Source of the DNA: Acidobacteriota bacterium
GTDB lineage: Bacteria; Acidobacteriota; Vicinamibacteria; Vicinamibacterales; CAVVIG01
NCBI GenBank assembly: GCA_046728115.1
Contig: JBKPDW010000197.1
Coordinates: 16,151-80,150 of the forward strand
Direction: 5' to 3'
DNA length: 64,000 nucleotides
A program made the position numbers and the translations under genes. Below are positions 1 through 64,000 of this stretch, one piece after another; the stretch's first letter is position 1, and the number at the start of each line of letters is the position of its first letter. A model generated the notes under the pieces. That model saw only the letters and a list, made by a program, of their open reading frames with translations. It was not told where the DNA came from and did no database searches.

Positions 1-343
1 GGAATTCGGCGATTGGCACATTGAATCCAACGGCGACGAAGTCGCTTGTGGCAATCAGGATGCGCATGTCGCGCGCCGGACGCTGCCATCGTTCGCCGTG
101 TCGGTAGATGTGCCAGCTGCCGTTCATACGCATATGCGTACGAAGCGTCAGACCTTCTGAAAACAGAATCAGCAGGTGTTTGCCCTGTGAACGGACCGAT
201 TCGATCGTGCGGCCGACGACGGGCATGTCATCGGCGAGGCGCATCAGTGCGGGGAACACCGACTCGAACCGGGTGACCACCTTTCGCGCCAATGCCCGGT
301 TCAATGTATGTGCGGCCCGAAAGATCGTGTCGCCTTCAGGCAA
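1..343 (-). CDS. nei: Fpg/Nei-family DNA glycosylase (endonuclease VIII-like), N-terminal part; 3' end cut by the window edge
   Basis: Absent from the ORF track because it runs off the window. My reverse-strand translation from TTG (343..341) reads (M)PEGDTIFRAAHTLNRALARKVVTRF...GKHLLILFSEGLTLRTHMRMNGSWHIY. This is the MPEG start (catalytic Pro2/Glu3) typical of Fpg/Nei/Nei2. Confidence 0.7.
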   Translation of the reverse strand, partial: MPEGDTIFRAAHTLNRALARKVVTRFESVFPALMRLADDMPVVGRTIESVRSQGKHLLILFSEGLTLRTHMRMNGSWHIYRHGERWQRPARDMRILIATSDFVAVGFNVPIAEF

Positions 344-472
344 ATCGGTCGCCAGCGAGCCTTCGGTTCCAGAGGGTCGACTCGGTAACCCGGGCCTCCA
401 ACGTGACGTCTTATCAAGGCACCATCGGTTCCGTCGGGCGCCTTCGGACGTTATACCAACTCAGGAGGCTAT

Positions 473-1114
473 ATGAGACGGACACTGTTCGCCGTTCCGC
501 TGGCTAGTCTGCTTCTTGCCAGCACCTTCGCTCCCCACGCAATTGCCCAGGAAAAGAAAGCGCGCGGTACTGTGAACGCGGTGACCCCAACGAACCTGAC
601 CGTCCAGGTTGCTGGCACGGCGATGAACTTCGCCGTGGACTCCAAGACGCACGTCGAGGCGGCAGGCGCCAGCACGGCAACCCGTAAGGCCGAGGCGGCC
701 GGAAAACCAGGCGTCACGCTCGCCGATATCATCAAGACCGGCCAGGCGGTGGAGGTGAGCTACACGGAAGCGGGCGGCGTCATGCACGCCTCCTCAATCA
801 GGCGCGTCGCGTCGGCCGGTTCCCCTCCGAGTGAGCCTACCAGTTCCAATGGCAAGGTGACGGCCATCTCGGCAGGCGCGTTGACGATCAGCGGATCGGG
901 CGGTGGCGGTGGGACGTTCACACAGAGCTTCGTCGTCGACTCGAACACACGCGTCGTTGGCAAAGGGGCGGGCACGGCGGCGCGACGCGGTGGAGGCACG
1001 GCGCCGATCAGCGACATGATCGGTGTTGGTGACAGTGTAGAGGTCTCGTTCAAAAAGATGGGCGACAAGCTCCACGCGACCGACGTGCGGGTGATGATGA
1101 AGGCGGTGAAGTAG
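473..1114 (+). CDS. Secreted protein with two tandem beta-rich repeats (possibly DUF5666-like); function unknown
   Basis: SD caggagg lies 6 nt upstream of the ATG. Signal peptide is MRRTLFAVPLASLLLASTFAPHAIAQ. Internal duplication: GTVNAVTPTNLTVQVAG..FAVDSKTHVE versus NGKVTAISAGALTISG..FVVDSNTRVV. Confidence 0.6.
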   Translation: MRRTLFAVPLASLLLASTFAPHAIAQEKKARGTVNAVTPTNLTVQVAGTAMNFAVDSKTHVEAAGASTATRKAEAAGKPGVTLADIIKTGQAVEVSYTEAGGVMHASSIRRVASAGSPPSEPTSSNGKVTAISAGALTISGSGGGGGTFTQSFVVDSNTRVVGKGAGTAARRGGGTAPISDMIGVGDSVEVSFKKMGDKLHATDVRVMMKAVK

Positions 1115-1120
1115 CGCGCG

Positions 1121-1168
1121 ATAGGCCAGGTAGGGCAGGACGGGCGGGACCGCCGTCCGTCCCGCCTA
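1121..1168. terminator. Palindrome between convergent genes (possible bidirectional terminator)
   Basis: ATAGGCcaggtaGGGCAGGACGGGCGGGACCGCCGTCCGTCCCGCCTAT. Outer ATAGGC/GCCTAT and inner GGACGG/CCGTCC arms. No clear U-tract. Confidence 0.4.
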
Positions 1169-4100
1169 TTCGCCGGAATCGTCGAAATATCGTTGCGCAA
1201 AAGGGCTCGAGACGACCGACTTCGACGGACGACTGGCGACTGTCGGCGGACGGCTGGGGGCTGCCGGTTGGCGACCGTGGATTGCTTGAAGTCCCATTGC
1301 GGTCCGGATGAATCCCACCTCGATCAGAAACGGCGCCAGCGCGTGGTCGCTGGCTGGCGTGGCGTCGATGTCCTCAATCAGCATTCCGCGCGGCGCCTCG
1401 CCGCCAGATCGCGCGCGATCGATCAGCATCTGCGACACGGCGCGGGCCACTCTCGATCGTTCGGGTTCGACCTCTGGCAGGTACGTCACCAGCTGGCGAT
1501 CGCCCCGTGCGAGATAGGCCGCGGCCGCGCCATTCACGAGAATCACGGTCGATCCCACTGAGCGCGTCGCTCCGCGGCCACTCGTTTGCCTCGAAGTTTG
1601 CGTTGCCGTGTTGGCAGCCGCCCCGGCTTGCCGCGCCGATGCCGCGTCAGCGGCGGGCCATTTCAGGGCTGCTCCGTAGGGATTCGCGGGATCGGTGGCG
1701 GCGAGGACCACCACTTCGGTTTCCTCCGGATTGCTTCGCAATGATCGGAGCAGATCGAGTGCACCGGGCATCGCGAACTGCGTTGCGCCAAGGCCGGCGA
1801 CGAAGTAACCGCGGCGCACGCGTCCCGCCTCTTCCAGTCCATTCAGCACGGGATACACGACCCCGAATCCGCCGGGGATTGATTCGACGTTCAGTGCTTC
1901 GCGGGTGACGACACCATGGCGCGCCAGCAGTTGTTGCGTGATGGCTGCGGCCCATCTGGTATTGTCGTGCTTTTGTCGCGCCGGGCTTTCAGTCCCGCGG
2001 ACGCGGCCCTCAAAGGGCTGCGCCACCAGAGTCCATCGCCCTTCGGCTGAGGGCGGAACGAGGCGACGCGAACGAAATGGTGTCGCATGCAGTCTCCGAT
2101 GCGCGGCGGAGCGCCGCGCGGGTCGGGCCCGCGTGAACGCGCGCAAGGCATGGAACGTGTCGTTGGTCACGAGTCCTCGCCACACCAGACTCCACAACGT
2201 GTCGACGGTTTCGGCGGGGTAGCCGCCGCCGACGGCTTCGTGGAGCGGCGCGAAGAACGACGCGCCCTGCGAACGAAGAAGATCAACAATCGCCGCTTCG
2301 CGTTCTGACAGGTTGCGAGTGCTGTCCGGCTCCCGCCTGCGCTCGTTCGCGATCGCGCGGCCTTCGGCGCGACTCGCCGCAGCCATGGCAACGGCGGTTG
2401 GACCGACCTGCAGTGGCGCCAGCAATCGCGGCAGATGATCGGCGAGGTACAGCGCGACTCGGCCATCGTGCTCGCCCAGTGGCTCGACGCCGACCCATGT
2501 CACCTCGCCAGCGGCGGTTACCGCGTCGAGATCCGCCGGATCGTAGAAATCGATGCGCGCCGAGAGGATTTCGGTTTCGAGAATTGACGCCGGCACCGGC
2601 GCGCCCTGCAGTTGCTCGATCGCATCCAGTAGCGCGTCGGCTCCGTGCCGCCGCTTGACGATTCCCTGCCACGTCGTGGCGAACCGACCGAGCACGGCTT
2701 GATCCACTGGCTCGACCTCGTGCCGCATTCTGGCGAGCGATCGCCGCCTCAGCATTCGCAGCACGCCGGCGTCGGTCCACTCCCGGCGCGTGCCGCCTGG
2801 ACGAAATTCGCCTTCGACGATGCGGCCCTCAGCGGTCAGGCGGGCGAGCACCATCTCGACGGCCGCGGTGCCAAGGCCGTAACGCGCTGCCAGTTCGCCG
2901 GCCGTGAACGGCGCATGCGTTCGGGCGTAGCGCAACGCGAGATCGCCGAGCGGATCGCGAACCGGCAAGAGCAGCGATTCCGGCAACCCCGGAGGCAGCG
3001 GCGCGCCGAGAGCGTCGCGCATCCGCGCCGCATCTTCGACCGCGATGAATCGCGGCTTGCCGGCAATTCGAATCGAAATGGCACGGCGCGCCGCGACCAA
3101 TTCCACGATGGTCGCCGCGGTTTCTGCGGATGCTGAACGCTCCCGGATCTCCGACTCGCTGAGATCGCCGACCGACAGGAGCATGTCGTGCACGCCATCC
3201 GCACTCCTGACGTGATACTGCGGATCGAGCCGTTGCAGCTGACGCTCCACCGCGTCGATCGCGTCGGCGTCCAGCAGTTCGCGCAGTTCGGCATCGCCGA
3301 TCAGCTCCCGCAGCTGCGCCTGATCGACCGCAAGCGCCTGCGCCCGCCGTTCAGCCAGCGGCGCGTCGCCGTCGTAGATGAAACTCGCCACGTAGCTGAA
3401 AAGCAGCGATGCCGCAAACGGCGACGGCGTCTCGGTGTCCACGGTGGCGACGCGGACCTTCCGGCTCCGCACGTCCGCGAGCGTGGACACGAGCGCCGGC
3501 ATGTCGAAGAAATCGCGGAGGCACTCGCGATAGGTTTCCAGCAGGACCGGGAACGATCCGTAGCGCGACGCGACCGCCAGCAGATCGGCGGCGCGCTTGC
3601 GCTGCTGCCACAGCGGCGCCCGCGTCCCCGGCCGTCGCTTGGGCAGGAGGAGCGATCGCGCAGCGTTTTCGCGGAACTTCGACGCGAACAGCGCGGTCGC
3701 GCCGAGTTGCCGGACGACGAGCGCCTGCACCTCGTCTGGATCCGGAAGGAGCAGTTGAGGCTCCGGCGGCTGATCGACGTCCGGAAAGCGCACAACGAAG
3801 CCGTCGTCGCCCCACAGGATTTCGACATCAGCACCGGTTTCCTCGCGAATCTTCGCCGCGACCGCCATCGCCCAGGGCGCATGGATGCGGCCGCCACGCG
3901 GCGACAGCACGCAGACCCGCCAGTCGCCGAGCTCGTCACGGACGCGCTCGATGACGATGGTCCCTGCGTCGGGCACCGCACGGGCGGCGCTCATCTGGTC
4001 CCTCAGATACTGCAGAAGGTTTGCGGCTGCGCGAACGTCGAGATCGTGATCCTTCGTGAGACGTTCGAGTGCCGCTGGTTCGGGCAGGCGCAGCAGGTCG

Positions 4101-6058
4101 TGCATCAGCCGGCCGATAGCCAGACCGAGCTCCAACGGACGGCCGGCGCGATCGCCCTTCCAGAACGGCATCTTGCCCGGCTCGCCGGGCGCAGGCGAGA
4201 CGAGCACGCGATCGTGCGTGATTTCGACGATGCGCCACGACGACGCGCCGAGGACGAAGGTTTCACCGACGCGGCTCTCGAACACCATCTCCTCGTCGAG
4301 CTCGCCGACGCGTGCAGCCCCCGGCGGCGCACCGAGGAGAAATACGCCGAAGAGGCCGCGATCCGGGATCGTCCCGCCATTCGCCACGGCGACGCGCTTC
4401 GCGCCTTCACGGCCGGTGAGCGTACCCGCTACTCGATCCCACGTGAGCCGCGGGCGCAGCTCGGCGAATTCGTCGGACGGGTAGCGCCCGGAGAGCATGT
4501 CGAGCACGCCCTCGAACACCGTGCGGCTCAATTCCGCAAACGGGGCAGCGCGGCGGACGGTCGCGAGCAGTTCGTCCACCTTCCAGTCGTCCATCGATGT
4601 CATCGCCACGATCTGCTGCGCGAGGATATCGAGCGGATTTCGAGGGAAGCGTGTTGCTTCGACCGATCCCTCGTGCATCGCCCTCGCGACCGCGGCGCAG
4701 GCCACGAGATCGCCTCGGAACTTCGGAAAGATCACGCCCTCGCTGACCGCGTTTGCCTGGTGGCCGCCCCGGCCGATGCGCTGCAGGCCGCTTGCCACCG
4801 ATGGCGGCGCCTCGATTTGCACAACCAGGTCGATCGCGCCCATGTCGATCCCGAGCTCGAGAGACGAAGTGGCGACAAGCGCGCGGAGGGCGCCGGCCTT
4901 GAGCAGATCCTCGACCTCCATACGCTGCGGGCGGGCGATCGATCCGTGGTGCGAACGCACGAGTGTTTCGCCCGCAAGCTCGTTGAGTGCGCCAGCCAGA
5001 CGTTCGGCGAGGCGGCGGCTGTTGACGAAGATGAGTGTCGACCGGTGCGCGCGGATCAGCTCGAGCAGCCTGGGATGAATGGCCGACCAGATCGACGGCC
5101 GCGTGTCGCCCATCGACGCCGGCCCACTCGGAATATCATCCGCCGTCGTCAGCTTCGCCATGTCCTCGACAGGGACATCGATCGTGAGTTGCAGCGCCTT
5201 TTTCGCGCCGGCGTCGACGATCGTGACGGGTCGATAGTGGAGGGGACCAGCGTGGATCGCGAATTCGTTCGCGATGTCGGTTGCCTCGGCCAAACCCTGC
5301 GTCTTGCGATCGTGAGCGCCACGGACCGGTAATGCGTTCGTCCGAGTGTGACGACGCGAAGCCTTCGCCTCGTGCGAACCGTGTGACGCGACTCCGCCCA
5401 GGAATCTTGCGACTTCATCCAGCGGCCGCTGCGTCGCCGACAGGCCGATGCGCTGCGGCGACCGCTGGCACAGTGTCTCGAGCCGTTCGAGCGACAACGC
5501 GAGGTGCGCGCCGCGCTTGGTCGGGACGAGCGCGTGGATCTCGTCGATGATGACGGTGTCGATCGAACGCAGCGCATCGCGCGCGTTTGCGGTGAGGAGC
5601 AGGTATAGCGATTCAGGCGTAGTGATCAGGATGTCCGCAGGCTCGCGCTGAAACCGCGCCCGATCGCGCTGGGGCGTATCGCCAGTGCGGACCGCGATGG
5701 CCGGCGTCACGAACTCGTCGCCCCGCCGCGACGCCAGCTGCGCGATCCCCGCGAGCGGCGCCCGAAGGTTCCGTTCCACGTCCACCGCGAGTGCCTTGAG
5801 CGGGGAGACGTACAGCACGCGGCAGCGGGCGTTCTTCGCGGGCAGGGGCGAGAACATCAGCCGATCGAGGCACGAGAGAAAGGCGGCCAACGTCTTGCCG
5901 CTGCCCGTTGGCGCGAGGATCAGGGTCGAGTCGCCGCGCGCGATCGCCGGCCAGCCGAGGCTCTGCGGCCGCGTGGGTGCGTCGAACGCCGATGTAAACC
6001 ACTCGCGCGTCGCCGGCTGAAATGCCGCGAGAACATCAATGGGCGCCGATCTGGACAC
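1166..6058 (-). CDS. lhr: Lhr-family ATP-dependent DEAD/DEAH-box helicase (large helicase-related protein), 1630 aa
   Basis: N-terminus ...LILAPTGSGKTLAAF (Walker A), DEIH box (VIIDEIHAL), motif VI (QRIGRGGH), and a long Lhr-type C-terminal extension. The long antisense ORFs over it are high-GC shadow ORFs. Confidence 0.9.
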   Translation of the reverse strand: MSRSAPIDVLAAFQPATREWFTSAFDAPTRPQSLGWPAIARGDSTLILAPTGSGKTLAAFLSCLDRLMFSPLPAKNARCRVLYVSPLKALAVDVERNLRAPLAGIAQLASRRGDEFVTPAIAVRTGDTPQRDRARFQREPADILITTPESLYLLLTANARDALRSIDTVIIDEIHALVPTKRGAHLALSLERLETLCQRSPQRIGLSATQRPLDEVARFLGGVASHGSHEAKASRRHTRTNALPVRGAHDRKTQGLAEATDIANEFAIHAGPLHYRPVTIVDAGAKKALQLTIDVPVEDMAKLTTADDIPSGPASMGDTRPSIWSAIHPRLLELIRAHRSTLIFVNSRRLAERLAGALNELAGETLVRSHHGSIARPQRMEVEDLLKAGALRALVATSSLELGIDMGAIDLVVQIEAPPSVASGLQRIGRGGHQANAVSEGVIFPKFRGDLVACAAVARAMHEGSVEATRFPRNPLDILAQQIVAMTSMDDWKVDELLATVRRAAPFAELSRTVFEGVLDMLSGRYPSDEFAELRPRLTWDRVAGTLTGREGAKRVAVANGGTIPDRGLFGVFLLGAPPGAARVGELDEEMVFESRVGETFVLGASSWRIVEITHDRVLVSPAPGEPGKMPFWKGDRAGRPLELGLAIGRLMHDLLRLPEPAALERLTKDHDLDVRAAANLLQYLRDQMSAARAVPDAGTIVIERVRDELGDWRVCVLSPRGGRIHAPWAMAVAAKIREETGADVEILWGDDGFVVRFPDVDQPPEPQLLLPDPDEVQALVVRQLGATALFASKFRENAARSLLLPKRRPGTRAPLWQQRKRAADLLAVASRYGSFPVLLETYRECLRDFFDMPALVSTLADVRSRKVRVATVDTETPSPFAASLLFSYVASFIYDGDAPLAERRAQALAVDQAQLRELIGDAELRELLDADAIDAVERQLQRLDPQYHVRSADGVHDMLLSVGDLSESEIRERSASAETAATIVELVAARRAISIRIAGKPRFIAVEDAARMRDALGAPLPPGLPESLLLPVRDPLGDLALRYARTHAPFTAGELAARYGLGTAAVEMVLARLTAEGRIVEGEFRPGGTRREWTDAGVLRMLRRRSLARMRHEVEPVDQAVLGRFATTWQGIVKRRHGADALLDAIEQLQGAPVPASILETEILSARIDFYDPADLDAVTAAGEVTWVGVEPLGEHDGRVALYLADHLPRLLAPLQVGPTAVAMAAASRAEGRAIANERRREPDSTRNLSEREAAIVDLLRSQGASFFAPLHEAVGGGYPAETVDTLWSLVWRGLVTNDTFHALRAFTRARPARRSAAHRRLHATPFRSRRLVPPSAEGRWTLVAQPFEGRVRGTESPARQKHDNTRWAAAITQQLLARHGVVTREALNVESIPGGFGVVYPVLNGLEEAGRVRRGYFVAGLGATQFAMPGALDLLRSLRSNPEETEVVVLAATDPANPYGAALKWPAADAASARQAGAAANTATQTSRQTSGRGATRSVGSTVILVNGAAAAYLARGDRQLVTYLPEVEPERSRVARAVSQMLIDRARSGGEAPRGMLIEDIDATPASDHALAPFLIEVGFIRTAMGLQAIHGRQPAAPSRPPTVASRPSKSVVSSPFAQRYFDDSGE

Positions 6059-6090
6059 AGCGTGATCTTATAATGTGATGCGGGGGGCCC

Positions 6091-6351
6091 ATGGGAGACG
6101 CGGGCGAGGGATTGATCGACGCGGATGCGCGCATTCAGGAGCGCATGGAAGAACTGGAGCGCGAGCGCAAGCAGGCGCGCGCCAAGGTCGTCCGCGATCC
6201 GGAGAAAGTGCAGGCGCTCGAATCGCTGAGGCTCGCGCGCAAGGAGCTCGAACGTCAGCTCGCGGCCACGGCCCACGAGCAGCGTCGAACCCAGTTGCGG
6301 CAGGCTCTCGAGGAGCTCGACCGCCGCACCGCGGCAGCACAAGACGCATGA
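6091..6351 (+). CDS. Small charged coiled-coil protein, hypothetical
   Basis: 86-aa ORF rich in E/R/K/L heptad-like sequence (ERMEELERERKQARAK...LARKELERQL). It ends 20 nt before the next gene. No recognisable family. Confidence 0.4.
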   Translation: MGDAGEGLIDADARIQERMEELERERKQARAKVVRDPEKVQALESLRLARKELERQLAATAHEQRRTQLRQALEELDRRTAAAQDA

Positions 6352-6370
6352 CCGGGTGATGTCGTAAAGG

Positions 6371-7984
6371 GTGATCGAGCTCGCCCATCGCTATCACGAC
6401 GGCACGAAACACCACTTCCATCGATTTGCCCGGTCGCTTGGCTATCTCGACTGGGCCTCGCAGCCGAGTCCTTTTCGGGCCTTCCACCACGCGCGCCAGA
6501 TCCCGCTCGCACCACGACCGGACGCAGCGCGCGAAACAGCCGCCCTCGGCCATCTCCTTCGTTACTCGCTCGGGCTCTCCGCCTGGAAGCAGTTCCGCGG
6601 ATCGAGATGGTCCTTGCGCGTCAACCCGTCGAGCGGCAACCTGCATCCCACCGAAGCCTACGTGTTGACGGGTCCAATTCCCGGAGTCTCCGATTCAGCC
6701 GGGTTGTACCACTACGCGGCCGATCGTCATGCGATCGAAGAGCGATGCGCATTCGACGGCGAAGCGTGGGCGAGCATCGTCCCTGCCGAGACGATGCTGG
6801 TGGTGCTGACGTCGATCCACTGGCGCGAAGCGTGGAAATATGGCGAGCGCGCGTTTCGCTATTGCCAGCACGATCTAGGGCACGCCATCGCGGCTGTGAG
6901 CATTGCCGCGGCTCTCGATGCGCATCGTGTCGTGATGCTCCCTGAATGGTCGCAGCGCGATATCGCGTCGCTCGTCGGGATCGATCGCGATGAGGACTAT
7001 TTCGAAGCCGAGAGGGAGGAACCGGGTTGCCTGCTGGCGGTCACCAGTGAGCCATCCGAACGTCGCGCTTCAACGTTGCTCGGGGCGACCCTGCGGACCT
7101 CGAAGGGTCGGGACGCGCTGATGCGCGCCGTTCGGAGCGGACGATGGACCGGGCGAGCCAGCCAGCTGAGCGAAGACCACGTGCAGTGGACGTTTATCGA
7201 CGAGATTGCGCAGGCGACAGATGACGCAGGCCACCCGTCCCCACCCGCTCCGCCTGCCTTCCCCACCGCAGCGGCCTCTCTCGCCCGACGCGCTCTCCTT
7301 CTTCAACGCCGCAGCGCACTCGCGCTCGACGGTGTTTCCACGGTTGGTCAGGAGAGGTTCTACACGATCCTCGCGCAGGCGATGCCGGTGGCTGGAGCGC
7401 CGTGGGACGCGGTATGGTGGGACGCGCGCATTCATCTCGCGCTGTTCGTCCATCGCGTCGATGATTTCGTGCCGGGCTTGTATCTTCTCGTGAGGAACGC
7501 CCGATGTCTCGATCGCCTCAGGGCTGCGTGCAACCCCGAGTTTCTCTGGGAACGTGTACACGAGACGTTGCCGCTCTTCCGGCTCGCACGCGGAGAATGC
7601 CGCGCGCTGTCGCAGCGACTGAGTTGTGATCAGACGATTGCGGCGGACGGCTTCTTCAGTCTTGCCATGCTGGCGGACTTCGACGCGAGCCTCGAGGAAT
7701 TCGGTCCGTCGTTCTATCGTCATCTATTCTGGGAGTCGGGCGTCGTCGGACAGGCGTTGTATCTCGCAGGCGAAGCAGCCGGCGCACGCGGGACCGGCAT
7801 TGGCTGCTTTTACGACGATCCCGTTCACGAAGTGATCGGGCTCTCAGGCCACGCCTTTCAGAGTCTCTATCACTTCACGATCGGGATGCCGATCGAAGAC
7901 ACGAGGCTGACTACGGAGCCGGGATACCGGTGGGAAGTACGGGAACCGCTTCGAGCCGTTCAGGAGTTGTCCAGCCGGGCTTAG
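6371..7984 (+). CDS. SagB/ThcOx-type (nitroreductase-fold) oxidoreductase with two tandem nitroreductase-like halves
   Basis: GTG start. N-terminus YHDGTKHHFHRFARSLGYLDWASQPSPFR matches the SagB-type dehydrogenase signature (YH..TKH...LDW..QP.PF). The second half ends ...GTGIGCFYDD.VH, which is typical of nitroreductase-family C-termini. Confidence 0.75.
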   Translation: MIELAHRYHDGTKHHFHRFARSLGYLDWASQPSPFRAFHHARQIPLAPRPDAARETAALGHLLRYSLGLSAWKQFRGSRWSLRVNPSSGNLHPTEAYVLTGPIPGVSDSAGLYHYAADRHAIEERCAFDGEAWASIVPAETMLVVLTSIHWREAWKYGERAFRYCQHDLGHAIAAVSIAAALDAHRVVMLPEWSQRDIASLVGIDRDEDYFEAEREEPGCLLAVTSEPSERRASTLLGATLRTSKGRDALMRAVRSGRWTGRASQLSEDHVQWTFIDEIAQATDDAGHPSPPAPPAFPTAAASLARRALLLQRRSALALDGVSTVGQERFYTILAQAMPVAGAPWDAVWWDARIHLALFVHRVDDFVPGLYLLVRNARCLDRLRAACNPEFLWERVHETLPLFRLARGECRALSQRLSCDQTIAADGFFSLAMLADFDASLEEFGPSFYRHLFWESGVVGQALYLAGEAAGARGTGIGCFYDDPVHEVIGLSGHAFQSLYHFTIGMPIEDTRLTTEPGYRWEVREPLRAVQELSSRA

Positions 7985-8154
7985 GGTGCGGCGAGAACGT
8001 CGCCGCGCGCGGCGAGAGCATGCCTTTGCCGTTCAATCGGGCGGCGATCGTCGCGATTGGCGGGGAGTGATGCGCCGAATCAATTCCCCACGCCCGATGC
8101 CGCACGTCGAACGCCGGCTCTGACATCTGAATTCGGAAATGTGACTGTGTTAGC

Positions 8155-8577
8155 ATGAGGCGTCAGCTTGCGAAATCGTTCACAAGCTCGACGACTGTCC
8201 TTATGCAGGGTTGGGTCTCCATCCTGATGATGATCGCGCTGGGCGCCGGCTTCGCGCTGATCTCGGTCCTGTTGTCGTCGGTGCTCGGCCCGCGCAAGCC
8301 CACCCCGGAAAAGGCGGCGCCCTACGAGTGCGGCATGCCGCCGGTCGGTGACGCGCGTGAGCGTCAGTCGGTCAAGTTCTACCTGGTGGCGATGATCTTT
8401 CTCTTGTTCGACATCGAAGTCGCGTTCCTGTACCCATGGGCCATGGCCCTGCGCGATCTCGGCTGGACCGGGTTCATCCAGGTGGTGATTTTCGTGGCGT
8501 TGCTGCTCGCCGGCTACGTCTACGTGTGGCGGAAACGCGTCCTGGACTGGGATCAGGAGATCGTTGCGCGGCGATAG
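8155..8577 (+). CDS. nuoA: NADH-quinone oxidoreductase subunit A
   Basis: [41 protein letters not shown]. An alternative, more typical start is ATG 8203 (MQGWVS...). Confidence 0.85.
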
Positions 8578-8581
8578 ACCT

Positions 8582-9046
8582 ATGGGCATCGAGTCCGAGA
8601 TCCCCGTGTTGACCACGACCGTGGAAAAGATGGTGCAGTGGGCGCGGCGATCGTCGATCTGGCCGGTCACATTCGGTCTCGCGTGCTGCGCGATCGAGAT
8701 GATGTCGATGAGCTGTTCGCGCTACGACATCGCCCGCTTCGGCGCGGAAGTGTTCCGCGGCAGCCCGCGGCAGTCGGATCTGATGATCGTTGCCGGCCGC
8801 CTCTCCCGCAAGATGGCGCCGGCGCTTCGCCGCATCTACGACCAGATGCCTGAGCCCAAGTGGGTCATTTCGATGGGCGCGTGCGCATCGATCGGCGGCG
8901 TGTTCGACAATTACGCGCTCGTGCAAGGTGTCGATCAAATCGTGCCGGTCGACGTCTACGTTCCCGGGTGCCCGCCGCGTCCCGAGTCGCTCATCTACGG
9001 CATCGTGCAGCTGCAACGCAAGATCTCCCAGCAGAAACTCGCCTGA
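8582..9046 (+). CDS. nuoB: NADH-quinone oxidoreductase subunit B
   Basis: [19 protein letters not shown] and VPGCPPRPE (N2 cluster ligands). ATG 8582 chosen over the TTG 8564 of the ORF track. Confidence 0.95.
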
Positions 9047-9591
9047 TGGCCGGCGACGCGCTGCTTGGTCGGCTGCAGCAAGCGGCTCCGGGCGTCGAGT
9101 TCGAACACGCGCCCTCGATCGATCTGCAGACCACCGTGTATGTGACGCGCGACGATCTGCCGCAAGTTGCGCGGGCGCTTCGCGATGCGCCCGATCTCGA
9201 TTTCGCGTTGCTTGCCGAGCTGACGGCCGTCGACTACTGGCCGCGTGAGCCTCGTTTCGAGCTCGTCTATCTTCTCGTTTCGATCAGTCAGCGTCATCGG
9301 CTGCGCATGAAGGTGAGGCTGGGAGGCGAGCAAGCACGCATCGCGACGGTCACCGGCGTGTGGCCTGCCGCCAATTGGCTCGAGCGCGAGGTGTGGGATC
9401 TGTTTGGAATCGAGTTCGAGGGGCACCCCGATCTGCGGCGGCTGCTGATGCCGGAGGATTGGGAGGGCTTTCCGCTTCGCAAGGACTATCCGGTCCAGAT
9501 TCGCAAGACGCCGCAAGCCGTCGAGCCGCTGCAGGTGACCGCCGAGGAGTTCCGCGCCAGCGTCGAGCGCGATCGATTGAGACGCGGATAA
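9046..9591 (+). CDS. nuoC: NADH-quinone oxidoreductase subunit C
   Basis: The ATG at 9046 overlaps the nuoB stop (cTGATGg). Contains WPAANWLEREVWDLFGIEFEGHPDLRRLLM. The upstream part of ORF 8860..9591 is a shadow over nuoB. Confidence 0.9.
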   Translation: MAGDALLGRLQQAAPGVEFEHAPSIDLQTTVYVTRDDLPQVARALRDAPDLDFALLAELTAVDYWPREPRFELVYLLVSISQRHRLRMKVRLGGEQARIATVTGVWPAANWLEREVWDLFGIEFEGHPDLRRLLMPEDWEGFPLRKDYPVQIRKTPQAVEPLQVTAEEFRASVERDRLRRG

Positions 9592-9712
9592 AATCGCCAC
9601 CACGGAGGACACGGAGGACACCGGGACATGCTTCAGTGTGACACCGCGGATCCCGTCCTCCGTGTCCCCTGTGGTGGAGAGCGCCGTAGTGGAGAGCGTC
9701 GTGGTGGAGCGC
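9592..9712 (+). repeat. Palindromic intergenic element, CACCACGGAGGACAC family, copy A (right terminus triplicated)
   Basis: aaaatcgCCACCACGGAGGACACGGAGGACACCGGGA...TCCCGTCCTCCGTGTCCCCTGTGGTGGAGAGCG, followed by two more GT(A/G)GTGGAG(AG)CG units. Lies between nuoC and nuoD. Confidence 0.8.
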
Positions 9713-9719
9713 CTTAGCC

Positions 9720-10901
9720 GTGCCCGAGATCAAAACCGAAGTGATGACCGTGAACATGGGGCCTCAGCACCCCAGCACGCACGGCGTCCTGCGGCTGGTG
9801 CTCGAGCTGGACGGGGAGACCGTTCTGTCCGCCGCGACGACCATCGGGTATCTCCATACCGGCATCGAGAAAACGGCGGAGCAGAAGAAGTGGCAGCAGG
9901 TGATCCCGCTCGTCGAACGCATGGATTATCTGAGCGCTCAGTCGAACTCGATGGCGTTCTGTCTGTCGGTGGAGAAGCTGCTGGGCATCGAGGTTCCGGA
10001 GCGCGTGCGGTGGATTCGCGTCCTCATCGCCGAGCTGCAGCGGATCAACAGCCATCTGGTCTGGCTCGGCACCCACGGCATGGAGGTCGGCGCGGTCTCG
10101 GTGATGCTCTACTGCTTCCGCGAGCGCGAACTGCTGCTCAATCTGAACGAGATGCTCGCCGGCTTTCGGATGTTCCCGAGTTACATGCGTGTCGGAGGCC
10201 TGCGCGAGGATCTGCCGCGAGGATTCCACGCCGCGGTTCGCGCGTTCCTCGATCGGTTCGGGCCAAAGCTCGACGAGTACGAGGATCTCCTCACCCAGAA
10301 CGCCATCTACCTCCAGCGCACGAAGGGCGTTGGCATCATGTCGCGCGCCGGTGCGATCGCGCACGGTCTGGTCGGACCGATTGCACGCGCCGCCGGCGCG
10401 GACTACGACGTGCGCAAGTACTTTCCGTATCTCGGGTACGAGACGCTCGACTTCGCCGTGCCCACACGGACCGCGGGCGACGTCTACGCCCGGTACGAGG
10501 TCCGCATGGCCGAGATGCGGGAAAGCGCGAAAATCTGCCGTCAGGTGCTCGAGCGGATTTCGCCGGCGGGCGCGTATGCGGTCAACGATCCGCGCATCAC
10601 GCCGCCGCCGAAGGACCGCGTGTACACCGAGATGGAGGCGCTCATCCAGCACTTCCTGATCTACTCGCAGGGATTCACCGTGCCGGCCGGCGAAGTGTAC
10701 GTACCGGTCGAAGGGCCTCGGGGGGAGCACGGATTTTCGATCGTGTCGGACGGGACCAACCGCCCGTGGCGCGTGAAAGCGCGCGCGCCATCGTTGCTCG
10801 CGTGCCAGGCGCTCGAGAAGATGATCGTCGGCGGCTTGATTGCCGATGTCATCGCGGTGATCGGATCGATTGATGTGGTGATGGGAGACGTGGACCGGTG
10901 A
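9720..10901 (+). CDS. nuoD: NADH-quinone oxidoreductase subunit D
   Basis: GTG start. MTVNMGPQHPSTHGVLRLVLELDGE, and the C-terminus IADVIAVIGSIDVVMGDVDR. Confidence 0.95.
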   Translation: MPEIKTEVMTVNMGPQHPSTHGVLRLVLELDGETVLSAATTIGYLHTGIEKTAEQKKWQQVIPLVERMDYLSAQSNSMAFCLSVEKLLGIEVPERVRWIRVLIAELQRINSHLVWLGTHGMEVGAVSVMLYCFRERELLLNLNEMLAGFRMFPSYMRVGGLREDLPRGFHAAVRAFLDRFGPKLDEYEDLLTQNAIYLQRTKGVGIMSRAGAIAHGLVGPIARAAGADYDVRKYFPYLGYETLDFAVPTRTAGDVYARYEVRMAEMRESAKICRQVLERISPAGAYAVNDPRITPPPKDRVYTEMEALIQHFLIYSQGFTVPAGEVYVPVEGPRGEHGFSIVSDGTNRPWRVKARAPSLLACQALEKMIVGGLIADVIAVIGSIDVVMGDVDR

Positions 10902-11500
10902 CTTTCCACCCGAAGATGGCGTACGACGCCGCCTTTCACAAGTCGGCCCGCCAACTCGAAGACGAAGGGCCGCCGTTCGCGTACACGCCGGAGAACCGCG
11001 CGCGTTTCGACGAGATCGTCAAGCGCTACCCGGAGGATCGCCGTCGATCGGCCGTGCTGCCGGCACTGTATCTCGCGCAGCGTCAGCAGGGCTACATCAC
11101 CGCCAACGCCATCCGTCACGTGGCCGACGTTCTCGGCATCACGCGTGCGGACGTGGAGGACGTCGTGTCGTTCTACACGATGTTCTACACGAAACCGGTC
11201 GGGCGGTTCGTGGTCCAGGTGTGCCGCACGCTGTCGTGCGCACTCAACGGCGCCGAACGCGTGACCGAAGCGCTGTCGGACAAGCTGGGGATTCGCCCGG
11301 GCCAGACCGACGCGAGCGCAACCTTCACGCTGCTCGAAGTCGAGTGCCTCGGCGCCTGCGATCGCGCGCCGGTCGTGATGGTCAACGACGGCTGGCACGA
11401 GTGCCAGCGGCCGGAACAGGCGGCGAAACTAATCGACGATCTGCGTGCGAAAGGCGAGGCCGCGCTGAGCGGATGTCATCACGTGATCGAGAAACAATGA
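10898..11500 (+). CDS. nuoE: NADH-quinone oxidoreductase subunit E
   Basis: GTGA start/stop overlap with nuoD. 2Fe-2S motif CRTLSC...ECLGACDRAPV. Confidence 0.9.
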   Translation: MTFHPKMAYDAAFHKSARQLEDEGPPFAYTPENRARFDEIVKRYPEDRRRSAVLPALYLAQRQQGYITANAIRHVADVLGITRADVEDVVSFYTMFYTKPVGRFVVQVCRTLSCALNGAERVTEALSDKLGIRPGQTDASATFTLLEVECLGACDRAPVVMVNDGWHECQRPEQAAKLIDDLRAKGEAALSGCHHVIEKQ

Positions 11501-11570
11501 TCGAGCTACCACGAAAACACGACAAGAACCATCTGATTCCGTGGTTTGGGGCTGATCCCGAACTGGAACA

Positions 11571-12881
11571 TTGGAATTGATCGACCAGATGGATCCAATT
11601 CTGACGCGCTACGTTCGCGAGCCGAATTCGTTCGCACTCGATTTCTATCTGGCGCACGACGGGTACGACGGCCTTCGAGCGGCGCTGAGAAAAACGCCGG
11701 ACCAGATCATCGAGATGGTCAAGGCCTCGGGCCTGCGCGGCCGCGGCGGGGCCGGCTTCCCGACCGGCATGAAGTGGCAATTCGTCGACAAGAAAGTCGA
11801 GCCACGCTACATCGCGTGCAACGCGGACGAGAGCGAGCCGGGCACGTTCAAAGACCATCTCCTCTTGGAGCGCAATCCGCACCTGCTGATCGAGGGCTGC
11901 GCGATCGGCTGTTATGCCATTGGCGCGCGGGTCGCGTACATCTACATTCGCGGCGAATTCTTCCATGTGCAGCGGATCCTCGAACGCGCGATCGCAGAAG
12001 CGTACGCGCGCGGTCTTCTTGGCTGCAACATCCTCGGATCGGGCTACGACTGCGACATCTACGTCCACCGCGGCGCGGGCGCCTACGAAGCGGGTGAGGA
12101 AACGGCGCTGCTCGAGTCGCTCGAGGGCAAGCGCGCGCAGCCGCGCAACAAACCGCCTTTTCCCGCCGCGGTGGGTCTCTACGGCAAACCGACGGCCGTC
12201 AACAACGTCGAGACGCTCTGCAACGTGCCGCTGATCGTCCTGAAGGGGCCGGCGTGGTTTACGTCGCTCGGACCCGAGAAAAACGGCGGTCCGAAGCTGT
12301 ATTGCGTGAGCGGCCATGTCAAGCGCCCCGGCGTGTACGAAGACTCGATGAACATCACGCTGCGCGAGCTTATAGAAGGCCGCGCGGGCGGCGTGCGCGA
12401 CGGACGGACGATGAAGGCCGTCATCCCTGGCGGTTCGTCCGTGCCGATCCTGCTGCCGAATCAGCTGGACATCGCCGCGAGTTTCGACGCTGTCCAGAAA
12501 GCCGGTTCACTCCTGGGTTCGGCCGCGATCGTCGTGATGGATGATACGACCTGCATGGTATGGCTTGCCGAGAATCTGCTGCATTTCTATCGCCACGAGT
12601 CGTGCGGCAAGTGCACGCCGTGCCGCGAAGGGACCGACTGGCTGTACAAGATTCTCGAGAAGATCGAACGCGGCGAGGGGCAGATGCGCGATCTCGATCT
12701 GCTCCAGAGTATTTCGGACAACATCGCCGGGAAAACGCTGTGCGCGTTCGGCGATGCCGCCGTTGCGCCCGTGCTGACGACGCTGAAACATTTCCGGCAC
12801 GAGTACGAAGCGCATGTGAAGGAAGGCCGCTGCACACTGCCGGCCGGATGGCGAGCGAAGCAGCCGGTAGGTGCGCATTGA
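11571..12881 (+). CDS. nuoF: NADH-quinone oxidoreductase subunit F
   Basis: GLRGRGGAGFPTGMKW (FMN/NADH site) and ESCGKCTPCREG (N3 cluster). Alternative start ATG 11589. Confidence 0.95.
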   Translation: MELIDQMDPILTRYVREPNSFALDFYLAHDGYDGLRAALRKTPDQIIEMVKASGLRGRGGAGFPTGMKWQFVDKKVEPRYIACNADESEPGTFKDHLLLERNPHLLIEGCAIGCYAIGARVAYIYIRGEFFHVQRILERAIAEAYARGLLGCNILGSGYDCDIYVHRGAGAYEAGEETALLESLEGKRAQPRNKPPFPAAVGLYGKPTAVNNVETLCNVPLIVLKGPAWFTSLGPEKNGGPKLYCVSGHVKRPGVYEDSMNITLRELIEGRAGGVRDGRTMKAVIPGGSSVPILLPNQLDIAASFDAVQKAGSLLGSAAIVVMDDTTCMVWLAENLLHFYRHESCGKCTPCREGTDWLYKILEKIERGEGQMRDLDLLQSISDNIAGKTLCAFGDAAVAPVLTTLKHFRHEYEAHVKEGRCTLPAGWRAKQPVGAH

Positions 12882-13021
12882 TTGCCGAAGGCGCCCCACT
12901 GAAACCGCGGAATGCGGAAACGCGAACTGAGAGCGTGGTCGACGTGCTTCATTGAACCCGTGTCTGCCGCCTACATGGCACTGCTCAGTGACGTTCGTGG
13001 TAGCGCTCTGGTGATGCCGGC

Positions 13022-14047
13022 ATGACCCCGTTGCTCATCGGCCAGATCGTCCTGACGTTCTTCGTGTTCTTCATGCTGCTGGGCTCCGCGGCGATGATGG
13101 TGTACGTCGAGCGCAAGGTCGCGGCCCTTCTGCAGCAGCGGATCGGCCCCTCTCGCGTCGGTCCGAGGGGCCTCCTCCAGCCGATCGCCGACGTCGTCAA
13201 GCTGCTGTTCAAGGAGGAGCTCAGGCCGGCCGCGGCTGATGCGTTCCTCTTTGGACTGGCTCCGATCATCTCGGCGACGTGCGCGTTCGCAGCATTTGCT
13301 GTCATCCCGTTCGGAACCGCCGTCACGTTTTTCGGCTGGATTCCCGAGGGAATGCGCTTGCAGGTCGCCGACGTCAATGTCGCAATCCTCGTGGTATTCG
13401 CGATCGCGTCGATGAGCGTATATGGGATCGTCCTGGCCGGTTGGAGCTCGAACAGCAAGTACTCGCTACTCGGTGGCTTGCGCTCGACGGCGCAGATGAT
13501 CAGCTACGAGCTGTCGTACGGCCTGGCGCTCGCGAGCGTGCTGCTCCTGGGCAACTCGCTGTCGCTGACCCAGATCGTGAACGCGCAGTCCGGCCGCTGG
13601 TGGGGGATCCTGCCGCGCTGGTTCGTGTTCATCCAGCCGCTGGGATTTCTGATCTACATGACGGCCGGCATCGCCGAAACCAACCGCGCGCCGTTCGACT
13701 TTCCGGAGGCCGAGCAGGAGCTCGTCGCCGGTTACCACACCGAGTACAGCAGCATGGCGTTCGCCATGTTCTTCCTGGCGGAGTACATCAACATGGTGAC
13801 GGTGTCGGCCGTTGCGACGGACTTGTTTCTCGGCGGCTGGCACGGGCCGCTGCTGCCGGAATCGCTCGGCTGGATCTGGTTTCTGCTCAAAATGTCGGCG
13901 ATTCTCTTCTTCTATGTGTGGATGCGGTGGACGCTGCCGCGCTATCGCTATGATCAGCTGATGAGATTCGGGTGGAAAGTGTTGTTGCCGGTCGCGGTGA
14001 TCAATCTGCTGGTCACTGCGGCCGCGGTCCTGTATTTCGGTTTGTAG
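13022..14047 (+). CDS. nuoH: NADH-quinone oxidoreductase subunit H
   Basis: Polytopic membrane protein with AETNRAPFDFPEAEQELVAGYHTEYS. Confidence 0.95.
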   Translation: MTPLLIGQIVLTFFVFFMLLGSAAMMVYVERKVAALLQQRIGPSRVGPRGLLQPIADVVKLLFKEELRPAAADAFLFGLAPIISATCAFAAFAVIPFGTAVTFFGWIPEGMRLQVADVNVAILVVFAIASMSVYGIVLAGWSSNSKYSLLGGLRSTAQMISYELSYGLALASVLLLGNSLSLTQIVNAQSGRWWGILPRWFVFIQPLGFLIYMTAGIAETNRAPFDFPEAEQELVAGYHTEYSSMAFAMFFLAEYINMVTVSAVATDLFLGGWHGPLLPESLGWIWFLLKMSAILFFYVWMRWTLPRYRYDQLMRFGWKVLLPVAVINLLVTAAAVLYFGL

Positions 14048-14059
14048 TGACGACCCCCG

Positions 14060-14566
14060 ATGATTGCCTTCTACCTGTTCGCGACGATCGCCGTGGCAGC
14101 GTCGCTGCTCGTGATCGCTCAGCGCAATCCGATCTACAGCGTCCTGCTGCTCATCGCGTCGTTCGGCGCACTGTCCGGGCTGTACGTCCTGCTCGACGCG
14201 CCATTTGCCGCCGTGACCCAGATCATCGTCTACGCCGGCGCCATCATGGTCCTGTTCCTGTTCGTCGTGATGCTGCTGAATGCTCCGCACGAGGATACCG
14301 AACACGATCTCCGATCGCACCCGTTGCTGCGCGGCGGACCGCTGGGATTCGGTCTGGTGCTCGCGCTGACGCTCGTGATCGAACTCGGACTGGCGCTGGG
14401 CGCGGGAAGCCGGACAGGCGGCTTCGGCAGCGCGTCGACCGGCTCGGTACAGGCGATCGGCCGCGCGCTCTTCACTGAATACGCTTTTCCGTTCGAGGTG
14501 ACGTCGGTTCTGATTCTGGTCGCCATGGTCGGGGCCGTGGTGCTGGCGCGACGGGAGCATCGCTGA
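14060..14566 (+). CDS. nuoJ: NADH-quinone oxidoreductase subunit J
   Basis: 168-aa membrane protein with VYAGAIMVLFLFVVMLL. Sits directly after nuoH, with no nuoI between them. Confidence 0.9.
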   Translation: MIAFYLFATIAVAASLLVIAQRNPIYSVLLLIASFGALSGLYVLLDAPFAAVTQIIVYAGAIMVLFLFVVMLLNAPHEDTEHDLRSHPLLRGGPLGFGLVLALTLVIELGLALGAGSRTGGFGSASTGSVQAIGRALFTEYAFPFEVTSVLILVAMVGAVVLARREHR

Positions 14567-14868
14567 TGCCCACGCTGAACGACTACCTGGTGCTGTCGGC
14601 GGTGTTGTTCTCGATTGGCACCGCGGGCGTATTCATCCGGCGGAACGTCATTACGATTCTGCTGTCGATCGAAATAATGCTGAATGCCGTGAACCTGACG
14701 TTCGTGGCCTATGGCCGCGCGTTCGGGTCGGTTGACGGACAGATCATCGCCTTCTTCGTCATGACCGTGGCCGCGGCGGAGGCGGCGGTTGGCCTCGCCA
14801 TCGTGATCACGCTGTTCCGGCACCGCGAATCGTTGAACCCCGACATGTTTACGGCGCTCAAATGGTGA
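14566..14868 (+). CDS. nuoK: NADH-quinone oxidoreductase subunit K
   Basis: 100 aa. SIEIMLNAVNL...MTVAAAEAAVGLAIV. The ATG overlaps the nuoJ stop. Confidence 0.95.
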   Translation: MPTLNDYLVLSAVLFSIGTAGVFIRRNVITILLSIEIMLNAVNLTFVAYGRAFGSVDGQIIAFFVMTVAAAEAAVGLAIVITLFRHRESLNPDMFTALKW

Positions 14869-14884
14869 CCAGGTCCCCGTTCGT

Positions 14885-16825
14885 GTGAAGGCGATGCTCC
14901 CGCTGATACCGCTTCTCCCGTTCCTCGGCTTCCTGGTAAACGCCATGTTCGGCCGGCGTCTCAGCAAGGGCGCGGCCGGGGCCGTCGCGTGCGGCGCCAT
15001 GATCGGCTCGTTTCTCGTATCGATCGCGGCCGTGTGGCGATTGTTCGGGCTGACTGACGAATCGATCGTCAGCAACGTCTATACGTGGCTTTCGTCGGGC
15101 GATCTGAGCGTCGACTGCGCACTGCGACTCGATCATCTCTCGACGGTGATGATCCTCATCGTCACCGGCATCGGATCGCTGATCCACGTGTATTCGATGG
15201 CGTACATGCATGAGGAACCCGAGGCGGAATACGCACGGTATTTCTCGTACCTGAACCTGTTCGCCGCCTTCATGCTCGTGCTGGTCCTGGGTGCGAACTT
15301 CCTCGTGATGTTCGTGGGTTGGGAAGGCGTGGGCCTCTGCTCGTACCTGCTGATCGGATTCTGGTATCAGAAGAAAACCGCCTCCGACGCCGGCAAGAAA
15401 GCGTTCATCGTCAACCGCATCGGTGATTTCGGATTCATTCTGGGCCTGCTGGCCGTGTTCGTGCGGTTCGATACCCTCGATTTCGAGAAGGTCGCGCAGG
15501 CGGCGGCGGCGACCGGCACCGAAGCGGTCTTCGGGCCGATCTCGCTGATGACGCTGTTGCTCTTCGTCGGCGCGACGGGCAAGTCGGCGCAGATACCGCT
15601 GTACATCTGGCTGCCGGACGCGATGGAAGGCCCCACCCCTGTTTCCGCCCTGATTCACGCGGCGACGATGGTGACGGCAGGCGTGTACATGATCGGGAGG
15701 AATGCGGTCCTCTTCAGCCATGCGCCGCAGACGCTGGCGATCGTCGCTGTTATCGGCGCCGCGACCGCGCTGATGGCCGGGACGATTGGCCTGGTCCAGA
15801 ACGACATCAAACGCGTGCTGGCGTACTCGACGGTTTCGCAGCTCGGGTACATGTTCCTGGCAATGGGTGTCGGCGCCTTCGGCGCGGGTATCTTTCACCT
15901 TTACACACACGCGTTCTTCAAGGCCCTGCTGTTCCTCGGATCTGGCGCGGTGATTCACGCGCTCGCGGGCGAGCAGGACCTGCGCCACATGGGCGGACTC
16001 AAGAAGGATCTGCCGGTCACGTACTGGACGTTCATCATCGGAGCTCTCGCCATCGCGGGCGTGCCCGGACTGGCAGGGTTTTTCAGCAAGGATGAGATTC
16101 TGTTCCGCACGTTCACCGAAGGCCACACGCTGTTGTGGAGCATCGGCCTGCTCACGTCGCTCCTGACGGCGATCTACATGTTCCGTCTCGTGTTCCTGGC
16201 CTTTCATGGGCCTCCCCCGTCGCCTGTGGCCTCACACGCAGCGCCTTCGCCGGCCGACTCGCAGGCCGAGCGCGCGGCGCACGCCGGTTTGCACGACCCC
16301 CCTCCGGCAATGGCGATTGTGCTGGTCGTTCTGGCGATCGGATCGGTGCTGGCCGGCTACGTCGGTCTCGGCAGTCGATTCGACCACTTTCTCGAGCCGA
16401 GCTTCGCGCCGCAGGCTGCGGAAGCCGCGACCGACACGAGTCTGGAAATGACACTGATGGTCGTCTCCTCGATTGTCGCCGTGCTCGGCATCGGCCTCGC
16501 GTTCTATTTCTTCCTGAGAAATCGAGCCGCCGCCGAGGCGGTCGCGAATCGCTTTGCCAGCGTTTATCGGCTGCTGCTCAACAAGTACTACGTGGACGAG
16601 ATTTACGACGCCAGCATCGTGCAGCCTGTTCGCATCGTGTCCGAAAACGCGCTGTGGAAGGGCATCGACGTACGTGTCATCGACGCCACCGTCAATGGCG
16701 TTGGCGACACCGTGGGCGGCATGAGCTTCCTGTTGCGACGTCTGCAGACCGGATCGGTGCGCGCCTACGCTGCGTCCGTCTTTCTGGGAGTCGTCGCGAT
16801 ACTCGGATACTACTTGTGGCGGTGA
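14885..16825 (+). CDS. nuoL: NADH-quinone oxidoreductase subunit L
   Basis: 646-aa antiporter-like subunit. WEGVGLCSYLLIGFW, KSAQIPLYIWLPDAMEGPTPVSALIHAATMV. Confidence 0.95.
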   Translation: MKAMLPLIPLLPFLGFLVNAMFGRRLSKGAAGAVACGAMIGSFLVSIAAVWRLFGLTDESIVSNVYTWLSSGDLSVDCALRLDHLSTVMILIVTGIGSLIHVYSMAYMHEEPEAEYARYFSYLNLFAAFMLVLVLGANFLVMFVGWEGVGLCSYLLIGFWYQKKTASDAGKKAFIVNRIGDFGFILGLLAVFVRFDTLDFEKVAQAAAATGTEAVFGPISLMTLLLFVGATGKSAQIPLYIWLPDAMEGPTPVSALIHAATMVTAGVYMIGRNAVLFSHAPQTLAIVAVIGAATALMAGTIGLVQNDIKRVLAYSTVSQLGYMFLAMGVGAFGAGIFHLYTHAFFKALLFLGSGAVIHALAGEQDLRHMGGLKKDLPVTYWTFIIGALAIAGVPGLAGFFSKDEILFRTFTEGHTLLWSIGLLTSLLTAIYMFRLVFLAFHGPPPSPVASHAAPSPADSQAERAAHAGLHDPPPAMAIVLVVLAIGSVLAGYVGLGSRFDHFLEPSFAPQAAEAATDTSLEMTLMVVSSIVAVLGIGLAFYFFLRNRAAAEAVANRFASVYRLLLNKYYVDEIYDASIVQPVRIVSENALWKGIDVRVIDATVNGVGDTVGGMSFLLRRLQTGSVRAYAASVFLGVVAILGYYLWR

Positions 16826-16830
16826 GCATG

Positions 16831-16908
16831 TACACCACGGATGACACAGGGGACACGGAGGTCAAGATGATCCGTTCCCGCGTCCTCGGTGTCCCCGGTG
16901 GTGGAGAG
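16831..16908 (+). repeat. Palindromic intergenic element, CACCACGGAGGACAC family, copy B
   Basis: taCACCACGGATGACACAGGGGACACGGAGGtcaagatgatccgttcccgCGTCCTCGGTGTCCCCGGTGGTGGAGAG. Lies between nuoL and nuoM. Confidence 0.8.
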
Positions 16909-16913
16909 TTGAC

Positions 16914-18485
16914 ATGAACTTTCCCATCCTCACCTCGCTGATCATCGTGCCAATCGTCGGCGCTCTCGCGCTGCTGCTGATTCGCGACGATGAGGAGCAC
17001 GCGCCGCTGGCCCGCAACGTGGCGCTGGTGGTGTCGCTGCTGGTGTTCGGCGAAACGCTGCTGCTGTGGGCGCGGTTCAATGCGGGCACCGCGGACTTCC
17101 AGTTCGTAGAGCAGCACGACTGGATTCCGGCATTCGGCATCAGGTACATCATCGGCGTCGATGGCATCAGTCTGCTGCTGATCGTCCTCACCGCATTCCT
17201 GACGCCGCTGGCGCTCCTCAGCGGGTGGGAGGCGGTGCACGATCGCGCGCGGTCGTTCTGCCTGTTCCTGCTGCTGCTCGAAGCCGCAATGATCGGTGTC
17301 TTCGCGTCGCTCGATCTGTTTCTGTTCTACGTGTTCTGGGACGCGATGCTGATCCCGATGTACTTCCTCATCGGCATCTGGGGGTACGAGCGGCGCATCT
17401 ATGCGGCCGTGAAATTCATCCTGTTCACGATGGCTGGCAGCGTGCTCATGCTGCTTGCGATCCTTAGCCTAGCCTACCTGCACAGCACCGCGACCGGCGC
17501 GTACAGCTTCGATCTGCAGAAGCTGTATCAGTTGGATGTGCCGCACGGCCTGCAGTTCTGGTTCTTCCTCGCCTTCGCGTTGGCATTCGCGATCAAGGTG
17601 CCGCTCGTCCCGTTCCACACGTGGTTGCCTGACGCGCACGTCGAAGCGCCAACTGCAGGCTCGGTCATTCTGGCCGGCGTGCTGCTGAAGATGGGCACGT
17701 ACGGCCTGCTCCGGTTTGCATTCCCTCTGTTCCCCTTCGCCGCGCAGTTTTTTGCGCCCGCGCTCGCAGTAGTCGCCGTGATTGGCATCATTTACGGGGC
17801 GCTCGTCGCGATGGTCCAACCCGACATGAAGAAGCTCGTCGCCTACTCGAGCGTCAGCCATCTGGGCTTCGTCGTGTTGGGCATCTGCGTGATGAACGTC
17901 CAGGGCGTGCAGGGAGCCGTTTACCAGATGCTGAATCACGGTGTCAGCACCGGGGGGCTCTTCCTCATCGTCGGGATGCTGTCGGACCGCCGGCACACGC
18001 GTTTGATCTCCGAGTACGGCGGACTCAAAGCGGTGGTGCCTCGCCTTGTCGCGGTGTTCTTCGTCGTGACGCTGTCGTCGATCGGGCTGCCCGGGCTGAA
18101 TGGGTTCGTCGGCGAGTTCCTGATCCTGCTCGGCACCTTCCGGTCGGATCCGCGGCTCGCCGCATTCGCGGCTTCCGGTGTCGTGCTCTCGGCCACTTAC
18201 ATGCTCTGGATGTTCCAGCGGGTGAACTACGGCAAGGTCACCAACCAGAAGAACGCGGAACTTGCCGATTTGAGTTCGCGTGAATGGTTCGCGATCGCCC
18301 CCATCGTCGCCATGGCGGTCGTGATGGGTGTTTTTCCGAACCTCTTCCTGCAGCCGATGCGGTCGGCGGTCGACAAGCTCCTGACGCACTACCATCAGAG
18401 CTCGTCGGTGCAAATCAGAGCGGACCGCAGCGACATCCGTCCGCCGGCGTCCGGGCCGGACCTCAAAGCGAGATCAACGCCATGA
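16914..18485 (+). CDS. nuoM: NADH-quinone oxidoreductase subunit M
   Basis: Antiporter-like subunit. KVPLVPFHTWLPDAHVEAPTAGSVILAGVLLKMGTYG. Confidence 0.95.
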   Translation: MNFPILTSLIIVPIVGALALLLIRDDEEHAPLARNVALVVSLLVFGETLLLWARFNAGTADFQFVEQHDWIPAFGIRYIIGVDGISLLLIVLTAFLTPLALLSGWEAVHDRARSFCLFLLLLEAAMIGVFASLDLFLFYVFWDAMLIPMYFLIGIWGYERRIYAAVKFILFTMAGSVLMLLAILSLAYLHSTATGAYSFDLQKLYQLDVPHGLQFWFFLAFALAFAIKVPLVPFHTWLPDAHVEAPTAGSVILAGVLLKMGTYGLLRFAFPLFPFAAQFFAPALAVVAVIGIIYGALVAMVQPDMKKLVAYSSVSHLGFVVLGICVMNVQGVQGAVYQMLNHGVSTGGLFLIVGMLSDRRHTRLISEYGGLKAVVPRLVAVFFVVTLSSIGLPGLNGFVGEFLILLGTFRSDPRLAAFAASGVVLSATYMLWMFQRVNYGKVTNQKNAELADLSSREWFAIAPIVAMAVVMGVFPNLFLQPMRSAVDKLLTHYHQSSSVQIRADRSDIRPPASGPDLKARSTP

Positions 18486-19918
18486 CGAACGCGCTGAACG
18501 CGATCGTCCCGATGGCGTGCGTGACGGCTGCCGCGCTGGCCGCGATGGTCGCCGAAGCCTTTCGCGATCCTGGTGAGCAGATGCCCATTGGCCCGCTGGG
18601 GGCGATCGGACTGATCGGCGCGGCTATCGCGTCTGTCGTGTTGTGGAATCACAATGCGTCGAGCTTCGGCGTCGTCGTCGCCGATAACTTTGGCCTCTTC
18701 GTCACTTTCATTCTGATCGTCGTGGGACTGTTATCCCTGGCCATTTCCGAGGCGACAATCGACCGTGAGCAACTGCCGCGCGGCGAGTACTACGCGTTGT
18801 TGCTGTTTGCATTGGCCGGGATGATGCTGATGGCGACCGCGACGGATCTGTTAGTGATTTTCCTGGCGCTCGAGGTGTTGTCCCTGGCCGTCTACGTGCT
18901 GACCGGGATCCGTCGTGATTCCGTCGCGGGCGCAGAGGGCGCGTTCAAGTACTTTCTGCTTGGCGGATTTTCGAGCGCATTCTTCCTGTACGGCATCGCG
19001 TTCACGTTCGGGCTGACTGGCAGCACTCACCTCGACCGTGTTGGAAGCCTGATGACATCGCAGGGTCGGGCGCCGACACCACTGCAGTTCGTGGCGATCG
19101 CCTTGTTGCTTGTGGGATTCGCGTTCAAGGTGTCGGCCGTGCCGTTCCACATGTGGACGCCCGATGCGTACGAGAGCGCACCACCTGCCGTCACTGCTTT
19201 CATGTCCACCGGCGTCAAGGCGGCGGCGTTCGCCGCGTTCGCGCGTGTGTTTCTCGCCTCCCTCGCTCCCCTGCGCCCGCAATGGAGCACTGTCCTCGCC
19301 GTCATCGCCGCGGCGACGATGATCCTGGGCGCGGTCGTCGGTGTGGCGCAGTCCAACGTCAAGCGGATGCTGGCATACTCGAGCATCGCGCATGGTGGAT
19401 ACCTGCTGCTCGCGCTGCTGGCTGCGAACGACATAGGGAAAGGCGCCATTCTGTTCTACCTGCTGACCTACGCCGTGACCAACATCGGCGCGTTCGGCGT
19501 GATCGCACTGCTCGACAACGCGAACCGGCCCAGCGATCGCTTGGAAGACTACGCCGGTCTGGCGCGGCAACATCCCATTCTCGCGGCGCTGATGACCACC
19601 TTTCTGCTCTCGCTGGGCGGCTTCCCGCCGACCGCCGGCTTCATCGCGAAGTGGTACGTGTTCAGCGCGGCGGTAAAGGCCGATTACGTGTGGCTCGCGA
19701 TTGTCGGCGTGCTGACCAGCGTCGTGTCGGTTTTCTTCTACCTGCGCATCGTCGTGATGATGTACATGACGCCGACCGCGGCTTCCGCGCCGGTGCCCGC
19801 CATCCCAAAGATGGCAGGTCTCGCGCTGGTAACTTCTGCGCTGCTCATTTTCTATCTGGGTATCCTGCCCGCTCGCGTGCTCGACTGGGCGGCGGCTTCG
19901 ATTTCGACAATCTTCTAG
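18482..19918 (+). CDS. nuoN: NADH-quinone oxidoreductase subunit N
   Basis: ATGA overlap with the nuoM stop (start MTNALNAIVPM). KVSAVPFHMWTPDAYESAPPAVTAFMSTGVK. The upstream part of ORF 18284.. is a shadow. Confidence 0.9.
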   Translation: MTNALNAIVPMACVTAAALAAMVAEAFRDPGEQMPIGPLGAIGLIGAAIASVVLWNHNASSFGVVVADNFGLFVTFILIVVGLLSLAISEATIDREQLPRGEYYALLLFALAGMMLMATATDLLVIFLALEVLSLAVYVLTGIRRDSVAGAEGAFKYFLLGGFSSAFFLYGIAFTFGLTGSTHLDRVGSLMTSQGRAPTPLQFVAIALLLVGFAFKVSAVPFHMWTPDAYESAPPAVTAFMSTGVKAAAFAAFARVFLASLAPLRPQWSTVLAVIAAATMILGAVVGVAQSNVKRMLAYSSIAHGGYLLLALLAANDIGKGAILFYLLTYAVTNIGAFGVIALLDNANRPSDRLEDYAGLARQHPILAALMTTFLLSLGGFPPTAGFIAKWYVFSAAVKADYVWLAIVGVLTSVVSVFFYLRIVVMMYMTPTAASAPVPAIPKMAGLALVTSALLIFYLGILPARVLDWAAASISTIF

Positions 19919-19927
19919 GAAAGACCC

Positions 19928-21346
19928 GTGCGGCGCTTTCACCTGGCCGTTCTCGTCATCCTGATCGTGGGCTCCACGTCTTGGGACAACGCCGCCGCTC
20001 TGCAGCCGGAGCTGAACGGCGATCCGCGAATGCTGCGGGTGGAGCAGTGGCTCAAGGCGATCATGCAGCACGAGCCGGGCACGACCGACCAGGCTGCTGC
20101 GCTCGTCGCCTCGTGGTCCGCGCGAGACGTGCGCATGCTGTGGATTGACGCCAGCGTGATCGCGCACCTGATACGAGATCCGAGGAGATCGAGTTTTACG
20201 GTCAAGGCCGATGGGCAGCGGAACACGATGCCGGTCCGGTATTCGAGCGGCCAGCTCCATCGTTTGAAGATTCTTGGATGCGCGGCGGGTGGTCTGGTCC
20301 TGCATCAGGTCTGCCTCGAGATGGGGGCGCCGAGCCTGCTCGATCCCGATCTGCTCCATCTGTCGCGTCTCGTTGAAGCGGCGAGGAGCAGTGGGGACGA
20401 CAATTTCGTGTTTCGCCGCGGTGCGCTGCTCCACACCGACATCGCGATGTTCATCCCGACGACCTCAGAACCGGTCGGCGGTCTGAATGCCGCTGGACCG
20501 CAGCGAATTCGCATCGAGACATCCGACGGTCTTCAAACCGACCTGGGGCAGGTAGCACCGCATTGGGAGCTCGCGCGCCTGCTGCTCGACTTCGTGAAAC
20601 CGCCGGGCGCGTCGAACCCGGCGCCCGGGTTGGACGAGATGGTGCGGCTCTGGTACCGCGCCACCGCCGCGTGGATGCAGGCGCGTGAACAGCACGACAC
20701 CCTCCACCTCGATCGCGCGCGCGCGATTTTCCCGAAAGACGCCGACATCCTGTTTCTCAGCGCCTGCCAGCACGAGGTGTACGCGGGGCCGCCGATTCAG
20801 ACCGTGTTGCAGGCGGCGGCGGTGCCGTACGGCGTGAAATCGGATGTCGCGTCGGAGCGCTCGGAGCTCCACCTGGCCGAGACGTACTTCCGGCGCGCGC
20901 TGGCGGCGAACCCGTCGATGGCCGAGGCGCGTCTGCGCTTCGGCCGCGTGCTGTCGCTCCTCGACAAACAGGCAGAGGCGGTGTCCGAGTTGCGTCAGGC
21001 GCTGACCTCGACCAAGGATCCGTCGCTGAAATACGACGCCGCGCTGTTTCTCGGCGCCGCGCTGGAAGCAACGCACGACTTCGCTGCGGCTCGGGACGCG
21101 TACCGGCAGGCGGCCGAGCTCATGCCCAATGCGCAGTCGGCGAAGATTGCACTCAGCGCGCTCGCGCGGCGGCGAGGTGACCGTGCCGTCGCGTGGCGCG
21201 AGATACAACCGTTGTTCGAGCGCAAGCCGGACCTCGATTCCGCCAACGACGATCCGTGGTGGAGCTACTACGTCGTGCAAGCGCGCAACGCCGACCAGTT
21301 GCTCGACGAGCTGCGCCGGCCGTTTCTGTCTGAGGCGAGCCGGTGA
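19928..21346 (+). CDS. Secreted/membrane-anchored TPR-repeat protein, hypothetical
   Basis: GTG start 9 nt after the nuoN stop, with aggaaag upstream. Hydrophobic N-terminus (FHLAVLVILIVGS). C-terminal TPR-like repeats (AETYFRRALAANPSMAEARLRFGRVL...). Confidence 0.6.
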   Translation: MRRFHLAVLVILIVGSTSWDNAAALQPELNGDPRMLRVEQWLKAIMQHEPGTTDQAAALVASWSARDVRMLWIDASVIAHLIRDPRRSSFTVKADGQRNTMPVRYSSGQLHRLKILGCAAGGLVLHQVCLEMGAPSLLDPDLLHLSRLVEAARSSGDDNFVFRRGALLHTDIAMFIPTTSEPVGGLNAAGPQRIRIETSDGLQTDLGQVAPHWELARLLLDFVKPPGASNPAPGLDEMVRLWYRATAAWMQAREQHDTLHLDRARAIFPKDADILFLSACQHEVYAGPPIQTVLQAAAVPYGVKSDVASERSELHLAETYFRRALAANPSMAEARLRFGRVLSLLDKQAEAVSELRQALTSTKDPSLKYDAALFLGAALEATHDFAAARDAYRQAAELMPNAQSAKIALSALARRRGDRAVAWREIQPLFERKPDLDSANDDPWWSYYVVQARNADQLLDELRRPFLSEASR

Positions 21347-22194
21347 ACGGCCGCACTGTCGTCGGTGCGTCGCTGATCCTGTCGCAGGTGCTGGCGGCCC
21401 AGACGCAGAGTCCCACCTTCAGCTCGAAAATCGAAGCGGTGCGTGTTGACGTGCTCGTCACCGACAAGGGACAGGCGGTGCTGGGCCTGGGCACGAACGA
21501 CTTCGACGTGCTCGACAACGGAGTGCCGCAGCAGGTGGAACTCGTCAGCTACGAGCAGATTCCACTGAACGTCGTGCTCGCGTTCGACATGAGCGAGAGC
21601 GTGGCCGGAGAGCGGCTGGGTCATCTGCGCGATGCTGGAACGGCGGTCCTCGGCGGACTGAAGAAAGACGATCAGGCCGCGCTCGTCACCTTCAGCCACG
21701 AAGTCGCCCTCGGATCGGGTTTGACGACGGAGGTGAGCGGCGTCCAGGATGCGCTGAATGAAGCCATCGGCATCGGCAGGACGTCGCTGGTGGATGGCGC
21801 CTATGCCGCGCTCACGGTCGGCGAATCCGACGTCGGTCGCTCGCTGCTCATCATTTTCAGCGATGGCCTCGACACGGCAAGCTGGCTCACGCCAGACACG
21901 GTGCTCGACACGGCAAAGCGCTCGGACGTCGTCGTCTACGCCGTGGCAATAGGCCACAGCAAGCCCGAATTCCTGCGCGATCTCACCTCGTATACCGGCG
22001 GCCGGCTGTTCGAAGTCGAGAAGACGTCCAACCTCAGCGCAATCTTCCTCGATGTGCTTCACGAATTTCGCCAGCGCTATCTTGTCAGCTACACGCCACG
22101 GGGTGTAGCCAAAGACGGATGGCATCGCCTCGACGTTCGAGTGAAACGCAAGGGCACCGTCAAAGCGCGGCCGGGTTACCTTGCGGGACCGTGA
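21343..22194 (+). CDS. VWA-domain protein (VWFA-related acidobacterial-type domain)
   Basis: GTGA overlap with the upstream gene. Signal-like N-terminus, FSSKIEAVRVDVLVTDKGQAV..DFDVLDNGVPQ, and MIDAS-like VLAFDMSESV. Confidence 0.8.
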   Translation: MNGRTVVGASLILSQVLAAQTQSPTFSSKIEAVRVDVLVTDKGQAVLGLGTNDFDVLDNGVPQQVELVSYEQIPLNVVLAFDMSESVAGERLGHLRDAGTAVLGGLKKDDQAALVTFSHEVALGSGLTTEVSGVQDALNEAIGIGRTSLVDGAYAALTVGESDVGRSLLIIFSDGLDTASWLTPDTVLDTAKRSDVVVYAVAIGHSKPEFLRDLTSYTGGRLFEVEKTSNLSAIFLDVLHEFRQRYLVSYTPRGVAKDGWHRLDVRVKRKGTVKARPGYLAGP

Positions 22195-22218
22195 TTCTGG
22201 AATCGCCATTCACGCGGC

Positions 22219-22246
22219 TTGACATTGTCCCGTCAAAGCCTACAAT
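22219..22246 (+). promoter_or_regulatory. Near-consensus sigma70-type promoter for the PadR module
   Basis: TTGACA (22219-22224), a 16-nt spacer, then TACAAT (22241-22246). It sits about 22 nt upstream of the ATG at 22268. The -35 element is embedded in the inverted repeat TTGACattgtcccGTCAA. Confidence 0.55.
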
Positions 22247-22267
22247 GTAGTCGACACAGCGGACGCC

Positions 22268-22552
22268 ATGACAAGTCCGGCAACGACGCTGCTCATCGCA
22301 ACGGCCGCGACGGCGATGATCGTGGTGTACTCCGTGGCGTCGACATTGTTGCGATCGGCGGCTCGGCGGACCGCCACTTCGATCGGATGCATCGGCTGCG
22401 TTCTTCTCGCAGCAGGGTTCGTCTCGATCCAGTTCGCTTCGGGGCTGCCGCGCGCCGAGCGGCCGCCGTTCATCGACTTCGGTCTGCCAGCGTTGTGCCT
22501 GACGCTCGCCTCGGCGCACGCGGTTTTCGCAGCCATTCGTCGTCATGGCTGA
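22268..22552 (+). CDS. Small integral membrane protein, hypothetical
   Basis: 94 aa with 3 predicted hydrophobic helices. Its stop overlaps the PadR start by 8 nt. Confidence 0.5.
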   Translation: MTSPATTLLIATAATAMIVVYSVASTLLRSAARRTATSIGCIGCVLLAAGFVSIQFASGLPRAERPPFIDFGLPALCLTLASAHAVFAAIRRHG

Positions 22553-22874
22553 TGTCCTCGGCGCATTCGAGCAGGCGGTGCTGCTGGCCGTCATCCGGCT
22601 CGGGGACCTGGCATACGGACGCGCGATCCTGAAGGAGGTCCAGACACGCCTCGAGCGTGACATCGCACCGGGTGCCGTGCACGCAACGCTCGAGCGACTC
22701 GAGCAGAAGCGTCTTCTGACATCGCGCCTCGGCAGCGGCACTCCCGTCCGTGCCGGCCGGCCGCGCCGGTTCTATCGGCTGCAGCCGGCGGGCGTGCGTG
22801 CGCTCAACGACGCGCGTGCCGCCGTGGACTCGATGTGGCGCGGCTTGCGATGGCCGCTGAAGGGAGGCACATGA
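22545..22874 (+). CDS. PadR-family transcriptional regulator
   Basis: FEQAVLLAVIRLGDLAYGRAILKEV...GAVHATLERLEQKRLLTS...RRFYRLQPAG. This is the winged-helix PadR signature. Confidence 0.85.
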   Translation: MADVLGAFEQAVLLAVIRLGDLAYGRAILKEVQTRLERDIAPGAVHATLERLEQKRLLTSRLGSGTPVRAGRPRRFYRLQPAGVRALNDARAAVDSMWRGLRWPLKGGT

Positions 22875-23164
22875 CGCCGGATCATCCGTCGATACGACCC
22901 CCGCGATGGGCGGAGGGTTTGTTGCGCCTGCTGCTCCAGCCGAAAGATCGCGATAGCGTGTCCGGCGATCTGCTCGAAGAGTACCGCGAAGCCATCGTCT
23001 CGAAGCGCGGCTCTTCGTCAGCGGACGCATGGTACGCGCGACAGGTCGGCTGGTACCTGTTGCGCGCGAGTTGGCCGTTCGGCGTCCTGATCGGCGCAAC
23101 TCTGGTCGTCCGGTATTTGCTCGATACGCTCGATGTATCGTGGCCGCTGAGGAGGCGCTCGTGA
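22871..23164 (+). CDS. PadR-associated membrane protein, short paralog (permease-prefix-like N-domain plus 1 TM)
   Basis: ATGA overlap with the padR stop. N-domain PPRWAEGLLRLLLQPKDRDSVSGDLLEEYREAIV, then one hydrophobic helix. Confidence 0.6.
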   Translation: MTPDHPSIRPPRWAEGLLRLLLQPKDRDSVSGDLLEEYREAIVSKRGSSSADAWYARQVGWYLLRASWPFGVLIGATLVVRYLLDTLDVSWPLRRRS

Positions 23165-23757
23165 CAACAGCACTACCGCCGACCTGGGCCGAGGCGATCC
23201 TTCGTCTCGTGTTGAGACGGGCCGACCGCGAATCGGTCTCTGGCGATCTTCTCGAGGAGTATCGCGACACGATCGTTCCCTCTCGAGGCCAGCCCGCGGC
23301 CAACCTCTGGTACGTCCGTCAGGTCATGGGTTTCATATGGCGCGCGACGTGGTTCTGGGCGCTGCTGTTCAGCGGATCTTTCGTGTTTCGAACCGCCTAC
23401 GACTGGCTGGTTCCGACGACCGACTTTCACGTTCGCGCCGAATGGTCGACCTATGTCGGCGTTGCAACGTTCTTCGTCACCGGGTTGTGGGCGGCCTGGC
23501 GATCCGGATCGTTCGTGGCTGGTCCGATGGTCGCTGCCATGACCAGTCTTGTGGCCGCCCTCTTCAGCGTCGTCGGCGCGAGTCTGCTTGTGGCGATTCT
23601 CGACAGTCCTCAGACCCGGGATGCGATCGCCGGCAGCGGCGGACTCGACGAGGTTTACTTTCTGCCGTTCATGATGATCGTTCCTGCGGTGATCATCGGC
23701 GGCGTCGCCGGCGCACTCGGGAGCGTGGGCCGCAAGCTGTTCTCGACTATGTCCTGA
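23161..23757 (+). CDS. PadR-associated membrane protein, long paralog (same N-domain plus about 4 TM)
   Basis: GTGA overlap with the upstream gene. N-domain PPTWAEAILRLVLRRADRESVSGDLLEEYRDTIV is clearly paralogous to the preceding ORF, and several TM helices follow. Confidence 0.65.
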   Translation: MTTALPPTWAEAILRLVLRRADRESVSGDLLEEYRDTIVPSRGQPAANLWYVRQVMGFIWRATWFWALLFSGSFVFRTAYDWLVPTTDFHVRAEWSTYVGVATFFVTGLWAAWRSGSFVAGPMVAAMTSLVAALFSVVGASLLVAILDSPQTRDAIAGSGGLDEVYFLPFMMIVPAVIIGGVAGALGSVGRKLFSTMS

Positions 23758-23784
23758 CGCGAAGCAACCTCCGTCCGGGCCGCG

Positions 23785-23812
23785 ACCTCCGTCCTCCTGC
23801 GGGGACAGAGGT
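23785..23812. terminator. Hairpin between convergent genes (ACCTCCGTCC word)
   Basis: ACCTCCGTCCtcctgcgGGGACAGAGGT, preceded by a direct copy of ACCTCCGTCC at 23767-23776. No U-tract. Confidence 0.4.
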
Positions 23813-25194
23813 TACAGCTGGCCGAACAGAGCGACGAGCGTCGATTCGTCTTCCGGCACCACGGTTCGAAGATCGAGGACGACGCGGTCGTTCTCGATGC
23901 GCGCGATGACCGGCGGCGACAGCTGTCGTAGTCGATTTTCGAGCGCATCGGCCGTCAATGCGTCCTTTTCGATCATCACGAGAACTGTCGGCAGCGTTAC
24001 GCCAGGTGCGCTGCCGCCGCCGACGGCCGAGACGCCGTCGATCGGTGTCGCGCGCCAGCCGGGCATGCCGTTCACCCGATCCGCCAACGCCGTGGCGCGC
24101 GCGCGGATGTCGTCGGCCGTCTGCGCCACCATGCGCTGGACCGGTACTGTGGACGGCGAGCGGCCGGCCGCGTATTCGTCAAGCGTCGCTTCCAGCGCCG
24201 CGTACGTCATCTTGTCTGCGCGCAGCGCGCGCATCAGCGGGTGGATGCGGACGCGATCCACAAAATCCGCGCGGCCGACAATGATCCCGGCCTGCGGTCC
24301 GCCGAGCAGCTTGTCGCCGCTGAAGCAGCAGAGGTCAGCGCCGGCGGCGACCGTGGCCGTCACGGCCGGCTCGTCGAGGGAGGGACCGGGGCCAGCGCCC
24401 AGATAGCCACTGCCGAGATCTTCGGCGACAGGAATGCCGCATTTTTTCCCGACGGCGACCAGTTCCTCGAGCGTCGGACGTTCGGTGAACCCTTCGATTC
24501 GGAAGTTCGAGGGGTGCACGCGCAGAATCAGGGCAGTCCGATCGCCAACCGCCGCCGCGTAATCCGCCGCACGCGTCTTGTTCGTCGTCCCAACCTCACG
24601 GAGGATCGCACCCGACTGTGCCATCACGTCGGGAATCCGGAAGCCGCCCCCGATTTCGACGAGCTCTCCGCGCGAAACGACGACTTCGCGGCCGGCGGCG
24701 AGCGCGGCCAACACAATCAGCGTCGCGGCAGCGTTGTTGTTGACAACGACCGCGGCCTCCGCGCCGGTGAGGTGACGCAGCAACGATTCGGCGTGCACGT
24801 CGCGACGGCCTCGCGCACCGCGTTCAACGTCGTATTCGAGCGACGAGTAGCCGCGCGCGACCTCTGTCACCCGTGCGATCGCCGCGGACGCCAACGGCGC
24901 ACGCCCGAGATTTGTGTGCACGACGACGCCTGTCGCGTTGATCACCGGTTGAAGCGACGGACGAAACAGACGCTCGAGCCCCGCGTGAGCCGTCGTTTCG
25001 ATTTTCGATGCGATGTCTTCAGCCACACCCGGAACGCGCTGAGTTGTACCGCGAGCAATCTCGCGCCGGATTGCGGCTGCAGCATCGCGCAGGGCGTTGA
25101 CCGTCGCTTCGGCCCCGAAACGAGCTTCGAGCTCGCGGACGGCCGGCCGATGCCGCAGCTGTTCAATCGAAGGGATCAATCTGAGCTCGGACAT
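23812..25194 (-). CDS. selA: L-seryl-tRNA(Sec) selenium transferase
   Basis: PVINATGVVVHTNLGRAPL, VVNNNAAATLIVL, VVSRGELVEIGGGFRIPDVM, EVGTTNKTRAADY and HPSNFRIEGFT match the SelA core, including the PLP-lysine region. Confidence 0.92.
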   Translation of the reverse strand: MSELRLIPSIEQLRHRPAVRELEARFGAEATVNALRDAAAAIRREIARGTTQRVPGVAEDIASKIETTAHAGLERLFRPSLQPVINATGVVVHTNLGRAPLASAAIARVTEVARGYSSLEYDVERGARGRRDVHAESLLRHLTGAEAAVVVNNNAAATLIVLAALAAGREVVVSRGELVEIGGGFRIPDVMAQSGAILREVGTTNKTRAADYAAAVGDRTALILRVHPSNFRIEGFTERPTLEELVAVGKKCGIPVAEDLGSGYLGAGPGPSLDEPAVTATVAAGADLCCFSGDKLLGGPQAGIIVGRADFVDRVRIHPLMRALRADKMTYAALEATLDEYAAGRSPSTVPVQRMVAQTADDIRARATALADRVNGMPGWRATPIDGVSAVGGGSAPGVTLPTVLVMIEKDALTADALENRLRQLSPPVIARIENDRVVLDLRTVVPEDESTLVALFGQL

Positions 25195-25267
25195 TTCAGA
25201 TTTCAGAGATTTCAGAGTGCAGATTTCAGGTTGATTTCAGAGTTTTGACTTCAGATTGCGAACTGAG
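25193..25267. repeat. ATTTCAGA word array filling the selA/ORF divergent spacer
   Basis: cATTTCAGATTTCAGAGATTTCAGAGtgcAGATTTCAGgttGATTTCAGAGttttgacTTCAGATTGcgaactgag. The array runs into the start codons on both sides. Confidence 0.8.
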
Positions 25268-25288
25268 TCGACGATCGTCCGCAATGTT

Positions 25289-25720
25289 ATGCTAACAGTT
25301 CTCCCCATGGCTTCGGACCCGCCGAAATTCCGTCCGCTCGAGCGGTTCTGGCCGTACGCCGAAATTCCTGAACAGCCGACGGAGGAAGAACTGGCGGCGC
25401 TGAATCCGGATTTGTACGAAGCGCTGTACGGCGCGCGGTCTCGGGATTTCTCGATCACACTGGTCTTCCCCCATCTTGACGTGCCTCATTTCGACGAGGC
25501 GCTCGCGCTGGCGCGCGCGTCGGCGGAATTCCGGGAGACCGGTGCCGGTCCAACCCATCGCTACCGCGCACGCTTCTCGTCCACCGACGCCGCCCGGCTT
25601 CGCGATCTCTTTCACATCGTCGGCCACGCCGACGCCACCGACGTACTGGTCGATGACCGTCCGGTTCCATATGCGCGGGAATTGTGGCTGCCGCTCATGT
25701 GGTTCCTCATCCAACGCTGA
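25289..25720 (+). CDS. Hypothetical protein
   Basis: ORF with high GC3. Start uncertain (TTG 25256, ATG 25289 or ATG 25307). No family recognised. Confidence 0.5.
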   Translation: MLTVLPMASDPPKFRPLERFWPYAEIPEQPTEEELAALNPDLYEALYGARSRDFSITLVFPHLDVPHFDEALALARASAEFRETGAGPTHRYRARFSSTDAARLRDLFHIVGHADATDVLVDDRPVPYARELWLPLMWFLIQR

Positions 25721-25727
25721 GAAGTCG

Positions 25728-26306
25728 ATGGCGACGTCAGCGTTTGCAAAGGATCTGCAGCGGCTCGAAGCCGACATGAAGCAGCTCGAGGCCGAATACA
25801 ATCAGTTTTTTTCCGGACGCCTCCCAAAGCCGCCATGGGAAACGCGGAGCCGCGTCGAGGCGCTCGTCAAGCAGTACGATCGGGCGCATATCCAGAACAC
25901 CGGCGATCGCTTCCGGTTTCACACGCTCCAGTCGCGGTTTGCGACCTTCGTGGATCTCTGGGATCGTGGCATGCGCGCGCGCGAAGAGGGCCGTCCGGGC
26001 CCGTTCTCTCACGTCCGGGCGACGAGGGAACCCGAACGGAAGGAACCGGCCGATCGCATCCTGCACGTAGCGTCTTTTCGCGATCCAGTTCGCGAAATCG
26101 ACAAGCTGACGGATCTCTACGAGTCGCTGGCGGAAGCGCGGCGCGAAGCCGGCGACGAGCCGGTGCCGTTCCATCGATTCGCGGATCTCATCAAGACCCA
26201 GGTCGGCAAACTCCGGGACGAGGGGAACGGCGAAGTTGCGTTCCGCGTCGCGCTGAAGGATGGAAAAGTGGCGTTGACGGCGCGAGCGCTGAAAGGGGCG
26301 ACTTAG
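25728..26306 (+). CDS. Conserved-looking hypothetical protein (coiled-coil N-terminus)
   Basis: ATG 25728 (MATSAFAKDLQRLEADMKQLEAEYNQFFSG...). Strong GC3 bias in this frame. The upstream part of ORF 25476.. overlaps the previous gene out of frame. Confidence 0.55.
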   Translation: MATSAFAKDLQRLEADMKQLEAEYNQFFSGRLPKPPWETRSRVEALVKQYDRAHIQNTGDRFRFHTLQSRFATFVDLWDRGMRAREEGRPGPFSHVRATREPERKEPADRILHVASFRDPVREIDKLTDLYESLAEARREAGDEPVPFHRFADLIKTQVGKLRDEGNGEVAFRVALKDGKVALTARALKGAT

Positions 26307-26350
26307 GGTGGCTGAGGCCGGTGGTGGGTGGAGCTGTCGGCGGATGGGCG

Positions 26351-26394
26351 GATGGCTGACGGCCGAGAGTTTATGACCCTCGGCCATCAGCCAT
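26351..26394. terminator. Hairpin between convergent genes (possible bidirectional terminator)
   Basis: GATGGCTGACGGCCGAGagtttatgaccCTCGGCCATCAGCCAT. Stem of about 16 bp with one mismatch. Confidence 0.45.
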
Positions 26395-26403
26395 GAACGG
26401 TCT

Positions 26404-26607
26404 TCAGATTTTGGTGACGTTGCCGGCCTGCGGGCCTTTGGGACCGTCAACGATCTCGAACTCCACTGCCTGACCTTCCTCGAGCGAACGGAATCCGTCA
26501 CCTTGAATGGCCGAGTAGTGCACGAAGACATCGCTGCCTCCGTCTCGTTCGATGAACCCGTACCCTTTGGCGTTGTTGAACCACTTGACCTTGCCTGTAA
26601 TGCGCAT
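26404..26607 (-). CDS. Cold-shock protein (CspA family), 67 aa
   Basis: [34 protein letters not shown] (RNP1/RNP2 motifs). SD aggaag upstream. The longer ORF-track N-terminus is not credible. Confidence 0.95.
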
Positions 26608-26648
26608 CTTTCTCTTCCTGCTTGCTGTGACGCATCGCGTCGGTGAAC

Positions 26649-26677
26649 AAAAAAAAAGGCCGCGTATTGCGGCCTTT
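26649..26677 (-). terminator. Intrinsic-terminator-like hairpin plus U-tract inside the csp 5' leader
   Basis: Minus strand reads AAAGGCCGCaatacGCGGCCTTTTTTTTTTGTT. It lies about 40 nt upstream of the csp ATG and downstream of the predicted csp promoter. Confidence 0.5.
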
Positions 26678-26712
26678 CCCTTTCGGCGCCAGGCCCGCCC
26701 GGCGTCCACTTA

Positions 26713-26741
26713 ATAATACTGGACTTTGCCATCTATGCCAA
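26713..26741 (-). promoter_or_regulatory. Predicted sigma70-type promoter of csp (overlaps the purH start)
   Basis: Minus strand has TTGGCA (26741-26736), a 17-nt spacer, then TATTAT (26718-26713). This predicts a leader of about 100 nt. Confidence 0.5.
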
Positions 26742-28363
26742 GAGCCCTGCTGAGCGTTTCAGACAAAACCGGCATCGTCGATCTCGGCCGCGGCCTCGCT
26801 GCCCGCGGCTTCGAGCTCGTGTCCACAGGTGGAACAGCGCGAACGATGACGGCTGCCGGTCTTCAGGTGACCGGCGTGTCGGAAATCACCGGTTTCCCGG
26901 AGATGATGAACGGCCGCGTCAAGACGCTGCACCCGAATCTGCACGGCGGCATTCTGGCGCGGCGCGATCGGCCCGACGACCTCGCGTCGCTCGACCGATT
27001 AGGTATCGGACTCGTCGATCTGGTTGTGGTCAATCTGTATCCTTTTGCGCAGGCGGCGGCCAAAACGGATACGCCGTTCGCTGCGCTCGTTGAGGAGATT
27101 GATATTGGCGGTCCGTCGCTCGTGCGCGCCGCAGCGAAGAACTTTCGCGACGTGCTGGTCGTCGTCGACCCCGCGGACTATGCAGATGTGTTACGGGCGA
27201 TAGACGAAGGCCCAACGCTCGAATTTCGCTTCGCGCTGATGCGGAAGGCGTTTGCGCATACGGCGCAATACGACACGACGATCGCGGCGACGCTGGCATC
27301 AATGGATGCAAAAAGCGGCGCCGTCGAACGCCTGGCAGGTTCGGCTGCGGCCGCGCGGTGCATCGACATTCGGAAGATTGGTGACCTGCGATACGGCGAA
27401 AATCCCCATCAGGAAGCCGCGTTGTACGCACTCGATGGAGCGCGGCCCCTCGACGCACTCCGGGTCGTCCCGAGCATCGTCGAGGGACGAGGCTTCGGCC
27501 GAGCGACCATCCTTCAAGGCAGGGCACTGTCGTTCACCAATCTCCTCGATCTCGACGCCGCCCTTCGCATCGCCCTGGAATTCGACGAGGCCGCGGCTGT
27601 AGTCGTCAAGCACACAAATCCCTGCGGCGCCGCGACCGGCGATTCGTCGTGCGACGCGTACATTCGCGCGCGCGATGCCGACCGCCTGGCGGCTTTTGGT
27701 GGAATCGTCGCCCTGAACCGGCCGATCGACGTCGCCGCTGCGCAGGCCATCGTGTCCACGTTTATCGAAGCGGTGATCGCGCCGGCGGTCGACGCCGAGG
27801 CACGCGAGATTCTCGGGAACAAAACGAACATGCGCGTGCTGACGGTCGATTTCGCATCGCTCGCTGAAGGCGGTGTCGAGTACCGATCAATTCTGGGCGC
27901 GGTGCTCGCGCAGGAGCGCGATCGCGTCGTCGAAGCACGGCAGGCCTGGACGTCGGGGTCGCTGCCGGACGGCATGCGCGTGGCGACACGACGGCCACCG
28001 TCCGTGGACGAGTGGGCGGCATTGCGCTTCGCGTGGCGAATCTGCGCGCACGTGAAATCGAACGCCGTGATCTTCACCGACGCACGTCGAACACTCGCCG
28101 TCGGCGCCGGTCAGATGAGTCGCGTGGATGCGGTCAACGTCGCAGTGATGAAGGCCCAGGCCGCGAATGAGGTGCTGACCGGCTCGGTCGCGGCGTCCGA
28201 TGCGTTCTTCCCGTTCCGCGACGGTCTGGATGCCGTGGCGAAAGCCGGCGCCACGGCGGTCGCGCAGCCGGGTGGATCGGTGCGCGACGCCGAGGTCGTC
28301 GCCGCCGCGGACGACCACGGTCTGGCGATGGTGTTTACCGGCAGAAGACATTTTCGGCATTGA
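26735..28363 (+). CDS. purH: Bifunctional AICAR transformylase / IMP cyclohydrolase
   Basis: MPRALLSVSDKTGIVDLGRGLAARGFELVSTGGTA..., VKTLHPNLHGGIL and the C-terminus HGLAMVFTGRRHFRH. The ORF track starts at TTG 26726. Confidence 0.95.
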   Translation: MPRALLSVSDKTGIVDLGRGLAARGFELVSTGGTARTMTAAGLQVTGVSEITGFPEMMNGRVKTLHPNLHGGILARRDRPDDLASLDRLGIGLVDLVVVNLYPFAQAAAKTDTPFAALVEEIDIGGPSLVRAAAKNFRDVLVVVDPADYADVLRAIDEGPTLEFRFALMRKAFAHTAQYDTTIAATLASMDAKSGAVERLAGSAAAARCIDIRKIGDLRYGENPHQEAALYALDGARPLDALRVVPSIVEGRGFGRATILQGRALSFTNLLDLDAALRIALEFDEAAAVVVKHTNPCGAATGDSSCDAYIRARDADRLAAFGGIVALNRPIDVAAAQAIVSTFIEAVIAPAVDAEAREILGNKTNMRVLTVDFASLAEGGVEYRSILGAVLAQERDRVVEARQAWTSGSLPDGMRVATRRPPSVDEWAALRFAWRICAHVKSNAVIFTDARRTLAVGAGQMSRVDAVNVAVMKAQAANEVLTGSVAASDAFFPFRDGLDAVAKAGATAVAQPGGSVRDAEVVAAADDHGLAMVFTGRRHFRH

Positions 28364-28427
28364 TCACTCGGGCTCGCGCCCGGCTTGCCCGTAGCGCGAA
28401 GGCTTTAGCCGAGCGGCCGCGAGCGCT

Positions 28428-29438
28428 TCACGCGTGCGGAACCGACGCGATCAATTCTTCACGCGTGAGCGTCGCCGGACCGAACTTTCCAACGACGATG
28501 CCGGCGGCATGGTTCGCGAGTATCGCGGCCTCCGCCAGCGTTCCACCGGCCGCCAACGCCAGCGCGATGGTGGCCACGACGGTATCGCCCGCGCCTGTCA
28601 CGTCGGACACTTCGCGCGCAACCGCGGGAATCGATGTCTCGATGTCTGGCGACGACAGCCACATGCCATGCTCGCCGAGTGTCATCAGCACGGCTTCGCA
28701 TCGCACGCGCTCACGCAGCTCTCGTCCGGCCGCCCGGGCATCCTCGTCCGTGCGAATCCGACGGTGGGTGGCGGCTTCGGCTTCGTGAAGATTCGGCGTA
28801 ACGAGAGCGGCTCCGGCGTAGCAGCCCACATGAGCGATCTTGGGGTCGACGATCAGGGGACGTTCGCCTGAACGGCTCGCGCTCGGACGTCCCGCCGCAA
28901 TCAGCGCCTCGATCACCGGCCGCGTGATCGTGCCCTTCAGGTAATCGGAGACCAGCAGCGAATCGGCGTGCCGCGCGAGTTGGTTCACCCGCTCGATCAC
29001 CGCACGGCCGACGTCGCCAGAGGCATCGCTGTCGGCCTCGTAGTCGATGCGCGCGACCTGTTGATTGCGTTCGGTCACCACGCGCACCTTCTCGGTCGTT
29101 GGCCGCTGCCTGTCCTCGACGAGTCCGTCGCACGCAATTCCTGCCGCCGTCAATTGTTCGCGAAGCTGCTCGGCCGCGCGATCCGCGCCGATCAGTCCGA
29201 CGAGCAACAGACGCCCGCCAAGCGCCACGATGTTGTTCGCGACGTTGGCCGCACCGCCGAGCCGCACGTGCTCGGAGTGGAAGCGGACGATGGGAACGGG
29301 CGCCTCGGGCGAGATGCGCGTGACGTGCCCGACGATGAAACGATCGAGCATCACGTCTCCGACGACCAGCACGCGGGTACCGGAGAACCGCGCGACGAGA
29401 TCGCGAGCGCGCCGCGGGTCGAGGGAGGCGAACGTCAA
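28428..29438 (-). CDS. D-glycero-beta-D-manno-heptose-7-phosphate kinase (RfaE domain I / HldA-like, PfkB family)
   Basis: VLVVGDVMLDRFIVGHVTRISPEAPVPIV...GGAANVANN...DVTGAGDTV. The TTG start at 29438 overlaps the stop of the upstream gene (TTGA). The upstream 270 aa of ORF 28428..30245 is a shadow over the ligase gene. Confidence 0.85.
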   Translation of the reverse strand: MTFASLDPRRARDLVARFSGTRVLVVGDVMLDRFIVGHVTRISPEAPVPIVRFHSEHVRLGGAANVANNIVALGGRLLLVGLIGADRAAEQLREQLTAAGIACDGLVEDRQRPTTEKVRVVTERNQQVARIDYEADSDASGDVGRAVIERVNQLARHADSLLVSDYLKGTITRPVIEALIAAGRPSASRSGERPLIVDPKIAHVGCYAGAALVTPNLHEAEAATHRRIRTDEDARAAGRELRERVRCEAVLMTLGEHGMWLSSPDIETSIPAVAREVSDVTGAGDTVVATIALALAAGGTLAEAAILANHAAGIVVGKFGPATLTREELIASVPHA

Positions 29439-30631
29439 GTGCGGGCAGCCGAGGCGCGATCCGCCGCAGCCGGCAACGTCACCAGAATGAGGAATAGCAT
29501 CAATACTTCGGAATCGCCAAAGTTGTACTCGAACATCCCCGCGATGAGGAGTGCGGCGACAACGGCCAGCGCTGCGGCGCTGAGGAACGGCTGGCTGCCG
29601 GATCGAAATCGTTTGAACAGGTCGCGACCGAGCGCGACGATGAACCAGATCCAGATCGCGAGGGCGGGGAGGCCGCGCTCCGCCGCGATCTGCACGACGT
29701 TGTTGTGGAGGTGCGGGTTCACCTTGTTGACGGCGTCGGGCCCGCGGAATTCCTCGTACCGCCGCTCGATCATGTTGGGGCCGACGCCTGTGAGCGGATT
29801 GGCCGCAATCATGCGGCCGCCTTCCCTCACCATCGCGACGCGGTCGAGACGCGTCGGATCCTTCGCGTCGAACATCGAGATGAACCGCTGCGTGACCAGA
29901 CGCGGCGCCAGCGCCAGGAACACGGCCGCGACAATCGGGATGATGGCGAACAGCCGGAAGTCCTTCAGCGAAAACAGCAGCGCCGTCGCTGCGCAGACGC
30001 CGACGGCCGCACTTCGCGTCGAGGTCAACGCCACGGCCACGGCGAGCGCCGGCATCACGAGCGCGGCCCACAGACGTCCATACGAGAGAAAGAGGATGCG
30101 AGCCAGGGCGACGCCGATGATCATCATCAGCAGGCCCGAGTACGTCATGTAATGGCCAAGGAGTCCGCGCGGCCGCTGGCTGAGCTGATCCCAATGAAGG
30201 ATCGCGTATTCGACGATGCCAATCACGGCGCTGGCCATGGCACACGAGATGGCGATCGTCACCAGCGTCACACCGCGCGATCCTGACGCAAGCCTATAGG
30301 TCAGCGGGACCAGCAGGAACAGGACGAGCTGCTTGCAGTCGATGATGCTCGCCCGCGGATCGCTCGAGAACGCCGCCGAAACCAGCGTTGCGCCTGCATA
30401 AACGAGCAGCGGCCAGAAGAACGATGGCGCGTCGATCCGTTCGTGGCGCGCCAGGATGAGGGCCACCCAGCAGATGAGCGCAACCGTCAGCAGTATCTGG
30501 GCGGCGGCGATCGAGAACTGCAAGGCGCCGGCAATGCCGAACAGCGCGAGGACGCCGAAGTGCTCGAACGGATCCGCGCGAAGCGGCCGCGGCGCCTCCA
30601 GTGCGAGAGCGTCTGTCATCGTTCGAGACAT
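29435..30631 (-). CDS. O-antigen ligase (WaaL)-family polytopic membrane protein
   Basis: About 10 hydrophobic helices, a periplasmic-loop region, and LPS gene context. Alternative start ATG 30619 gives an ATGA overlap with the GT9 stop. Confidence 0.7.
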   Translation of the reverse strand: MSRTMTDALALEAPRPLRADPFEHFGVLALFGIAGALQFSIAAAQILLTVALICWVALILARHERIDAPSFFWPLLVYAGATLVSAAFSSDPRASIIDCKQLVLFLLVPLTYRLASGSRGVTLVTIAISCAMASAVIGIVEYAILHWDQLSQRPRGLLGHYMTYSGLLMMIIGVALARILFLSYGRLWAALVMPALAVAVALTSTRSAAVGVCAATALLFSLKDFRLFAIIPIVAAVFLALAPRLVTQRFISMFDAKDPTRLDRVAMVREGGRMIAANPLTGVGPNMIERRYEEFRGPDAVNKVNPHLHNNVVQIAAERGLPALAIWIWFIVALGRDLFKRFRSGSQPFLSAAALAVVAALLIAGMFEYNFGDSEVLMLFLILVTLPAAADRASAART

Positions 30632-31737
30632 TTTATCGCGGCCTCGACGACCTGCCCCGGTTCAATGCGAGTCAGGCACCGGAAGTCGCCGGGTTCGCAT
30701 ACGCGTTGATCGCACGGGCGACAGGGCAGCCCGTGGACCTGCAGTGGAATCGTGGTCAGTCCAGTGGGGCGCCACGGCGCCCAGGTTTCGGGCAGCGTGG
30801 GACCGTACATCCCGATGATCTTCACCGACGTTGTGGCGGCGACGTGGAGCGGGCCGGTGTCGCAGCCGATGTAGAGTGCCGCGCGCCGGGACAGCGCATG
30901 CAGTTGGTCGAGGGTCCAGTCACGCGGGTCGAGCACGGCTGCGCGAGCGGATGGCGGCAGGCTGGCGCGCGCACCGGCGACGACCGTCGTGGCCGTGTCC
31001 TCGTCAGGACCAGCCACTACCACGAATCGTGTTCGATCATCAGCCGCGGCGATCTCGGCGATCGCCCGAACGAAGTAGTCCGCCGGCCAACGGCGGAAGT
31101 GAATTCGTGCGCCTACGTGCACGATGACAAGGCGATGTTCGGCGCCGATCTCGAGACCGCGCAGCCAGCAATCGATTGCGTCTCCTGCCGCTGGATCCGG
31201 CGTGAGTTCGATTGGGTGCGAATCCGGGGTTGGCCGCGGAATACCGAGGGGTTCGACGAGATCCCATTGATTGTCGACCGTGTGGCGCGGTCGAAGTTCG
31301 CGCGTCCGGCCGACGCGAACGGTGTACAACCACGCACGACCGGCGACTTCGTACCCGATGCGGATCGGCGCGCCGGATACCCACGTGAACCACGAGCTGC
31401 GCGGGCCGCCGTGAAAATCGATGGCCAGATCGTATCGGCGCTGCCGAAGCCAGAGCCCGAGTCCGATATCCTTGAAGAACCGACGCGGCGCCTCCGGGGC
31501 TTCCACGACGACCACGTCGTCGATGTTCGGGTTGCGCTCGACGATGGGCGCCGCAAGGGGTTCGACGAGGTAACTGATCGTCGCCGCCGGAAATCTTTCG
31601 CGGATGGCTCGTACTGCGGGTGTGGTCAGGACGACGTCGCCTATTCGGCGAAGGCGAACCAAAAGGATCCGCGAGAGTTGGCGGGTTGGTGAATTGAGAT
31701 GTTGGCGGGTCGAGGGATTGCCTGGATCGGTATGCAC
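30616..31737 (-). CDS. Glycosyltransferase family 9 (ADP-heptose:LPS heptosyltransferase-like)
   Basis: RILLVRLRRIGDVVLTTPAVRAIRERFP...ISYLVEP and C-terminal GCDTGPLHVAA. Start uncertain: the first roughly 20 codons lie inside an intergenic-type hairpin (31674-31773). Confidence 0.8.
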   Translation of the reverse strand: MHTDPGNPSTRQHLNSPTRQLSRILLVRLRRIGDVVLTTPAVRAIRERFPAATISYLVEPLAAPIVERNPNIDDVVVVEAPEAPRRFFKDIGLGLWLRQRRYDLAIDFHGGPRSSWFTWVSGAPIRIGYEVAGRAWLYTVRVGRTRELRPRHTVDNQWDLVEPLGIPRPTPDSHPIELTPDPAAGDAIDCWLRGLEIGAEHRLVIVHVGARIHFRRWPADYFVRAIAEIAAADDRTRFVVVAGPDEDTATTVVAGARASLPPSARAAVLDPRDWTLDQLHALSRRAALYIGCDTGPLHVAATTSVKIIGMYGPTLPETWAPWRPTGLTTIPLQVHGLPCRPCDQRVCEPGDFRCLTRIEPGQVVEAAIKCLER

Positions 31738-31773
31738 TCGGTCACCAACTCACCGACTCACCAACTCGCCAGC
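31674..31773. repeat. GTTGGYG/CACCAACTC word hairpin between trm112-like and GT9 genes
   Basis: Left arm GAGTTGGCGGGTTGGTGAATTGAGATGTTGGCGGGTCGAG. Right arm CTCGGTCACCAACTCACCGACTCACCAACTCGCCAGC. The arms are imperfect reverse complements. Confidence 0.6.
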
Positions 31774-31946
31774 TAATCAGTCTCGATTGTGGCCTCATCG
31801 ATCAACATGACCGGAATGTCGTCCTTGATCGGATACACACGTTTGCTCGTGGCGCACTTGAGGGCCGTGCCGTTCTTCACCAGCGTCACCGGTGTTTTGC
31901 AGTTGGGGCACGCGAGTATCTCGAGTAATTCAGGATCGACGGCCAT
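31773..31946 (-). CDS. Trm112/YcaR-family small zinc-ribbon-like protein (UPF0434)
   Basis: MAVDPELLEILACPNCKTPVTLVKNGTALKCATSKRVYPIKDDIPVMLIDEA. This is the characteristic family sequence. The ORF track extends it spuriously upstream. Confidence 0.8.
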   Translation of the reverse strand: MAVDPELLEILACPNCKTPVTLVKNGTALKCATSKRVYPIKDDIPVMLIDEATIETD

Positions 31947-31992
31947 GACGGGAATATATGACACCTTCCCGCATTTGTGGAACAATTCAAGT

Positions 31993-34005
31993 ATGAAATG
32001 GGCGTTTTGTCTTCCGGTGTTCCTCGCGTCTGTCGCGGTCGCAGCCGCCGGGCCCCAGGCTCGTCGCACGCAGACCTCAGCGTCGCAACCTGCATCAACC
32101 TCGACTGACAAAACAGCGGAGGCGTACGCGCAGTTCCTCATCGGACATCGGCTTGCTGAAAATGAGGATACCGCCGGCGCGATCGCGGCGTACAAGCGAG
32201 CAATGGAGCTCGACCCTGCGGCGGCAGATATTCCCGCCGAGCTCGCCGGGCTGTATCTGCAGGAGAACAAAGTTCAGGAGGCGATGGCCACGGCCGAGCA
32301 GGCCTTGAAAGTCGAAGCGACGAACCGCGAAGCCAACCGCGTCCTCGGGATTGTGTACGCGGCGATGTCCGAGCAGGGCCGCGATCGTCAGTCGCGGAGC
32401 AATTCCTCCGATCAGTCCGAACAGTACGCCGCGAAGGCCATCGAACATCTCGAGCGCGCGATCGACAAGCCGGTTGGCGAACCCGATCCCAATGTCCGCG
32501 CCACACTCTCGCGTCTGTACGTCCGAACCCGCTCGTACGACAAGGCGATCAAGCTGCTCACCGATCTCGTCAACCAGGAGCCTGGTTGGCAGGATGGCCC
32601 GATGCTGCTGGCTGAAGCCTATGCGGGTGCCGGTCGCACCGCGGACGCGATCACGTTCCTGGAAGAGCGTGGCGCCGACGATCCGAGGTTGCTGCCCGCG
32701 CTGGCAGAGTTCTACGAGCGTGAGCGACGCTGGACGGAAGCCGCCTCGACCTATGCCAGCATCCTGCAGCGCGCGCCCCGAAGCATCGACCTGAAAACCC
32801 GGTACGCGCAGACGCTCTTGAACGCCGGCGGCCGCGAAAACGCCATGAAAGCCCGCGACGCGCTGGCCGACGTCGTGACAGCCCGTCCGACCGAGGCGTT
32901 GCCGCTCTATCTCCTCTCGCAGGCGCAACGCCGCTCTGGCGACGCTCAGGCGGCGGAATCGACGGCGCGACGGTTGATTGCGCAGAGCAAGAACAGCGTG
33001 CGCGGGTACTACGCGCTGGCCGAAGCGCTCGAGGAGCGCCACCAGTACCAGGCGATCGTGAACGAGCTGGCGCCGATCGTCGCACAGAATCGCGGGAAAG
33101 CCGATGACGGCTCGATGGAGGTCGGCGCGCTGCTGCCGCACCTCGGGTTCGCGTATCAGGAGCTGGGCGAATACGACAAGGCGATCGCCGCTTTCAGCGA
33201 CGCCCGGAAATTGCTGCCGAAGGACCCGGCGATTGCCGGATACCTGGTCGAGGCGAACATCGCGGCCAAGAAGTACGCCGCCGCATTGGAAGCGGCAAAG
33301 TCGGCGCTCGTCGATAATCCGAACGATCTGCGGCTCACGCGGCTGCACGCACAGACGCTGCGATTGACCGGCAAGGGCGATCAAGGCATTACGCAGCTCG
33401 AAGCCGCGGCGCAGGCGCACGCCGACGATCCGTTCTCATACGTCGTGCTCGCACAGGGCTACGTCGATGCCGATCGCGCTGCGCAGGCGATCAAGGTGCT
33501 GCAGGATGCGCAGCTGAAGTTCCCGGATGACAACGCCATTGCGTTCGAGCTCGGCGCGGCGTTCGACAAACAGAAGAAGTTCGCAGATGCCGAGGCGGCG
33601 TTCCGGCAGGTGCTCGACCGCGAGCCGGACAACGCCGCCGCGCTGAACTATCTCGGCTACATGCTCGCCGAGCGTGGTGAGCGTCTCGACGAATCGGTCG
33701 GCTACCTGAAGAAGGCGTTGCAGATGGAACCGGACAACGGTTCCTATCTCGACAGCCTCGGCTGGGCCTATTTCAAGTCGGACAAGCTCGACCTCGCCGA
33801 GGACAATCTGCGGCGCGCAGCCGACCAGTTGAAGACGAACTCCGTGATCCAGGATCACTACGGCGACGTGCTGTTCAAGCTGGGGCGCTTCGGCGAGGCG
33901 ATCGCGGCATGGACCCGTGCGCTGTCCGGCGACGGCGACTCAGTCGACCGCGGAGACATCGACAGGAAAATCCGCAGCGCGAAACAGAAACTTCCCAAAA
34001 AGTGA
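31993..34005 (+). CDS. Secreted tetratricopeptide-repeat protein (about 670 aa)
   Basis: ATG 31993 with signal peptide MKWAFCLPVFLASVAVAAAGP. TPR units run throughout (AIAAYKRAMELDP, ALNYLGYMLAERG, SYLDSLGWAYFK). Confidence 0.75.
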   Translation: MKWAFCLPVFLASVAVAAAGPQARRTQTSASQPASTSTDKTAEAYAQFLIGHRLAENEDTAGAIAAYKRAMELDPAAADIPAELAGLYLQENKVQEAMATAEQALKVEATNREANRVLGIVYAAMSEQGRDRQSRSNSSDQSEQYAAKAIEHLERAIDKPVGEPDPNVRATLSRLYVRTRSYDKAIKLLTDLVNQEPGWQDGPMLLAEAYAGAGRTADAITFLEERGADDPRLLPALAEFYERERRWTEAASTYASILQRAPRSIDLKTRYAQTLLNAGGRENAMKARDALADVVTARPTEALPLYLLSQAQRRSGDAQAAESTARRLIAQSKNSVRGYYALAEALEERHQYQAIVNELAPIVAQNRGKADDGSMEVGALLPHLGFAYQELGEYDKAIAAFSDARKLLPKDPAIAGYLVEANIAAKKYAAALEAAKSALVDNPNDLRLTRLHAQTLRLTGKGDQGITQLEAAAQAHADDPFSYVVLAQGYVDADRAAQAIKVLQDAQLKFPDDNAIAFELGAAFDKQKKFADAEAAFRQVLDREPDNAAALNYLGYMLAERGERLDESVGYLKKALQMEPDNGSYLDSLGWAYFKSDKLDLAEDNLRRAADQLKTNSVIQDHYGDVLFKLGRFGEAIAAWTRALSGDGDSVDRGDIDRKIRSAKQKLPKK

Positions 34006-34007
34006 AC

Positions 34008-34094
34008 GTTCCACCACGGTGGACCGGGGGGACGCGGAGGTCAACATCTGTGAGTCGCTTCCTCCGTGTCCGGTGTGTCCTCCGTGGCAGAGAG
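34008..34094 (+). repeat. Palindromic intergenic element, CACCACGGAGGACAC family, copy C
   Basis: gttCCACCACGGTGGACCGGGGGGACGCGGAGGtcaacatctgtgagtcgcttCCTCCGTGTCCGGTGTGTCCTCCGTGGCAGAGAG. Confidence 0.8.
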
Positions 34095-34886
34095 CTGACC
34101 GCTGTAACAGTTGTCGCGTTGGCTGCGGCATCTTGTGGCGCGCCGCTCGTGAAACTGCCGCAGGGGCAGGGCACGCCCGCTGCCGATGGCCGCGAGGTTC
34201 TGGCCGACGCCACTCGGGCATGCAGCGCTGTGTCCACGATCACCGCGGAGATCGGCGTCACCGGCTCGGTGGGCGGCAGGCGTCTCCGCACGCGCCTTAC
34301 TGCAGGTCTTGCGGCTCCGGCCTCGGCGCGGCTCGAAGCGGCCGCGCCATTCGGAGCGCCGCTGTTCATCCTGGTCGCGACCGGCAACGATGCGACGCTG
34401 CTGCTTCCGCATGACGGACGGGTCGTCGAGCACGCGTCTCCGGCGTCGGTCCTCGAAGCTCTTGCCGGTGTGCCGATTGATGCGGGTGCTCTGCGGATCG
34501 CACTCACCGGATGCCCATCGGCTGCGAACGCGGCGAATGCCAGGCAGGTCGCTGACGACTGGCGCGTCATGGCCGACGGCACGAATGAGATCTACCTGCG
34601 AAGGGAGAAACAGTCCGCGGCGTGGCACCTCGTGGCAACGATCTATCACCCGCAGTCGGGCCCCGTGTGGCGGGCGGAATACGGCGACTACCAGGCAGGT
34701 CTCCCGCACGCTGTCCGGTTTGCGGGGAGTGCACCCAATAGCTTCGATCTACGCTTGACGTTGTCGCAGGTCGAGACCAACGTACCGTTGGATGCCGATG
34801 TGTTCCAGCTTCGCGTTCCACCCGATGCTGATCCGATGACGATCGACGAGTTGAAACGTGCGCGTCCGGGCTTTCGCGAAAATTAA
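34050..34886 (+). CDS. Putative outer-membrane lipoprotein (LolB-like by position and size)
   Basis: GTG start 9 nt after the GGAGG of the repeat. Lipobox-like ALAAASC. Sits immediately upstream of ispE, as lolB does in E. coli. The family assignment is an inference. Confidence 0.5.
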   Translation: MSRFLRVRCVLRGRELTAVTVVALAAASCGAPLVKLPQGQGTPAADGREVLADATRACSAVSTITAEIGVTGSVGGRRLRTRLTAGLAAPASARLEAAAPFGAPLFILVATGNDATLLLPHDGRVVEHASPASVLEALAGVPIDAGALRIALTGCPSAANAANARQVADDWRVMADGTNEIYLRREKQSAAWHLVATIYHPQSGPVWRAEYGDYQAGLPHAVRFAGSAPNSFDLRLTLSQVETNVPLDADVFQLRVPPDADPMTIDELKRARPGFREN

Positions 34887-35706
34887 TCGCTCCCTGCACG
34901 TGCTCGGCACGCGCGCCGACGGACACCACGAGCTGCGAACCGTCTTTCAATCGATCGCGCTGCACGACACACTCACCGTTCAGCGCCGGCCCGGCCCGTT
35001 TCGTCTCACGTGCGACGATCCCAATCTCGCCGTCGACAGATCGAATCTCGTCGTCCAGGCCGCCGAGGCTGCATGGAAGGCTGCCGGTCGTCGAGGCGTA
35101 CCGCGCGATGTCTCGATGCATCTCGTCAAACGGATTCCGCTGCAATCCGGACTTGGCGGCGGCAGCAGTGACGCGGCTGCGACGTTGAGAGCGCTCGCGC
35201 GGATCTGGCGCGTGAACGACGAACGCATCCGGACGATCGCGCCGGCGCTTGGCGCGGATGTACCGTACTTTTTCGAAGGCGGCACCGTGCTCGGCCTCGA
35301 GCGCGGCGATTTGCTGTTTCCGCTGATGGATTCTCCGTCGGCGTGGGTGGTTCTGGCGCTGCCGGATTTCGGCGTCAGCACGCGCGATGCTTTTGCTTGG
35401 TTTGATGCCGCCTCCGTCCCCCCGACGGGGACGGAGGTGGGGCCGGCGACGGAGGTCGTGCGAAACGATCTCCAGCCGGCAGTCGAGAAACGCCACCCCG
35501 AAATTGCGCGCGTCGTCTCGGCACTGGGTGGAGCAGGCGCTCTGCAGGCGGCGATGTCGGGCAGCGGCTCGGCCGTCTACGGCCTCTTCACCAGTCGGTC
35601 GGCGGCACAGCGCGCGGCTGCGCGGGTGGCGGCGTCGCTCTGCCCCCGGACGTTGGTCACCCGAACCGTGACGCGCGCCGCCTACCGCCGACTTGCCGGC
35701 ACGTGA
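34858..35706 (+). CDS. ispE: 4-diphosphocytidyl-2-C-methyl-D-erythritol kinase
   Basis: RAFAKINRSLHVLGTRADGHHEL, KRIPLQSGLGGGSSDAAATL (GHMP kinase motif) and MSGSGSAVYGLF. Confidence 0.9.
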   Translation: MRVRAFAKINRSLHVLGTRADGHHELRTVFQSIALHDTLTVQRRPGPFRLTCDDPNLAVDRSNLVVQAAEAAWKAAGRRGVPRDVSMHLVKRIPLQSGLGGGSSDAAATLRALARIWRVNDERIRTIAPALGADVPYFFEGGTVLGLERGDLLFPLMDSPSAWVVLALPDFGVSTRDAFAWFDAASVPPTGTEVGPATEVVRNDLQPAVEKRHPEIARVVSALGGAGALQAAMSGSGSAVYGLFTSRSAAQRAAARVAASLCPRTLVTRTVTRAAYRRLAGT

Positions 35707-35741
35707 GCCCGTCGGATACACTAAATGTTTGCTGGACCTTC

Positions 35742-35860
35742 GGTAGTCGCAAGTCTTCAGTCATCAGTCGCAAGTCATAGTCCACGTCGGACGACATCCC
35801 TCTGGAGCGTCGAGCCAGGCCCGCGACCCGAGACTGGAGACAAGTGACTGGCGACTACGG
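35742..35860. repeat. AGTCGCAAGTC word hairpin immediately 5' of tRNA-Gln
   Basis: Left arm GGTAGTCGCAAGTCttcAGTCatcAGTCGCAAGTCatAGTCC. Right arm GACTggagacaAGTGACTGGCGACTACGG abuts the tRNA 5' end. Confidence 0.6.
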
Positions 35861-35935
35861 TGGGGCGTGGCCAAGCGGTAAGGCGCGGGACTTTGGATCC
35901 CGTATTCGAAGGTTCGAATCCTTCCGCCCCAGCCA
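35861..35935 (+). tRNA. tRNA-Gln (anticodon UUG), CCA encoded
   Basis: tggggcg...cgggaCTTTGGAtcccg...ggttcgaatcc...cgccccaGCCA. Manual cloverleaf with 7-bp acceptor and anticodon loop cuUUGga. Confidence 0.93.
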
Positions 35936-35972
35936 ACACGGAGAGGCTGACGTGGTAACGGACGATCTGTTC

Positions 35973-36920
35973 ATGGCCGGATTCGGCGAATTGAAGATCT
36001 TTTCCGGCAGCGCCCATCCGGAACTGGCCCGGCAGATCGCGGGGTTCCTCGGTGTGGCGGTCGGTCAGGCCCGGCTCCGTCGGTTCCCGGATTCGGAGGT
36101 TTCGTTTCAGATCGACGAAAACATCCGTGGGACGGATGTGTTCATCGTGCAGCCGACATGTGCGCCGGTCGATGAGCACATCATGGAGCTGCTGATCATG
36201 ATCGATGCGTTCAAGCGATCGTCAGCGGCCCGGATCACGGCGGTGGTGCCGTACTTCGGCTACGCACGCCAGGATCGCAAGGACAAGCCGCGCGTGCCCA
36301 TTTCGGCCAAGCTCGTCGCCAACATCCTGAGCGCTGCCGGAACGAACCGCGTCCTGACGATGGATCTGCACAAGGCGCAGATTCAGGGGTTCTTTGACAT
36401 TCCCGTGGACCATCTGTTCGCCGCGCCGGTGATCATCGATTATCTGTCGCGCCTCGATTACCCGCGCCGTACGCTCGTTTCCCCGGACGCGGGCGGCGCC
36501 GAGCGCGCGCGTGCGTACGCCAAGCGGCTCGATGCCGAGCTCGCCGTGATCGACAAGCGCCGCACCGACGATGGGACCGCCGAAGTGATGAACGTGATCG
36601 GCGACGTCGAGGGCCGCACCTGCATTCTGCAGGACGACATCATCGACACTGCGGGGACGATCACGAAAGCAGCCGCGGCGTTGAAGGCAAGCGGAGCGGA
36701 GCGGGTGTTCGCCTGCGCCGTGCACGGCGTACTGTCAGGGCCGGCGATCGATCGGATCGAGAAGTCGCCGATCGACAAGTTGATCGTGACGAATACGATT
36801 CCGCCCGGGCAGGCGACGACGGCGTGCCACAAGATCGAGGTGCTGTCGGTCGCGCGTCTGCTCGGACAAGCCATCAAGAGCATTCATGAAGAAACGTCGG
36901 TTTCGTCGTTGTTCGTGTAG
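35973..36920 (+). CDS. prs: Ribose-phosphate pyrophosphokinase
   Basis: LKIFSGSAHPELARQIA, GYARQDRK, DLHKAQIQGFF and ILQDDIIDTAGT. The ORF-track start lies inside the tRNA. Confidence 0.95.
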   Translation: MAGFGELKIFSGSAHPELARQIAGFLGVAVGQARLRRFPDSEVSFQIDENIRGTDVFIVQPTCAPVDEHIMELLIMIDAFKRSSAARITAVVPYFGYARQDRKDKPRVPISAKLVANILSAAGTNRVLTMDLHKAQIQGFFDIPVDHLFAAPVIIDYLSRLDYPRRTLVSPDAGGAERARAYAKRLDAELAVIDKRRTDDGTAEVMNVIGDVEGRTCILQDDIIDTAGTITKAAAALKASGAERVFACAVHGVLSGPAIDRIEKSPIDKLIVTNTIPPGQATTACHKIEVLSVARLLGQAIKSIHEETSVSSLFV

Positions 36921-36975
36921 CAATGGTTCAGGATCAGTATTAGGGGTCAGTGATTAGCTGTTAGGAATCAGCGAT
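36921..36975. repeat. TCAG(G/T)GAT / TTAGG word spacer upstream of rplY
   Basis: caatGGTTCAGGATCAGTATTAGGGGTCAGTGATTAGCTGTTAGGAATCAGCGAT. Confidence 0.45.
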
Positions 36976-37665
36976 ATGGAAGCGATACTGGAAGCATCAC
37001 ATCGGGAAACATTCGGCAAGAACGAAGCGCGCCGTACGCGTCGCGAAGGGAAGGTGCCGGCAGTACTCTACGGCGGCGACGGCAGTCAGGCGACGCCGAT
37101 CGCGGTGGCGCCCAAGGCCCTGCTGAAGATCCTGCATTCCGAGTCTGGACAGAACACGCTCATCTCACTGAAGTTGCCGGAAGGCGGCGACACCCGCGTC
37201 CTCGTCAAGGATTTCCAGCTCGATCCGATCACACATCACGTACTGCATGCGGATTTCTATCGTGTGGCCATGGATCGCGCGATTCAGGTCACGATTCCCG
37301 TGATAACCCGCGGCGAGCCGAAGGGCGTCAAGCAGCAGGGCGGTATTCTCGAGATCATCCGGCGTGAAATCGAGATTGAATGTCTGCCCGGCGACATCCC
37401 CGAGGGCATCGATCTCGACGTCAGCGAGCTGATGGTGCACCAGGGCATTCGCGTCCGCGACATCCCCGGCAGCCCGAAATGGAAAGCGCTGACCGAGGGC
37501 GAGGCGATGCTGGTCCACGTGATCATGCCGAAGGTCGAAGAAGTGGCGGCGCCGGCCGAGGGCGCTGTTGCCGTCGCCGCACCGGCCGCACCGGCAGAGC
37601 CCGAGGTCATCAAGAAGGGCAAGAAGGAAGAGGAAGCGGAAGTCAAGGAAGAGAAGAAGAAATAG
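36976..37665 (+). CDS. rplY: 50S ribosomal protein L25 / general stress protein Ctc
   Basis: RETFGKNEARRTRREGKVPAVLYG...HADFYRV. Acidic/lysine-rich C-terminal tail. Confidence 0.9.
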   Translation: MEAILEASHRETFGKNEARRTRREGKVPAVLYGGDGSQATPIAVAPKALLKILHSESGQNTLISLKLPEGGDTRVLVKDFQLDPITHHVLHADFYRVAMDRAIQVTIPVITRGEPKGVKQQGGILEIIRREIEIECLPGDIPEGIDLDVSELMVHQGIRVRDIPGSPKWKALTEGEAMLVHVIMPKVEEVAAPAEGAVAVAAPAAPAEPEVIKKGKKEEEAEVKEEKKK

Positions 37666-37669
37666 ACCG

Positions 37670-37724
37670 TTCAGAGTTCAGATTTCAGAGTTCAGATTGA
37701 TTTCAGAGTTTAGAGTTCAGATTG
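37670..37724. repeat. TTCAGAG word array between rplY and pth (same family as 25193-25267)
   Basis: gTTCAGAGTTCAGATTTCAGAGTTCAGATTGATTTCAGAGTTTAGAGTTCAGATTG. The final TTG is the pth start codon. Confidence 0.8.
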
Positions 37725-38327
37725 AAAGCGATCGTCGGACTCGGAAATCCGGGCACGGAATACAAGCGGACACGTCACAACGTCGGGTTCGAAGTGGTAG
37801 ACGAGCTGGCGCGCCGCTGCAGCGTGCGGCTCAGGGCGTGGAAGTCGGTGGCGGATCTTGCGGTAATCAGCGGTCGAGACGTCATCCTGGCCGAGCCGAA
37901 GACGTTCATGAACAACAGCGGCCAGGCCGTCCGCGCGGTGGCGGATTTCTACCAGCTCGAGCCGCACGACGTGCTCGTGATTGTCGACGAAGCGCAGCTG
38001 CCGCTCGGTCGTCTGCGGTTGCGCCGGTCGGGATCGGCCGGCGGACACAACGGGTTGAAGTCGATCATCGAGCATCTCGGCAGCGACTTTCCGAGGTTGC
38101 GCATCGGCATCGATCGCGGCGACCGGCGATGGGACCTGGCGGATCGGGTGCTGTCGCGGTTTCTGCCGGCCGAGCGCGACGTCGTGGACGCCGCGATTGC
38201 GCGGGCGGCAGACGCGGCAGAAGCGTTTATCGACGAAGGGATCGAACCGGCCATGAACCGGTTCAACGCGGCGGAAGACAACGTTAGCGAAAGACCGGCA
38301 ACAGAAGGACCGGGAACAACTGAATAG
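37722..38327 (+). CDS. pth: Peptidyl-tRNA hydrolase
   Basis: TTG start. (M)KAIVGLGNPGTEYKRTRHNVGF...GHNGLKS. Confidence 0.9.
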   Translation: MKAIVGLGNPGTEYKRTRHNVGFEVVDELARRCSVRLRAWKSVADLAVISGRDVILAEPKTFMNNSGQAVRAVADFYQLEPHDVLVIVDEAQLPLGRLRLRRSGSAGGHNGLKSIIEHLGSDFPRLRIGIDRGDRRWDLADRVLSRFLPAERDVVDAAIARAADAAEAFIDEGIEPAMNRFNAAEDNVSERPATEGPGTTE

Positions 38328-38369
38328 CGCCGACGTGGCGCCACCTTGCCACCTGAGGGTGGCCGGCGT

Positions 38370-38460
38370 TCATTGCAAATTGCAGATTGCCAAATTGCTG
38401 ATTGATTGATCATTTCACAGTTCAATCAGCAATTGGCACCCGGCAATCAGCAACAATCGC
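38370..38460. repeat. ATTGCAAAT/CAATTGC word hairpin between pth and rpsF
   Basis: CATTGCAAATTGCAGATTGCCAAATTGCTGATTGAttgatcatttcacagtTCAATCAGCAATTGGCAcccGGCAATCAGCAAcaatcgc. The stem pairs 38388-38405 with 38422-38438. Confidence 0.7.
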
Positions 38461-38480
38461 TGTCCAGAAGGAGCATTGAA

Positions 38481-38933
38481 GTGGCTGATCGACAGTACGA
38501 GCTCGTCTACATCCTTCCTCCCGAAACAACCGAGCAGCAGGTGGCCGAGCTGCACGCACAGGTCGAATCGGTGGTGTCGCGTATGAACGGCGCGATCGAG
38601 AAGACCGAGAACTGGGGCCGCAAGCGCCTCGCCTACGAGATCGGCCGCAACAAAGAGGGCGTCTACGTCCTCGAACTGATCAACGGATCCGGAGAACTGA
38701 TGAAGGAGCTGGATCGCCGCCTGAAGGTGGTCGATCTCGTCATGCGGCACCTGATCGTCCGCGTGGACGACGAAAAGAAAGTCGTCGAACGGACGCAGAC
38801 CAAGCGCCGGACCGAGTCCGAGCGCCGGCGCGTCAAGCGCGGCCTGCCGCCGCAGCGACAGCCCGGCGAAGGCCGTGCGTCCAGCGATCTCGACGAAACC
38901 GATGACGATCGTTTTGACGGAGTGGAGGTCTGA
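38481..38933 (+). CDS. rpsF: 30S ribosomal protein S6
   Basis: GTG start after gaaggag. [21 protein letters not shown]...[12 protein letters not shown]. Acidic C-terminal extension. Confidence 0.9.
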
Positions 38934-38934
38934 C

Positions 38935-39234
38935 GTGGCATTCGGACACGGACGTTCAGGCGGCCGAGGCCGCGGTGGCGACAAGAAGGCCAGCGACAAG
39001 GAGAAGGGTCAGCGCCGTACGCTGTTCCGTCGCCGAAAGGTCTGCAAGTTCTGCGCGGACAAGATCGACGACATCAACTACAAGGACGTGAAACTGCTGG
39101 GGCCGTTCGTGCCGGAGCGAGGCAAGATCCTGCCGCGCCGCATCTCGGGCACGTGCGCGATGCACCAGCGGAAGCTGCAGGTCGCGATCAAGCGCGCGCG
39201 GCAGATTGCATTGATTCCATACGTGACGGACTAA
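38935..39234 (+). CDS. rpsR: 30S ribosomal protein S18
   Basis: GTG start after ggagg. [56 protein letters not shown]. Confidence 0.9.
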
Positions 39235-39327
39235 GACGACAAGGACCGTCGAGACCGCGAAGACCGCAAAGCCTGTCGATCCTTTGCGGGCCTGTCGGCC
39301 CTTGCGGTCCAGCTCGAGGACAAGACG

Positions 39328-39789
39328 ATGGAAGTAATCCTCAGAACGCACGTCGACAATCTCGGCCGCCGCGGCGAGGTGGTGAAAGTCGCGGACGGCT
39401 ACGCGCGCAACTATCTCCTGCCGCGGAAGCTGGCGCTGGTGGCAACCGAGGGGAACAAGAAGCAGATCGAGCGCGAGCGCGCGAAGTTCGACGCGCAGGA
39501 GGTCGAAGAGCAGAAGGTCGCCTCCGCCGTCGCGGAGCGGCTCGCGGGTGTCGAGATCGAAATCGCCCGCAAGGTCGGCGAGACCGAAGCCTTGTACGGA
39601 TCGGTGACCAGCGCAGACATTGCGGAGGCACTGCGCGCCAGGGGCTTCGACCTTGACCGGAAAAAGCTCGGTCTCCACGAGCCGATCAAGAAGCTCGGTG
39701 ACTTCGACGTGCCGATCAAATTGCATCGCGACGTGATGACCCACGTCAAGCTTCGGGTGATTGCCGAAAAAAGCGAAAATGAAAAGTAA
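39328..39789 (+). CDS. rplI: 50S ribosomal protein L9
   Basis: MEVILRTHVDNLGRRGEVVKVADGYARNYLLPRKLA. Confidence 0.95.
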   Translation: MEVILRTHVDNLGRRGEVVKVADGYARNYLLPRKLALVATEGNKKQIERERAKFDAQEVEEQKVASAVAERLAGVEIEIARKVGETEALYGSVTSADIAEALRARGFDLDRKKLGLHEPIKKLGDFDVPIKLHRDVMTHVKLRVIAEKSENEK

Positions 39790-39886
39790 TGAAAAGTAAG
39801 AAGTCAAAAGTCAGAAGTCAGAAGTAGAATTCGTCAGATTCGACCCTTCGCACGTCTGACTTTTGACTTCCTACTTCTGACTTTCA
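39778..39886. repeat. AAGTCAG word hairpin between rplI and dnaB
   Basis: ATGAAAAGTAATGAAAAGTAAGAAGTCAAAAGTCAGAAGTCAGAAGTAG...TCTGACTTTTGACTTCCTACTTCTGACTTTCAG. GAAGTCAAAAGTCAGA and TCTGACTTTTGACTTC are exact reverse complements. The array ends at the dnaB GTG. Confidence 0.8.
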
Positions 39887-41236
39887 GTGTCCGACCTCGC
39901 AGCACGCGTCCCGCCGCACAACCTCGAGGCCGAACGGTCGGTGCTCGGCGCCATCCTGCTGCATAACGACGCCTTCAACCTCGCCGCCGAGGTGATCGAC
40001 TCCGCCGACTTCTACCGCGAGGCGCACCGGCGCATCTTCGACAAGATGGTCAGGCTTGCCGAGCGCGGCGATGCGATCGATCTCGTCACGCTGAAAGAAG
40101 AGCTCGGCCGATCCGGAGATCTCGACGAGGTGGGGGGGCCCGCCTACATCACGGCGCTCGTCGACGGCGTGCCGCGGTCGACCAACGTCGAGCACTACGC
40201 CCGCATCATCAAGGAAAAGGCCACCCTGCGGAACCTGATCTTCTCCGCGAACAAGATTCTCGCGACGGCCTACGACGGCGAGGAAGAAGCCGACGTGATC
40301 CTCGACCAGGCCGAGCACGCGATCTTTGCGATTGCGGACGACAAGGTCCGGGACGGATTCATCTCGCTGCGCGATCTCGCGCAGTCGAGCCTCGAGACGA
40401 TCGAACGGCTGCACTCGCGCAAGGAACTCATCACCGGCGTACCGACCGGATTCACCGATCTCGACGAATTGACGTCGGGACTCCAGCCGGCCGATCTGAT
40501 CATCGTCGCGGCACGGCCGTCGATGGGCAAGACCAGCCTCGTGCTGAACGTCGCACAGCACGTCGGCACCCGCACCGACATGACGGTGGGTGTCTTCAGC
40601 CTCGAAATGTCGAAGGAGCAGTTGTTCCTCCGCATGCTCACGGCCGAAGCGCGCATCGACGCGCACCGGCTGCGCGGCGGGTTCCTGGGCGAGCGTGACT
40701 GGGGAAAGCTGTCGCAGGCGGTCGGGACGCTCAGCGAGGGGAAGATCTTCATCGACGATACGCCGTCGATTGGCGTGCTCGAGATGCGCGCGAAGTGTCG
40801 ACGGCTGGCATCGGAGCACGGACTGCACCTCGTGATCGTGGACTACATCCAGTTGATGCAGAGCCGCGGCCGCTTCGAGAACCGCACGCTCGAGCTCGCG
40901 TCGATCTCACGCGCGCTCAAGGGCCTCGCGAAAGAGCTCAATGTGCCGGTCGTGGTGCTGTCGCAGTTGAGCCGCGCGCCAGAATCGCGCTCGGATCATC
41001 GTCCGCAGCTCTCCGACCTCCGCGAGTCTGGCGCCCTCGAGCAGGATGCCGACGTGGTCATCTTCATCTACCGCGAGGATCAGTACGCCGACAGGAACCA
41101 GCCGCCTACCGACGCGGAAGGCATCGCGGAGCTGATCGTCGGCAAACAGCGCAACGGACCCACCGGCATCGTCAAACTCGCCTTCATACGCGAATACACC
41201 CGCTTCGAAAATCTCGCGATAGGGGCTGAGGGCTAG
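39887..41236 (+). CDS. dnaB: Replicative DNA helicase DnaB
   Basis: PPHNLEAERSVLGAILL, ARPSMGKTS (Walker A), IVDYIQLM, LSQLSRAPE and RESGALEQDAD. Confidence 0.95.
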   Translation: MSDLAARVPPHNLEAERSVLGAILLHNDAFNLAAEVIDSADFYREAHRRIFDKMVRLAERGDAIDLVTLKEELGRSGDLDEVGGPAYITALVDGVPRSTNVEHYARIIKEKATLRNLIFSANKILATAYDGEEEADVILDQAEHAIFAIADDKVRDGFISLRDLAQSSLETIERLHSRKELITGVPTGFTDLDELTSGLQPADLIIVAARPSMGKTSLVLNVAQHVGTRTDMTVGVFSLEMSKEQLFLRMLTAEARIDAHRLRGGFLGERDWGKLSQAVGTLSEGKIFIDDTPSIGVLEMRAKCRRLASEHGLHLVIVDYIQLMQSRGRFENRTLELASISRALKGLAKELNVPVVVLSQLSRAPESRSDHRPQLSDLRESGALEQDADVVIFIYREDQYADRNQPPTDAEGIAELIVGKQRNGPTGIVKLAFIREYTRFENLAIGAEG

Positions 41237-41245
41237 CGCCTCCAA

Positions 41246-41274
41246 CCTCCGTCCCTTCTGGTGGGCACGGAGGT
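41246..41274 (+). terminator. Hairpin after dnaB (ACCTCCGT word)
   Basis: ACCTCCGTCCCttctggtGGGCACGGAGGT. Lies 10 nt after the dnaB stop. No U-tract. Confidence 0.4.
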
Positions 41275-41310
41275 CGCGCAAAAAGGCCCTTGACAAACAG
41301 TCGATTCTCT

Positions 41311-41350
41311 GGCAACAGTAATACTGTGCTAGTTCAGTAGCACAGTTGCC
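41311..41350. promoter_or_regulatory. Nested palindromes upstream of the GntR gene (candidate operator)
   Basis: GGCAACAGTAATACTGTGCTAGTTCAGTAGCACAGTTGCC. Contains ACAGTAaTACTGT and ACTGTGCTAgttcagTAGCACAGT. A TTGACA sits at 41290-41295. Confidence 0.4.
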
Positions 41351-41353
41351 CCG

Positions 41354-41749
41354 ATGCTGTTCCGGACCAATCCGTCGCTCGGCGTGCCGATCTACCTCCA
41401 GCTGATGGAGCAGGTGAAACACGCGATCGAAACCGGCGCCCTGCGGCCGGGCGATCAGCTGCCGGGAATCCGTCCGCTTGCGGAGGAGCTGGTCATCAAC
41501 CCCAACACCGTCGCCAAGGCCTATCGGGAGCTCGAGCACGAGGGCGTGATCGAGCTCCGCCATGGCGCGGGTGCATTCGTTGCCGAAACGGCGCGGGCGA
41601 CGAAGTCGACCGGCCTGCGCGCGGCGCAGGCCGTCGTGGCGGCAGCAATCGAGAAGCTGCACGCGCGCGGTGTGACCGATGAGGAAATTCGCCGGCTGTT
41701 CGAAGCGGAGCTGGCAGGCCTGACCAGGGCGGGAGTGGAGCATGGCTGA
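41354..41749 (+). CDS. GntR-family transcriptional regulator (short YtrA-like subfamily)
   Basis: PIYLQLMEQVKHAIETGALRPGDQLPGIRPLAEELVINPNTVAKAYRELEHEGVI. 131 aa. Confidence 0.85.
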   Translation: MLFRTNPSLGVPIYLQLMEQVKHAIETGALRPGDQLPGIRPLAEELVINPNTVAKAYRELEHEGVIELRHGAGAFVAETARATKSTGLRAAQAVVAAAIEKLHARGVTDEEIRRLFEAELAGLTRAGVEHG

Positions 41750-42641
41750 TCCGTTGACGATCGAAGCGGCCGATCTGCGCAAGGCGTACGGGACGGTCGA
41801 GGCGCTGCGGGGTTTGAACCTGCGTGTGCCCGCGGGATCGATCTGCGGGTTCGTGGGCAGGAACGGGGCCGGAAAAACCACGACGATCAAGATCCTCCTG
41901 GGTATGGTGCACGCGACCGCCGGAGACGCACGCGTTTTCGGTCTGCCTGTGCATGCACCGCAGTCCAACGTCGAAATCCGACGTCGCGTCGGCTTCGTGA
42001 GCGAGGACAAGGACCTGTTCGACACGATGAGCGTCGGCGACATGATTCGCTTCACCGCTTCGTTCTACCGGCGCTGGCGTGCCGATCTGGAGCAGCAGTA
42101 CCTGAATGCGTTCGAGCTGCCGCTCGATCGGAAAATCAAAGCGCTGTCGCGCGGCATGCGGACGAAGCTGGCCCTGCTGCTGGCCCTGTGCCGTGGCGCC
42201 GACCTGCTCGTGCTGGACGAGCCGACGTCCGGACTCGATCCCGCGATGACCGAGGAGGTCCTGCAGGCACTGGTCGCCCACGTCGCCAACGAGGAGATGA
42301 CCGTATTTTTTTCCTCGCACCAGATCGCCGAGGTCGAACAGGTCGCGGATCGCGTGGCGATCGTCGACCGGGGCCGAGTGGTGGTTGACGGCGCGCTGGA
42401 CGATTTGCGCGAGAGCTATCGCCGGGTGCAGCTCGTGTTCGATGGCGACGCCCCCGATCACACGTTCCGTGCGGCCGGTGTCGTCCGGACGCATCGAAAG
42501 GGCCGCGTGCTGAGCGTGCTGTCGAGCGCCGGCAGCGACGACATTCTTCAGGAAGCGCGTGCGCTCGGGCCCGCGTCGACGGACGTCGCACCCGTTGCGC
42601 TGAAAGAGATCTTCCTCGAGACCGTGGTGACGGAGGTTTGA
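41742..42641 (+). CDS. ABC transporter ATP-binding protein
   Basis: GRNGAGKTTT (Walker A), LSRGMRTKL (signature) and LLVLDEPTSGLD (Walker B). Confidence 0.9.
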   Translation: MADPLTIEAADLRKAYGTVEALRGLNLRVPAGSICGFVGRNGAGKTTTIKILLGMVHATAGDARVFGLPVHAPQSNVEIRRRVGFVSEDKDLFDTMSVGDMIRFTASFYRRWRADLEQQYLNAFELPLDRKIKALSRGMRTKLALLLALCRGADLLVLDEPTSGLDPAMTEEVLQALVAHVANEEMTVFFSSHQIAEVEQVADRVAIVDRGRVVVDGALDDLRESYRRVQLVFDGDAPDHTFRAAGVVRTHRKGRVLSVLSSAGSDDILQEARALGPASTDVAPVALKEIFLETVVTEV

Positions 42642-42642
42642 C

Positions 42643-43410
42643 ATGCTCTGGTACAAAGCCTGGCTCGATACCCGCTGGCGGTTCCTCGCAGGCCTGCTGA
42701 TCCTCGCCTGCGGCGCCGCTACGATCGTCTCCACCTATCCGAAGGTGGTGGAGCTGATGGCGAGCCTTCCCGCGATGGACAGCGGCGGAGCGCTGGGACA
42801 ACGGATTCGCGAGGCGGCGGCGTTGGGGCGGGAGTATCGCGGCTTCATCTGGTCGCAGTGGTGGCGGCAGACACCGACGCAGATCGGGACGTTGTTTGCC
42901 GTGCTGCTAGGCACGGGCGGGTTGGTGTCGCAATCTTCCGGCGTTGCGACGCTGTTCACGCTCTCGCTGCCCGTCTCGCGCAACCGGTTGCTGGCGACCC
43001 GCGCTGGAGCCGGTCTGGCAGAGTGGTTCGCATTGGCGTTGATCTCGTCCATGGTGATCCCGCTGCTTTCACCAGCGATAGGACAGACCTACAGCATCTG
43101 GAGCGCGCTGGTGCATGCGCTGTGCCTCTTCATGGCCGGCAGCGTGTTCTTCAGCCTTGCGCTGCTGCTGTCGACGGTGTTCAGCGACCTGTGGCGTCCG
43201 TTGCTGATGGGATGCGGTGTTGCATTGGCGCTCGCATCGTTTGAAATGGTCGTGCGCGACACATGGCCTTACACCTTGTTTCGCGTGATGAGCGGCGAGC
43301 TGTTTTTCCGAACTGGGCGGTTGCCATGGGTGGGGCTGTTTTCCAGTGCGGCGATATCGGCGGCGATGTTGTACCTGGCGGCTGTGAATTTCGCACGTCG
43401 GGACTTTTGA
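42643..43410 (+). CDS. ABC-2-type transporter permease-like membrane protein
   Basis: 255 aa with about 6 hydrophobic segments. Immediately follows the ATPase in a YtrA-type operon layout. Confidence 0.6.
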   Translation: MLWYKAWLDTRWRFLAGLLILACGAATIVSTYPKVVELMASLPAMDSGGALGQRIREAAALGREYRGFIWSQWWRQTPTQIGTLFAVLLGTGGLVSQSSGVATLFTLSLPVSRNRLLATRAGAGLAEWFALALISSMVIPLLSPAIGQTYSIWSALVHALCLFMAGSVFFSLALLLSTVFSDLWRPLLMGCGVALALASFEMVVRDTWPYTLFRVMSGELFFRTGRLPWVGLFSSAAISAAMLYLAAVNFARRDF

Positions 43411-43415
43411 GGGAA

Positions 43416-43503
43416 CTCTTCACCACGGAGGACACCCCGGACATGGAGCACACTTGTATGCACCAACCAACCCCGTGTCCTCGGTGTCCTCCGCGCTGGA
43501 GAG
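43416..43503 (+). repeat. Palindromic intergenic element, CACCACGGAGGACAC family, copy D
   Basis: CTCTTCACCACGGAGGACACCCCGGACATGGAGCACACttgtatgcaccaaccaaCCCCGTGTCCTCGGTGTCCTCCGCGCTGGAGAG. Confidence 0.8.
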
Positions 43504-43558
43504 CGCTACGAAGAGCCTAGGTGCAGTCTCTGAACCAGTTCTTCTGGAGGCAATTGCC

Positions 43559-44302
43559 ATGTCTGTTCCACGTCTGACATCGACGATCGTTGCGATGCTG
43601 CTGTTGGCGTCGCCGCTGGCGTTCGGGCAAGCTGCCGATGCGACGGGCCACTGGGAGGGCACGATCAAGGCGCCCGGCCGCGACGTCGCCATCGTGATCG
43701 ACCTTGGAAAGGGAAGCGGCGGCGAACTGATCGGCACGTTCGGCAACCCCGCGGAGCATCTGGCCGGATACCCGCTGTCGAACGTTGTCGTCGAGGGACA
43801 ATCGGTTCGGTTCGTCCTCAGCGCAGGTAATGGTGGCGGGCCATTCAACGGCGTTCTGTCCGCCGACGGCAAATCGATCGCGGGCGAGTTCTCGGCGACC
43901 ACTCCCAAGGGTCCGATGGCGGTTCCCTTCACACTGACCCGAACCGGAGACGCGAAGATCGAACTGCAGCCTCGTAGCGCAGCGATCGGAAAAGAGCTGG
44001 AGGGCACGTGGACAGCTGCAATCGAGGTCGAGGGGCGATCGCTGCACGTCACGATGAAACTGGCCAACCAGGCTGACGGCACATCGGCCGGCACCATCGC
44101 CACGGATGGAAGCAGCATCGAAATTCCGATCACCACAATCGCTCAGGATGGCTCCGCGCTGACGCTCGACGTCCGGATCGTCGGCGGGAGATTTGCCGGT
44201 GCGCTGAACGCCGATCGAACCGAGTTGGCCGGCACATGGACCCAGCAGTCGTTCGAAGCCCCAATCACGTTCAAGCGGGCAACGGCTGCAGGCCCGAAGT
44301 AG
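43559..44302 (+). CDS. Secreted protein with two similar beta-rich modules, hypothetical
   Basis: ATG 43559 with signal peptide MSVPRLTSTIVAMLLLASPLAFGQA. Repeated pattern GHWEGTIKAPG..VAIVIDL versus LEGTWTAAIEVEGRSLHVTMKL. Confidence 0.55.
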   Translation: MSVPRLTSTIVAMLLLASPLAFGQAADATGHWEGTIKAPGRDVAIVIDLGKGSGGELIGTFGNPAEHLAGYPLSNVVVEGQSVRFVLSAGNGGGPFNGVLSADGKSIAGEFSATTPKGPMAVPFTLTRTGDAKIELQPRSAAIGKELEGTWTAAIEVEGRSLHVTMKLANQADGTSAGTIATDGSSIEIPITTIAQDGSALTLDVRIVGGRFAGALNADRTELAGTWTQQSFEAPITFKRATAAGPK

Positions 44303-44326
44303 TGCCGGACGGTATGATCGAAGCCG

Positions 44327-45472
44327 ATGATCCGTCCGACCGTCGCGCGCATCGATCTCGAAGCTCTGAAATCCAACTATCGACAGATCGTGGCGTTCGT
44401 TTCGGGAACCGGGGCTGGGGCTGCTGGCTCCGGTCCTGGTCCTCGGGTGACGGCCGTAGTCAAAGCGAACGCGTACGGCCACGGTGCCGTGCAAATCGCG
44501 CTCGCGCTCGAAGAGGCCGGCGCTGATTCTCTCGCATGCGCCGACATCGAGGAAGGAACGACGCTCCGTGCCGCTGGAGTCCGCGCCGAGATTCTGGTTT
44601 TCGGTGCCCTCAGCGTCAGCGACCTCGATGGGATCTTCGACGGAGTGTTGACGCCGACGATCTCGACGCCGGGCGCTGCGCGCGCGGTGCAGGCGGCGGC
44701 CGCAAGGCATCGCCAGCAGGTGCGCTATCACCTGAAGATCGACACCGGCATGAACCGGTTGGGTTTCCGGCACGACAATCTGCGCCGGACCCTGCCTGAT
44801 CTGCTTGCCAGCCCCAATCTCGAGCTCGCGGCCATCTACACACATTTCGCCACCGCGGACGATCCGGAGTCGCCGCTGTTCAACGAGCAGCGCCTGCGGT
44901 TCGAGGGGGCGGTGGCGGTCATCGGTGACCTCCGTCCCTCCTCCAACCGTCCCCCTTACCTCCACGCCGCCAACAGCGCCGCGCTGTTGCGCGATTCGCG
45001 CGTCTGGTACGACTGCGTCCGGCCGGGCCTGCTCTTGTACGGCCTGGTTCCGCCGCCACTTGCCTCGACGCTCCCACTCACGCCGGTGATGGCGTTGACC
45101 AGCCGCATCGTCGCGGTGAAGGGCATTCGTCCGGGCGAAGGCGTCGGCTACGGTGTGAGATTCACGGCCCACGAACCGAGACAGATTGCCATCGTTCCAG
45201 CAGGGTACGCCGATGGACTCGATCTACGCCTGGCGGGTCCCGCCAACGTCCTGATTCGTGGCCGGCGCGCGCCGATTGTGGGCTCGGTGTGTATGGACAT
45301 GCTGATGGCGGACGTGACCGGCCTGGACGCCTCGCCTGGCGACGAGGTGGTCATCATCGGTTCCCAAGGCGCCGATCGCATCGACGTTCGTGAGATGGCT
45401 GCACAGATTGGTACGATTCCGTACGAGATCCTGTGCAGGATTGGAAGCAGAATCGAGCGCGTTTACTCGTGA
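44327..45472 (+). CDS. alr: Alanine racemase
   Basis: VVKANAYGHGAV (PLP lysine), and C-terminal VCMDMLMADVT...IPYEILCRIGSRIERVY. Confidence 0.92.
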   Translation: MIRPTVARIDLEALKSNYRQIVAFVSGTGAGAAGSGPGPRVTAVVKANAYGHGAVQIALALEEAGADSLACADIEEGTTLRAAGVRAEILVFGALSVSDLDGIFDGVLTPTISTPGAARAVQAAAARHRQQVRYHLKIDTGMNRLGFRHDNLRRTLPDLLASPNLELAAIYTHFATADDPESPLFNEQRLRFEGAVAVIGDLRPSSNRPPYLHAANSAALLRDSRVWYDCVRPGLLLYGLVPPPLASTLPLTPVMALTSRIVAVKGIRPGEGVGYGVRFTAHEPRQIAIVPAGYADGLDLRLAGPANVLIRGRRAPIVGSVCMDMLMADVTGLDASPGDEVVIIGSQGADRIDVREMAAQIGTIPYEILCRIGSRIERVYS

Positions 45473-45553
45473 ATCTGGTAATTTGGTAATCGGGTAATCT
45501 GGTAATTGGATTGCTCAATCGCCCAATCCAATTACTCGATTACACGATTACCT
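45473..45553. repeat. GGTAAT word hairpin (exact 8-nt period) between alr and radA
   Basis: Left arm GGTAATTT GGTAATCG GGTAATCT GGTAATTG GATTG (45477-45513). Right arm CAATCCAATTACTCGATTACACGATTACC (45524-45552). About 29-bp imperfect stem. Confidence 0.8.
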
Positions 45554-45560
45554 CGTTGCC

Positions 45561-47030
45561 ATGCCGAAGCGTGCCCCGACCGTCTTTGTCTGTCAGGAAT
45601 GCGGCGCGCAGTCGCCCAAACAGCAGGGCCGCTGCTTCGACTGCGGCGCGTGGAACTCTTTCGTCGAGGAACGTGCGCAGGACGCGGGTGGGGCGCCGCC
45701 TGCTGGACATCGATACGCGCTCGCAGGTTCCTCCGGATCGGCGCGGCTGTACGCGGACATCGAGATGGAGAACTGCTCGCGACTCGGCACCGGCATCGAC
45801 GAACTGGATCGCGTCCTGGGCGGAGGGGTCGTGCCCGGGTCGCTTGTGCTGCTGGGCGGCGAGCCGGGGATCGGCAAGTCGACGTTACTCCTTCAAGCCG
45901 CTGCGAATCTGGCGCGAACGGCCGGGCCGGTGCTCTACAGCTCCGGCGAGGAATCCGAGCATCAGATCAAGTCACGTGGCGAACGGCTCGCCGTGGGCGA
46001 CGCGCCGCTCTATCTGCTTGCGGAAACGTGCCTCGAGCGAATCCTGGAAGAAATCGCGCGCCTCAAGCCCGCGTTGATCGTCGTGGACTCGGTGCAGACT
46101 ATCTTCTCCCTGAAGTTTCAGTCGGCGCCAGGCAGTATCGGTCAGGTCCGAGAAGCGGCGACACAGCTGCTGTTCACCGCGAAAGGACACAACATCCCCA
46201 CGTTTCTCGTGGGACACGTCACCAAGGACGGCAGCCTCGCCGGCCCGAAGGCGCTCGAGCACGTCGTCGATACCGTTCTGTACTTCGAGGGTGAGCGCCA
46301 CCACTCGCACCGCGTGGTCCGCGCGGTGAAGAACCGTTTTGGTGCGATTAGCGAACTCGGCGTGTTCGAGATGACGTCGAACGGCCTGCGGCCAGTGCCC
46401 AACCCTTCGAAGATGTTCCTCGCCGAGCGGCCGAACAACGCGCCGGGCTCTGCCGTCCTGTGCTCGGTCGAGGGCTCACGGCCGATTCTGGTGGAAGTGC
46501 AGGCGCTCGTCAGCTCCAGTTCCTACGGCATGGCCCGCCGGACCGCGAACGGCATCGATCAGCAACGATTAGCGCTGCTTCTCGCGGTGCTCGAAAAGCG
46601 CGCCGGTCTGAACCTGATCGGCGACGATGTGTTCGTGAATATTGCGGGAGGGATGACGGTCGACGAGCCCGCATCCGATCTCGGGGTCGTCGCCGCGATT
46701 GCCTCGAGCGTGAGAAATCGCGTGATTCCGGCGACAACCGCGATGTTCGGCGAAGTTGGTCTGGCGGGCGAAGTGCGCGCGATCTCGCAAGCGTCGCTCC
46801 GTGTCCGCGAAGCCGCGCAGATGGGGTTCAAACGCTGCATCATGCCCGAAGCGAATATCGATCCGGACGCTCGCCTGAAAGGCTCGCGCGACGATGAACA
46901 TGCTCGCCGGAAAGGATCGCGCGACGAAGAAGACGCGCACCTGACCGGATCGCGCGGCGAAGAAAACGGCGGCTGCGAGCTCGTCGGCGTCCGAACGATC
47001 GGTGAAGCGCTCGACGCGGCCCTGAGTTAA
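45561..47030 (+). CDS. radA: DNA repair protein RadA/Sms
   Basis: N-terminal Zn finger FVCQECGAQSPKQQGRCFDCGAWNSF, Walker A GGEPGIGKSTL, KNRFG motif, and a Lon-like C-domain. Carries a 3x11-aa repeat insertion near the C-terminus. Confidence 0.95.
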   Translation: MPKRAPTVFVCQECGAQSPKQQGRCFDCGAWNSFVEERAQDAGGAPPAGHRYALAGSSGSARLYADIEMENCSRLGTGIDELDRVLGGGVVPGSLVLLGGEPGIGKSTLLLQAAANLARTAGPVLYSSGEESEHQIKSRGERLAVGDAPLYLLAETCLERILEEIARLKPALIVVDSVQTIFSLKFQSAPGSIGQVREAATQLLFTAKGHNIPTFLVGHVTKDGSLAGPKALEHVVDTVLYFEGERHHSHRVVRAVKNRFGAISELGVFEMTSNGLRPVPNPSKMFLAERPNNAPGSAVLCSVEGSRPILVEVQALVSSSSYGMARRTANGIDQQRLALLLAVLEKRAGLNLIGDDVFVNIAGGMTVDEPASDLGVVAAIASSVRNRVIPATTAMFGEVGLAGEVRAISQASLRVREAAQMGFKRCIMPEANIDPDARLKGSRDDEHARRKGSRDEEDAHLTGSRGEENGGCELVGVRTIGEALDAALS

Positions 47031-47047
47031 CCGCGTCGAGTTTCTTG

Positions 47048-47120
47048 CCCAACCCCTAATCCCTTACCAATCCCTACCGCCCAATCCCGCAATCCCTTAC
47101 CCGATCGCCAATCCCCAGCC
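47048..47120. repeat. AATCCC word array between convergent radA and hydrolase genes
   Basis: CCCAACCCCTAATCCCTTACCAATCCCTACCGCCCAATCCCGCAATCCCTTACCCGATCGCCAATCCCCAGCC. It is the reverse-complement word of the GGGATT arrays at 57441-58118. Confidence 0.75.
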
Positions 47121-48044
<924 letters not shown>

Positions 48045-48122
48045 CGGCGCCTGCGCCTGGATGGCGGATGCCTATGAGCTCCTTGTCACGAGGACATTCT
48101 GCACAAAACGGCCCTGGGGCGC

Positions 48123-48950
48123 ATGGTAAATTGTAGGCGTTCGATCGTCACCATGCCGATTGCGGATCAGCCACTCACGCGATCGCCCGATCGCAGATTT
48201 TCCTCGCCCGTTCCGCCGTACCACTGGTGGCGGACGGTCTTCTTCTTGATTCCGGCCATCAGCATCTATACGCTCGTCCTCGGCGCCGCGTCCATTGCGT
48301 CGAGCCTGTTCGACCGCCGCGGCTACTTCGCGCACAGATGCGCCCGCGCATGGTCGTCGCTGATCCTGAAGACAACCGGCGTGCGCGTGACGCTGCACGG
48401 TCTCGATCGCATCAGGCCCGGCACCACATACGTGTTCGTGTCGAATCACCAGAGCATCTACGACATCCCGGTGATCTTCGCATCGCTGCCGTATCAGCTG
48501 CGGATCATCGCGAAGGCGTCCCTTGCGCGTTTTCCCGTGCTGGGATGGCATCTGGCGCGCGGGGGCCACCTCTTCGTCGATCGGCGGAATCCCAACCGAT
48601 CGGGCATTCTGAAGCGGTGGCGTGCGCTCGTCTCCGAAGAGCTGTCGCTCATCATCTTCGCGGAGGGCACTCGAAGCTGGGACGGTCACGTCGCACGCTT
48701 CAAAGCCGGAAGTTTCCTGCTCGCTATCGAAGCAGGCCTGCCGATCGTCCCGCTGGCCGTGATCGGTACGCGCCGGGTGATGCCGAAGGGAAGGCTGCGC
48801 ACGGAGCCTGCGTCGGTCGAGCTCGTCGTGCACGATCCGATTCAGCCGCCCGCCATCGGCGATGTCGGAGTGCACGGCGCCAAGACCCTCGCCGATCGCG
48901 TGCACGCGATTGTTGCCGCCACGGTCGAGGCGCGGCAGTTCTCGAAATAG
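48123..48950 (+). CDS. plsC: 1-acyl-sn-glycerol-3-phosphate acyltransferase
   Basis: FVSNHQSIYD (HX4D motif), FAEGTRS, and IVPLAVIG. Confidence 0.85.
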   Translation: MVNCRRSIVTMPIADQPLTRSPDRRFSSPVPPYHWWRTVFFLIPAISIYTLVLGAASIASSLFDRRGYFAHRCARAWSSLILKTTGVRVTLHGLDRIRPGTTYVFVSNHQSIYDIPVIFASLPYQLRIIAKASLARFPVLGWHLARGGHLFVDRRNPNRSGILKRWRALVSEELSLIIFAEGTRSWDGHVARFKAGSFLLAIEAGLPIVPLAVIGTRRVMPKGRLRTEPASVELVVHDPIQPPAIGDVGVHGAKTLADRVHAIVAATVEARQFSK

Positions 48951-48990
48951 GGGCTTCGTGTTTTCGCGCCTTCGTGGTTGCAGTTGACAC

Positions 48991-50199
48991 ATGCGAGTTT
49001 CGGCCATCATTGCCGCTGGGGGACGCGGCTCGCGGTTTGGCGGCGGCGAGCTCAAGCAGTTGCGGCTCGTGGCCGGCCGCGCCATTCTCGATCGCAGCGT
49101 CAGCGCGTTCGTCGCGCATCCTTCGATTGCCGAGGTGATCGTCGCGCTCCCTGAAGCGCTCGCGGCCGATCCGCCCTCGTACTTGCGGACGCCCTCGGTT
49201 CGAGTCGTTGCCGGCGGCGAACGCCGACAGGATTCGGTGGCAGAAGCGTTCCGAGCGTCGAATCCTTCCAGCGACATCATTGTGATCCACGACGCTGCGC
49301 GCCCGTTTGTTACGAGCGATCTGATCGCCAGAACCGTCGCCGCCGCGGTAGAGACCGGCGCGGCCGTCGCGGCCGTGCAAGCACGGGAGACGGTGAAGCT
49401 CGCGACAGGTGATCCGCTGCGCCAGGATTCGCGCGAACGCGGCCGCTACGTGCAACGAACGTTGCCGCGCGAGACCGTCTTCCTGGCGCAGACGCCGCAG
49501 GCCTTCCGCCGCGCCATCCTCGCCGCGGCGCTCGAGGCAGGGGAGCGAGAGTCGATGGTGGCCACCGACGAAGCGTGTCTTGCCGAGCGGGCCGGCTACC
49601 CGGTTCGGCTCGTCACAGGGGAGCCGTCGAACATCAAGATCACGACACCAGACGATATGACCCTTGCGGAAGTCATTGCTCGCGAGCCGCACGCAGCCGG
49701 CCGTCCCGCGAGAACGGGCCGCGCGGGCACGGGCTACGACCTGCACCGCCTGGTCGAAGGGCGCCCGCTGCTCGTCTGCGGTGTGAAGGTTCCGTCCTCT
49801 CGCGGTGCGCTGGGCCATTCGGACGCGGATGTCGGCTGCCACGCGATCGTGGATGCGATGTTCGGCGCCCTCGGCCTTGGCGATATCGGCCGGCACTTCC
49901 CCGATGCGGACGAGCGTTGGAGGGACGCATCGAGCCTGGATCTGCTCGCACGAACCGCAGCCATGGTTGCCGAGCAGGGATACGAAGTCGGCAACGTGGA
50001 CGTCACCATCGTCCTCGAAGCACCGAAGCTTCGGGATCATGTGGACGCGATGCGCCGCGCGATCGCCGCCGCAATCGGCATCGACGTCGCCCGCGTGAGC
50101 GTCAAGGCAAAAACCAACGAAGGCATGGATGCGATCGGGCGCGGCGATGCGATTGCGGCGCATGCCGTGGCGCTCGTTCGTTCGGCTGGTCGCACGTAG
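48991..50199 (+). CDS. ispDF: Bifunctional IspD/IspF (MEP cytidylyltransferase / MEcPP synthase)
   Basis: N-terminal AIIAAGGRGSRFG. C-terminal GTGYDLHRL...LGHSDADVGCHAIVDAMFGALGLGDIGRHFPD. Confidence 0.92.
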   Translation: MRVSAIIAAGGRGSRFGGGELKQLRLVAGRAILDRSVSAFVAHPSIAEVIVALPEALAADPPSYLRTPSVRVVAGGERRQDSVAEAFRASNPSSDIIVIHDAARPFVTSDLIARTVAAAVETGAAVAAVQARETVKLATGDPLRQDSRERGRYVQRTLPRETVFLAQTPQAFRRAILAAALEAGERESMVATDEACLAERAGYPVRLVTGEPSNIKITTPDDMTLAEVIAREPHAAGRPARTGRAGTGYDLHRLVEGRPLLVCGVKVPSSRGALGHSDADVGCHAIVDAMFGALGLGDIGRHFPDADERWRDASSLDLLARTAAMVAEQGYEVGNVDVTIVLEAPKLRDHVDAMRRAIAAAIGIDVARVSVKAKTNEGMDAIGRGDAIAAHAVALVRSAGRT

Positions 50200-50231
50200 C
50201 GGTAAAGCCACCTGCCATGTGACCATGAGCC

Positions 50232-51776
50232 ATGCGAGTTCGTTTCGCTCCTAGTCCGACCGGGCACCTGCACGTCGGCAACGCCCGCACGGCGCTGTTC
50301 AACTGGCTGGTCGTGCGGGGATCGGGCGGAACGTTCATCCTGCGCATCGAGGACACCGATTCGGAGCGCTCCACGCTCGAGTCCGAGAATTCGATGCTGC
50401 GCGATCTCCGCTGGCTTGGACTGGATTGGAACGAAGGCCCCGACGTTGGCGGTTCGCACGGCCCGTATCGTCAGTCGGAGCGCCTGCACCTCTATCACTC
50501 TTACGCTAAGGAACTTCTCGGCTCGGAGGCAGCCTACTTCTGTTTTTGCTCGGTGGCGCAGCTCGAAGCGGATCGCCAGGACGCACTCGCGGCCGGACGG
50601 CCCGCGCACTACGTCGGACGATGCCGCCGTTTGTCGCGCGGCGAGGCGTTCGCGCGGATCGAAAACGGCGAACGTCCCGCGATCCGTTTTCGTGTACCCG
50701 AGCAGCGCGACGTTGTCTTCACCGACGTCGTCCGGGGCGAAGTCCGATTCCACACGAGCGTCATCGGCGATCCGATCATTGTCCGTGCCGACGGCCATCC
50801 CGCCTACAACTTTGCTGTCGTCGTGGACGATGCGCTGATGGAGGTGACGCACGTCATCCGCGGCGAGGATCACATCTCGAACACGCCGCGTCAGATTCTG
50901 CTGTATGAGGCGCTTGGATTCGCGCCTCCAGCGTTTGCGCACCTGGCGCTGGTCCTGGGGCCCGATCACAGCCCGCTATCGAAGCGGCACGGCGCCACAT
51001 CGGTGGCCGAGTTTCGCGCAAAAGGCTACCTGCCCGAAGCGCTCGTCAACTATCTCGCATTGATCGGATGGTCGCCCGGCAACGACGATGAACTGCTGCC
51101 GATCGACGAGCTGGTGCGGCGGTTCTCGCTGGACGCGGTCGGGCACAGCGCCGGTGTGTTCGACGAGGAGAAGCTCGCGTGGGTGAACCGGCACTACATG
51201 AAGCTCGCGGATCCGATGCGTCTTGCCGGCCTCACGGTTCCGTTCTTCCGGCAGGCCGGCCTTCGAATGTCGCCTGACGAGCGCGGCCTCGAGTTTCTCG
51301 CCCAGGCCATGCCGATGGCGAACTCCTGGGTCGATCGCCTCAGTCAGGTGCCAGACCGTCTCGGGTTCTTGTTCGAATTCGATCCGCGCGCCGCCTTGAT
51401 GGTGCCGGAAGTATCCGACGAGATACGCACGGACGACGCGCGAGCCGTTGTCACGGCGCTCGCAGCGGCGCTGGCGTCGGCGCCACCGCTCGATCGCGAC
51501 GCGTTTCGCGCGGTTGCCGATCAGGTGAAGGCTCAGACCGGCCGAAAAGGTCGCGCTCTGTTTCATCCTATCCGCGTTGCGTTGACGGGTCGGGCCGAGG
51601 GGCCCGAGCTCGATCTCGCCGTGCCTGCGATTGATCGGGGCGCGGCGCTGCCGTCGAGCGCGGGCCTTCCGCCGATTCTCGGGAATCGCAAACGCGCGGC
51701 GGCATTTGCGCGGGCGTTGGAAAATCTTCACCACGGAGGAGACAGGGAACAGGGGGACTCGAGGCTTATCGAGTGA
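50232..51776 (+). CDS. gltX: Glutamate--tRNA ligase
   Basis: RVRFAPSPTGHLHVGNARTALFNW (HIGH) and PLSKRHG (KMSKS-like). The last roughly 17 codons and the stop lie inside repeat copy E. Confidence 0.95.
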   Translation: MRVRFAPSPTGHLHVGNARTALFNWLVVRGSGGTFILRIEDTDSERSTLESENSMLRDLRWLGLDWNEGPDVGGSHGPYRQSERLHLYHSYAKELLGSEAAYFCFCSVAQLEADRQDALAAGRPAHYVGRCRRLSRGEAFARIENGERPAIRFRVPEQRDVVFTDVVRGEVRFHTSVIGDPIIVRADGHPAYNFAVVVDDALMEVTHVIRGEDHISNTPRQILLYEALGFAPPAFAHLALVLGPDHSPLSKRHGATSVAEFRAKGYLPEALVNYLALIGWSPGNDDELLPIDELVRRFSLDAVGHSAGVFDEEKLAWVNRHYMKLADPMRLAGLTVPFFRQAGLRMSPDERGLEFLAQAMPMANSWVDRLSQVPDRLGFLFEFDPRAALMVPEVSDEIRTDDARAVVTALAAALASAPPLDRDAFRAVADQVKAQTGRKGRALFHPIRVALTGRAEGPELDLAVPAIDRGAALPSSAGLPPILGNRKRAAAFARALENLHHGGDREQGDSRLIE

Positions 51777-51810
51777 CGATCCTCCGTGTCCCTTGTGTCC
51801 TCGGTGGCGG
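51725..51810 (+). repeat. Palindromic intergenic element, CACCACGGAGGACAC family, copy E (overlaps the gltX 3' end)
   Basis: aTCTTCACCACGGAGGAGACAGGGAACAGGGGGActcgaggcttatcgagtgacgaTCCTCCGTGTCCCTTGTGTCCTCGGTGGCGG. Confidence 0.8.
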
Positions 51811-51821
51811 CGAACTTCACG

Positions 51822-52547
51822 ATGAGGATCTACGGCATCAATCCCGTCCTCGAAGCGCTGCGCGCGCGGCGTGCGACGGCGATCCGGGTCTCGTCTCGTG
51901 CCGACGATCGCCTGACTGACCTCGTTCGCCTCGCCGAATCGCAGGGCGTGCGCGTGCAGCGCGTCAGCGCCGCGGATCTCGATCGGGCTGCGGGCGGAAT
52001 GTCACGGCATCAGGGCGTGGTTGCCGATGTCCGAGCGCAGGATGCCGGGGGCATCGACGACCTGCTGGCCGGCGCGCGTGGCGCGCCGCTGATTCTCGTC
52101 CTGGACGGCGTCGAAGATCCCCACAATGTCGGGGCGATTGTGCGAACGGTGGACGCGGCAGGCGCGGATGGCGTGATCCGTCAGTCGCGGCACGCGGCGC
52201 GGCTCGACGGCGCGGCGGCGAAGGCGTCGGCGGGCGCGGTCTCTCACGTGAAGATTGTGGAAGTCGTCAACATCGCGCGGGCGTTGGAAACCCTCAAAGC
52301 AGCCGGCGTCTGGACGATCGCTCTCGCCGGCGACGCGTCTAAACAGTACAGCGACCTGGATCTCACGCTGCCGACGGCGCTGGTCGTCGGCGCCGAGGGT
52401 GTCGGGCTGCGGCGGCTGGTGCGGGAGCGGTGCGACTGGGAAGCGGCGATTCCGCTTGCGGGCCACGTTCAAAGTTTGAACGTCTCGGTGGCGGCCGGGA
52501 TCGCTCTGTTCGAAGCCGTCCGTCAGCGCCGTCTCCGCCAGCCATAA
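51822..52547 (+). CDS. rlmB: 23S rRNA (guanosine-2'-O)-methyltransferase RlmB (SpoU/TrmH family)
   Basis: MRIYGINPVLEAL..., LDGVEDPHNVGAIVRT and SLNVSVAAGIALFE (SPOUT motifs). Confidence 0.85.
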   Translation: MRIYGINPVLEALRARRATAIRVSSRADDRLTDLVRLAESQGVRVQRVSAADLDRAAGGMSRHQGVVADVRAQDAGGIDDLLAGARGAPLILVLDGVEDPHNVGAIVRTVDAAGADGVIRQSRHAARLDGAAAKASAGAVSHVKIVEVVNIARALETLKAAGVWTIALAGDASKQYSDLDLTLPTALVVGAEGVGLRRLVRERCDWEAAIPLAGHVQSLNVSVAAGIALFEAVRQRRLRQP

Positions 52548-52643
52548 ACGGGGCGCAGGCGGTCCCGCACCGGGCCTAGTCTGTGTACAATAGAGGGTTG
52601 CGGAGAGGCGGGTCAGCTCATCAATTGAAGGGAGTTCGTGCGC

Positions 52644-52673
52644 TTGCGCGACTGGCACGAGACGTGCTAAAGT
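52644..52673 (+). promoter_or_regulatory. Candidate promoter of the tRNA-tuf cluster
   Basis: TTGCGC (52644-52649), an 18-nt spacer, then TAAAGT (52668-52673). It sits about 15 nt before tRNA-Thr. Weak match only. Confidence 0.3.
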
Positions 52674-52687
52674 GCACCTTTTGTCTG

Positions 52688-52764
52688 GCTGGCGTAGCTC
52701 AGTCCGGTAGAGCAGCTGATTTGTAATCAGCCGGTCGGGGGTTCAAATCCCTTCGCCAGCTCCA
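52688..52764 (+). tRNA. tRNA-Thr (anticodon UGU), CCA encoded
   Basis: gctggcgtagctcagtccggtagagca gctgaTTTGTAAtcagc ...ggttcaaatccc ttcgccagcTCCA. Confidence 0.93.
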
Positions 52765-52828
52765 TCGACCGAGTACACAAGAGCCGGTAAGCATCAGAAA
52801 CACGCGTTTCCATACTCACAGACGAATT

Positions 52829-52915
52829 GGCGAGGTAGCGAAGCGGTCAAACGCAGCAGACTGTAAATCTGTCGCCCTAGCGGCTTCGAAGGTTCGAGTC
52901 CTTCCCTCGCCACCA
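52829..52915 (+). tRNA. tRNA-Tyr (anticodon GUA), long variable arm, CCA encoded
   Basis: ggcgagg...gcagaCTGTAAAtctgt cgccctagcggcttc gaaggttcgagtccttc cctcgccACCA. Confidence 0.92.
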
Positions 52916-53130
52916 TTGGACTCGGCCCTGCGGGCCTCGCTGATGGCAGGCCCGCCGGGGTCGAGACGAATGCCATGAGCCGCTGCGTGAGCGGAGTTGA
53001 AGGTGGCGAGCAAGCAGTCGAAGGCAGCCTGAAGGCGGTTGATTGCAACGTGCGTGAGCGGGAACAAGAGCGTGATTGGGCAGGTGTTGTGCCGCGCGAA
53101 GCGGCTAGGCGGCGAAGAGCGAGCCCGAAG

Positions 53131-53205
53131 GCGGGAGTAACTCAGTGGTAGAGTCACAGCCTTCCAAGCTGTTGGTCGCGGGTTCGATCCCCGTCTCCCG
53201 CTCCA
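53131..53205 (+). tRNA. tRNA-Gly (anticodon UCC), CCA encoded
   Basis: gcgggagtaactcagtggtagagtcacagcCTTCCAAgctgt...ggttcgatccc cgtctcccgcTCCA. Confidence 0.93.
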
Positions 53206-53384
53206 GCCTTCGCCGCGAGCTACGGCTCGGCGGGCCGAAGCGCGAAGCGCGCACGCTGCCGCCTGTGGCGAGCCAGGTCTCGAGCGGACGTGGTCACGCC
53301 GTAGCTTCGCGACGCGGTAAGGCGGACGGTTTGGCTCTGGAGAACGGTCGGCCGACTTGTCAGGTCGAAGCGCGAAGCGCGAAG
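53206..53384 (+). repeat. tRNA-trailing structured spacer, copy 1 (GCCTTCGC...GCTACGGC...AAGGCGGAC...GCGAAGG)
   Basis: Begins GCCTTCGCCGCGAGCTACGGC directly after the CCA. Contains the inverted partner GCCGTAGCTTCGCGACGCGGTAAGGCGGAC. Ends GTCGAAGCGCGAAGCGCGAAG at the next tRNA. Confidence 0.6.
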
Positions 53385-53460
<76 letters not shown>

Positions 53461-53594
53461 GCCTTCGCCCGCCGCGTGGTTTTGATTCGCGGCGGGCTAC
53501 GGCTTGACCGGCGAGCCGCGATCACGCCGTGGCTCGGCGAAGCCGAGCGAAGGCGGACGCTTCACGTTGAGTAGATAAACGAGGCAGAGACGAC
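53461..53594 (+). repeat. tRNA-trailing structured spacer, copy 2
   Basis: GCCTTCGCCCGCCGCGtggttttgattCGCGGCGGGCTACGGC...GAGCGAAGGCGGACGC. It precedes tuf. Confidence 0.6.
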
Positions 53595-54794
53595 ATGGCC
53601 AAAGAAAAATTCGACCGCAGCAAACCGCACGTGAACGTGGGCACGATTGGACACATCGACCACGGCAAGACGACGTTGACAGCCGCGCTCACGAAAGTCG
53701 CGGCCGACAAGGGATGGGCGAAGTTTGTTTCGTACGACGAGGTCGCCAAGGCGTCCGAGTCGCAGGGCCGCCGCGACGAAACGAAGATCCTGACCATCGC
53801 GACGAGCCACGTCGAGTATTCGACGGCGAATCGCCATTACGCCCACGTCGACTGCCCGGGCCACGCTGACTACATCAAGAACATGATCACTGGCGCGGCG
53901 CAGATGGATGGCGCGATCGTCGTCGTGAGCGCCGTCGACGGCCCGATGCCGCAGACGCGCGAGCACGTCCTGCTCGCCCGCCAGGTTAACGTGCCGTATC
54001 TCGTCGTCGCGCTCAACAAAGTGGACGCGATCGACGATCCCGAGCTCATCGATCTCGTGGAGCTCGAGGTGCGGGACCTGTTGAAATCGTACGGCTTCCC
54101 CGGCGATGACATCCCCGTCGTGCGTCTCTCGGCGCTCAAGGCACTGCAGGGCGATCCGGACGGCATCGCGGGCGTTGTCAAGCTCATGGAAGCGCTCGAC
54201 AGCTACGTGCCGCTGCCGCAGCGCGAAGTGGACAAGCCGTTCCTGATGCCGATCGAAGACGTGTTCTCGATCTCGGGCCGCGGCACGGTCGTCACGGGCC
54301 GCGTCGAGCGCGGCAAGGTGAAGGTGGGCGAGGAAATCGAAATCGTCGGCTTCCGCCCGACGGAGAAGAAGGTTGTGACCGGCGTCGAGATGTTCCGCAA
54401 GTTGCTCGATGAAGGCGTCGCCGGCGACAACATCGGCGTTCTGCTGCGCGGCGTGGAAAAAGACGACGTCGAACGGGGACAGGTGCTGGCCAAGCCGGGC
54501 AGCATCAAGCCGCACACGAAGTTCAAGGGCACGGTCTACATCCTGTCGAAGGAGGAAGGCGGCCGTCATACGCCCTTCTTCAACGGATATCGTCCGCAGT
54601 TCTACATCCGCACCACGGACGTCACGGGCACGTTGAATCTGCCGGAAGGCGTCGAGATGGTGATGCCGGGCGACAACACGACGATCACGGGCGACCTGAT
54701 GGCGCCGGTCGCGCTCGAAAAAGGGGCCCGCTTCGCCATCCGCGAAGGCGGTCGAACCGTCGGCGCCGGCACGGTAGAAGAAGTGATCGATTAA
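53595..54794 (+). CDS. tuf: Elongation factor Tu
   Basis: [25 protein letters not shown] and NKVD. 399 aa. Confidence 0.98.
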
Positions 54795-54811
54795 CGGCCA
54801 GAGATGCAGCC

Positions 54812-54961
54812 ATGAGAGACATCGTCGCGATGGCCTGCACCGAGTGCAAGCGTCGCAACTACAGTACGACGAAGAACAAGAAGAAGACGACGGAACGGCT
54901 GGAATTCAGCAAGTTCTGCCGGTACTGCCGCAAGCACACGGCGCATCGCGAGTCGAAGTAA
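54812..54961 (+). CDS. rpmG: 50S ribosomal protein L33 (49 aa; below the ORF-track length cutoff)
   Basis: My translation gives [49 protein letters not shown]. It has CxxC...CxxC and sits in the tuf-rpmG-tRNA-Trp-secE position. Confidence 0.88.
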
Positions 54962-55059
54962 CGAGAGGCGCGGATTGGGGCTCGGCGACTGGGGATTGCG
55001 GTTTGGAAAAAGAGAGTTCCTCTCATCCCTGCTCCCTGCTCTCAGATCGCTGCTCTTGA

Positions 55060-55135
55060 AGGCCAGTAGCTCAATTGGCAGAGCACCGGTCTCCAAAACC
55101 GGGGGTTGGGGGTTCGATTCCCTCCTGGCCTGCCA
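55060..55135 (+). tRNA. tRNA-Trp (anticodon CCA), CCA encoded
   Basis: aggccagtagctcaattggcagagca ccggtCTCCAAAaccgg gggttgggggttcgattccctc ctggcctGCCA. Confidence 0.93.
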
Positions 55136-55301
55136 GCCTTCGCTCGCGGCTGCATCACGACAGCGAGCTACGGCCTGGCAAGCCGAAGCGCTGAGCGCGA
55201 AGGTTGCGCTCGGCGAGCCCGGCGGAGGCTGTCTCGTCGAAGCGCGAAGGCGGACCCGTAGCGGAGGCGGACAAATCGTCGGAAGCAGGAAGTAGAAAGA
55301 C
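55136..55301 (+). repeat. tRNA-trailing structured spacer, copy 3
   Basis: GCCTTCGCTCGCGGCTGCATCACGACAGCGAGCTACGGC...GCTGAGCGCGAAGG...GTCGAAGCGCGAAGGCGGACCCGTAGCGG. It precedes secE. Confidence 0.6.
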
Positions 55302-55550
55302 ATGGCAGAAACCACAACGCTCGAGACAGTAAAGGGCGCGACCGGCGGACGGATCGAACGCATCCGTCTGTTTCTCAGCGAGGTCCGCAACGAGCTGAAG
55401 CGCGTGACGTGGCCGTCGCAGAAAGAGGTCTACGCCACGACGGTTGTCGTGATCCTGACGTCGGTGTTCTTCGGCGTCTACTTGTTCGCGCTCGATCAGA
55501 TTCTGCTCACCACGGTGCAGTGGGTTTTCAGGAAGTTCGGTGCGGCGTAG
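55302..55550 (+). CDS. secE: Preprotein translocase subunit SecE
   Basis: FLSEVRNELKRVTWPSQKEVYATTVVVILTSVFFGVYLFALD. Confidence 0.9.
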   Translation: MAETTTLETVKGATGGRIERIRLFLSEVRNELKRVTWPSQKEVYATTVVVILTSVFFGVYLFALDQILLTTVQWVFRKFGAA

Positions 55551-56093
55551 ATGACCGACGACGCTCAGAAGAACTGGTACATCGTCCATACCTACTCGGG
55601 GTTCGAGAAGAAGGTCGCCGAGTCTCTGACCGAGCGCGTCAATGCGTACGGGCTGCAGAACGACATCGGCGAAGTGCTCATCCCGACAGAGGACGTGGTC
55701 GAGATGCGGGCGGGCAAGAAAGTCGTGACCGCGAAGCGGTTCTTCCCGGGCTATATCCTGGTCGAGATGAACATGTCCGACCACGCGTGGCACGTGGTGA
55801 AAAACACGCCGAAGGTGACGGGTTTTGTCGGCGCAGGCGCGAAGCCGACGCCGCTCAGCAAGGACGAGGTCGAGCAAATTCTGCAGCAGGTGCGCACGGC
55901 CGCGGAGAAGCCGAAGCCGAAGTACATGTTCGAAAAGGGCGAGCAGGTGCGGATCAACGAAGGGCCGTTCACCAGCTTCAACGGCGTGGTCGACGAGGTG
56001 AACGTCGACAAGAACACGTTGAAGGTCATGGTGACGATCTTCGGACGCTCCACGCCGGTGGAATTGGATTTCCTGCAGGTGGAGAAGATCTAG
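55551..56093 (+). CDS. nusG: Transcription termination/antitermination factor NusG
   Basis: [24 protein letters not shown], and the KOW motif [18 protein letters not shown]. Confidence 0.95.
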
Positions 56094-56155
56094 TCACGGG
56101 AGGACACGGATAAAGACCGGGGAGCGCAAGGATCCGTGGCTTCCGTGTGCGCGCG
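56094..56155 (+). repeat. Degenerate member of the CACGGAGGACAC palindrome family (copy F)
   Basis: TCACGGGAGGACACGGATaaagaccggggagcgcaaggATCCGTGGCTTCCGTGTG. Lies between nusG and rplK. Confidence 0.45.
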
Positions 56156-56191
56156 TCGGGATGGCCGTGACCTCCGAGGTAGAGCAGTCAG

Positions 56192-56617
56192 ATGGCGAAA
56201 AAAGTTCAAGCAATGGTGAAGCTCCAGATCGCGGCGGGGAAGGCCACGCCGGCGCCGCCTGTGGGGACCGCGCTCGGTCCGCAGGGCATCAACATCATGG
56301 ACTTCTGCAAGAACTTCAATTCGAAGACGGCGAAGGACGAAGGGCTCATCATTCCCGTTGTCGTCACCGTGTATGCCGACCGGTCCTATTCGTTCATCAC
56401 GAAGACGCCGCCGGCAGCCGTGCTGCTGAAGCGCGCAGCGAATATTGCCAAGGGATCGGCCGAACCCAACAAGAACAAGGTGGGCACGGTGACCAGGAAG
56501 CAGGTCGAGGAGATCGCGAAGATCAAGCTGCCCGACCTGAACGCCGAGTCGCTCGAAGCGGCAGTCAAGACCGTGGCCGGAACGGCGCGGTCGATGGGGC
56601 TGGATGTAATCGGGTAG
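56192..56617 (+). CDS. rplK: 50S ribosomal protein L11
   Basis: [43 protein letters not shown]. Confidence 0.97.
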
Positions 56618-56625
56618 GGACCATG

Positions 56626-56688
56626 GCTGATTGCAAATCGCCAATTGCAAATTGAAACGAGCAATTAGCAGTCTGCAACCTGCAATGA
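56626..56688. repeat. ATTGCAAAT/CAATTGC word spacer between rplK and rplA (same word family as 38370-38460)
   Basis: GCTGATTGCAAATCGCCAATTGCAAATTGaaacgaGCAATTAGCAGtctGCAAcctGCAATgag. Confidence 0.65.
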
Positions 56689-56734
56689 GAGGCGTGGGAG
56701 GGTCGAAAGACCCGTTCGAACCACGGGAGGATGC

Positions 56735-57439
56735 ATGAAGAAACGCGGCAAGAAGTTCACAGCGGCAAAAGCGCAGGTCGGCGATCGAACCTACTCGATC
56801 GAAGACGCGATGCCGTTGATGCAGAAAGTGAAATTCGCGAAGTTCGATGAAACCGTCGAGCTCTCGCTTCGCCTCGGCGTCGATCCGAAACACGCGGATC
56901 AGATGGTGAGGGGCACGGTCGTGCTGCCGCACGGCCTGGGAAAGAGCAAGCGCGTGCTCGCCATCGCCGGCGGCGAAAAGCAGAAGGAAGCGCAGGACGC
57001 CGGCGCCGACGTCGTCGGTGGCGAGGACATGGTGGAGAAGATCCAGGGTGGCTTCATGGACTTCGATGCCGTCGTGGCCACACCCGACATGATGCGCGCC
57101 GTCGGCAGGTTGGGGAAGGTGCTCGGTCCGCGCGGTCTGATGCCGAACCCGAAGACGGGCACCGTCACGACGGACATTAGCAAGGCCGTAAAGGAAATCA
57201 AAGCGGGCAAGGTCGAATTCCGCGTCGACAAGACCGGGATCATTCATGCGCCGCTCGGCAAGACATCGTTTGCCATTCCGTCGCTCGTCGCCAACGCGCA
57301 TGCGCTGGTCGAGAGCATTGTGAAGGCAAAGCCGGCGGCCGCGAAAGGCAAGTACCTGAGAAGCGTCACCGTATCGTCGACGATGGGGCCGGGGATCAAG
57401 ATCGATACGACGAATATTGAGGCGGCGGCGAAGCACTGA
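56735..57439 (+). CDS. rplA: 50S ribosomal protein L1
   Basis: [31 protein letters not shown], and [15 protein letters not shown]. Confidence 0.97.
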
Positions 57440-57440
57440 A

Positions 57441-57490
57441 GATCGGGGATTGGGATTGGAAGACAGCGATCAGGCGTAGGGATTCGGGGT
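57441..57490. repeat. GGGATT word spacer upstream of rplJ
   Basis: gatcGGGGATTGGGATTGGaagacagcgatcaggcgtaGGGATTCGGGG. Confidence 0.6.
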
Positions 57491-57503
57491 TAAAGGACAC
57501 GTA

Positions 57504-58034
57504 ATGGCAGTCACCAAAGCGGACAAAGCCGCCGAACTCGAACAGATCGAGACGGCATTGAAGGGCAGCGAGAGCGCGATCCTGGTGGACTACAAGGGGA
57601 TCAACGTCCCACAGGTCACCGAGCTGCGCCGTCAATTGCGATCGGCGAAGGCGACGTACAAGGTCGTCAAGAACACGCTGGCGAAGCGCGCGCTCAAGGG
57701 CACGAAGTTCGAGTCGTTCGAGAAATTCTTCGAGGGCACGACCGCGATCGCCTACACATCCACGGATCCGGTTGCGCTCGCCAAAACGCTGACGACGTTC
57801 GTCAAGACCGCTCCAACGTTGACGATCAAAGCGGCCGTTGTGCAGGGCCGCGCGATCAAGCCGGCAGAAGTGACCGATCTGGCAGCGTTGCCGGGCAAGC
57901 CGGAGCTGTACGCCAAGCTCCTCTTCGTCCTGCAGGCACCGATGGTACAGATCGTCAGCGTGCTGAACGCCGCACCGCGCGATTTGCTGAGCGTGCTCGT
58001 GCAGGCTGAAAAGAAGCGCGCCGGGGCGAGCTAG
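57504..58034 (+). CDS. rplJ: 50S ribosomal protein L10
   Basis: ILVDYKGINVPQVTELRRQLR...YKVVKNTLAKRA. Confidence 0.95.
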   Translation: MAVTKADKAAELEQIETALKGSESAILVDYKGINVPQVTELRRQLRSAKATYKVVKNTLAKRALKGTKFESFEKFFEGTTAIAYTSTDPVALAKTLTTFVKTAPTLTIKAAVVQGRAIKPAEVTDLAALPGKPELYAKLLFVLQAPMVQIVSVLNAAPRDLLSVLVQAEKKRAGAS

Positions 58035-58040
58035 CGCCGC

Positions 58041-58118
58041 GACCAGGGACCAGGGCTTGGGGATTCGTAAAACAGGGATTAGAGGCGAGGGATTAGTCGT
58101 TCGGATCGGGATTAGATC
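58041..58118. repeat. GGGATTAG word array upstream of rplL
   Basis: GACCAGGGACCAGGGcttGGGGATTCGtaaaacAGGGATTAGaggcgAGGGATTAGtcgttcggatcGGGATTAGatc. Confidence 0.7.
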
Positions 58119-58129
58119 AGGAGAGCACA

Positions 58130-58522
58130 ATGGCCGAAGTGACGCAGCAGCAGGTTGTCGATTACATCAAAGGCATCAGCGTACTCGAGCTCTCGCAGCT
58201 CGTGAAAACACTCGAGAGCGAGCTCGGCGTCTCGGCAGCGGCCGCCATGCCGATGGCGATGCCAATGGCGGGTGCCGCGGGCGGCGGTGCGGCGGCTCCG
58301 GCTGAAGAGAAGACCGAATTCAACGTCGTGCTGACCGAAATCGGTACCAACAAGATCAACGTCATCAAGATCGTGCGCGAGATCACCGCGCTCGGTCTCA
58401 AGGAAGCCAAGGATCTCGTCGAAGGTGCCCCGAAGAACGTGAAGGAAGGCGTCCCGAAGGATGAGGCCGAGGCCATCAAGAAGAAGTTCGAGGAAGTCGG
58501 CGCCAAAGTCGAGATCAAGTGA
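58130..58522 (+). CDS. rplL: 50S ribosomal protein L7/L12
   Basis: [19 protein letters not shown]..., and the C-terminus [42 protein letters not shown]. Confidence 0.97.
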
Positions 58523-58645
58523 TCTGAGGATCTGAGGATCTGAGGATGTAAGGATATAAGGATGTGAGGATGTGAGGCTATAGGTGAGGATGTAAGAATC
58601 CTCCAATCGATCCTCAGATCCTCACGTTCTCGATTCCTCAGATTG
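58521..58645 (+). repeat. 8-nt periodic GAT(N)T(R)AG / RAGGAU array plus inverted ATCCTC copies in the rplL-rpoB spacer
   Basis: GATCTGAG x3, GATGTAAG, GATATAAG, GATGTGAG x2, GCTATAGGTGAG, GATGTAAG. These are followed by AATCCTCC AATC GATCCTCA GATCCTCA cgttctc GATTCCTCA GATTG. Confidence 0.85.
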
Positions 58646-58681
58646 TGTGTGGCGCTCCGTCTTTTCCTCGAGGTTTAACGA

Positions 58682-62974
<4,293 letters not shown>

Positions 62975-63058
62975 CTGCGGCGGCGGATGTAGGGCGGCCC
63001 TTTCAGGGCCACCAACCCACGCGGGCCTGACCGGCTCGCGCTACATGCGAAGGGGAAT

Positions 63059-64000
<942 letters not shown>

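Follow-up and report, generated by a model that had tools for sequence, protein, structure and literature searches.

Mirrored heptamer and octamer repeat arrays in the intergenic spacers of Vicinamibacterales, with a possible role as intercistronic hairpins

Heptamer and octamer repeats are very abundant in the Vicinamibacterales, where they lie in the spacers between genes and are commonly followed by a mirrored copy. These spacer elements are a lineage-wide example of a bacterial class, the heptanucleotide long SSRs, which has already been described. An earlier note on this DNA had held that they belong to no named repeat class; this is wrong, as several published heptanucleotide and octanucleotide classes match them. 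From sequence comparison, we lean somewhat towards regarding them as repeat hairpins generated by slippage, which would probably act as intercistronic RNA hairpins.

The window analysed here is a stretch of 64,000 nucleotides from a Vicinamibacterales genome (Acidobacteriota), that of a soil acidobacterium. Arrays were judged by TRF calls, direct reading of the sequence and 200 dinucleotide shuffles per spacer, and hairpins were scored as fold z-scores. About half of the spacer loci listed in the earlier note are real, the remainder being weak. Tandem arrays are strong at 25193, 31742, 37666, 39792, 45472, 56626 and 58513, whereas regular arrays are absent from about one third of the listed loci; five of the six highest-periodicity 40-nt windows across the 64 kb fall in spacers. 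The proposed architecture, in which a tandemly repeated word and then its mirror image form a long imperfect hairpin, is correct at the strong loci and extends to the whole bacterial order. Within the window, hairpins are significant at 31672, 35742, 38328, 39790, 45473, 58521 and 9592, whereas two loci carry direct arrays only. The main arrays are indeed richer in AT than their coding flanks (GC 0.35-0.46 vs about 0.63), which does not apply to the loci at 47048, 35742, 31674, 54970 and 23767 (0.58-0.74). That each locus has its own word is only partly true, since words recur at several loci within one genome.

Three of the hairpins occupy spacers of operon-like clusters. Between rplL and rpoB, the 5' arm (58513..58597, plus strand) starts at the rplL stop codon (58520-58522) and consists of about 10 units of the octamers TGAGGATC/TAAGGATG; as a GATCTGAG/GATGTAAG array at 58513-58597, it has a period of 8, 7.1 copies by TRF and a periodicity z of 6.9. 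The 3' arm (58597..58645, plus strand; TRF 58609-58643) is made of inverted GATCCTCA units, and the fold of 58521-58645 reaches -55.2 kcal/mol (z -4.96). The alr-radA spacer repeats this design, with 4.4 copies of GGTAATNN octamers running from the alr stop codon (45472..45513, plus strand; GGTAATCT-type, period 8, z 6.2) and a 3' arm of GATTACNN (45524..45552, plus strand), so that the hairpin at 45473-45556, with one mismatch per unit, scores a fold z of -7.86. The end of rplI (L9) and the 5' arm of the L9-dnaB hairpin share 39778..39829 (plus strand): 2.2 copies of a 10-nt unit run across the L9 stop codon and are followed by AAGTCAG (39792-39829, 5.3 copies, z 6.3). Its 3' arm, 4.1 copies of TCTGACT called by TRF (39855..39883, plus strand), stops 3 nt short of the dnaB GTG start, and the fold z at 39790-39886 is -5.87.

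A further hairpin lies in the divergent spacer between the heptosyltransferase and TPR genes (31675..31774, no strand assigned), with GTTGG words in its 5' arm (31675-31705) and TCACCAAC in its 3' arm (31745-31774; array 31742-31774, 3.8 copies, z 6.5; fold z -5.83 at 31672-31776). The pth-S6 spacer holds an ATTGCAA array (38372..38453, plus strand, 3.7 copies) and a TTGCTGATTGATTG/CAATCAGCAA hairpin, with an MFE z of -4.0 and a periodicity p of 0.055 over 38328-38492. Upstream of the conserved L1 leader, the L11-L1 spacer (56629..56688, plus strand) has GATTGCAAAT-type words and then inverted CAATTAGCAG...GCAATGA (56626-56688, periodicity p=0, MFE z -2.1). A long imperfect hairpin of AGTC words lies just upstream of tRNA-Gln (35742..35852, plus strand; fold z -3.15 for 35742-35860).

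The two direct-only arrays adjoin start codons. That of the L25-pth spacer (37666..37724, plus strand), with 8 copies of TTCAGAG/TTCAGAT, occupies the entire spacer, as far as the TTG start codon of pth, and has neither a Shine-Dalgarno sequence nor an inverted copy (periodicity p=0.005; MFE fold z -0.2 for 37666-37721). The selA leader (25193..25267, minus strand), in a divergent spacer, has about 5 copies of ATTTCAG, which read (TCTGAAA)n on the sense strand and adjoin the selA ATG (25194-25192), with no inverted copy and a fold z of +0.76.

The GGGATT/AATCCC loci and that at 23767, presented earlier as arrays, are irregular clusters. GGGATT is locally clustered, with 12 of its 32 window copies in three spacers, but the copies are irregularly spaced. 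Four GGGATTAG copies in the L10-L12 spacer (58041..58118, plus strand) have irregular spacing and no inverted copy (58035-58129; periodicity p=0.055, MFE z 0.1), and form a decayed or irregular cluster rather than a regular array. [quoted passage not shown] The loci at 54970-55001 (two word copies) and 23760-23815 (two copies, z -0.8) were not confirmed as tandem arrays.

The same class was surveyed in 80 relatives, at loci grouped around two ribosomal-protein clusters and comprising 0.30 Mb of non-coding and 1.08 Mb of coding DNA. The earlier note would have found the pattern uninteresting if it were equally frequent in shuffled or coding sequence; non-coding DNA holds 142 arrays of period 7, the shuffles none and the coding DNA 11. 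Periods 8 and 14 account for 23 and 28 non-coding arrays, and periods 4, 5 and 10 for none. An inverted partner lies within 150 nt of 116 of the 166 non-coding arrays, about 30% having no inverted copy, and a typical mirrored hairpin has about 33 bp with about 80% pairing.

By a crude, GC3-based coding mask, 67 of 162 spacers have an array beginning no more than 3 nt from the upstream stop codon (32 expected), and arrays number 139 in 188 kb of co-directional spacers vs 1 in 28 kb of convergent ones, where array counts and spacer lengths predict about 18. Hairpins directly 3' of stop codons, together with a GTTTTT after the rplL-rpoB hairpin in one clade, would suit ordinary Rho-independent terminators. 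However, convergent spacers, where terminators are expected, are nearly devoid of arrays, no array hairpin in the window passed a scan for a stem plus T-run, the stems, 30-40 bp long, are rich in AT, and the L9-dnaB arms flank a separate canonical terminator, so that we regard this explanation as very improbable. In many L9-dnaB spacers this terminator sits between arms 60-120 nt apart, and such wide spacing with a terminator implies that both arms would rarely be on one RNA.

How the arrays change is seen by comparing orthologous spacers. Across 70-80 species, the rplL-rpoB, L11-L1 and L9-dnaB spacers keep the array architecture while their words turn over. The L25-pth spacer of relatives is either 2 nt long, in many of them, or a GCGGATT/GCAGATT array. 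The indels that separate L108 from L111 (98.5% identical) measure 7, 14 and 43 nt, each of them inside an array; between L099 and L101, the two arms of one hairpin have expanded jointly, and a one-word palindrome in L099 is a hairpin of 3+3 words in L101. These unit-step indels and this concerted two-arm growth in close strains fit slippage plus template switching, one of the generators the earlier note had suggested. However, no copy-number variation was found among three contigs of the same species (97-100% identical).

Such dynamics would equally be expected of hypermutable microsatellite debris, produced by the same two processes and merely tolerated in spacers without any function, a possibility to which we give appreciable though minor weight. 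Whole units turn over fast, and among relatives with 95-98% identity some have an entire element that others lack. The earlier note had reasoned that loss in close relatives with no compensating structure would indicate neutral debris, which is partly what is seen: the L9-dnaB spacer of L099 measures 18 nt and lacks the entire element with no compensating structure, vs elements of 138-183 nt in relatives about 95% identical to it. The 139 arrays use 78 distinct words, an excess of heptamers is a mutational pattern of bacteria in general, and stem appositions lack a sense-strand RNA signature (G.T 157 vs A.C 130, p=0.12), G-U pair counts being the same on both strands and the sense strand folding just slightly better. 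Against pure neutrality stand the near-empty convergent spacers and the stop-codon anchoring described above, as well as the polarity of the hairpins, in which the G-rich arm is 5'-most in 77 of 90 and second in 13. ATG/CAT is depleted in the words (5 vs 18 expected), and the L9-dnaB word family persists in species whose L9 proteins are only 73-84% identical. In the rplL-rpoB hairpin of one clade, nine stem pairs show compensatory changes, and the order of word variants in one arm is mirrored in the other beyond what permuted orders give (p=2e-7).

The words themselves could instead be sites for a trans-acting protein, either a nucleoid or global regulator on DNA or a protein that covers about 7 nt of single-stranded RNA (cold-shock protein, S1, CsrA). 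We find this doubtful. In its favour, the period is strictly 7-8, and spacers within a genome share words far more than spacers of different genomes (similarity of at least 6/7 in 21.8% vs 6.0%, identity in 7.8% vs 1.2%). The vocabulary is also non-random, with a YYNYNRR pattern and enriched GATT, CTGA, GGCT and AATT cores, and overlaps weakly with words published for other phyla (4/14, p=0.04), although phylogenetic non-independence inflates these vocabulary statistics. Comparable proposals exist: the paired sites of Geobacter metallireducens have been suggested to bind a nucleoid or global regulator protein at the DNA level, and the TAACTGA arrays of Beggiatoa a binder of single-stranded RNA. 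However, a single 30-kb stretch of one genome contains at least five unrelated words, the lineage has 111 canonical heptamer classes, the selA (TCTGAAA) and pth (TTCAGAG) leader arrays carry reverse-complementary sense-strand words, and sites spaced 7 bp apart do not fall on the same face of B-DNA.

Transposase-driven insertion of MITE- or REPIN-like miniature mobile elements into the spacers would also explain words shared inside a genome and cassettes of 120-162 nt present or absent between close relatives, and the analogous sites of Geobacter are IS targets. The window does contain at least five copies of a GC-rich period-9 palindromic family with conserved ends (TTCACCACGGAGGACAC ... GGTGGAGAG). 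One lies in the nuoC-nuoD spacer (9598..9680, plus strand), with CACGGAGGA arms (array 9601-9623, p=0.005; hairpin 9592-9719, fold z -3.7), others at about 16833-16900, 43421-43500 and 56098-56180, and CACGGAGGACACGG marks a dispersed family (14 matches vs 0.69 expected). In the heptamer arrays, in contrast, neither the ends nor the interior are conserved in sequence. Dozens of species carry them at the same orthologous spacers, their words diverging gradually; their lengths differ by unit-step indels rather than by whole-element insertions, and no target-site duplications were seen. Together these observations make a mobile origin unlikely.

In the reading that we favour, slippage-generated hairpins acting between cistrons, slipped-strand mispairing would add and remove units, and the second arm would owe its formation and its continued complementarity to intrastrand template switching (quasi-palindrome correction), to selection for pairing, or to both. 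Because the spacers lie within operon-like clusters, we infer that the hairpins are transcribed; they would then form long imperfect dsRNA elements between cistrons, and may serve as RNase III-type processing sites, as hairpins stabilising 3' ends, or as attenuators like the known rplL-rpoB site, with unit number tuning stem length. The direct-only arrays next to the selA and pth starts may be leaders that lack both structure and a Shine-Dalgarno sequence. As the elements are dispensable, any function would be modulatory. Purely local slippage leaves unaccounted for both the word-sharing between loci of one genome and the strong preference for period 7.

Heptanucleotide repeats are the commonest long SSR class, for which a proposed cause is slippage of the polymerase (Mrazek 2007, as cited in PMC4679880 and PMC4692102). 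In Haemophilus influenzae, the (ATCTTTC)n repeat of hmw makes up one side of a hairpin in the 5' UTR. RNase III cleaves this hairpin, which is required both for expression and for change in repeat number (PMC12721329) and is an experimental precedent. The inverted GGGAATC pairs published for Xanthomonas and the paired tandem octa- and heptanucleotide sites of G. metallireducens match the window class, and the cyanobacterial STRR and the Beggiatoa arrays are comparable published repeats.

The window has a G+C content of about 63%, and Pfam, tRNA and Rfam scans place in it a nuo operon at 8-20 kb, selA on the minus strand, purH, the cluster tRNA-Gln-prs-rplY(L25)-pth-rpsF-rpsR-rplI-dnaB, alr-radA, a tRNA cluster, and the series tuf-rpmG-tRNA-Trp-secE-nusG-rplKAJL-rpoBC. 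Every spacer that an earlier note had described as a short locus-specific word, repeated in tandem and then mirrored, was inspected in sequence, compared with 200 dinucleotide-preserving shuffles, and submitted to TRF and a folding tool. Strong tandem arrays of contiguous 7-9 nt units, belonging to at least five word families, are present at 9601-9623, 25193-25267, 31742-31774, 37666-37724, 39792-39829, 45472-45513, 56626-56688, and 58513-58597. Their periodicity reaches z-scores of 3.5-6.9 against the shuffles, and of the six 40-nt windows with the strongest periodicity in the entire 64 kb, five are in spacers. The main words, ATTTCAG, AAGTCAG, GGTAATCT, ATTGCAA, and GATCTGAG, contain no run of three G.

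Mirrored copies complete a significant predicted hairpin at 45473-45556 (fold z -7.9), 39790-39886 (-5.9), 31672-31776 (-5.8), 58521-58645 (-5.0), 38328-38492 (-4.0), 9592-9719 (-3.7), and 35742-35860 (-3.15). These values, together with the relatives described below, bear out the architecture that had been proposed for the spacers. Two arrays, starting at 25193 and 37666, consist of direct repeats only, and their sense strand runs into the start codons of selA and pth, without a Shine-Dalgarno sequence. The GGGATT/AATCCC loci at 47048, 54970, 57441, and 58041, as well as the locus at 23767, are irregularly spaced local clusters of hexamers that form no hairpin and are not regular arrays. Thus, roughly two thirds of the loci listed in the earlier note stand by shuffles, TRF, and folding, and about a third do not. 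In the L9-dnaB spacer, the first repeat (39778-39799, AATGAAAAGT, 2.2 copies) includes the last rplI codons and the stop codon, so that the duplication extends into the end of the coding sequence.

The heptamer and octamer spacer elements are a property of the lineage, and statistically an overwhelming one. Two sets of relatives were compared: 80 loci from an L10 protein search (72-88% identity; nearly all Vicinamibacterales or Acidobacteriota metagenome-assembled genomes), and 80 metagenome loci around rplI. The first set assigns the window to the order Vicinamibacterales. The first set and the window, 1.38 Mb together, contain 196 arrays, 166 of them non-coding, and 116 of these 166 have an inverted partner within 150 nt. 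When a single stringency is applied to all periods, the 0.30 Mb of non-coding DNA holds 142 arrays of period 7, 23 of period 8, 28 of period 14, five of period 9, two of period 6, and none of periods 4, 5, or 10. The period-14 arrays reflect alternating heptamers. Shuffled sequence yields none, and coding DNA, 1.08 Mb or 3.6 times more sequence, only 11 of period 7; the pattern therefore survives the comparison with shuffled and coding sequence that the earlier note had proposed as its control. Array density in Vicinamibacterales is about one per 1.6 kb of non-coding DNA, within core operons (rplKAJL-rpoBC, the rpsF-rplI cluster, and tRNA clusters).

The architecture of the rplL-rpoB, L11-L1, and L10-L12 spacers is common to dozens of species, with words that vary (GGCTCTG, GGATTTGA, AGGAAGTG, GCGGATT, GGGACTA, GGTGTCT), and the L9-dnaB, S18-L9, pth-S6, and L25-pth spacers of the rplI set are built in the same way. 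By eye, a canonical GC hairpin with a U-run stands between the two arms of many L9-dnaB spacers (AAGTCAG/AACTCAG/AAGTCTG and their complements), and the 5' array of this array-terminator-array layout directly follows the stop codon; a crude automatic scoring of the layout disagreed with the inspection and was set aside.

The arrays occupy defined positions. In 67 of 162 spacers, where 32 would be expected, the array begins no more than 3 nt from the upstream stop codon, and in eight it adjoins the downstream start. A coupling model in which the stem bridges stop and start codons was rejected as a general rule on account of this last figure. By spacer class, 139 arrays fall in 188 kb of co-directional spacers, 12 in 40 kb of divergent ones, and one in 28 kb of convergent ones. 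Both the spacer-class and the stop-codon counts depend on a crude coding mask and on loci centred on two ribosomal clusters. The 92 distinct hairpins have arms of equal length, with an overlap of about 33 nt and about 80% Watson-Crick pairing, separated by a median gap of 26 nt (10-90% range 4-82 nt). In 90 hairpins, the G-rich arm comes first 77 times and second 13 times (p=3e-12). This order is identical on both strands, and the polarity is thus no reflection of the direction of transcription or replication. As a matter of speculation, it might arise from the avoidance of exposed C-rich RNA, a Rho loading site, or alternatively from a preferential fold-back of G-rich nascent DNA.

The vocabulary is diverse, with 111 of the 1172 possible heptamer classes in use, and it is not random. 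The words follow a loose YYNYNRR pattern, with enrichment of GATT, CTGA, GGCT, and AATT cores and depletion of ATG/CAT, and spacers of one genome share words 3.6- to 6.5-fold more than spacers of different genomes. The overlap of the lineage words with published words of other phyla (4 of 14, p=0.04) is too weak to build on.

Comparison of close strains shows how these elements change. Four indels separate the relatives' contigs L108 and L111, which share 98.5% identity; three of these indels, of 7, 14, and 43 nt, fall within arrays. Between another pair, L099 and L101 (95.9% identical), the two arms of a GGGGACT hairpin have expanded in concert, and where L099 has a one-word palindrome, GTATTGCG..CGCAATAC, L101 has a hairpin of 3+3 words. 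The rplL-rpoB hairpin of one clade shows compensatory changes at nine pairs, and word variants are mirrored between arms above the level of permuted order. Among three metagenome contigs of the window's species, 97-100% identical to the window, the arrays are identical. These data fit the slipped-strand addition and loss of units plus a process that keeps the arms complementary, for which template switching and selection are candidates, alone or jointly. The entire L9-dnaB element of 120-162 nt is absent from L099, which goes some way towards the loss in close relatives that the earlier note had named as a refutation, and the spacer elements are thus dispensable.

The counts and comparisons show SSR arrays that change by whole units and have mirrored arms, with position and polarity both defined; from these, we infer transcription and a role. 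Given their operon context, the elements would be transcribed within operons, and the hairpins would then be imperfect double-stranded RNA elements between cistrons, subject to RNase III-type processing or acting in 3'-end protection or attenuation, whereas the direct-only arrays of selA and pth may serve as unstructured leaders. In Escherichia coli, attenuation and an RNase III site are classical features of rplL-rpoB. Folding favours the sense over the antisense strand in 46 of 69 spacers (p=0.0013), with equal G-U counts on both. The stems show no excess of sense-strand G-U pairs, the difference between G.T and A.C not being significant, and this result, the lack of any terminator-like hairpin among those of the window, and the loss of an element without replacement count against a role at the RNA level.

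A far broader proposal can be made, which we consider improbable: that the hairpins form a distinct kind of control element between cistrons, spread across phyla, with words drawn from a constrained set (GATT-, CTGA-, GGCT-, and AATT-cores), a fixed G-rich-first polarity, and stop-codon anchoring. They would be read by a conserved machine (RNase III and a single-strand binder with a 7-nt footprint, like a cold-shock protein, or else Rho avoidance), unit-step slippage would adjust, like a built-in rheostat, the relative expression of adjacent housekeeping genes, and the same system would lie behind the repeats of Geobacter, Xanthomonas, cyanobacteria, and Beggiatoa.

Several features of the window adjoin these spacers or stand apart from them. 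A cold-shock protein gene is encoded at 26404-26607 on the minus strand, where 26357-26677 matches the cspA thermoregulator 5'-UTR of Rfam below threshold (48.8 bits against a gathering score of 78, E=1e-9). The rpoB leader at 58651-58673, GCGCTC(C/G)G-T-rich-CCTCGAGG, is highly conserved in all L12-rpoB spacers of the 80 relatives; it forms a small hairpin that pairs a Shine-Dalgarno-like GAGG, and may therefore be a translational control site for rpoB. Just upstream of rplA, at 56694-56730, a leader of the form GTGGGAG-hairpin-GAACCACGGGAGG has no Rfam match and is conserved in the relatives' L11-L1 spacers; it is probably an L1 autoregulatory binding site. The spacer between tuf and tRNA-Trp, as drawn in the earlier note, contains a small rpmG (L33) gene at 54812-54961, which leaves 54962-55059 as the actual spacer. 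The 3' end of radA (46869-46964) carries an in-frame 33-nt tandem repeat of 2.9 copies (TRF score 115), encoding ARLKGSRDDEH/ARRKGSRDEED/AHLTGSRGEEN. From rplK to rpoB, the metagenome contig L083 does not differ from the window; over secE-nusG (window 55300-56093), it is about 10% diverged, with indels, a sign of either recombination mosaicism or chimeric assembly. The nuo cluster (8155-19918) reads nuoA-(B)-C-D-E-F-H-J-K-L-M-N, and a Pfam search of the ORFs found neither nuoG nor nuoI in the nuoF-nuoH and nuoH-nuoJ intervals.

The elements were compared with the named classes of bacterial repeats. REP/BIME and REPIN sequences are imperfect intergenic palindromes in operons that form within-genome families and have been proposed to stabilise mRNA; each REP family has one conserved sequence of 20-40 nt, with a GTAG or CGTC head and a link to a RAYT transposase, and its arms are not made of short tandem words. 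The elements of the window are likewise intergenic, palindromic, and located inside operons, but 78 distinct heptamers among 139 arrays, with no conserved head, set the heptamer arrays apart from these families, and only a GC-rich period-9 family, that of CACGGAGGACACGG, looks REP-like and is a candidate apart from the arrays. This dispersed GC-rich palindromic element has period-9 arms (CACGGAGGA) and the conserved ends TTCACCACGGAGGACAC ... GGTGGAGAG. It is located at 9598-9680, 16833-16900, 43421-43500, 51729-51790, and 56098-56180 (also 34060-34086), in the nuo operon and in other spacers, with 14 pattern matches against 0.69 expected and a REP- or MITE-like look; its word also appears in the rplL-rpoB spacer of one relative (L035). 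MITEs are marked by terminal inverted repeats, target-site duplications, and a conserved internal sequence; for the heptamer arrays, such an origin is at odds with the indels between close relatives, which, judged by eye, are internal unit steps or deletions of a whole palindrome, without duplications. CRISPR arrays have repeats of 23-50 nt with unique spacers of similar length, whereas the units here are 7-9 nt long and contiguous. As for Rho-independent terminators, which have a GC-rich stem of 5-20 bp with a T-run immediately after it, a scan for a stem followed by a T-run recovered none of the array hairpins of the window, and convergent spacers are nearly devoid of arrays; this reading was rejected for the window. 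At the gathering score, Rfam finds only tRNAs in the window and no described family in the spacers; a permissive scan of 25-59 kb (E<1) gave only chance miRNA-like matches on two hairpins. Another dispersed hairpin, GCGCTGGGGGTGGGGCCCCAGCGC and then an A-rich run, was seen in several spacers and species among the relatives (nusG-L11 and L10-L12 of L008, L10-L12 of L038, and about 4345-4375 of L024), and not in the window.

In soil, Vicinamibacterales rank among the most abundant bacteria. The high density of arrays in their core operons and the hundreds of related genomes make comparative genomics and simple RNA experiments feasible, and render tractable the questions of an origin by slippage and template switching, of the G-rich-first polarity, of stop-codon anchoring, and of possible RNase III processing. 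For annotation, the repeats explain many odd AT-rich spacers in the high-GC genomes of acidobacteria, and they caution that such spacers are hypervariable.

Even though the earlier note recognised no named repeat class, the elements belong to one already described in the literature, with long simple sequence repeats (LSSR) and Xanthomonas, Geobacter, and Beggiatoa/cyanobacterial representatives. In Xanthomonas, GGGAATC forms about 185 intergenic arrays, 70-75 of them convergent inverted pairs able to form stem-loops (Rehm et al. 2015, PMC4692102); the arrays are transcribed and keep their position between species, with varying length and sequence (PMC4692102). The inverted pairing found in our lineage matches this layout, and the G-rich-first polarity is also the same if "convergent" means that the G-rich repeat comes first on the plus strand, which is our own reading. 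However, each Xanthomonas genome uses a single G-tract word, which has been taken to form G-quadruplexes, whereas here each genome has many words, most without G-runs; no tract of three or more G occurs in the window's main words, and the GGGATT clusters are irregular.

In Geobacter metallireducens, the sites of classes 1-3 consist of 3-5 tandem octa- or heptanucleotides, GTTGCTYN, TCTCCGTS[Y], and MTYCTGA (Aklujkar et al. 2009, PMC2700814). These sites are paired on opposite strands at variable distance, between operon genes such as proB-proA, and were interpreted as putative binding sites for unidentified global regulators or IHF/HU (PMC2700814). Compared by published consensus, the window and its relatives have the same paired units, variable arm gaps, and multiple word families; CTTCTGA of Geobacter belongs to the word class of AAGTCAG, and its TCTCCGTG resembles TCCTCCGTG of the window. 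Geobacter differs in its fixed copy number of 3-5 and in its phylum.

The only dissected case of heptanucleotide repeats is hmw of Haemophilus influenzae. There, (ATCTTTC)n upstream of hmw1A is the left arm of a long imperfect 5'-UTR hairpin cleaved by RNase III, the repeat number tunes expression, and both expression and changes in repeat number require the hairpin (Rapun-Araiz et al. 2025, PMC12721329). For our elements, hairpins are predicted (z from -3 to -8) and show compensatory changes, transcription would follow from the operon context, and the stems have no sense-strand G-U bias. Contrary to this single phase-variable virulence locus, where the pyrimidine-rich arm comes first and the right arm is a non-repetitive G-rich stretch, they reside in housekeeping operons and both arms are repetitive. 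The direct-only arrays of selA and pth instead match the pattern of the cyanobacterial STRR heptamers and of the TAACTGA arrays of Beggiatoaceae, cyanobacteria, and Bacteroidetes, direct heptamers in ribosomal-protein operons that end a few nucleotides from start codons lacking an RBS (MacGregor 2015, PMC4679880). TAACTGA is one word conserved across genomes and nearly never inverted (one indirect repeat in 170 sets), unlike the elements described here.

A further counterpart is the LSSR of prokaryotes, with intergenic units of 5-11 nt above chance length, 7 nt being by far the most frequent, spread sporadically across phyla and attributed, for heptanucleotides, to polymerase slippage (Mrazek, Guo & Shah 2007, as summarised in PMC4679880 and PMC4692102). 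Since 2007, heptanucleotide units have been recognised as the most frequent long microsatellite in bacteria. The arrays of the window and its lineage agree with this description as summarised: head-to-tail units exceed chance, 7 nt predominates and unit lengths that are not multiples of 3 are essentially non-coding, and lengths change by whole units, as between L108 and L111. The two papers summarising the survey report neither Acidobacteria nor the mirrored hairpin layout for it. The spacer elements of Vicinamibacterales are therefore no new kind of element, but a new and rich lineage for one already known.

Follow-up and report, generated by a model that had tools for sequence, protein, structure and literature searches.

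A repeat-armed hairpin and a predicted enclosing helix between rplL and rpoB in a Vicinamibacterales-like acidobacterium

The stretch of DNA analysed here (the window, 64,000 nucleotides in full) comes from a Vicinamibacterales-like acidobacterium. The Vicinamibacterales rank among the most abundant bacteria of soil and, to our knowledge, are genetically almost unstudied. The spacer between rplL and rpoB holds a direct and an inverted array of short repeats followed by a conserved leader box, which contains a U-rich tract and the 3′ strands of two predicted helices, H2 and H1, that reach back into rplL (Table 1). For the rpoB orthologue of one relative (L168), Pfam RNA_pol_Rpb2 domains are recorded.

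Table 1. Features of the rplL-rpoB region, in window coordinates
Feature	Position	Strand	Description or basis
rplL open reading frame	58130-58522		130-aa L7/L12 protein; list of open reading frames
H1, 5′ strand, UUCGAGGAAG	58487..58496	+	within rplL codons Phe-Glu-Glu-Val
H2, 5′ strand, CGGCGCCA	58498..58505	+	within rplL codons Gly-Ala-Lys
rplL stop codon TGA	58520-58522	+	array starts at the second base of the stop
Direct array, nine 8-nt units	58521..58596	+	5′ arm of the predicted hairpin, with about four units in excess
Apical loop GUAAGA of the predicted hairpin	58592..58597	+	minimum free energy (MFE) structures
Inverted array, 4-5 AUCCUC(A) units	58598..58645	+	3′ arm of the predicted hairpin; Tandem Repeats Finder, inverted pairs and fold
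Conserved rpoB leader box, UGGCGCUCCGUCUUUUCCUCGAGGUUU	58650..58676	+	nearly the reverse complement of the 3′ end of the rplL coding sequence
Presumed rpoB Shine-Dalgarno (SD) sequence GAGG	58670..58673	+	8 nt upstream of the ATG at 58682; read from the sequence
rpoB, 1430 aa	58682..62974	+	list of open reading frames

The original prediction described nine 8-nt units beginning inside the rplL stop codon, and the sequence reads as described. From G58521 the units are GATCTGAG three times, GATGTAAG, GATATAAG, GATGTGAG twice, GCTATAGGTGAG (a unit carrying a 4-nt insertion) and GATGTAAG again. Their consensus is GATSTRAG, which across unit boundaries gives RAGGAUVU, and the seven RAGGAU motifs that had been claimed are present as RAGGATVT within 58526-58593. 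This motif occurs 22 times in the whole window, compared with 6.5 ± 2.0 times in shuffles, none of which reached 22. Tandem Repeats Finder reported the direct array at 58521-58577 (period 8, 7.1 copies, 89% matches, score 72) and the inverted array at 58609-58643 (period 8, 4.4 copies), and a repeat search found seven direct copies at an exact 8-nt spacing. The inverted pairs (I1-I9) include a perfect 16-nt complement between 58525-58540 and 58609-58624, and the units of the 3′ arm are AATCCTCC, ATCCTCAG, ATCCTCAC, a degenerate GTTCTCG and ATTCCTCAG. Three independent metagenome contigs with identical RplL share the array, the sole difference being a T to C substitution at 58622 in the 3′ arm of L083. 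An assembly artefact was rejected because the array is identical in these three independent assemblies.

The inverted ATCCTC units had been described as able to pair with the repeat motifs, and they pair with the GAGGAT units in the computed fold of 58519-58650, which has an MFE of −55 kcal/mol and 44 pairs. The predicted structure is an imperfect hairpin of about 44 bp with internal loops and six G·U pairs (z = −3.15 against shuffles). It is more stable as the sense strand (−55.3 kcal/mol) than as the antisense strand (−44.5 kcal/mol), and the rplL-rpoB hairpins of L086, L087, L091 and L092 show the same bias. As RNA, the array would form one side of this long and imperfect hairpin, whose two arms repeat an 8-nt unit and its complement in tandem. 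Its reading as an attenuator hairpin holds in part: its position is that of the attenuator or processing hairpin of other bacteria, but no canonical terminator was detected in the window. A consensus scan of the window spacer for a stem with a U run within 0-2 nt returned no terminator-like site, and the tail after the stem, AUUGUGUGUGG, has no adjoining U run. The predicted 44-pair stem would offer RNase III the near-continuous double-stranded RNA of about 20 bp or more that the enzyme takes as a substrate. Rfam was searched across the whole window with gathering thresholds and across 57400-58800 with E ≤ 10; these searches returned only tRNAs and chance microRNA-like matches to the palindrome.

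Arrays of the same build are found across the window. A stringent periodicity scan detected four arrays, all intergenic, compared with none in 20 shuffles, and about eight more were recognized by Tandem Repeats Finder and visual inspection. The further 7-8-nt arrays lie in the rplY-pth, pth-rpsF, rplI-dnaB, alr-radA, rplK-rplA and other spacers, and several of them have inverted partner arrays. The unit changes with the locus (GATCTGAG, GTTCAGA, AAGTCAG, AATCTGGT, ATTGCAA, TCACCAAC, GGGATT), and a few units are shared between loci (GGGATT by three, ATTGCAA by two). Sampling around the same locus in each group gave 15.5 arrays per 100 kb for Vicinamibacterales-like loci, compared with 4.9 for the remaining Acidobacteriota and 1.25 for other phyla. 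A strictly periodic array had been thought unexpected here, which is right for bacteria generally but not for this lineage, where such arrays are the norm. The 5′ strand relative to gene direction is G-rich in 14 of 16 hairpins and C-rich in none, an orientation confounded with replication direction because nearly all window genes are on the + strand. The sense-strand folding bias is not a general array property, being absent in the pth-rpsF, rplI-dnaB and rplK-rplA hairpins; several other window arrays are near-perfect DNA palindromes with no such bias, and those at 37669-37725 and 25193-25258 are direct only, with no inverted partner. Thus, arrays arise without hairpin function. Separately, GGATTAGAT in the rplJ-rplL spacer resembles the 16S 790-loop sequence, probably by coincidence.

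Intergenic heptameric simple sequence repeats (SSRs) include the cyanobacterial STRR, GGGAATC in Xanthomonas and GGGGAYT in Nostoc (PMC4692102), as well as TAACTGA in Beggiatoaceae (PMC4679880), and CsrA, S1 and Csp proteins have been proposed, without test, as their binders (PMC4692102, PMC4679880). Like these families, the arrays described here are tandem 7-8-nt units, strongly intergenic and present at many loci of the genome and its relatives; in both, related strains differ in repeat length and sequence, and some arrays form inverted pairs capable of folding into stem-loops. The known families use one or a few fixed units genome-wide, whereas here the unit varies by locus and lineage and about half of the arrays carry their own complementary partner array. 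Acidobacteriota and Vicinamibacterales are absent from the heptamer-repeat papers found in our literature search, and the search gave no earlier account of repeats of this kind for Acidobacteria or Vicinamibacteria. REP/BIME elements are intergenic palindromes thought to be mRNA stabilisers, terminators or structural elements (PMC3733652). They are similarly short and lie within operons, but a REP is a single conserved sequence that RAYT transposases have mobilised into many scattered copies, and the repeats here are locus-specific and tandem. A REP-type mobile element was rejected because the hairpin loci share no sequence.

A hairpin directly after the rplL stop is kept in nearly all relatives, and its unit sequence differs among them. 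GGCTGAN units are paired with AGCCATTG in L165 and GCGAAGG units with CCGTCGC in L166; the unit is GGCTYYG in L168, GGGCTSAG in L088 and L091, GTCTGGT in L093 and GGGRCYG in L172. Besides the window, only L086, L087 and the truncated L085 carry GAGGAT units in this spacer, and L171 shows a short, plain GC hairpin in place of an array.

The sequences flanking this variable hairpin are complementary to each other. In the MFE structure and in the ensemble, UUCGAGGAAG of rplL pairs with UUUCCUCGAG of the rpoB leader (58663-58672) to form H1, whose core pair probabilities are 0.83-1.0 in the window. In full-length context, 5-7 core pairs reach 0.8-1.0 in 13 of 13 sequences (at least 0.9 in most), and 95.4% of H1 cells are paired across the 13 relatives. 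H1 is predicted to cover three of the four SD bases of rpoB, and the probability that these first three bases are unpaired is at most 0.03 in the window and at most 0.18 in all 13 relatives. At the third base of the Glu codon, the pair is G-C in nine sequences and A-U in four, with no mismatch. The covariation score, which rests mainly on one pair, was reached in none of 500 shuffles, and slid controls were at most 74% paired; this value comes from the control slid by −1, and the palindrome CUCGAG of H1 and the U-rich tract raise chance complementarity. Conserved complementarity and covariation, as would mark SD-occlusion coupling, are found at H1, perhaps from few independent events: the four A-U sequences are possibly a single clade, so that the covariation may reflect one event, and the 5′ strand is conserved anyway because it is protein-coding.

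In the MFE structure, CGGCGCCA pairs with 58650-58659 (UGGCGC..CG) as H2, and an equivalent segment appears in the cofolds of 13 of 13 relatives in a variable register. H2 was not upheld as a fixed-register helix, only 52% of its cells being paired in an ungapped alignment. The leader box is conserved in 13 relatives with differing hairpins, and cofolds of the rplL end with the box range from −21.5 to −31.3 kcal/mol in all 13 of these, with duplex z down to −3.1 against shuffled leaders; in relatives without the box, z is scattered round zero (+0.8 to −1.9). Folding predicts the closing helix for the window as well as for L086 and L087. The strands of H1 lie 135-236 nt apart and are bridged by the hypervariable repeat-armed hairpin.

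The array, the hairpin, the class to which it belongs, the non-conservation of the unit and the conserved, covarying flanking helix are all observed in silico, and from them we infer coupling, attenuation, processing and a mutational origin. We consider it an evenly balanced proposition, drawn from folding and comparison, that a slippage-built, sequence-free hairpin clamps a long-range helix that couples or attenuates rpoB relative to rplL. The hairpin would be one of a lineage-wide class of repeat-armed palindromes of Vicinamibacterales spacers, fast-evolving and with a unit sequence free to change, and its periodicity would most likely stem from replication slippage followed by inter-arm copying through template switching. 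The rplL coding end (UUCGAGGAAG..CGGCGCC) would pair with the rpoB leader (GGCGCUCC..UUUCCUCGAG), enclosing the hairpin and occluding three of the four SD bases of rpoB, while the hairpin would serve as a sequence-independent clamp drawing the two flanks together. Ribosomes finishing the translation of rplL would melt the helix, so that rpoB initiation would be coupled to rplL translation and kept below it. The closing helix and the U-rich tract after it may bring about partial termination when rplL is untranslated, and the stem of about 44 bp could be a natural RNase III substrate.

Long-range occlusion of an SD sequence is known from the coat-replicase region of phage MS2 and from coupling within E. 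coli rplJL, in which an upstream coding segment pairs with a downstream ribosome binding site and upstream translation opens the pairing. The present case is similar in design and differs in that its pairing is predicted only and is bridged by a hypervariable repeat-armed hairpin. The rplL-rpoB spacer of E. coli, which holds an attenuator and an RNase III processing site at the corresponding position, is alike in placing, in the same intergenic position, a structured RNA that presumably lowers or uncouples rpoBC relative to rplJL. The window element, however, has no sequence or Rfam similarity to it, lacks a canonical stem with a U tract, has arms of tandem 8-mers, and would be enclosed by a helix that extends into the coding part of rplL and to the SD of rpoB.

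The original prediction also offered the array as a CsrA/RsmA sponge or platform, in which RAGGAUGU motifs bind a GGA-specific protein and thereby titrate it or control rpoB. The resemblance on which this was based is correct, since several of the seven RAGGAUVU motifs match the CsrA SELEX consensus ARGGAUGU; in addition, the surplus 5′ units are unpartnered in the 3′ arm, and GAGGAT(T)-type units are seen again in two spacers of L090, rplK-rplA and rplJ-rplL. The mean unpaired probabilities of the seven window GGAs are 0.40, 0.06, 0.37, 0.84, 0.37, 0.00 and 0.00, so about one is clearly single-stranded and three are partly so (0.37-0.40), rather than the motifs being exposed in loops. All array GGAs of L086 (unpaired probability ≤0.01) and most of those of L087 are buried in one long duplex. 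Burial of this kind and unrelated hairpins in relatives were outcomes that the proposal itself had named as telling against it. Relatives have GGA-free, unrelated units or a plain GC hairpin at this position, and other spacers of the same genome are filled with arrays of the same build whose units contain no GGA (GTTCAGA, AAGTCAG, AATCTGGT, ATTGCAA). Because the hairpin unit differs among relatives, GAGGAT lineages are few and the GGAs are buried in two of them, a sequence-specific CsrA sponge is unlikely. CsrB/RsmZ sponge RNAs share the reiterated A/G-GGA-UG motifs, but they are independent sRNA genes with loop-borne GGAs conserved between species, whereas the GGAs here are mostly in stems, not conserved and intra-operonic. 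Consensus scans of 57400-58800, crude and limited to sigma-70-type promoters, gave no promoter- or terminator-like site for a separate sRNA, and the Rfam search matched no such RNA. No match to CsrA of E. coli or B. subtilis turned up when the window and 172 loci (1.64 Mb) were searched by tblastn, which is weak evidence and silent on the rest of the genome; CsrA together with FliW has been reported for some Acidobacteria (PMC4682653), and only about 30% of bacterial genomes carry csrA (PMC13443453). Taken together, a sponge is highly improbable and the GGA content of the array would be incidental; of the earlier interpretation the hairpin survives and the sponge very probably does not. Hardly any probability attaches, either, to a role as ribosome standby or decoy sites, in which SD-like GAGG/AAGG units would capture 30S subunits; ATG-stop mini-ORFs follow four of these units. 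The start-stop pairs exist (ATG-TAA 58546-58551, ATG-TGA 58562-58567 and 58570-58575, ATG-TAA 58590-58595), with ATGs 8 nt after GAGG or AAGG (the last one 5 nt after AGG), and the presumed rpoB SD is likewise GAGG. Most units are nevertheless base-paired, and the arrangement is not conserved: the L087 array has no ATG, and the units of other relatives are not SD-like.

The remaining alternatives concern the hairpin as such. It may be a neutral by-product, a slippage-expanded microsatellite palindrome beside which only the flanking box and the SD are functional, and we regard this as a doubtful yet serious possibility. Neither unit sequence nor copy number is conserved, L171 has its short GC hairpin and L002 a spacer of 35 nt, direct-only arrays exist, and the three identical GATCTGAG units adjoining the stop codon look recently expanded; the excess of heptameric SSRs in bacteria has been attributed to polymerase slippage (PMC4692102). 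A neutral palindrome does not sit well with the retention of some hairpin at this position in nearly all relatives despite rplL DNA that is only 82-88% identical, with the better folding of rplL-rpoB hairpins as the sense strand through G·U pairs, with the G-rich arm coming first in most hairpins, or with an array identical in three independent near-identical strains. A plain attenuator and/or RNase III hairpin, equivalent to that of E. coli and free of long-range coupling to the rpoB SD, would agree with the position of the E. coli sites, with a stem of a length suited to RNase III, with the GC hairpin and T run found here in the more distant relatives L004, L084 and L100, and with the U run (UUUUU) directly 3′ of the periodic hairpin in L168, L172 and L087. 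Given the lack of a U run or a detected terminator beside the window stem, and given that it leaves unexplained why the leader box is complementary to, and covaries with, the rplL coding end, we think this reading unlikely. Very unlikely is an element acting at the DNA level, such as a cruciform or slipped-strand structure, a binding array for nucleoid or replication proteins, or a phase-variable contingency locus. The near-perfect palindromes without strand bias elsewhere in the window, an orientation bias that could reflect replication direction rather than transcription, and four GATC sites in the first array units would suit it; on the other hand, copy number does not vary among three near-identical strains, G·U pairs at this locus give the sense RNA an advantage in stability of about 11 kcal/mol over the antisense, and no single DNA-binding specificity fits because the unit sequence differs by locus. 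Should the model of a hairpin clamping the flanking helix fail, the element would be an ordinary intra-operonic hairpin made periodic by slippage.

A wider extension of the clamp model, which we offer as a speculation with little probability, is that Vicinamibacterales, and less markedly the rest of the Acidobacteriota, maintain genome-wide self-renewing repeat-armed hairpins that are generated by a lineage-specific process of slippage and template switching and kept by selection as sequence-free structural modules, always with the G-rich arm first. At rplL-rpoB such a module would clamp a conserved helix through which rpoB initiation and/or read-through depends on translation of the rplL end, and this would be a hitherto undescribed means of fixing the proportion of RNA polymerase to ribosomal protein. 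If the model is true, reiterated GGA or SD-like motifs in such genomes should not be read as protein sponges without comparative evidence. Operons of these bacteria would be punctuated by fast-evolving hairpins in which structure alone is constrained, providing a natural system for the upkeep of RNA structure during sequence turnover, and a long-range helix would make production of the RNA polymerase beta subunit dependent on the translation of L7/L12.

The rplL-rpoB spacer array lies in a window of 63.8% G+C, in a series of + strand genes called as secE, nusG, rplK, rplA, rplJ, rplL and rpoB. An identical RplL is encoded on three JGI metagenome contigs, and the nearest genomes by this protein are Vicinamibacterales MAGs (Acidobacteriota) at no more than 80% amino acid identity. 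The original prediction of a periodic array beginning inside the rplL stop codon was borne out, as TRF reports a period of 8 with 7.1 copies, 89% matches and a score of 72, and a repeat search recovered seven copies spaced exactly 8 nt together with a perfect 16-nt inverted match. The seven motifs it had described were counted as RAGGATVT; the whole window holds 22 against 6.5 ± 2 expected, a number reached by no shuffle. The array is identical in the three contigs with identical RplL, the sole difference being a single SNP that one of them, L083, has in the 3' arm. The observation is thus confirmed: the array is real, and near-identical strains show a stable copy number. It also contains four mini-ORFs of a start plus a stop codon (ATG-TAA or ATG-TGA). 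In three of them the ATG comes 8 nt after a GAGG or AAGG belonging to a preceding unit, and thus the 8-nt period provides a good SD-to-AUG spacing, while the fourth starts 5 nt after AGG; among relatives, one such mini-ORF is present in L086 and none in L087.

Pairing between inverted and direct units, also anticipated, is supported by folding. The segment 58519-58650 is predicted to fold at -55.3 kcal/mol with 44 pairs, including 6 G.U, and its antisense strand at only -44.5; relative to dinucleotide shuffles, 58500-58700 has z = -3.15. The 5' arm holds nine units and the 3' arm only four to five, thus about four 5' units would be looped out or in alternative pairing registers, and the MFE structure makes up 0.1% of the ensemble. 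The reading of the element as a hairpin is supported.

Features of the spacer and other repeats in the window
Feature	Position	Strand	Location or remark
rplL	58130-58522	+	gene call
rpoB	58682-62974	+	gene call
rplL stop TGA	58520-58522	+	array starts at G58521
Direct units GATCTGAG x3, GATGTAAG, GATATAAG, GATGTGAG x2, GCTATAGGTGAG, GATGTAAG	58521-58596	+	read from sequence
AATCCTCC AATCG ATCCTCAG ATCCTCAC GTTCTCG ATTCCTCAG ATT	after 58596	+	read from sequence, in order
Inverted array	58609-58643		TRF
Mini-ORFs	58546-58551, 58562-58567, 58570-58575, 58590-58595		within direct array
H1, UUCGAGGAAG with UUUCCUCGAG	58487-58496 with 58663-58672	+	predicted fold
H2, CGGCGCCA with UGGCGC..CG	58498-58505 with 58650-58659	+	predicted fold
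Presumed rpoB SD, GAGG	58670-58673	+
RpoB Cys-rich insertion	about 58928-59090		residues about 83-137
GTTCAGA x8	37669-37725		rplY-pth spacer
ATTGCAA hairpin	38372-38460		pth-rpsF spacer
AAGTCAG with CTGACTT	39794-39885 or 39778-39885		rplI-dnaB spacer
AATCTGGT with ATTACNCG	45472-45555		alr-radA spacer
GTTGGCGG with CACCAAC	31673-31771		intergenic
ATTGCAA-type hairpin	56625-56690		rplK-rplA spacer
ATTTCAG	25193-25258		upstream of selA
Loose RTYAG pattern	36921-36975		prs-rplY spacer
GGGATT, 3 copies, looser	57446-57484		rplA-rplJ spacer
GGGATT, 4 copies, looser	58060-58113		rplJ-rplL spacer
GGGATT, 5 copies, looser	47058-47115	-	spacer between convergent genes
33-nt repeat, 2.9 copies	46869-46964		in radA-like ORF; would encode 11-aa repeat
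15-nt repeat GTGGAGAGCGCCGTA, 2.4 copies	9674-9709		9622-9719 spacer

Among relatives, the architecture after the rplL stop is kept but the unit sequence is not. L086 (RplL 91% identical in amino acids) carries AATCTAAG GATCTAAG GATGTGAG GATTTGAG GATCTG and five inverted units, and L087 (85%) carries GATTTGAG-type units and four inverted units, then UCUUUUU. GGCTGAN units pair with AGCCATTG units in L165 (95%) and GCGAAGG with CCGTCGC in L166 (94%), whereas L168 (92%) has GGCTYYG units followed by GUUUUU, L172 (89%) GGGRCYG units followed by UUUUU, L088 and L091 (82-83%) GGGCTSAG units, and L093 (80%) GTCTGGT units. L171 (88%) has a compact GC hairpin, GGGGCGGAG-CUUGC-CUCCGCCCC, and six more distant loci (L004, L084, L100, L099, L101, L104) have GC hairpins, several with T runs. 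In L092 (1665-1815) and L095 (3540-3690), both at 83-85%, TTCGAAC and AAGTCAG arms, respectively, flank a shared core (GAGGAACGCNCTGACGC...CATCT...TTTT), and from the sequences it looks as if the arms had been replaced around a fixed centre. The rplL DNA of the relatives is only 82-88% identical to that of the window, thus unit turnover is at genus or family scale rather than strain scale.

The GGA-containing units had also been considered as a possible sponge for CsrA/RsmA, and the array unit does resemble ARGGAUGU. Among bacterial genomes, about 30% encode CsrA (PMC13443453), and some Acidobacteria have it together with FliW (PMC4682653). Two of the three observations that the original prediction had named as speaking against a sponge were made: the relatives mostly have unrelated hairpins at this position, and the array GGAs of two relatives are buried in predicted folds, all being paired in L086 and most in L087. 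Just one GGA of the window array is clearly exposed. Neither a promoter nor a terminator was predicted for a separate spacer RNA, and the element has no Rfam match. The GGA-type motif is absent from most relatives and other spacers hold non-GGA arrays, thus the sponge reading is not supported. We regard the element as a hairpin internal to the operon and composed of an STRR-like repeat.

Other window spacers share this build (TRF and direct reading, with gene names from Pfam), and thus the array is not unique in the genome. Most of these other intergenic arrays have a hairpin-forming inverted partner; the unit varies by locus, and a TCAG or CTGA core is common to many units. A stringent periodicity scan found four arrays in the window, all intergenic, and none in shuffles. 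Array density (period 6-9, at least 3.5 copies) was compared in DNA surrounding the same rplL locus: Vicinamibacterales-like sequences have 15.5 arrays per 100 kb, other Acidobacteriota 4.9 and other phyla 1.25, the last being mostly period-6 coding repeats; roughly 50% of the arrays are accompanied by a complementary array within 160 nt. Of the window's 32 GGGATT occurrences, 12 fall within the three clusters, and the rplA-rplJ spacer (57440-57503), only 64 nt, consists largely of this motif. Rfam L1 or L10 leaders were not detected upstream of rplA or rplJ (56618-56734, 57440-57503). Strict tandem versions of the GGGATT unit lie upstream of rplL in relatives (GGGATTA in L164; GGATTGA x6.7 in L090, 3052-3098). 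Conservation is higher in this family of units than in those of the rplL-rpoB spacer, and the family is similar to the repeats of Nostoc (GGGGATT) and Xanthomonas (GGGAATC).

Intergenic heptamer repeats are known as STRR in cyanobacteria, as GGGAATC in Xanthomonas and GGGGAYT in Nostoc (PMC4692102), and as TAACTGA in Beggiatoaceae (PMC4679880), and some form inverted pairs. The Beggiatoaceae study suggested, without a test, that CsrA, S1 and Csp bind the repeats (PMC4679880). These families have fixed units, whereas the units here are locus- and lineage-specific and often in self-complementary pairs; REP elements, unlike these hairpins, are dispersed copies of one sequence (PMC3733652). No description of such a feature in Acidobacteria was found in the literature searched. 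Slippage has been proposed as the origin of bacterial heptamer SSRs (PMC4692102), and the periodicity here probably arose through slippage during replication and template switching between the arms.

Of 16 repeat-armed hairpins, 14 have a G-rich paired 5' strand (skew +0.24 to +0.73), two a neutral one and none a C-rich one. This orientation is consistent with a constraint linked to the direction of transcription, with replication direction as a confound because nearly all window genes lie on one strand. With the reverse order, the first arm to emerge as single-stranded RNA would be C-rich and poor in G, which may be the reason.

A box just 5' of the rpoB ATG, (G)AGCGCUC-N-U-rich-YYUCGAGGU (58650-58676), is common to 13 relatives with differing hairpins. 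In the predicted fold of 58480-58700 it pairs with the rplL coding end through two helices, H1 and H2, which jointly enclose the entire hairpin; given the position of the presumed SD, three of its four bases fall inside H1. Closure by the flanks is predicted in all 13 sequences, with cofolds of -21.5 to -31.3 kcal/mol. In full-length context (135-236 nt), pairing probabilities for the 5-7 H1 core pairs are 0.8-1.0 in every sequence (at least 0.9 in most), and P(unpaired) of the first three SD bases is at most 0.18 throughout. Duplex energies in the box-bearing clade are better than those of shuffled leaders (z -0.2 to -3.1); in relatives without the box, z is scattered around zero (+0.8 to -1.9). 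In the concatenated-flank alignment, H1 is paired in 95.4% of cells, falling to at most 74% when its partner is slid by 1-3 columns, with the limits that CUCGAG is itself palindromic and the tract U-rich. The third base of the Glu codon and its leader partner form G-C in nine sequences and A-U in the other four, never a mismatch, although these four may be one clade, which limits independence; at a second pair, one more double change is seen. The covariation score and the count of doubly changed cells were matched by none of 500 shuffles. H2, without a fixed register, is paired in 52% of cells (ungapped alignment).

Other arrangements were observed near the rpoB start. In the L099/L101/L104 lineage the corresponding rplL codon is GAC, and a separate leader element just upstream of the SD, UUCGUCGG, is complementary to that lineage's own rplL CGACGAA, which by sequence fits the same principle in a different geometry. 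L092, L094 and L095 instead have a local CCUCU-UUUCC-AGAGG hairpin over the SD (45 nt upstream of the rpoB ATG in L094 and L095). Within RpoB, an N-terminal Cys-rich insertion (CKCGK...CSACG...CPRCG...CDICG) looks like a double zinc ribbon; its start, through CKCGK, is also visible in L002.

The in silico results thus describe a long hairpin with repeat arms, enclosed by a long-range helix that joins the rplL 3' coding end to the rpoB ribosome-binding site and is conserved and partly covarying, and long-range occlusion of the rpoB SD is an added candidate. The E. coli rplL-rpoB spacer contains an RNase III site, and the 44-bp stem would likely be one as well. Some of the untranslated transcripts may be terminated by the closing helix together with the U-rich tract. 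The hairpin would act as a sequence-free clamp drawing the flanks together, and the helix would be opened by ribosomes finishing rplL, so that rpoB initiation would be coupled to, and limited by, rplL translation.
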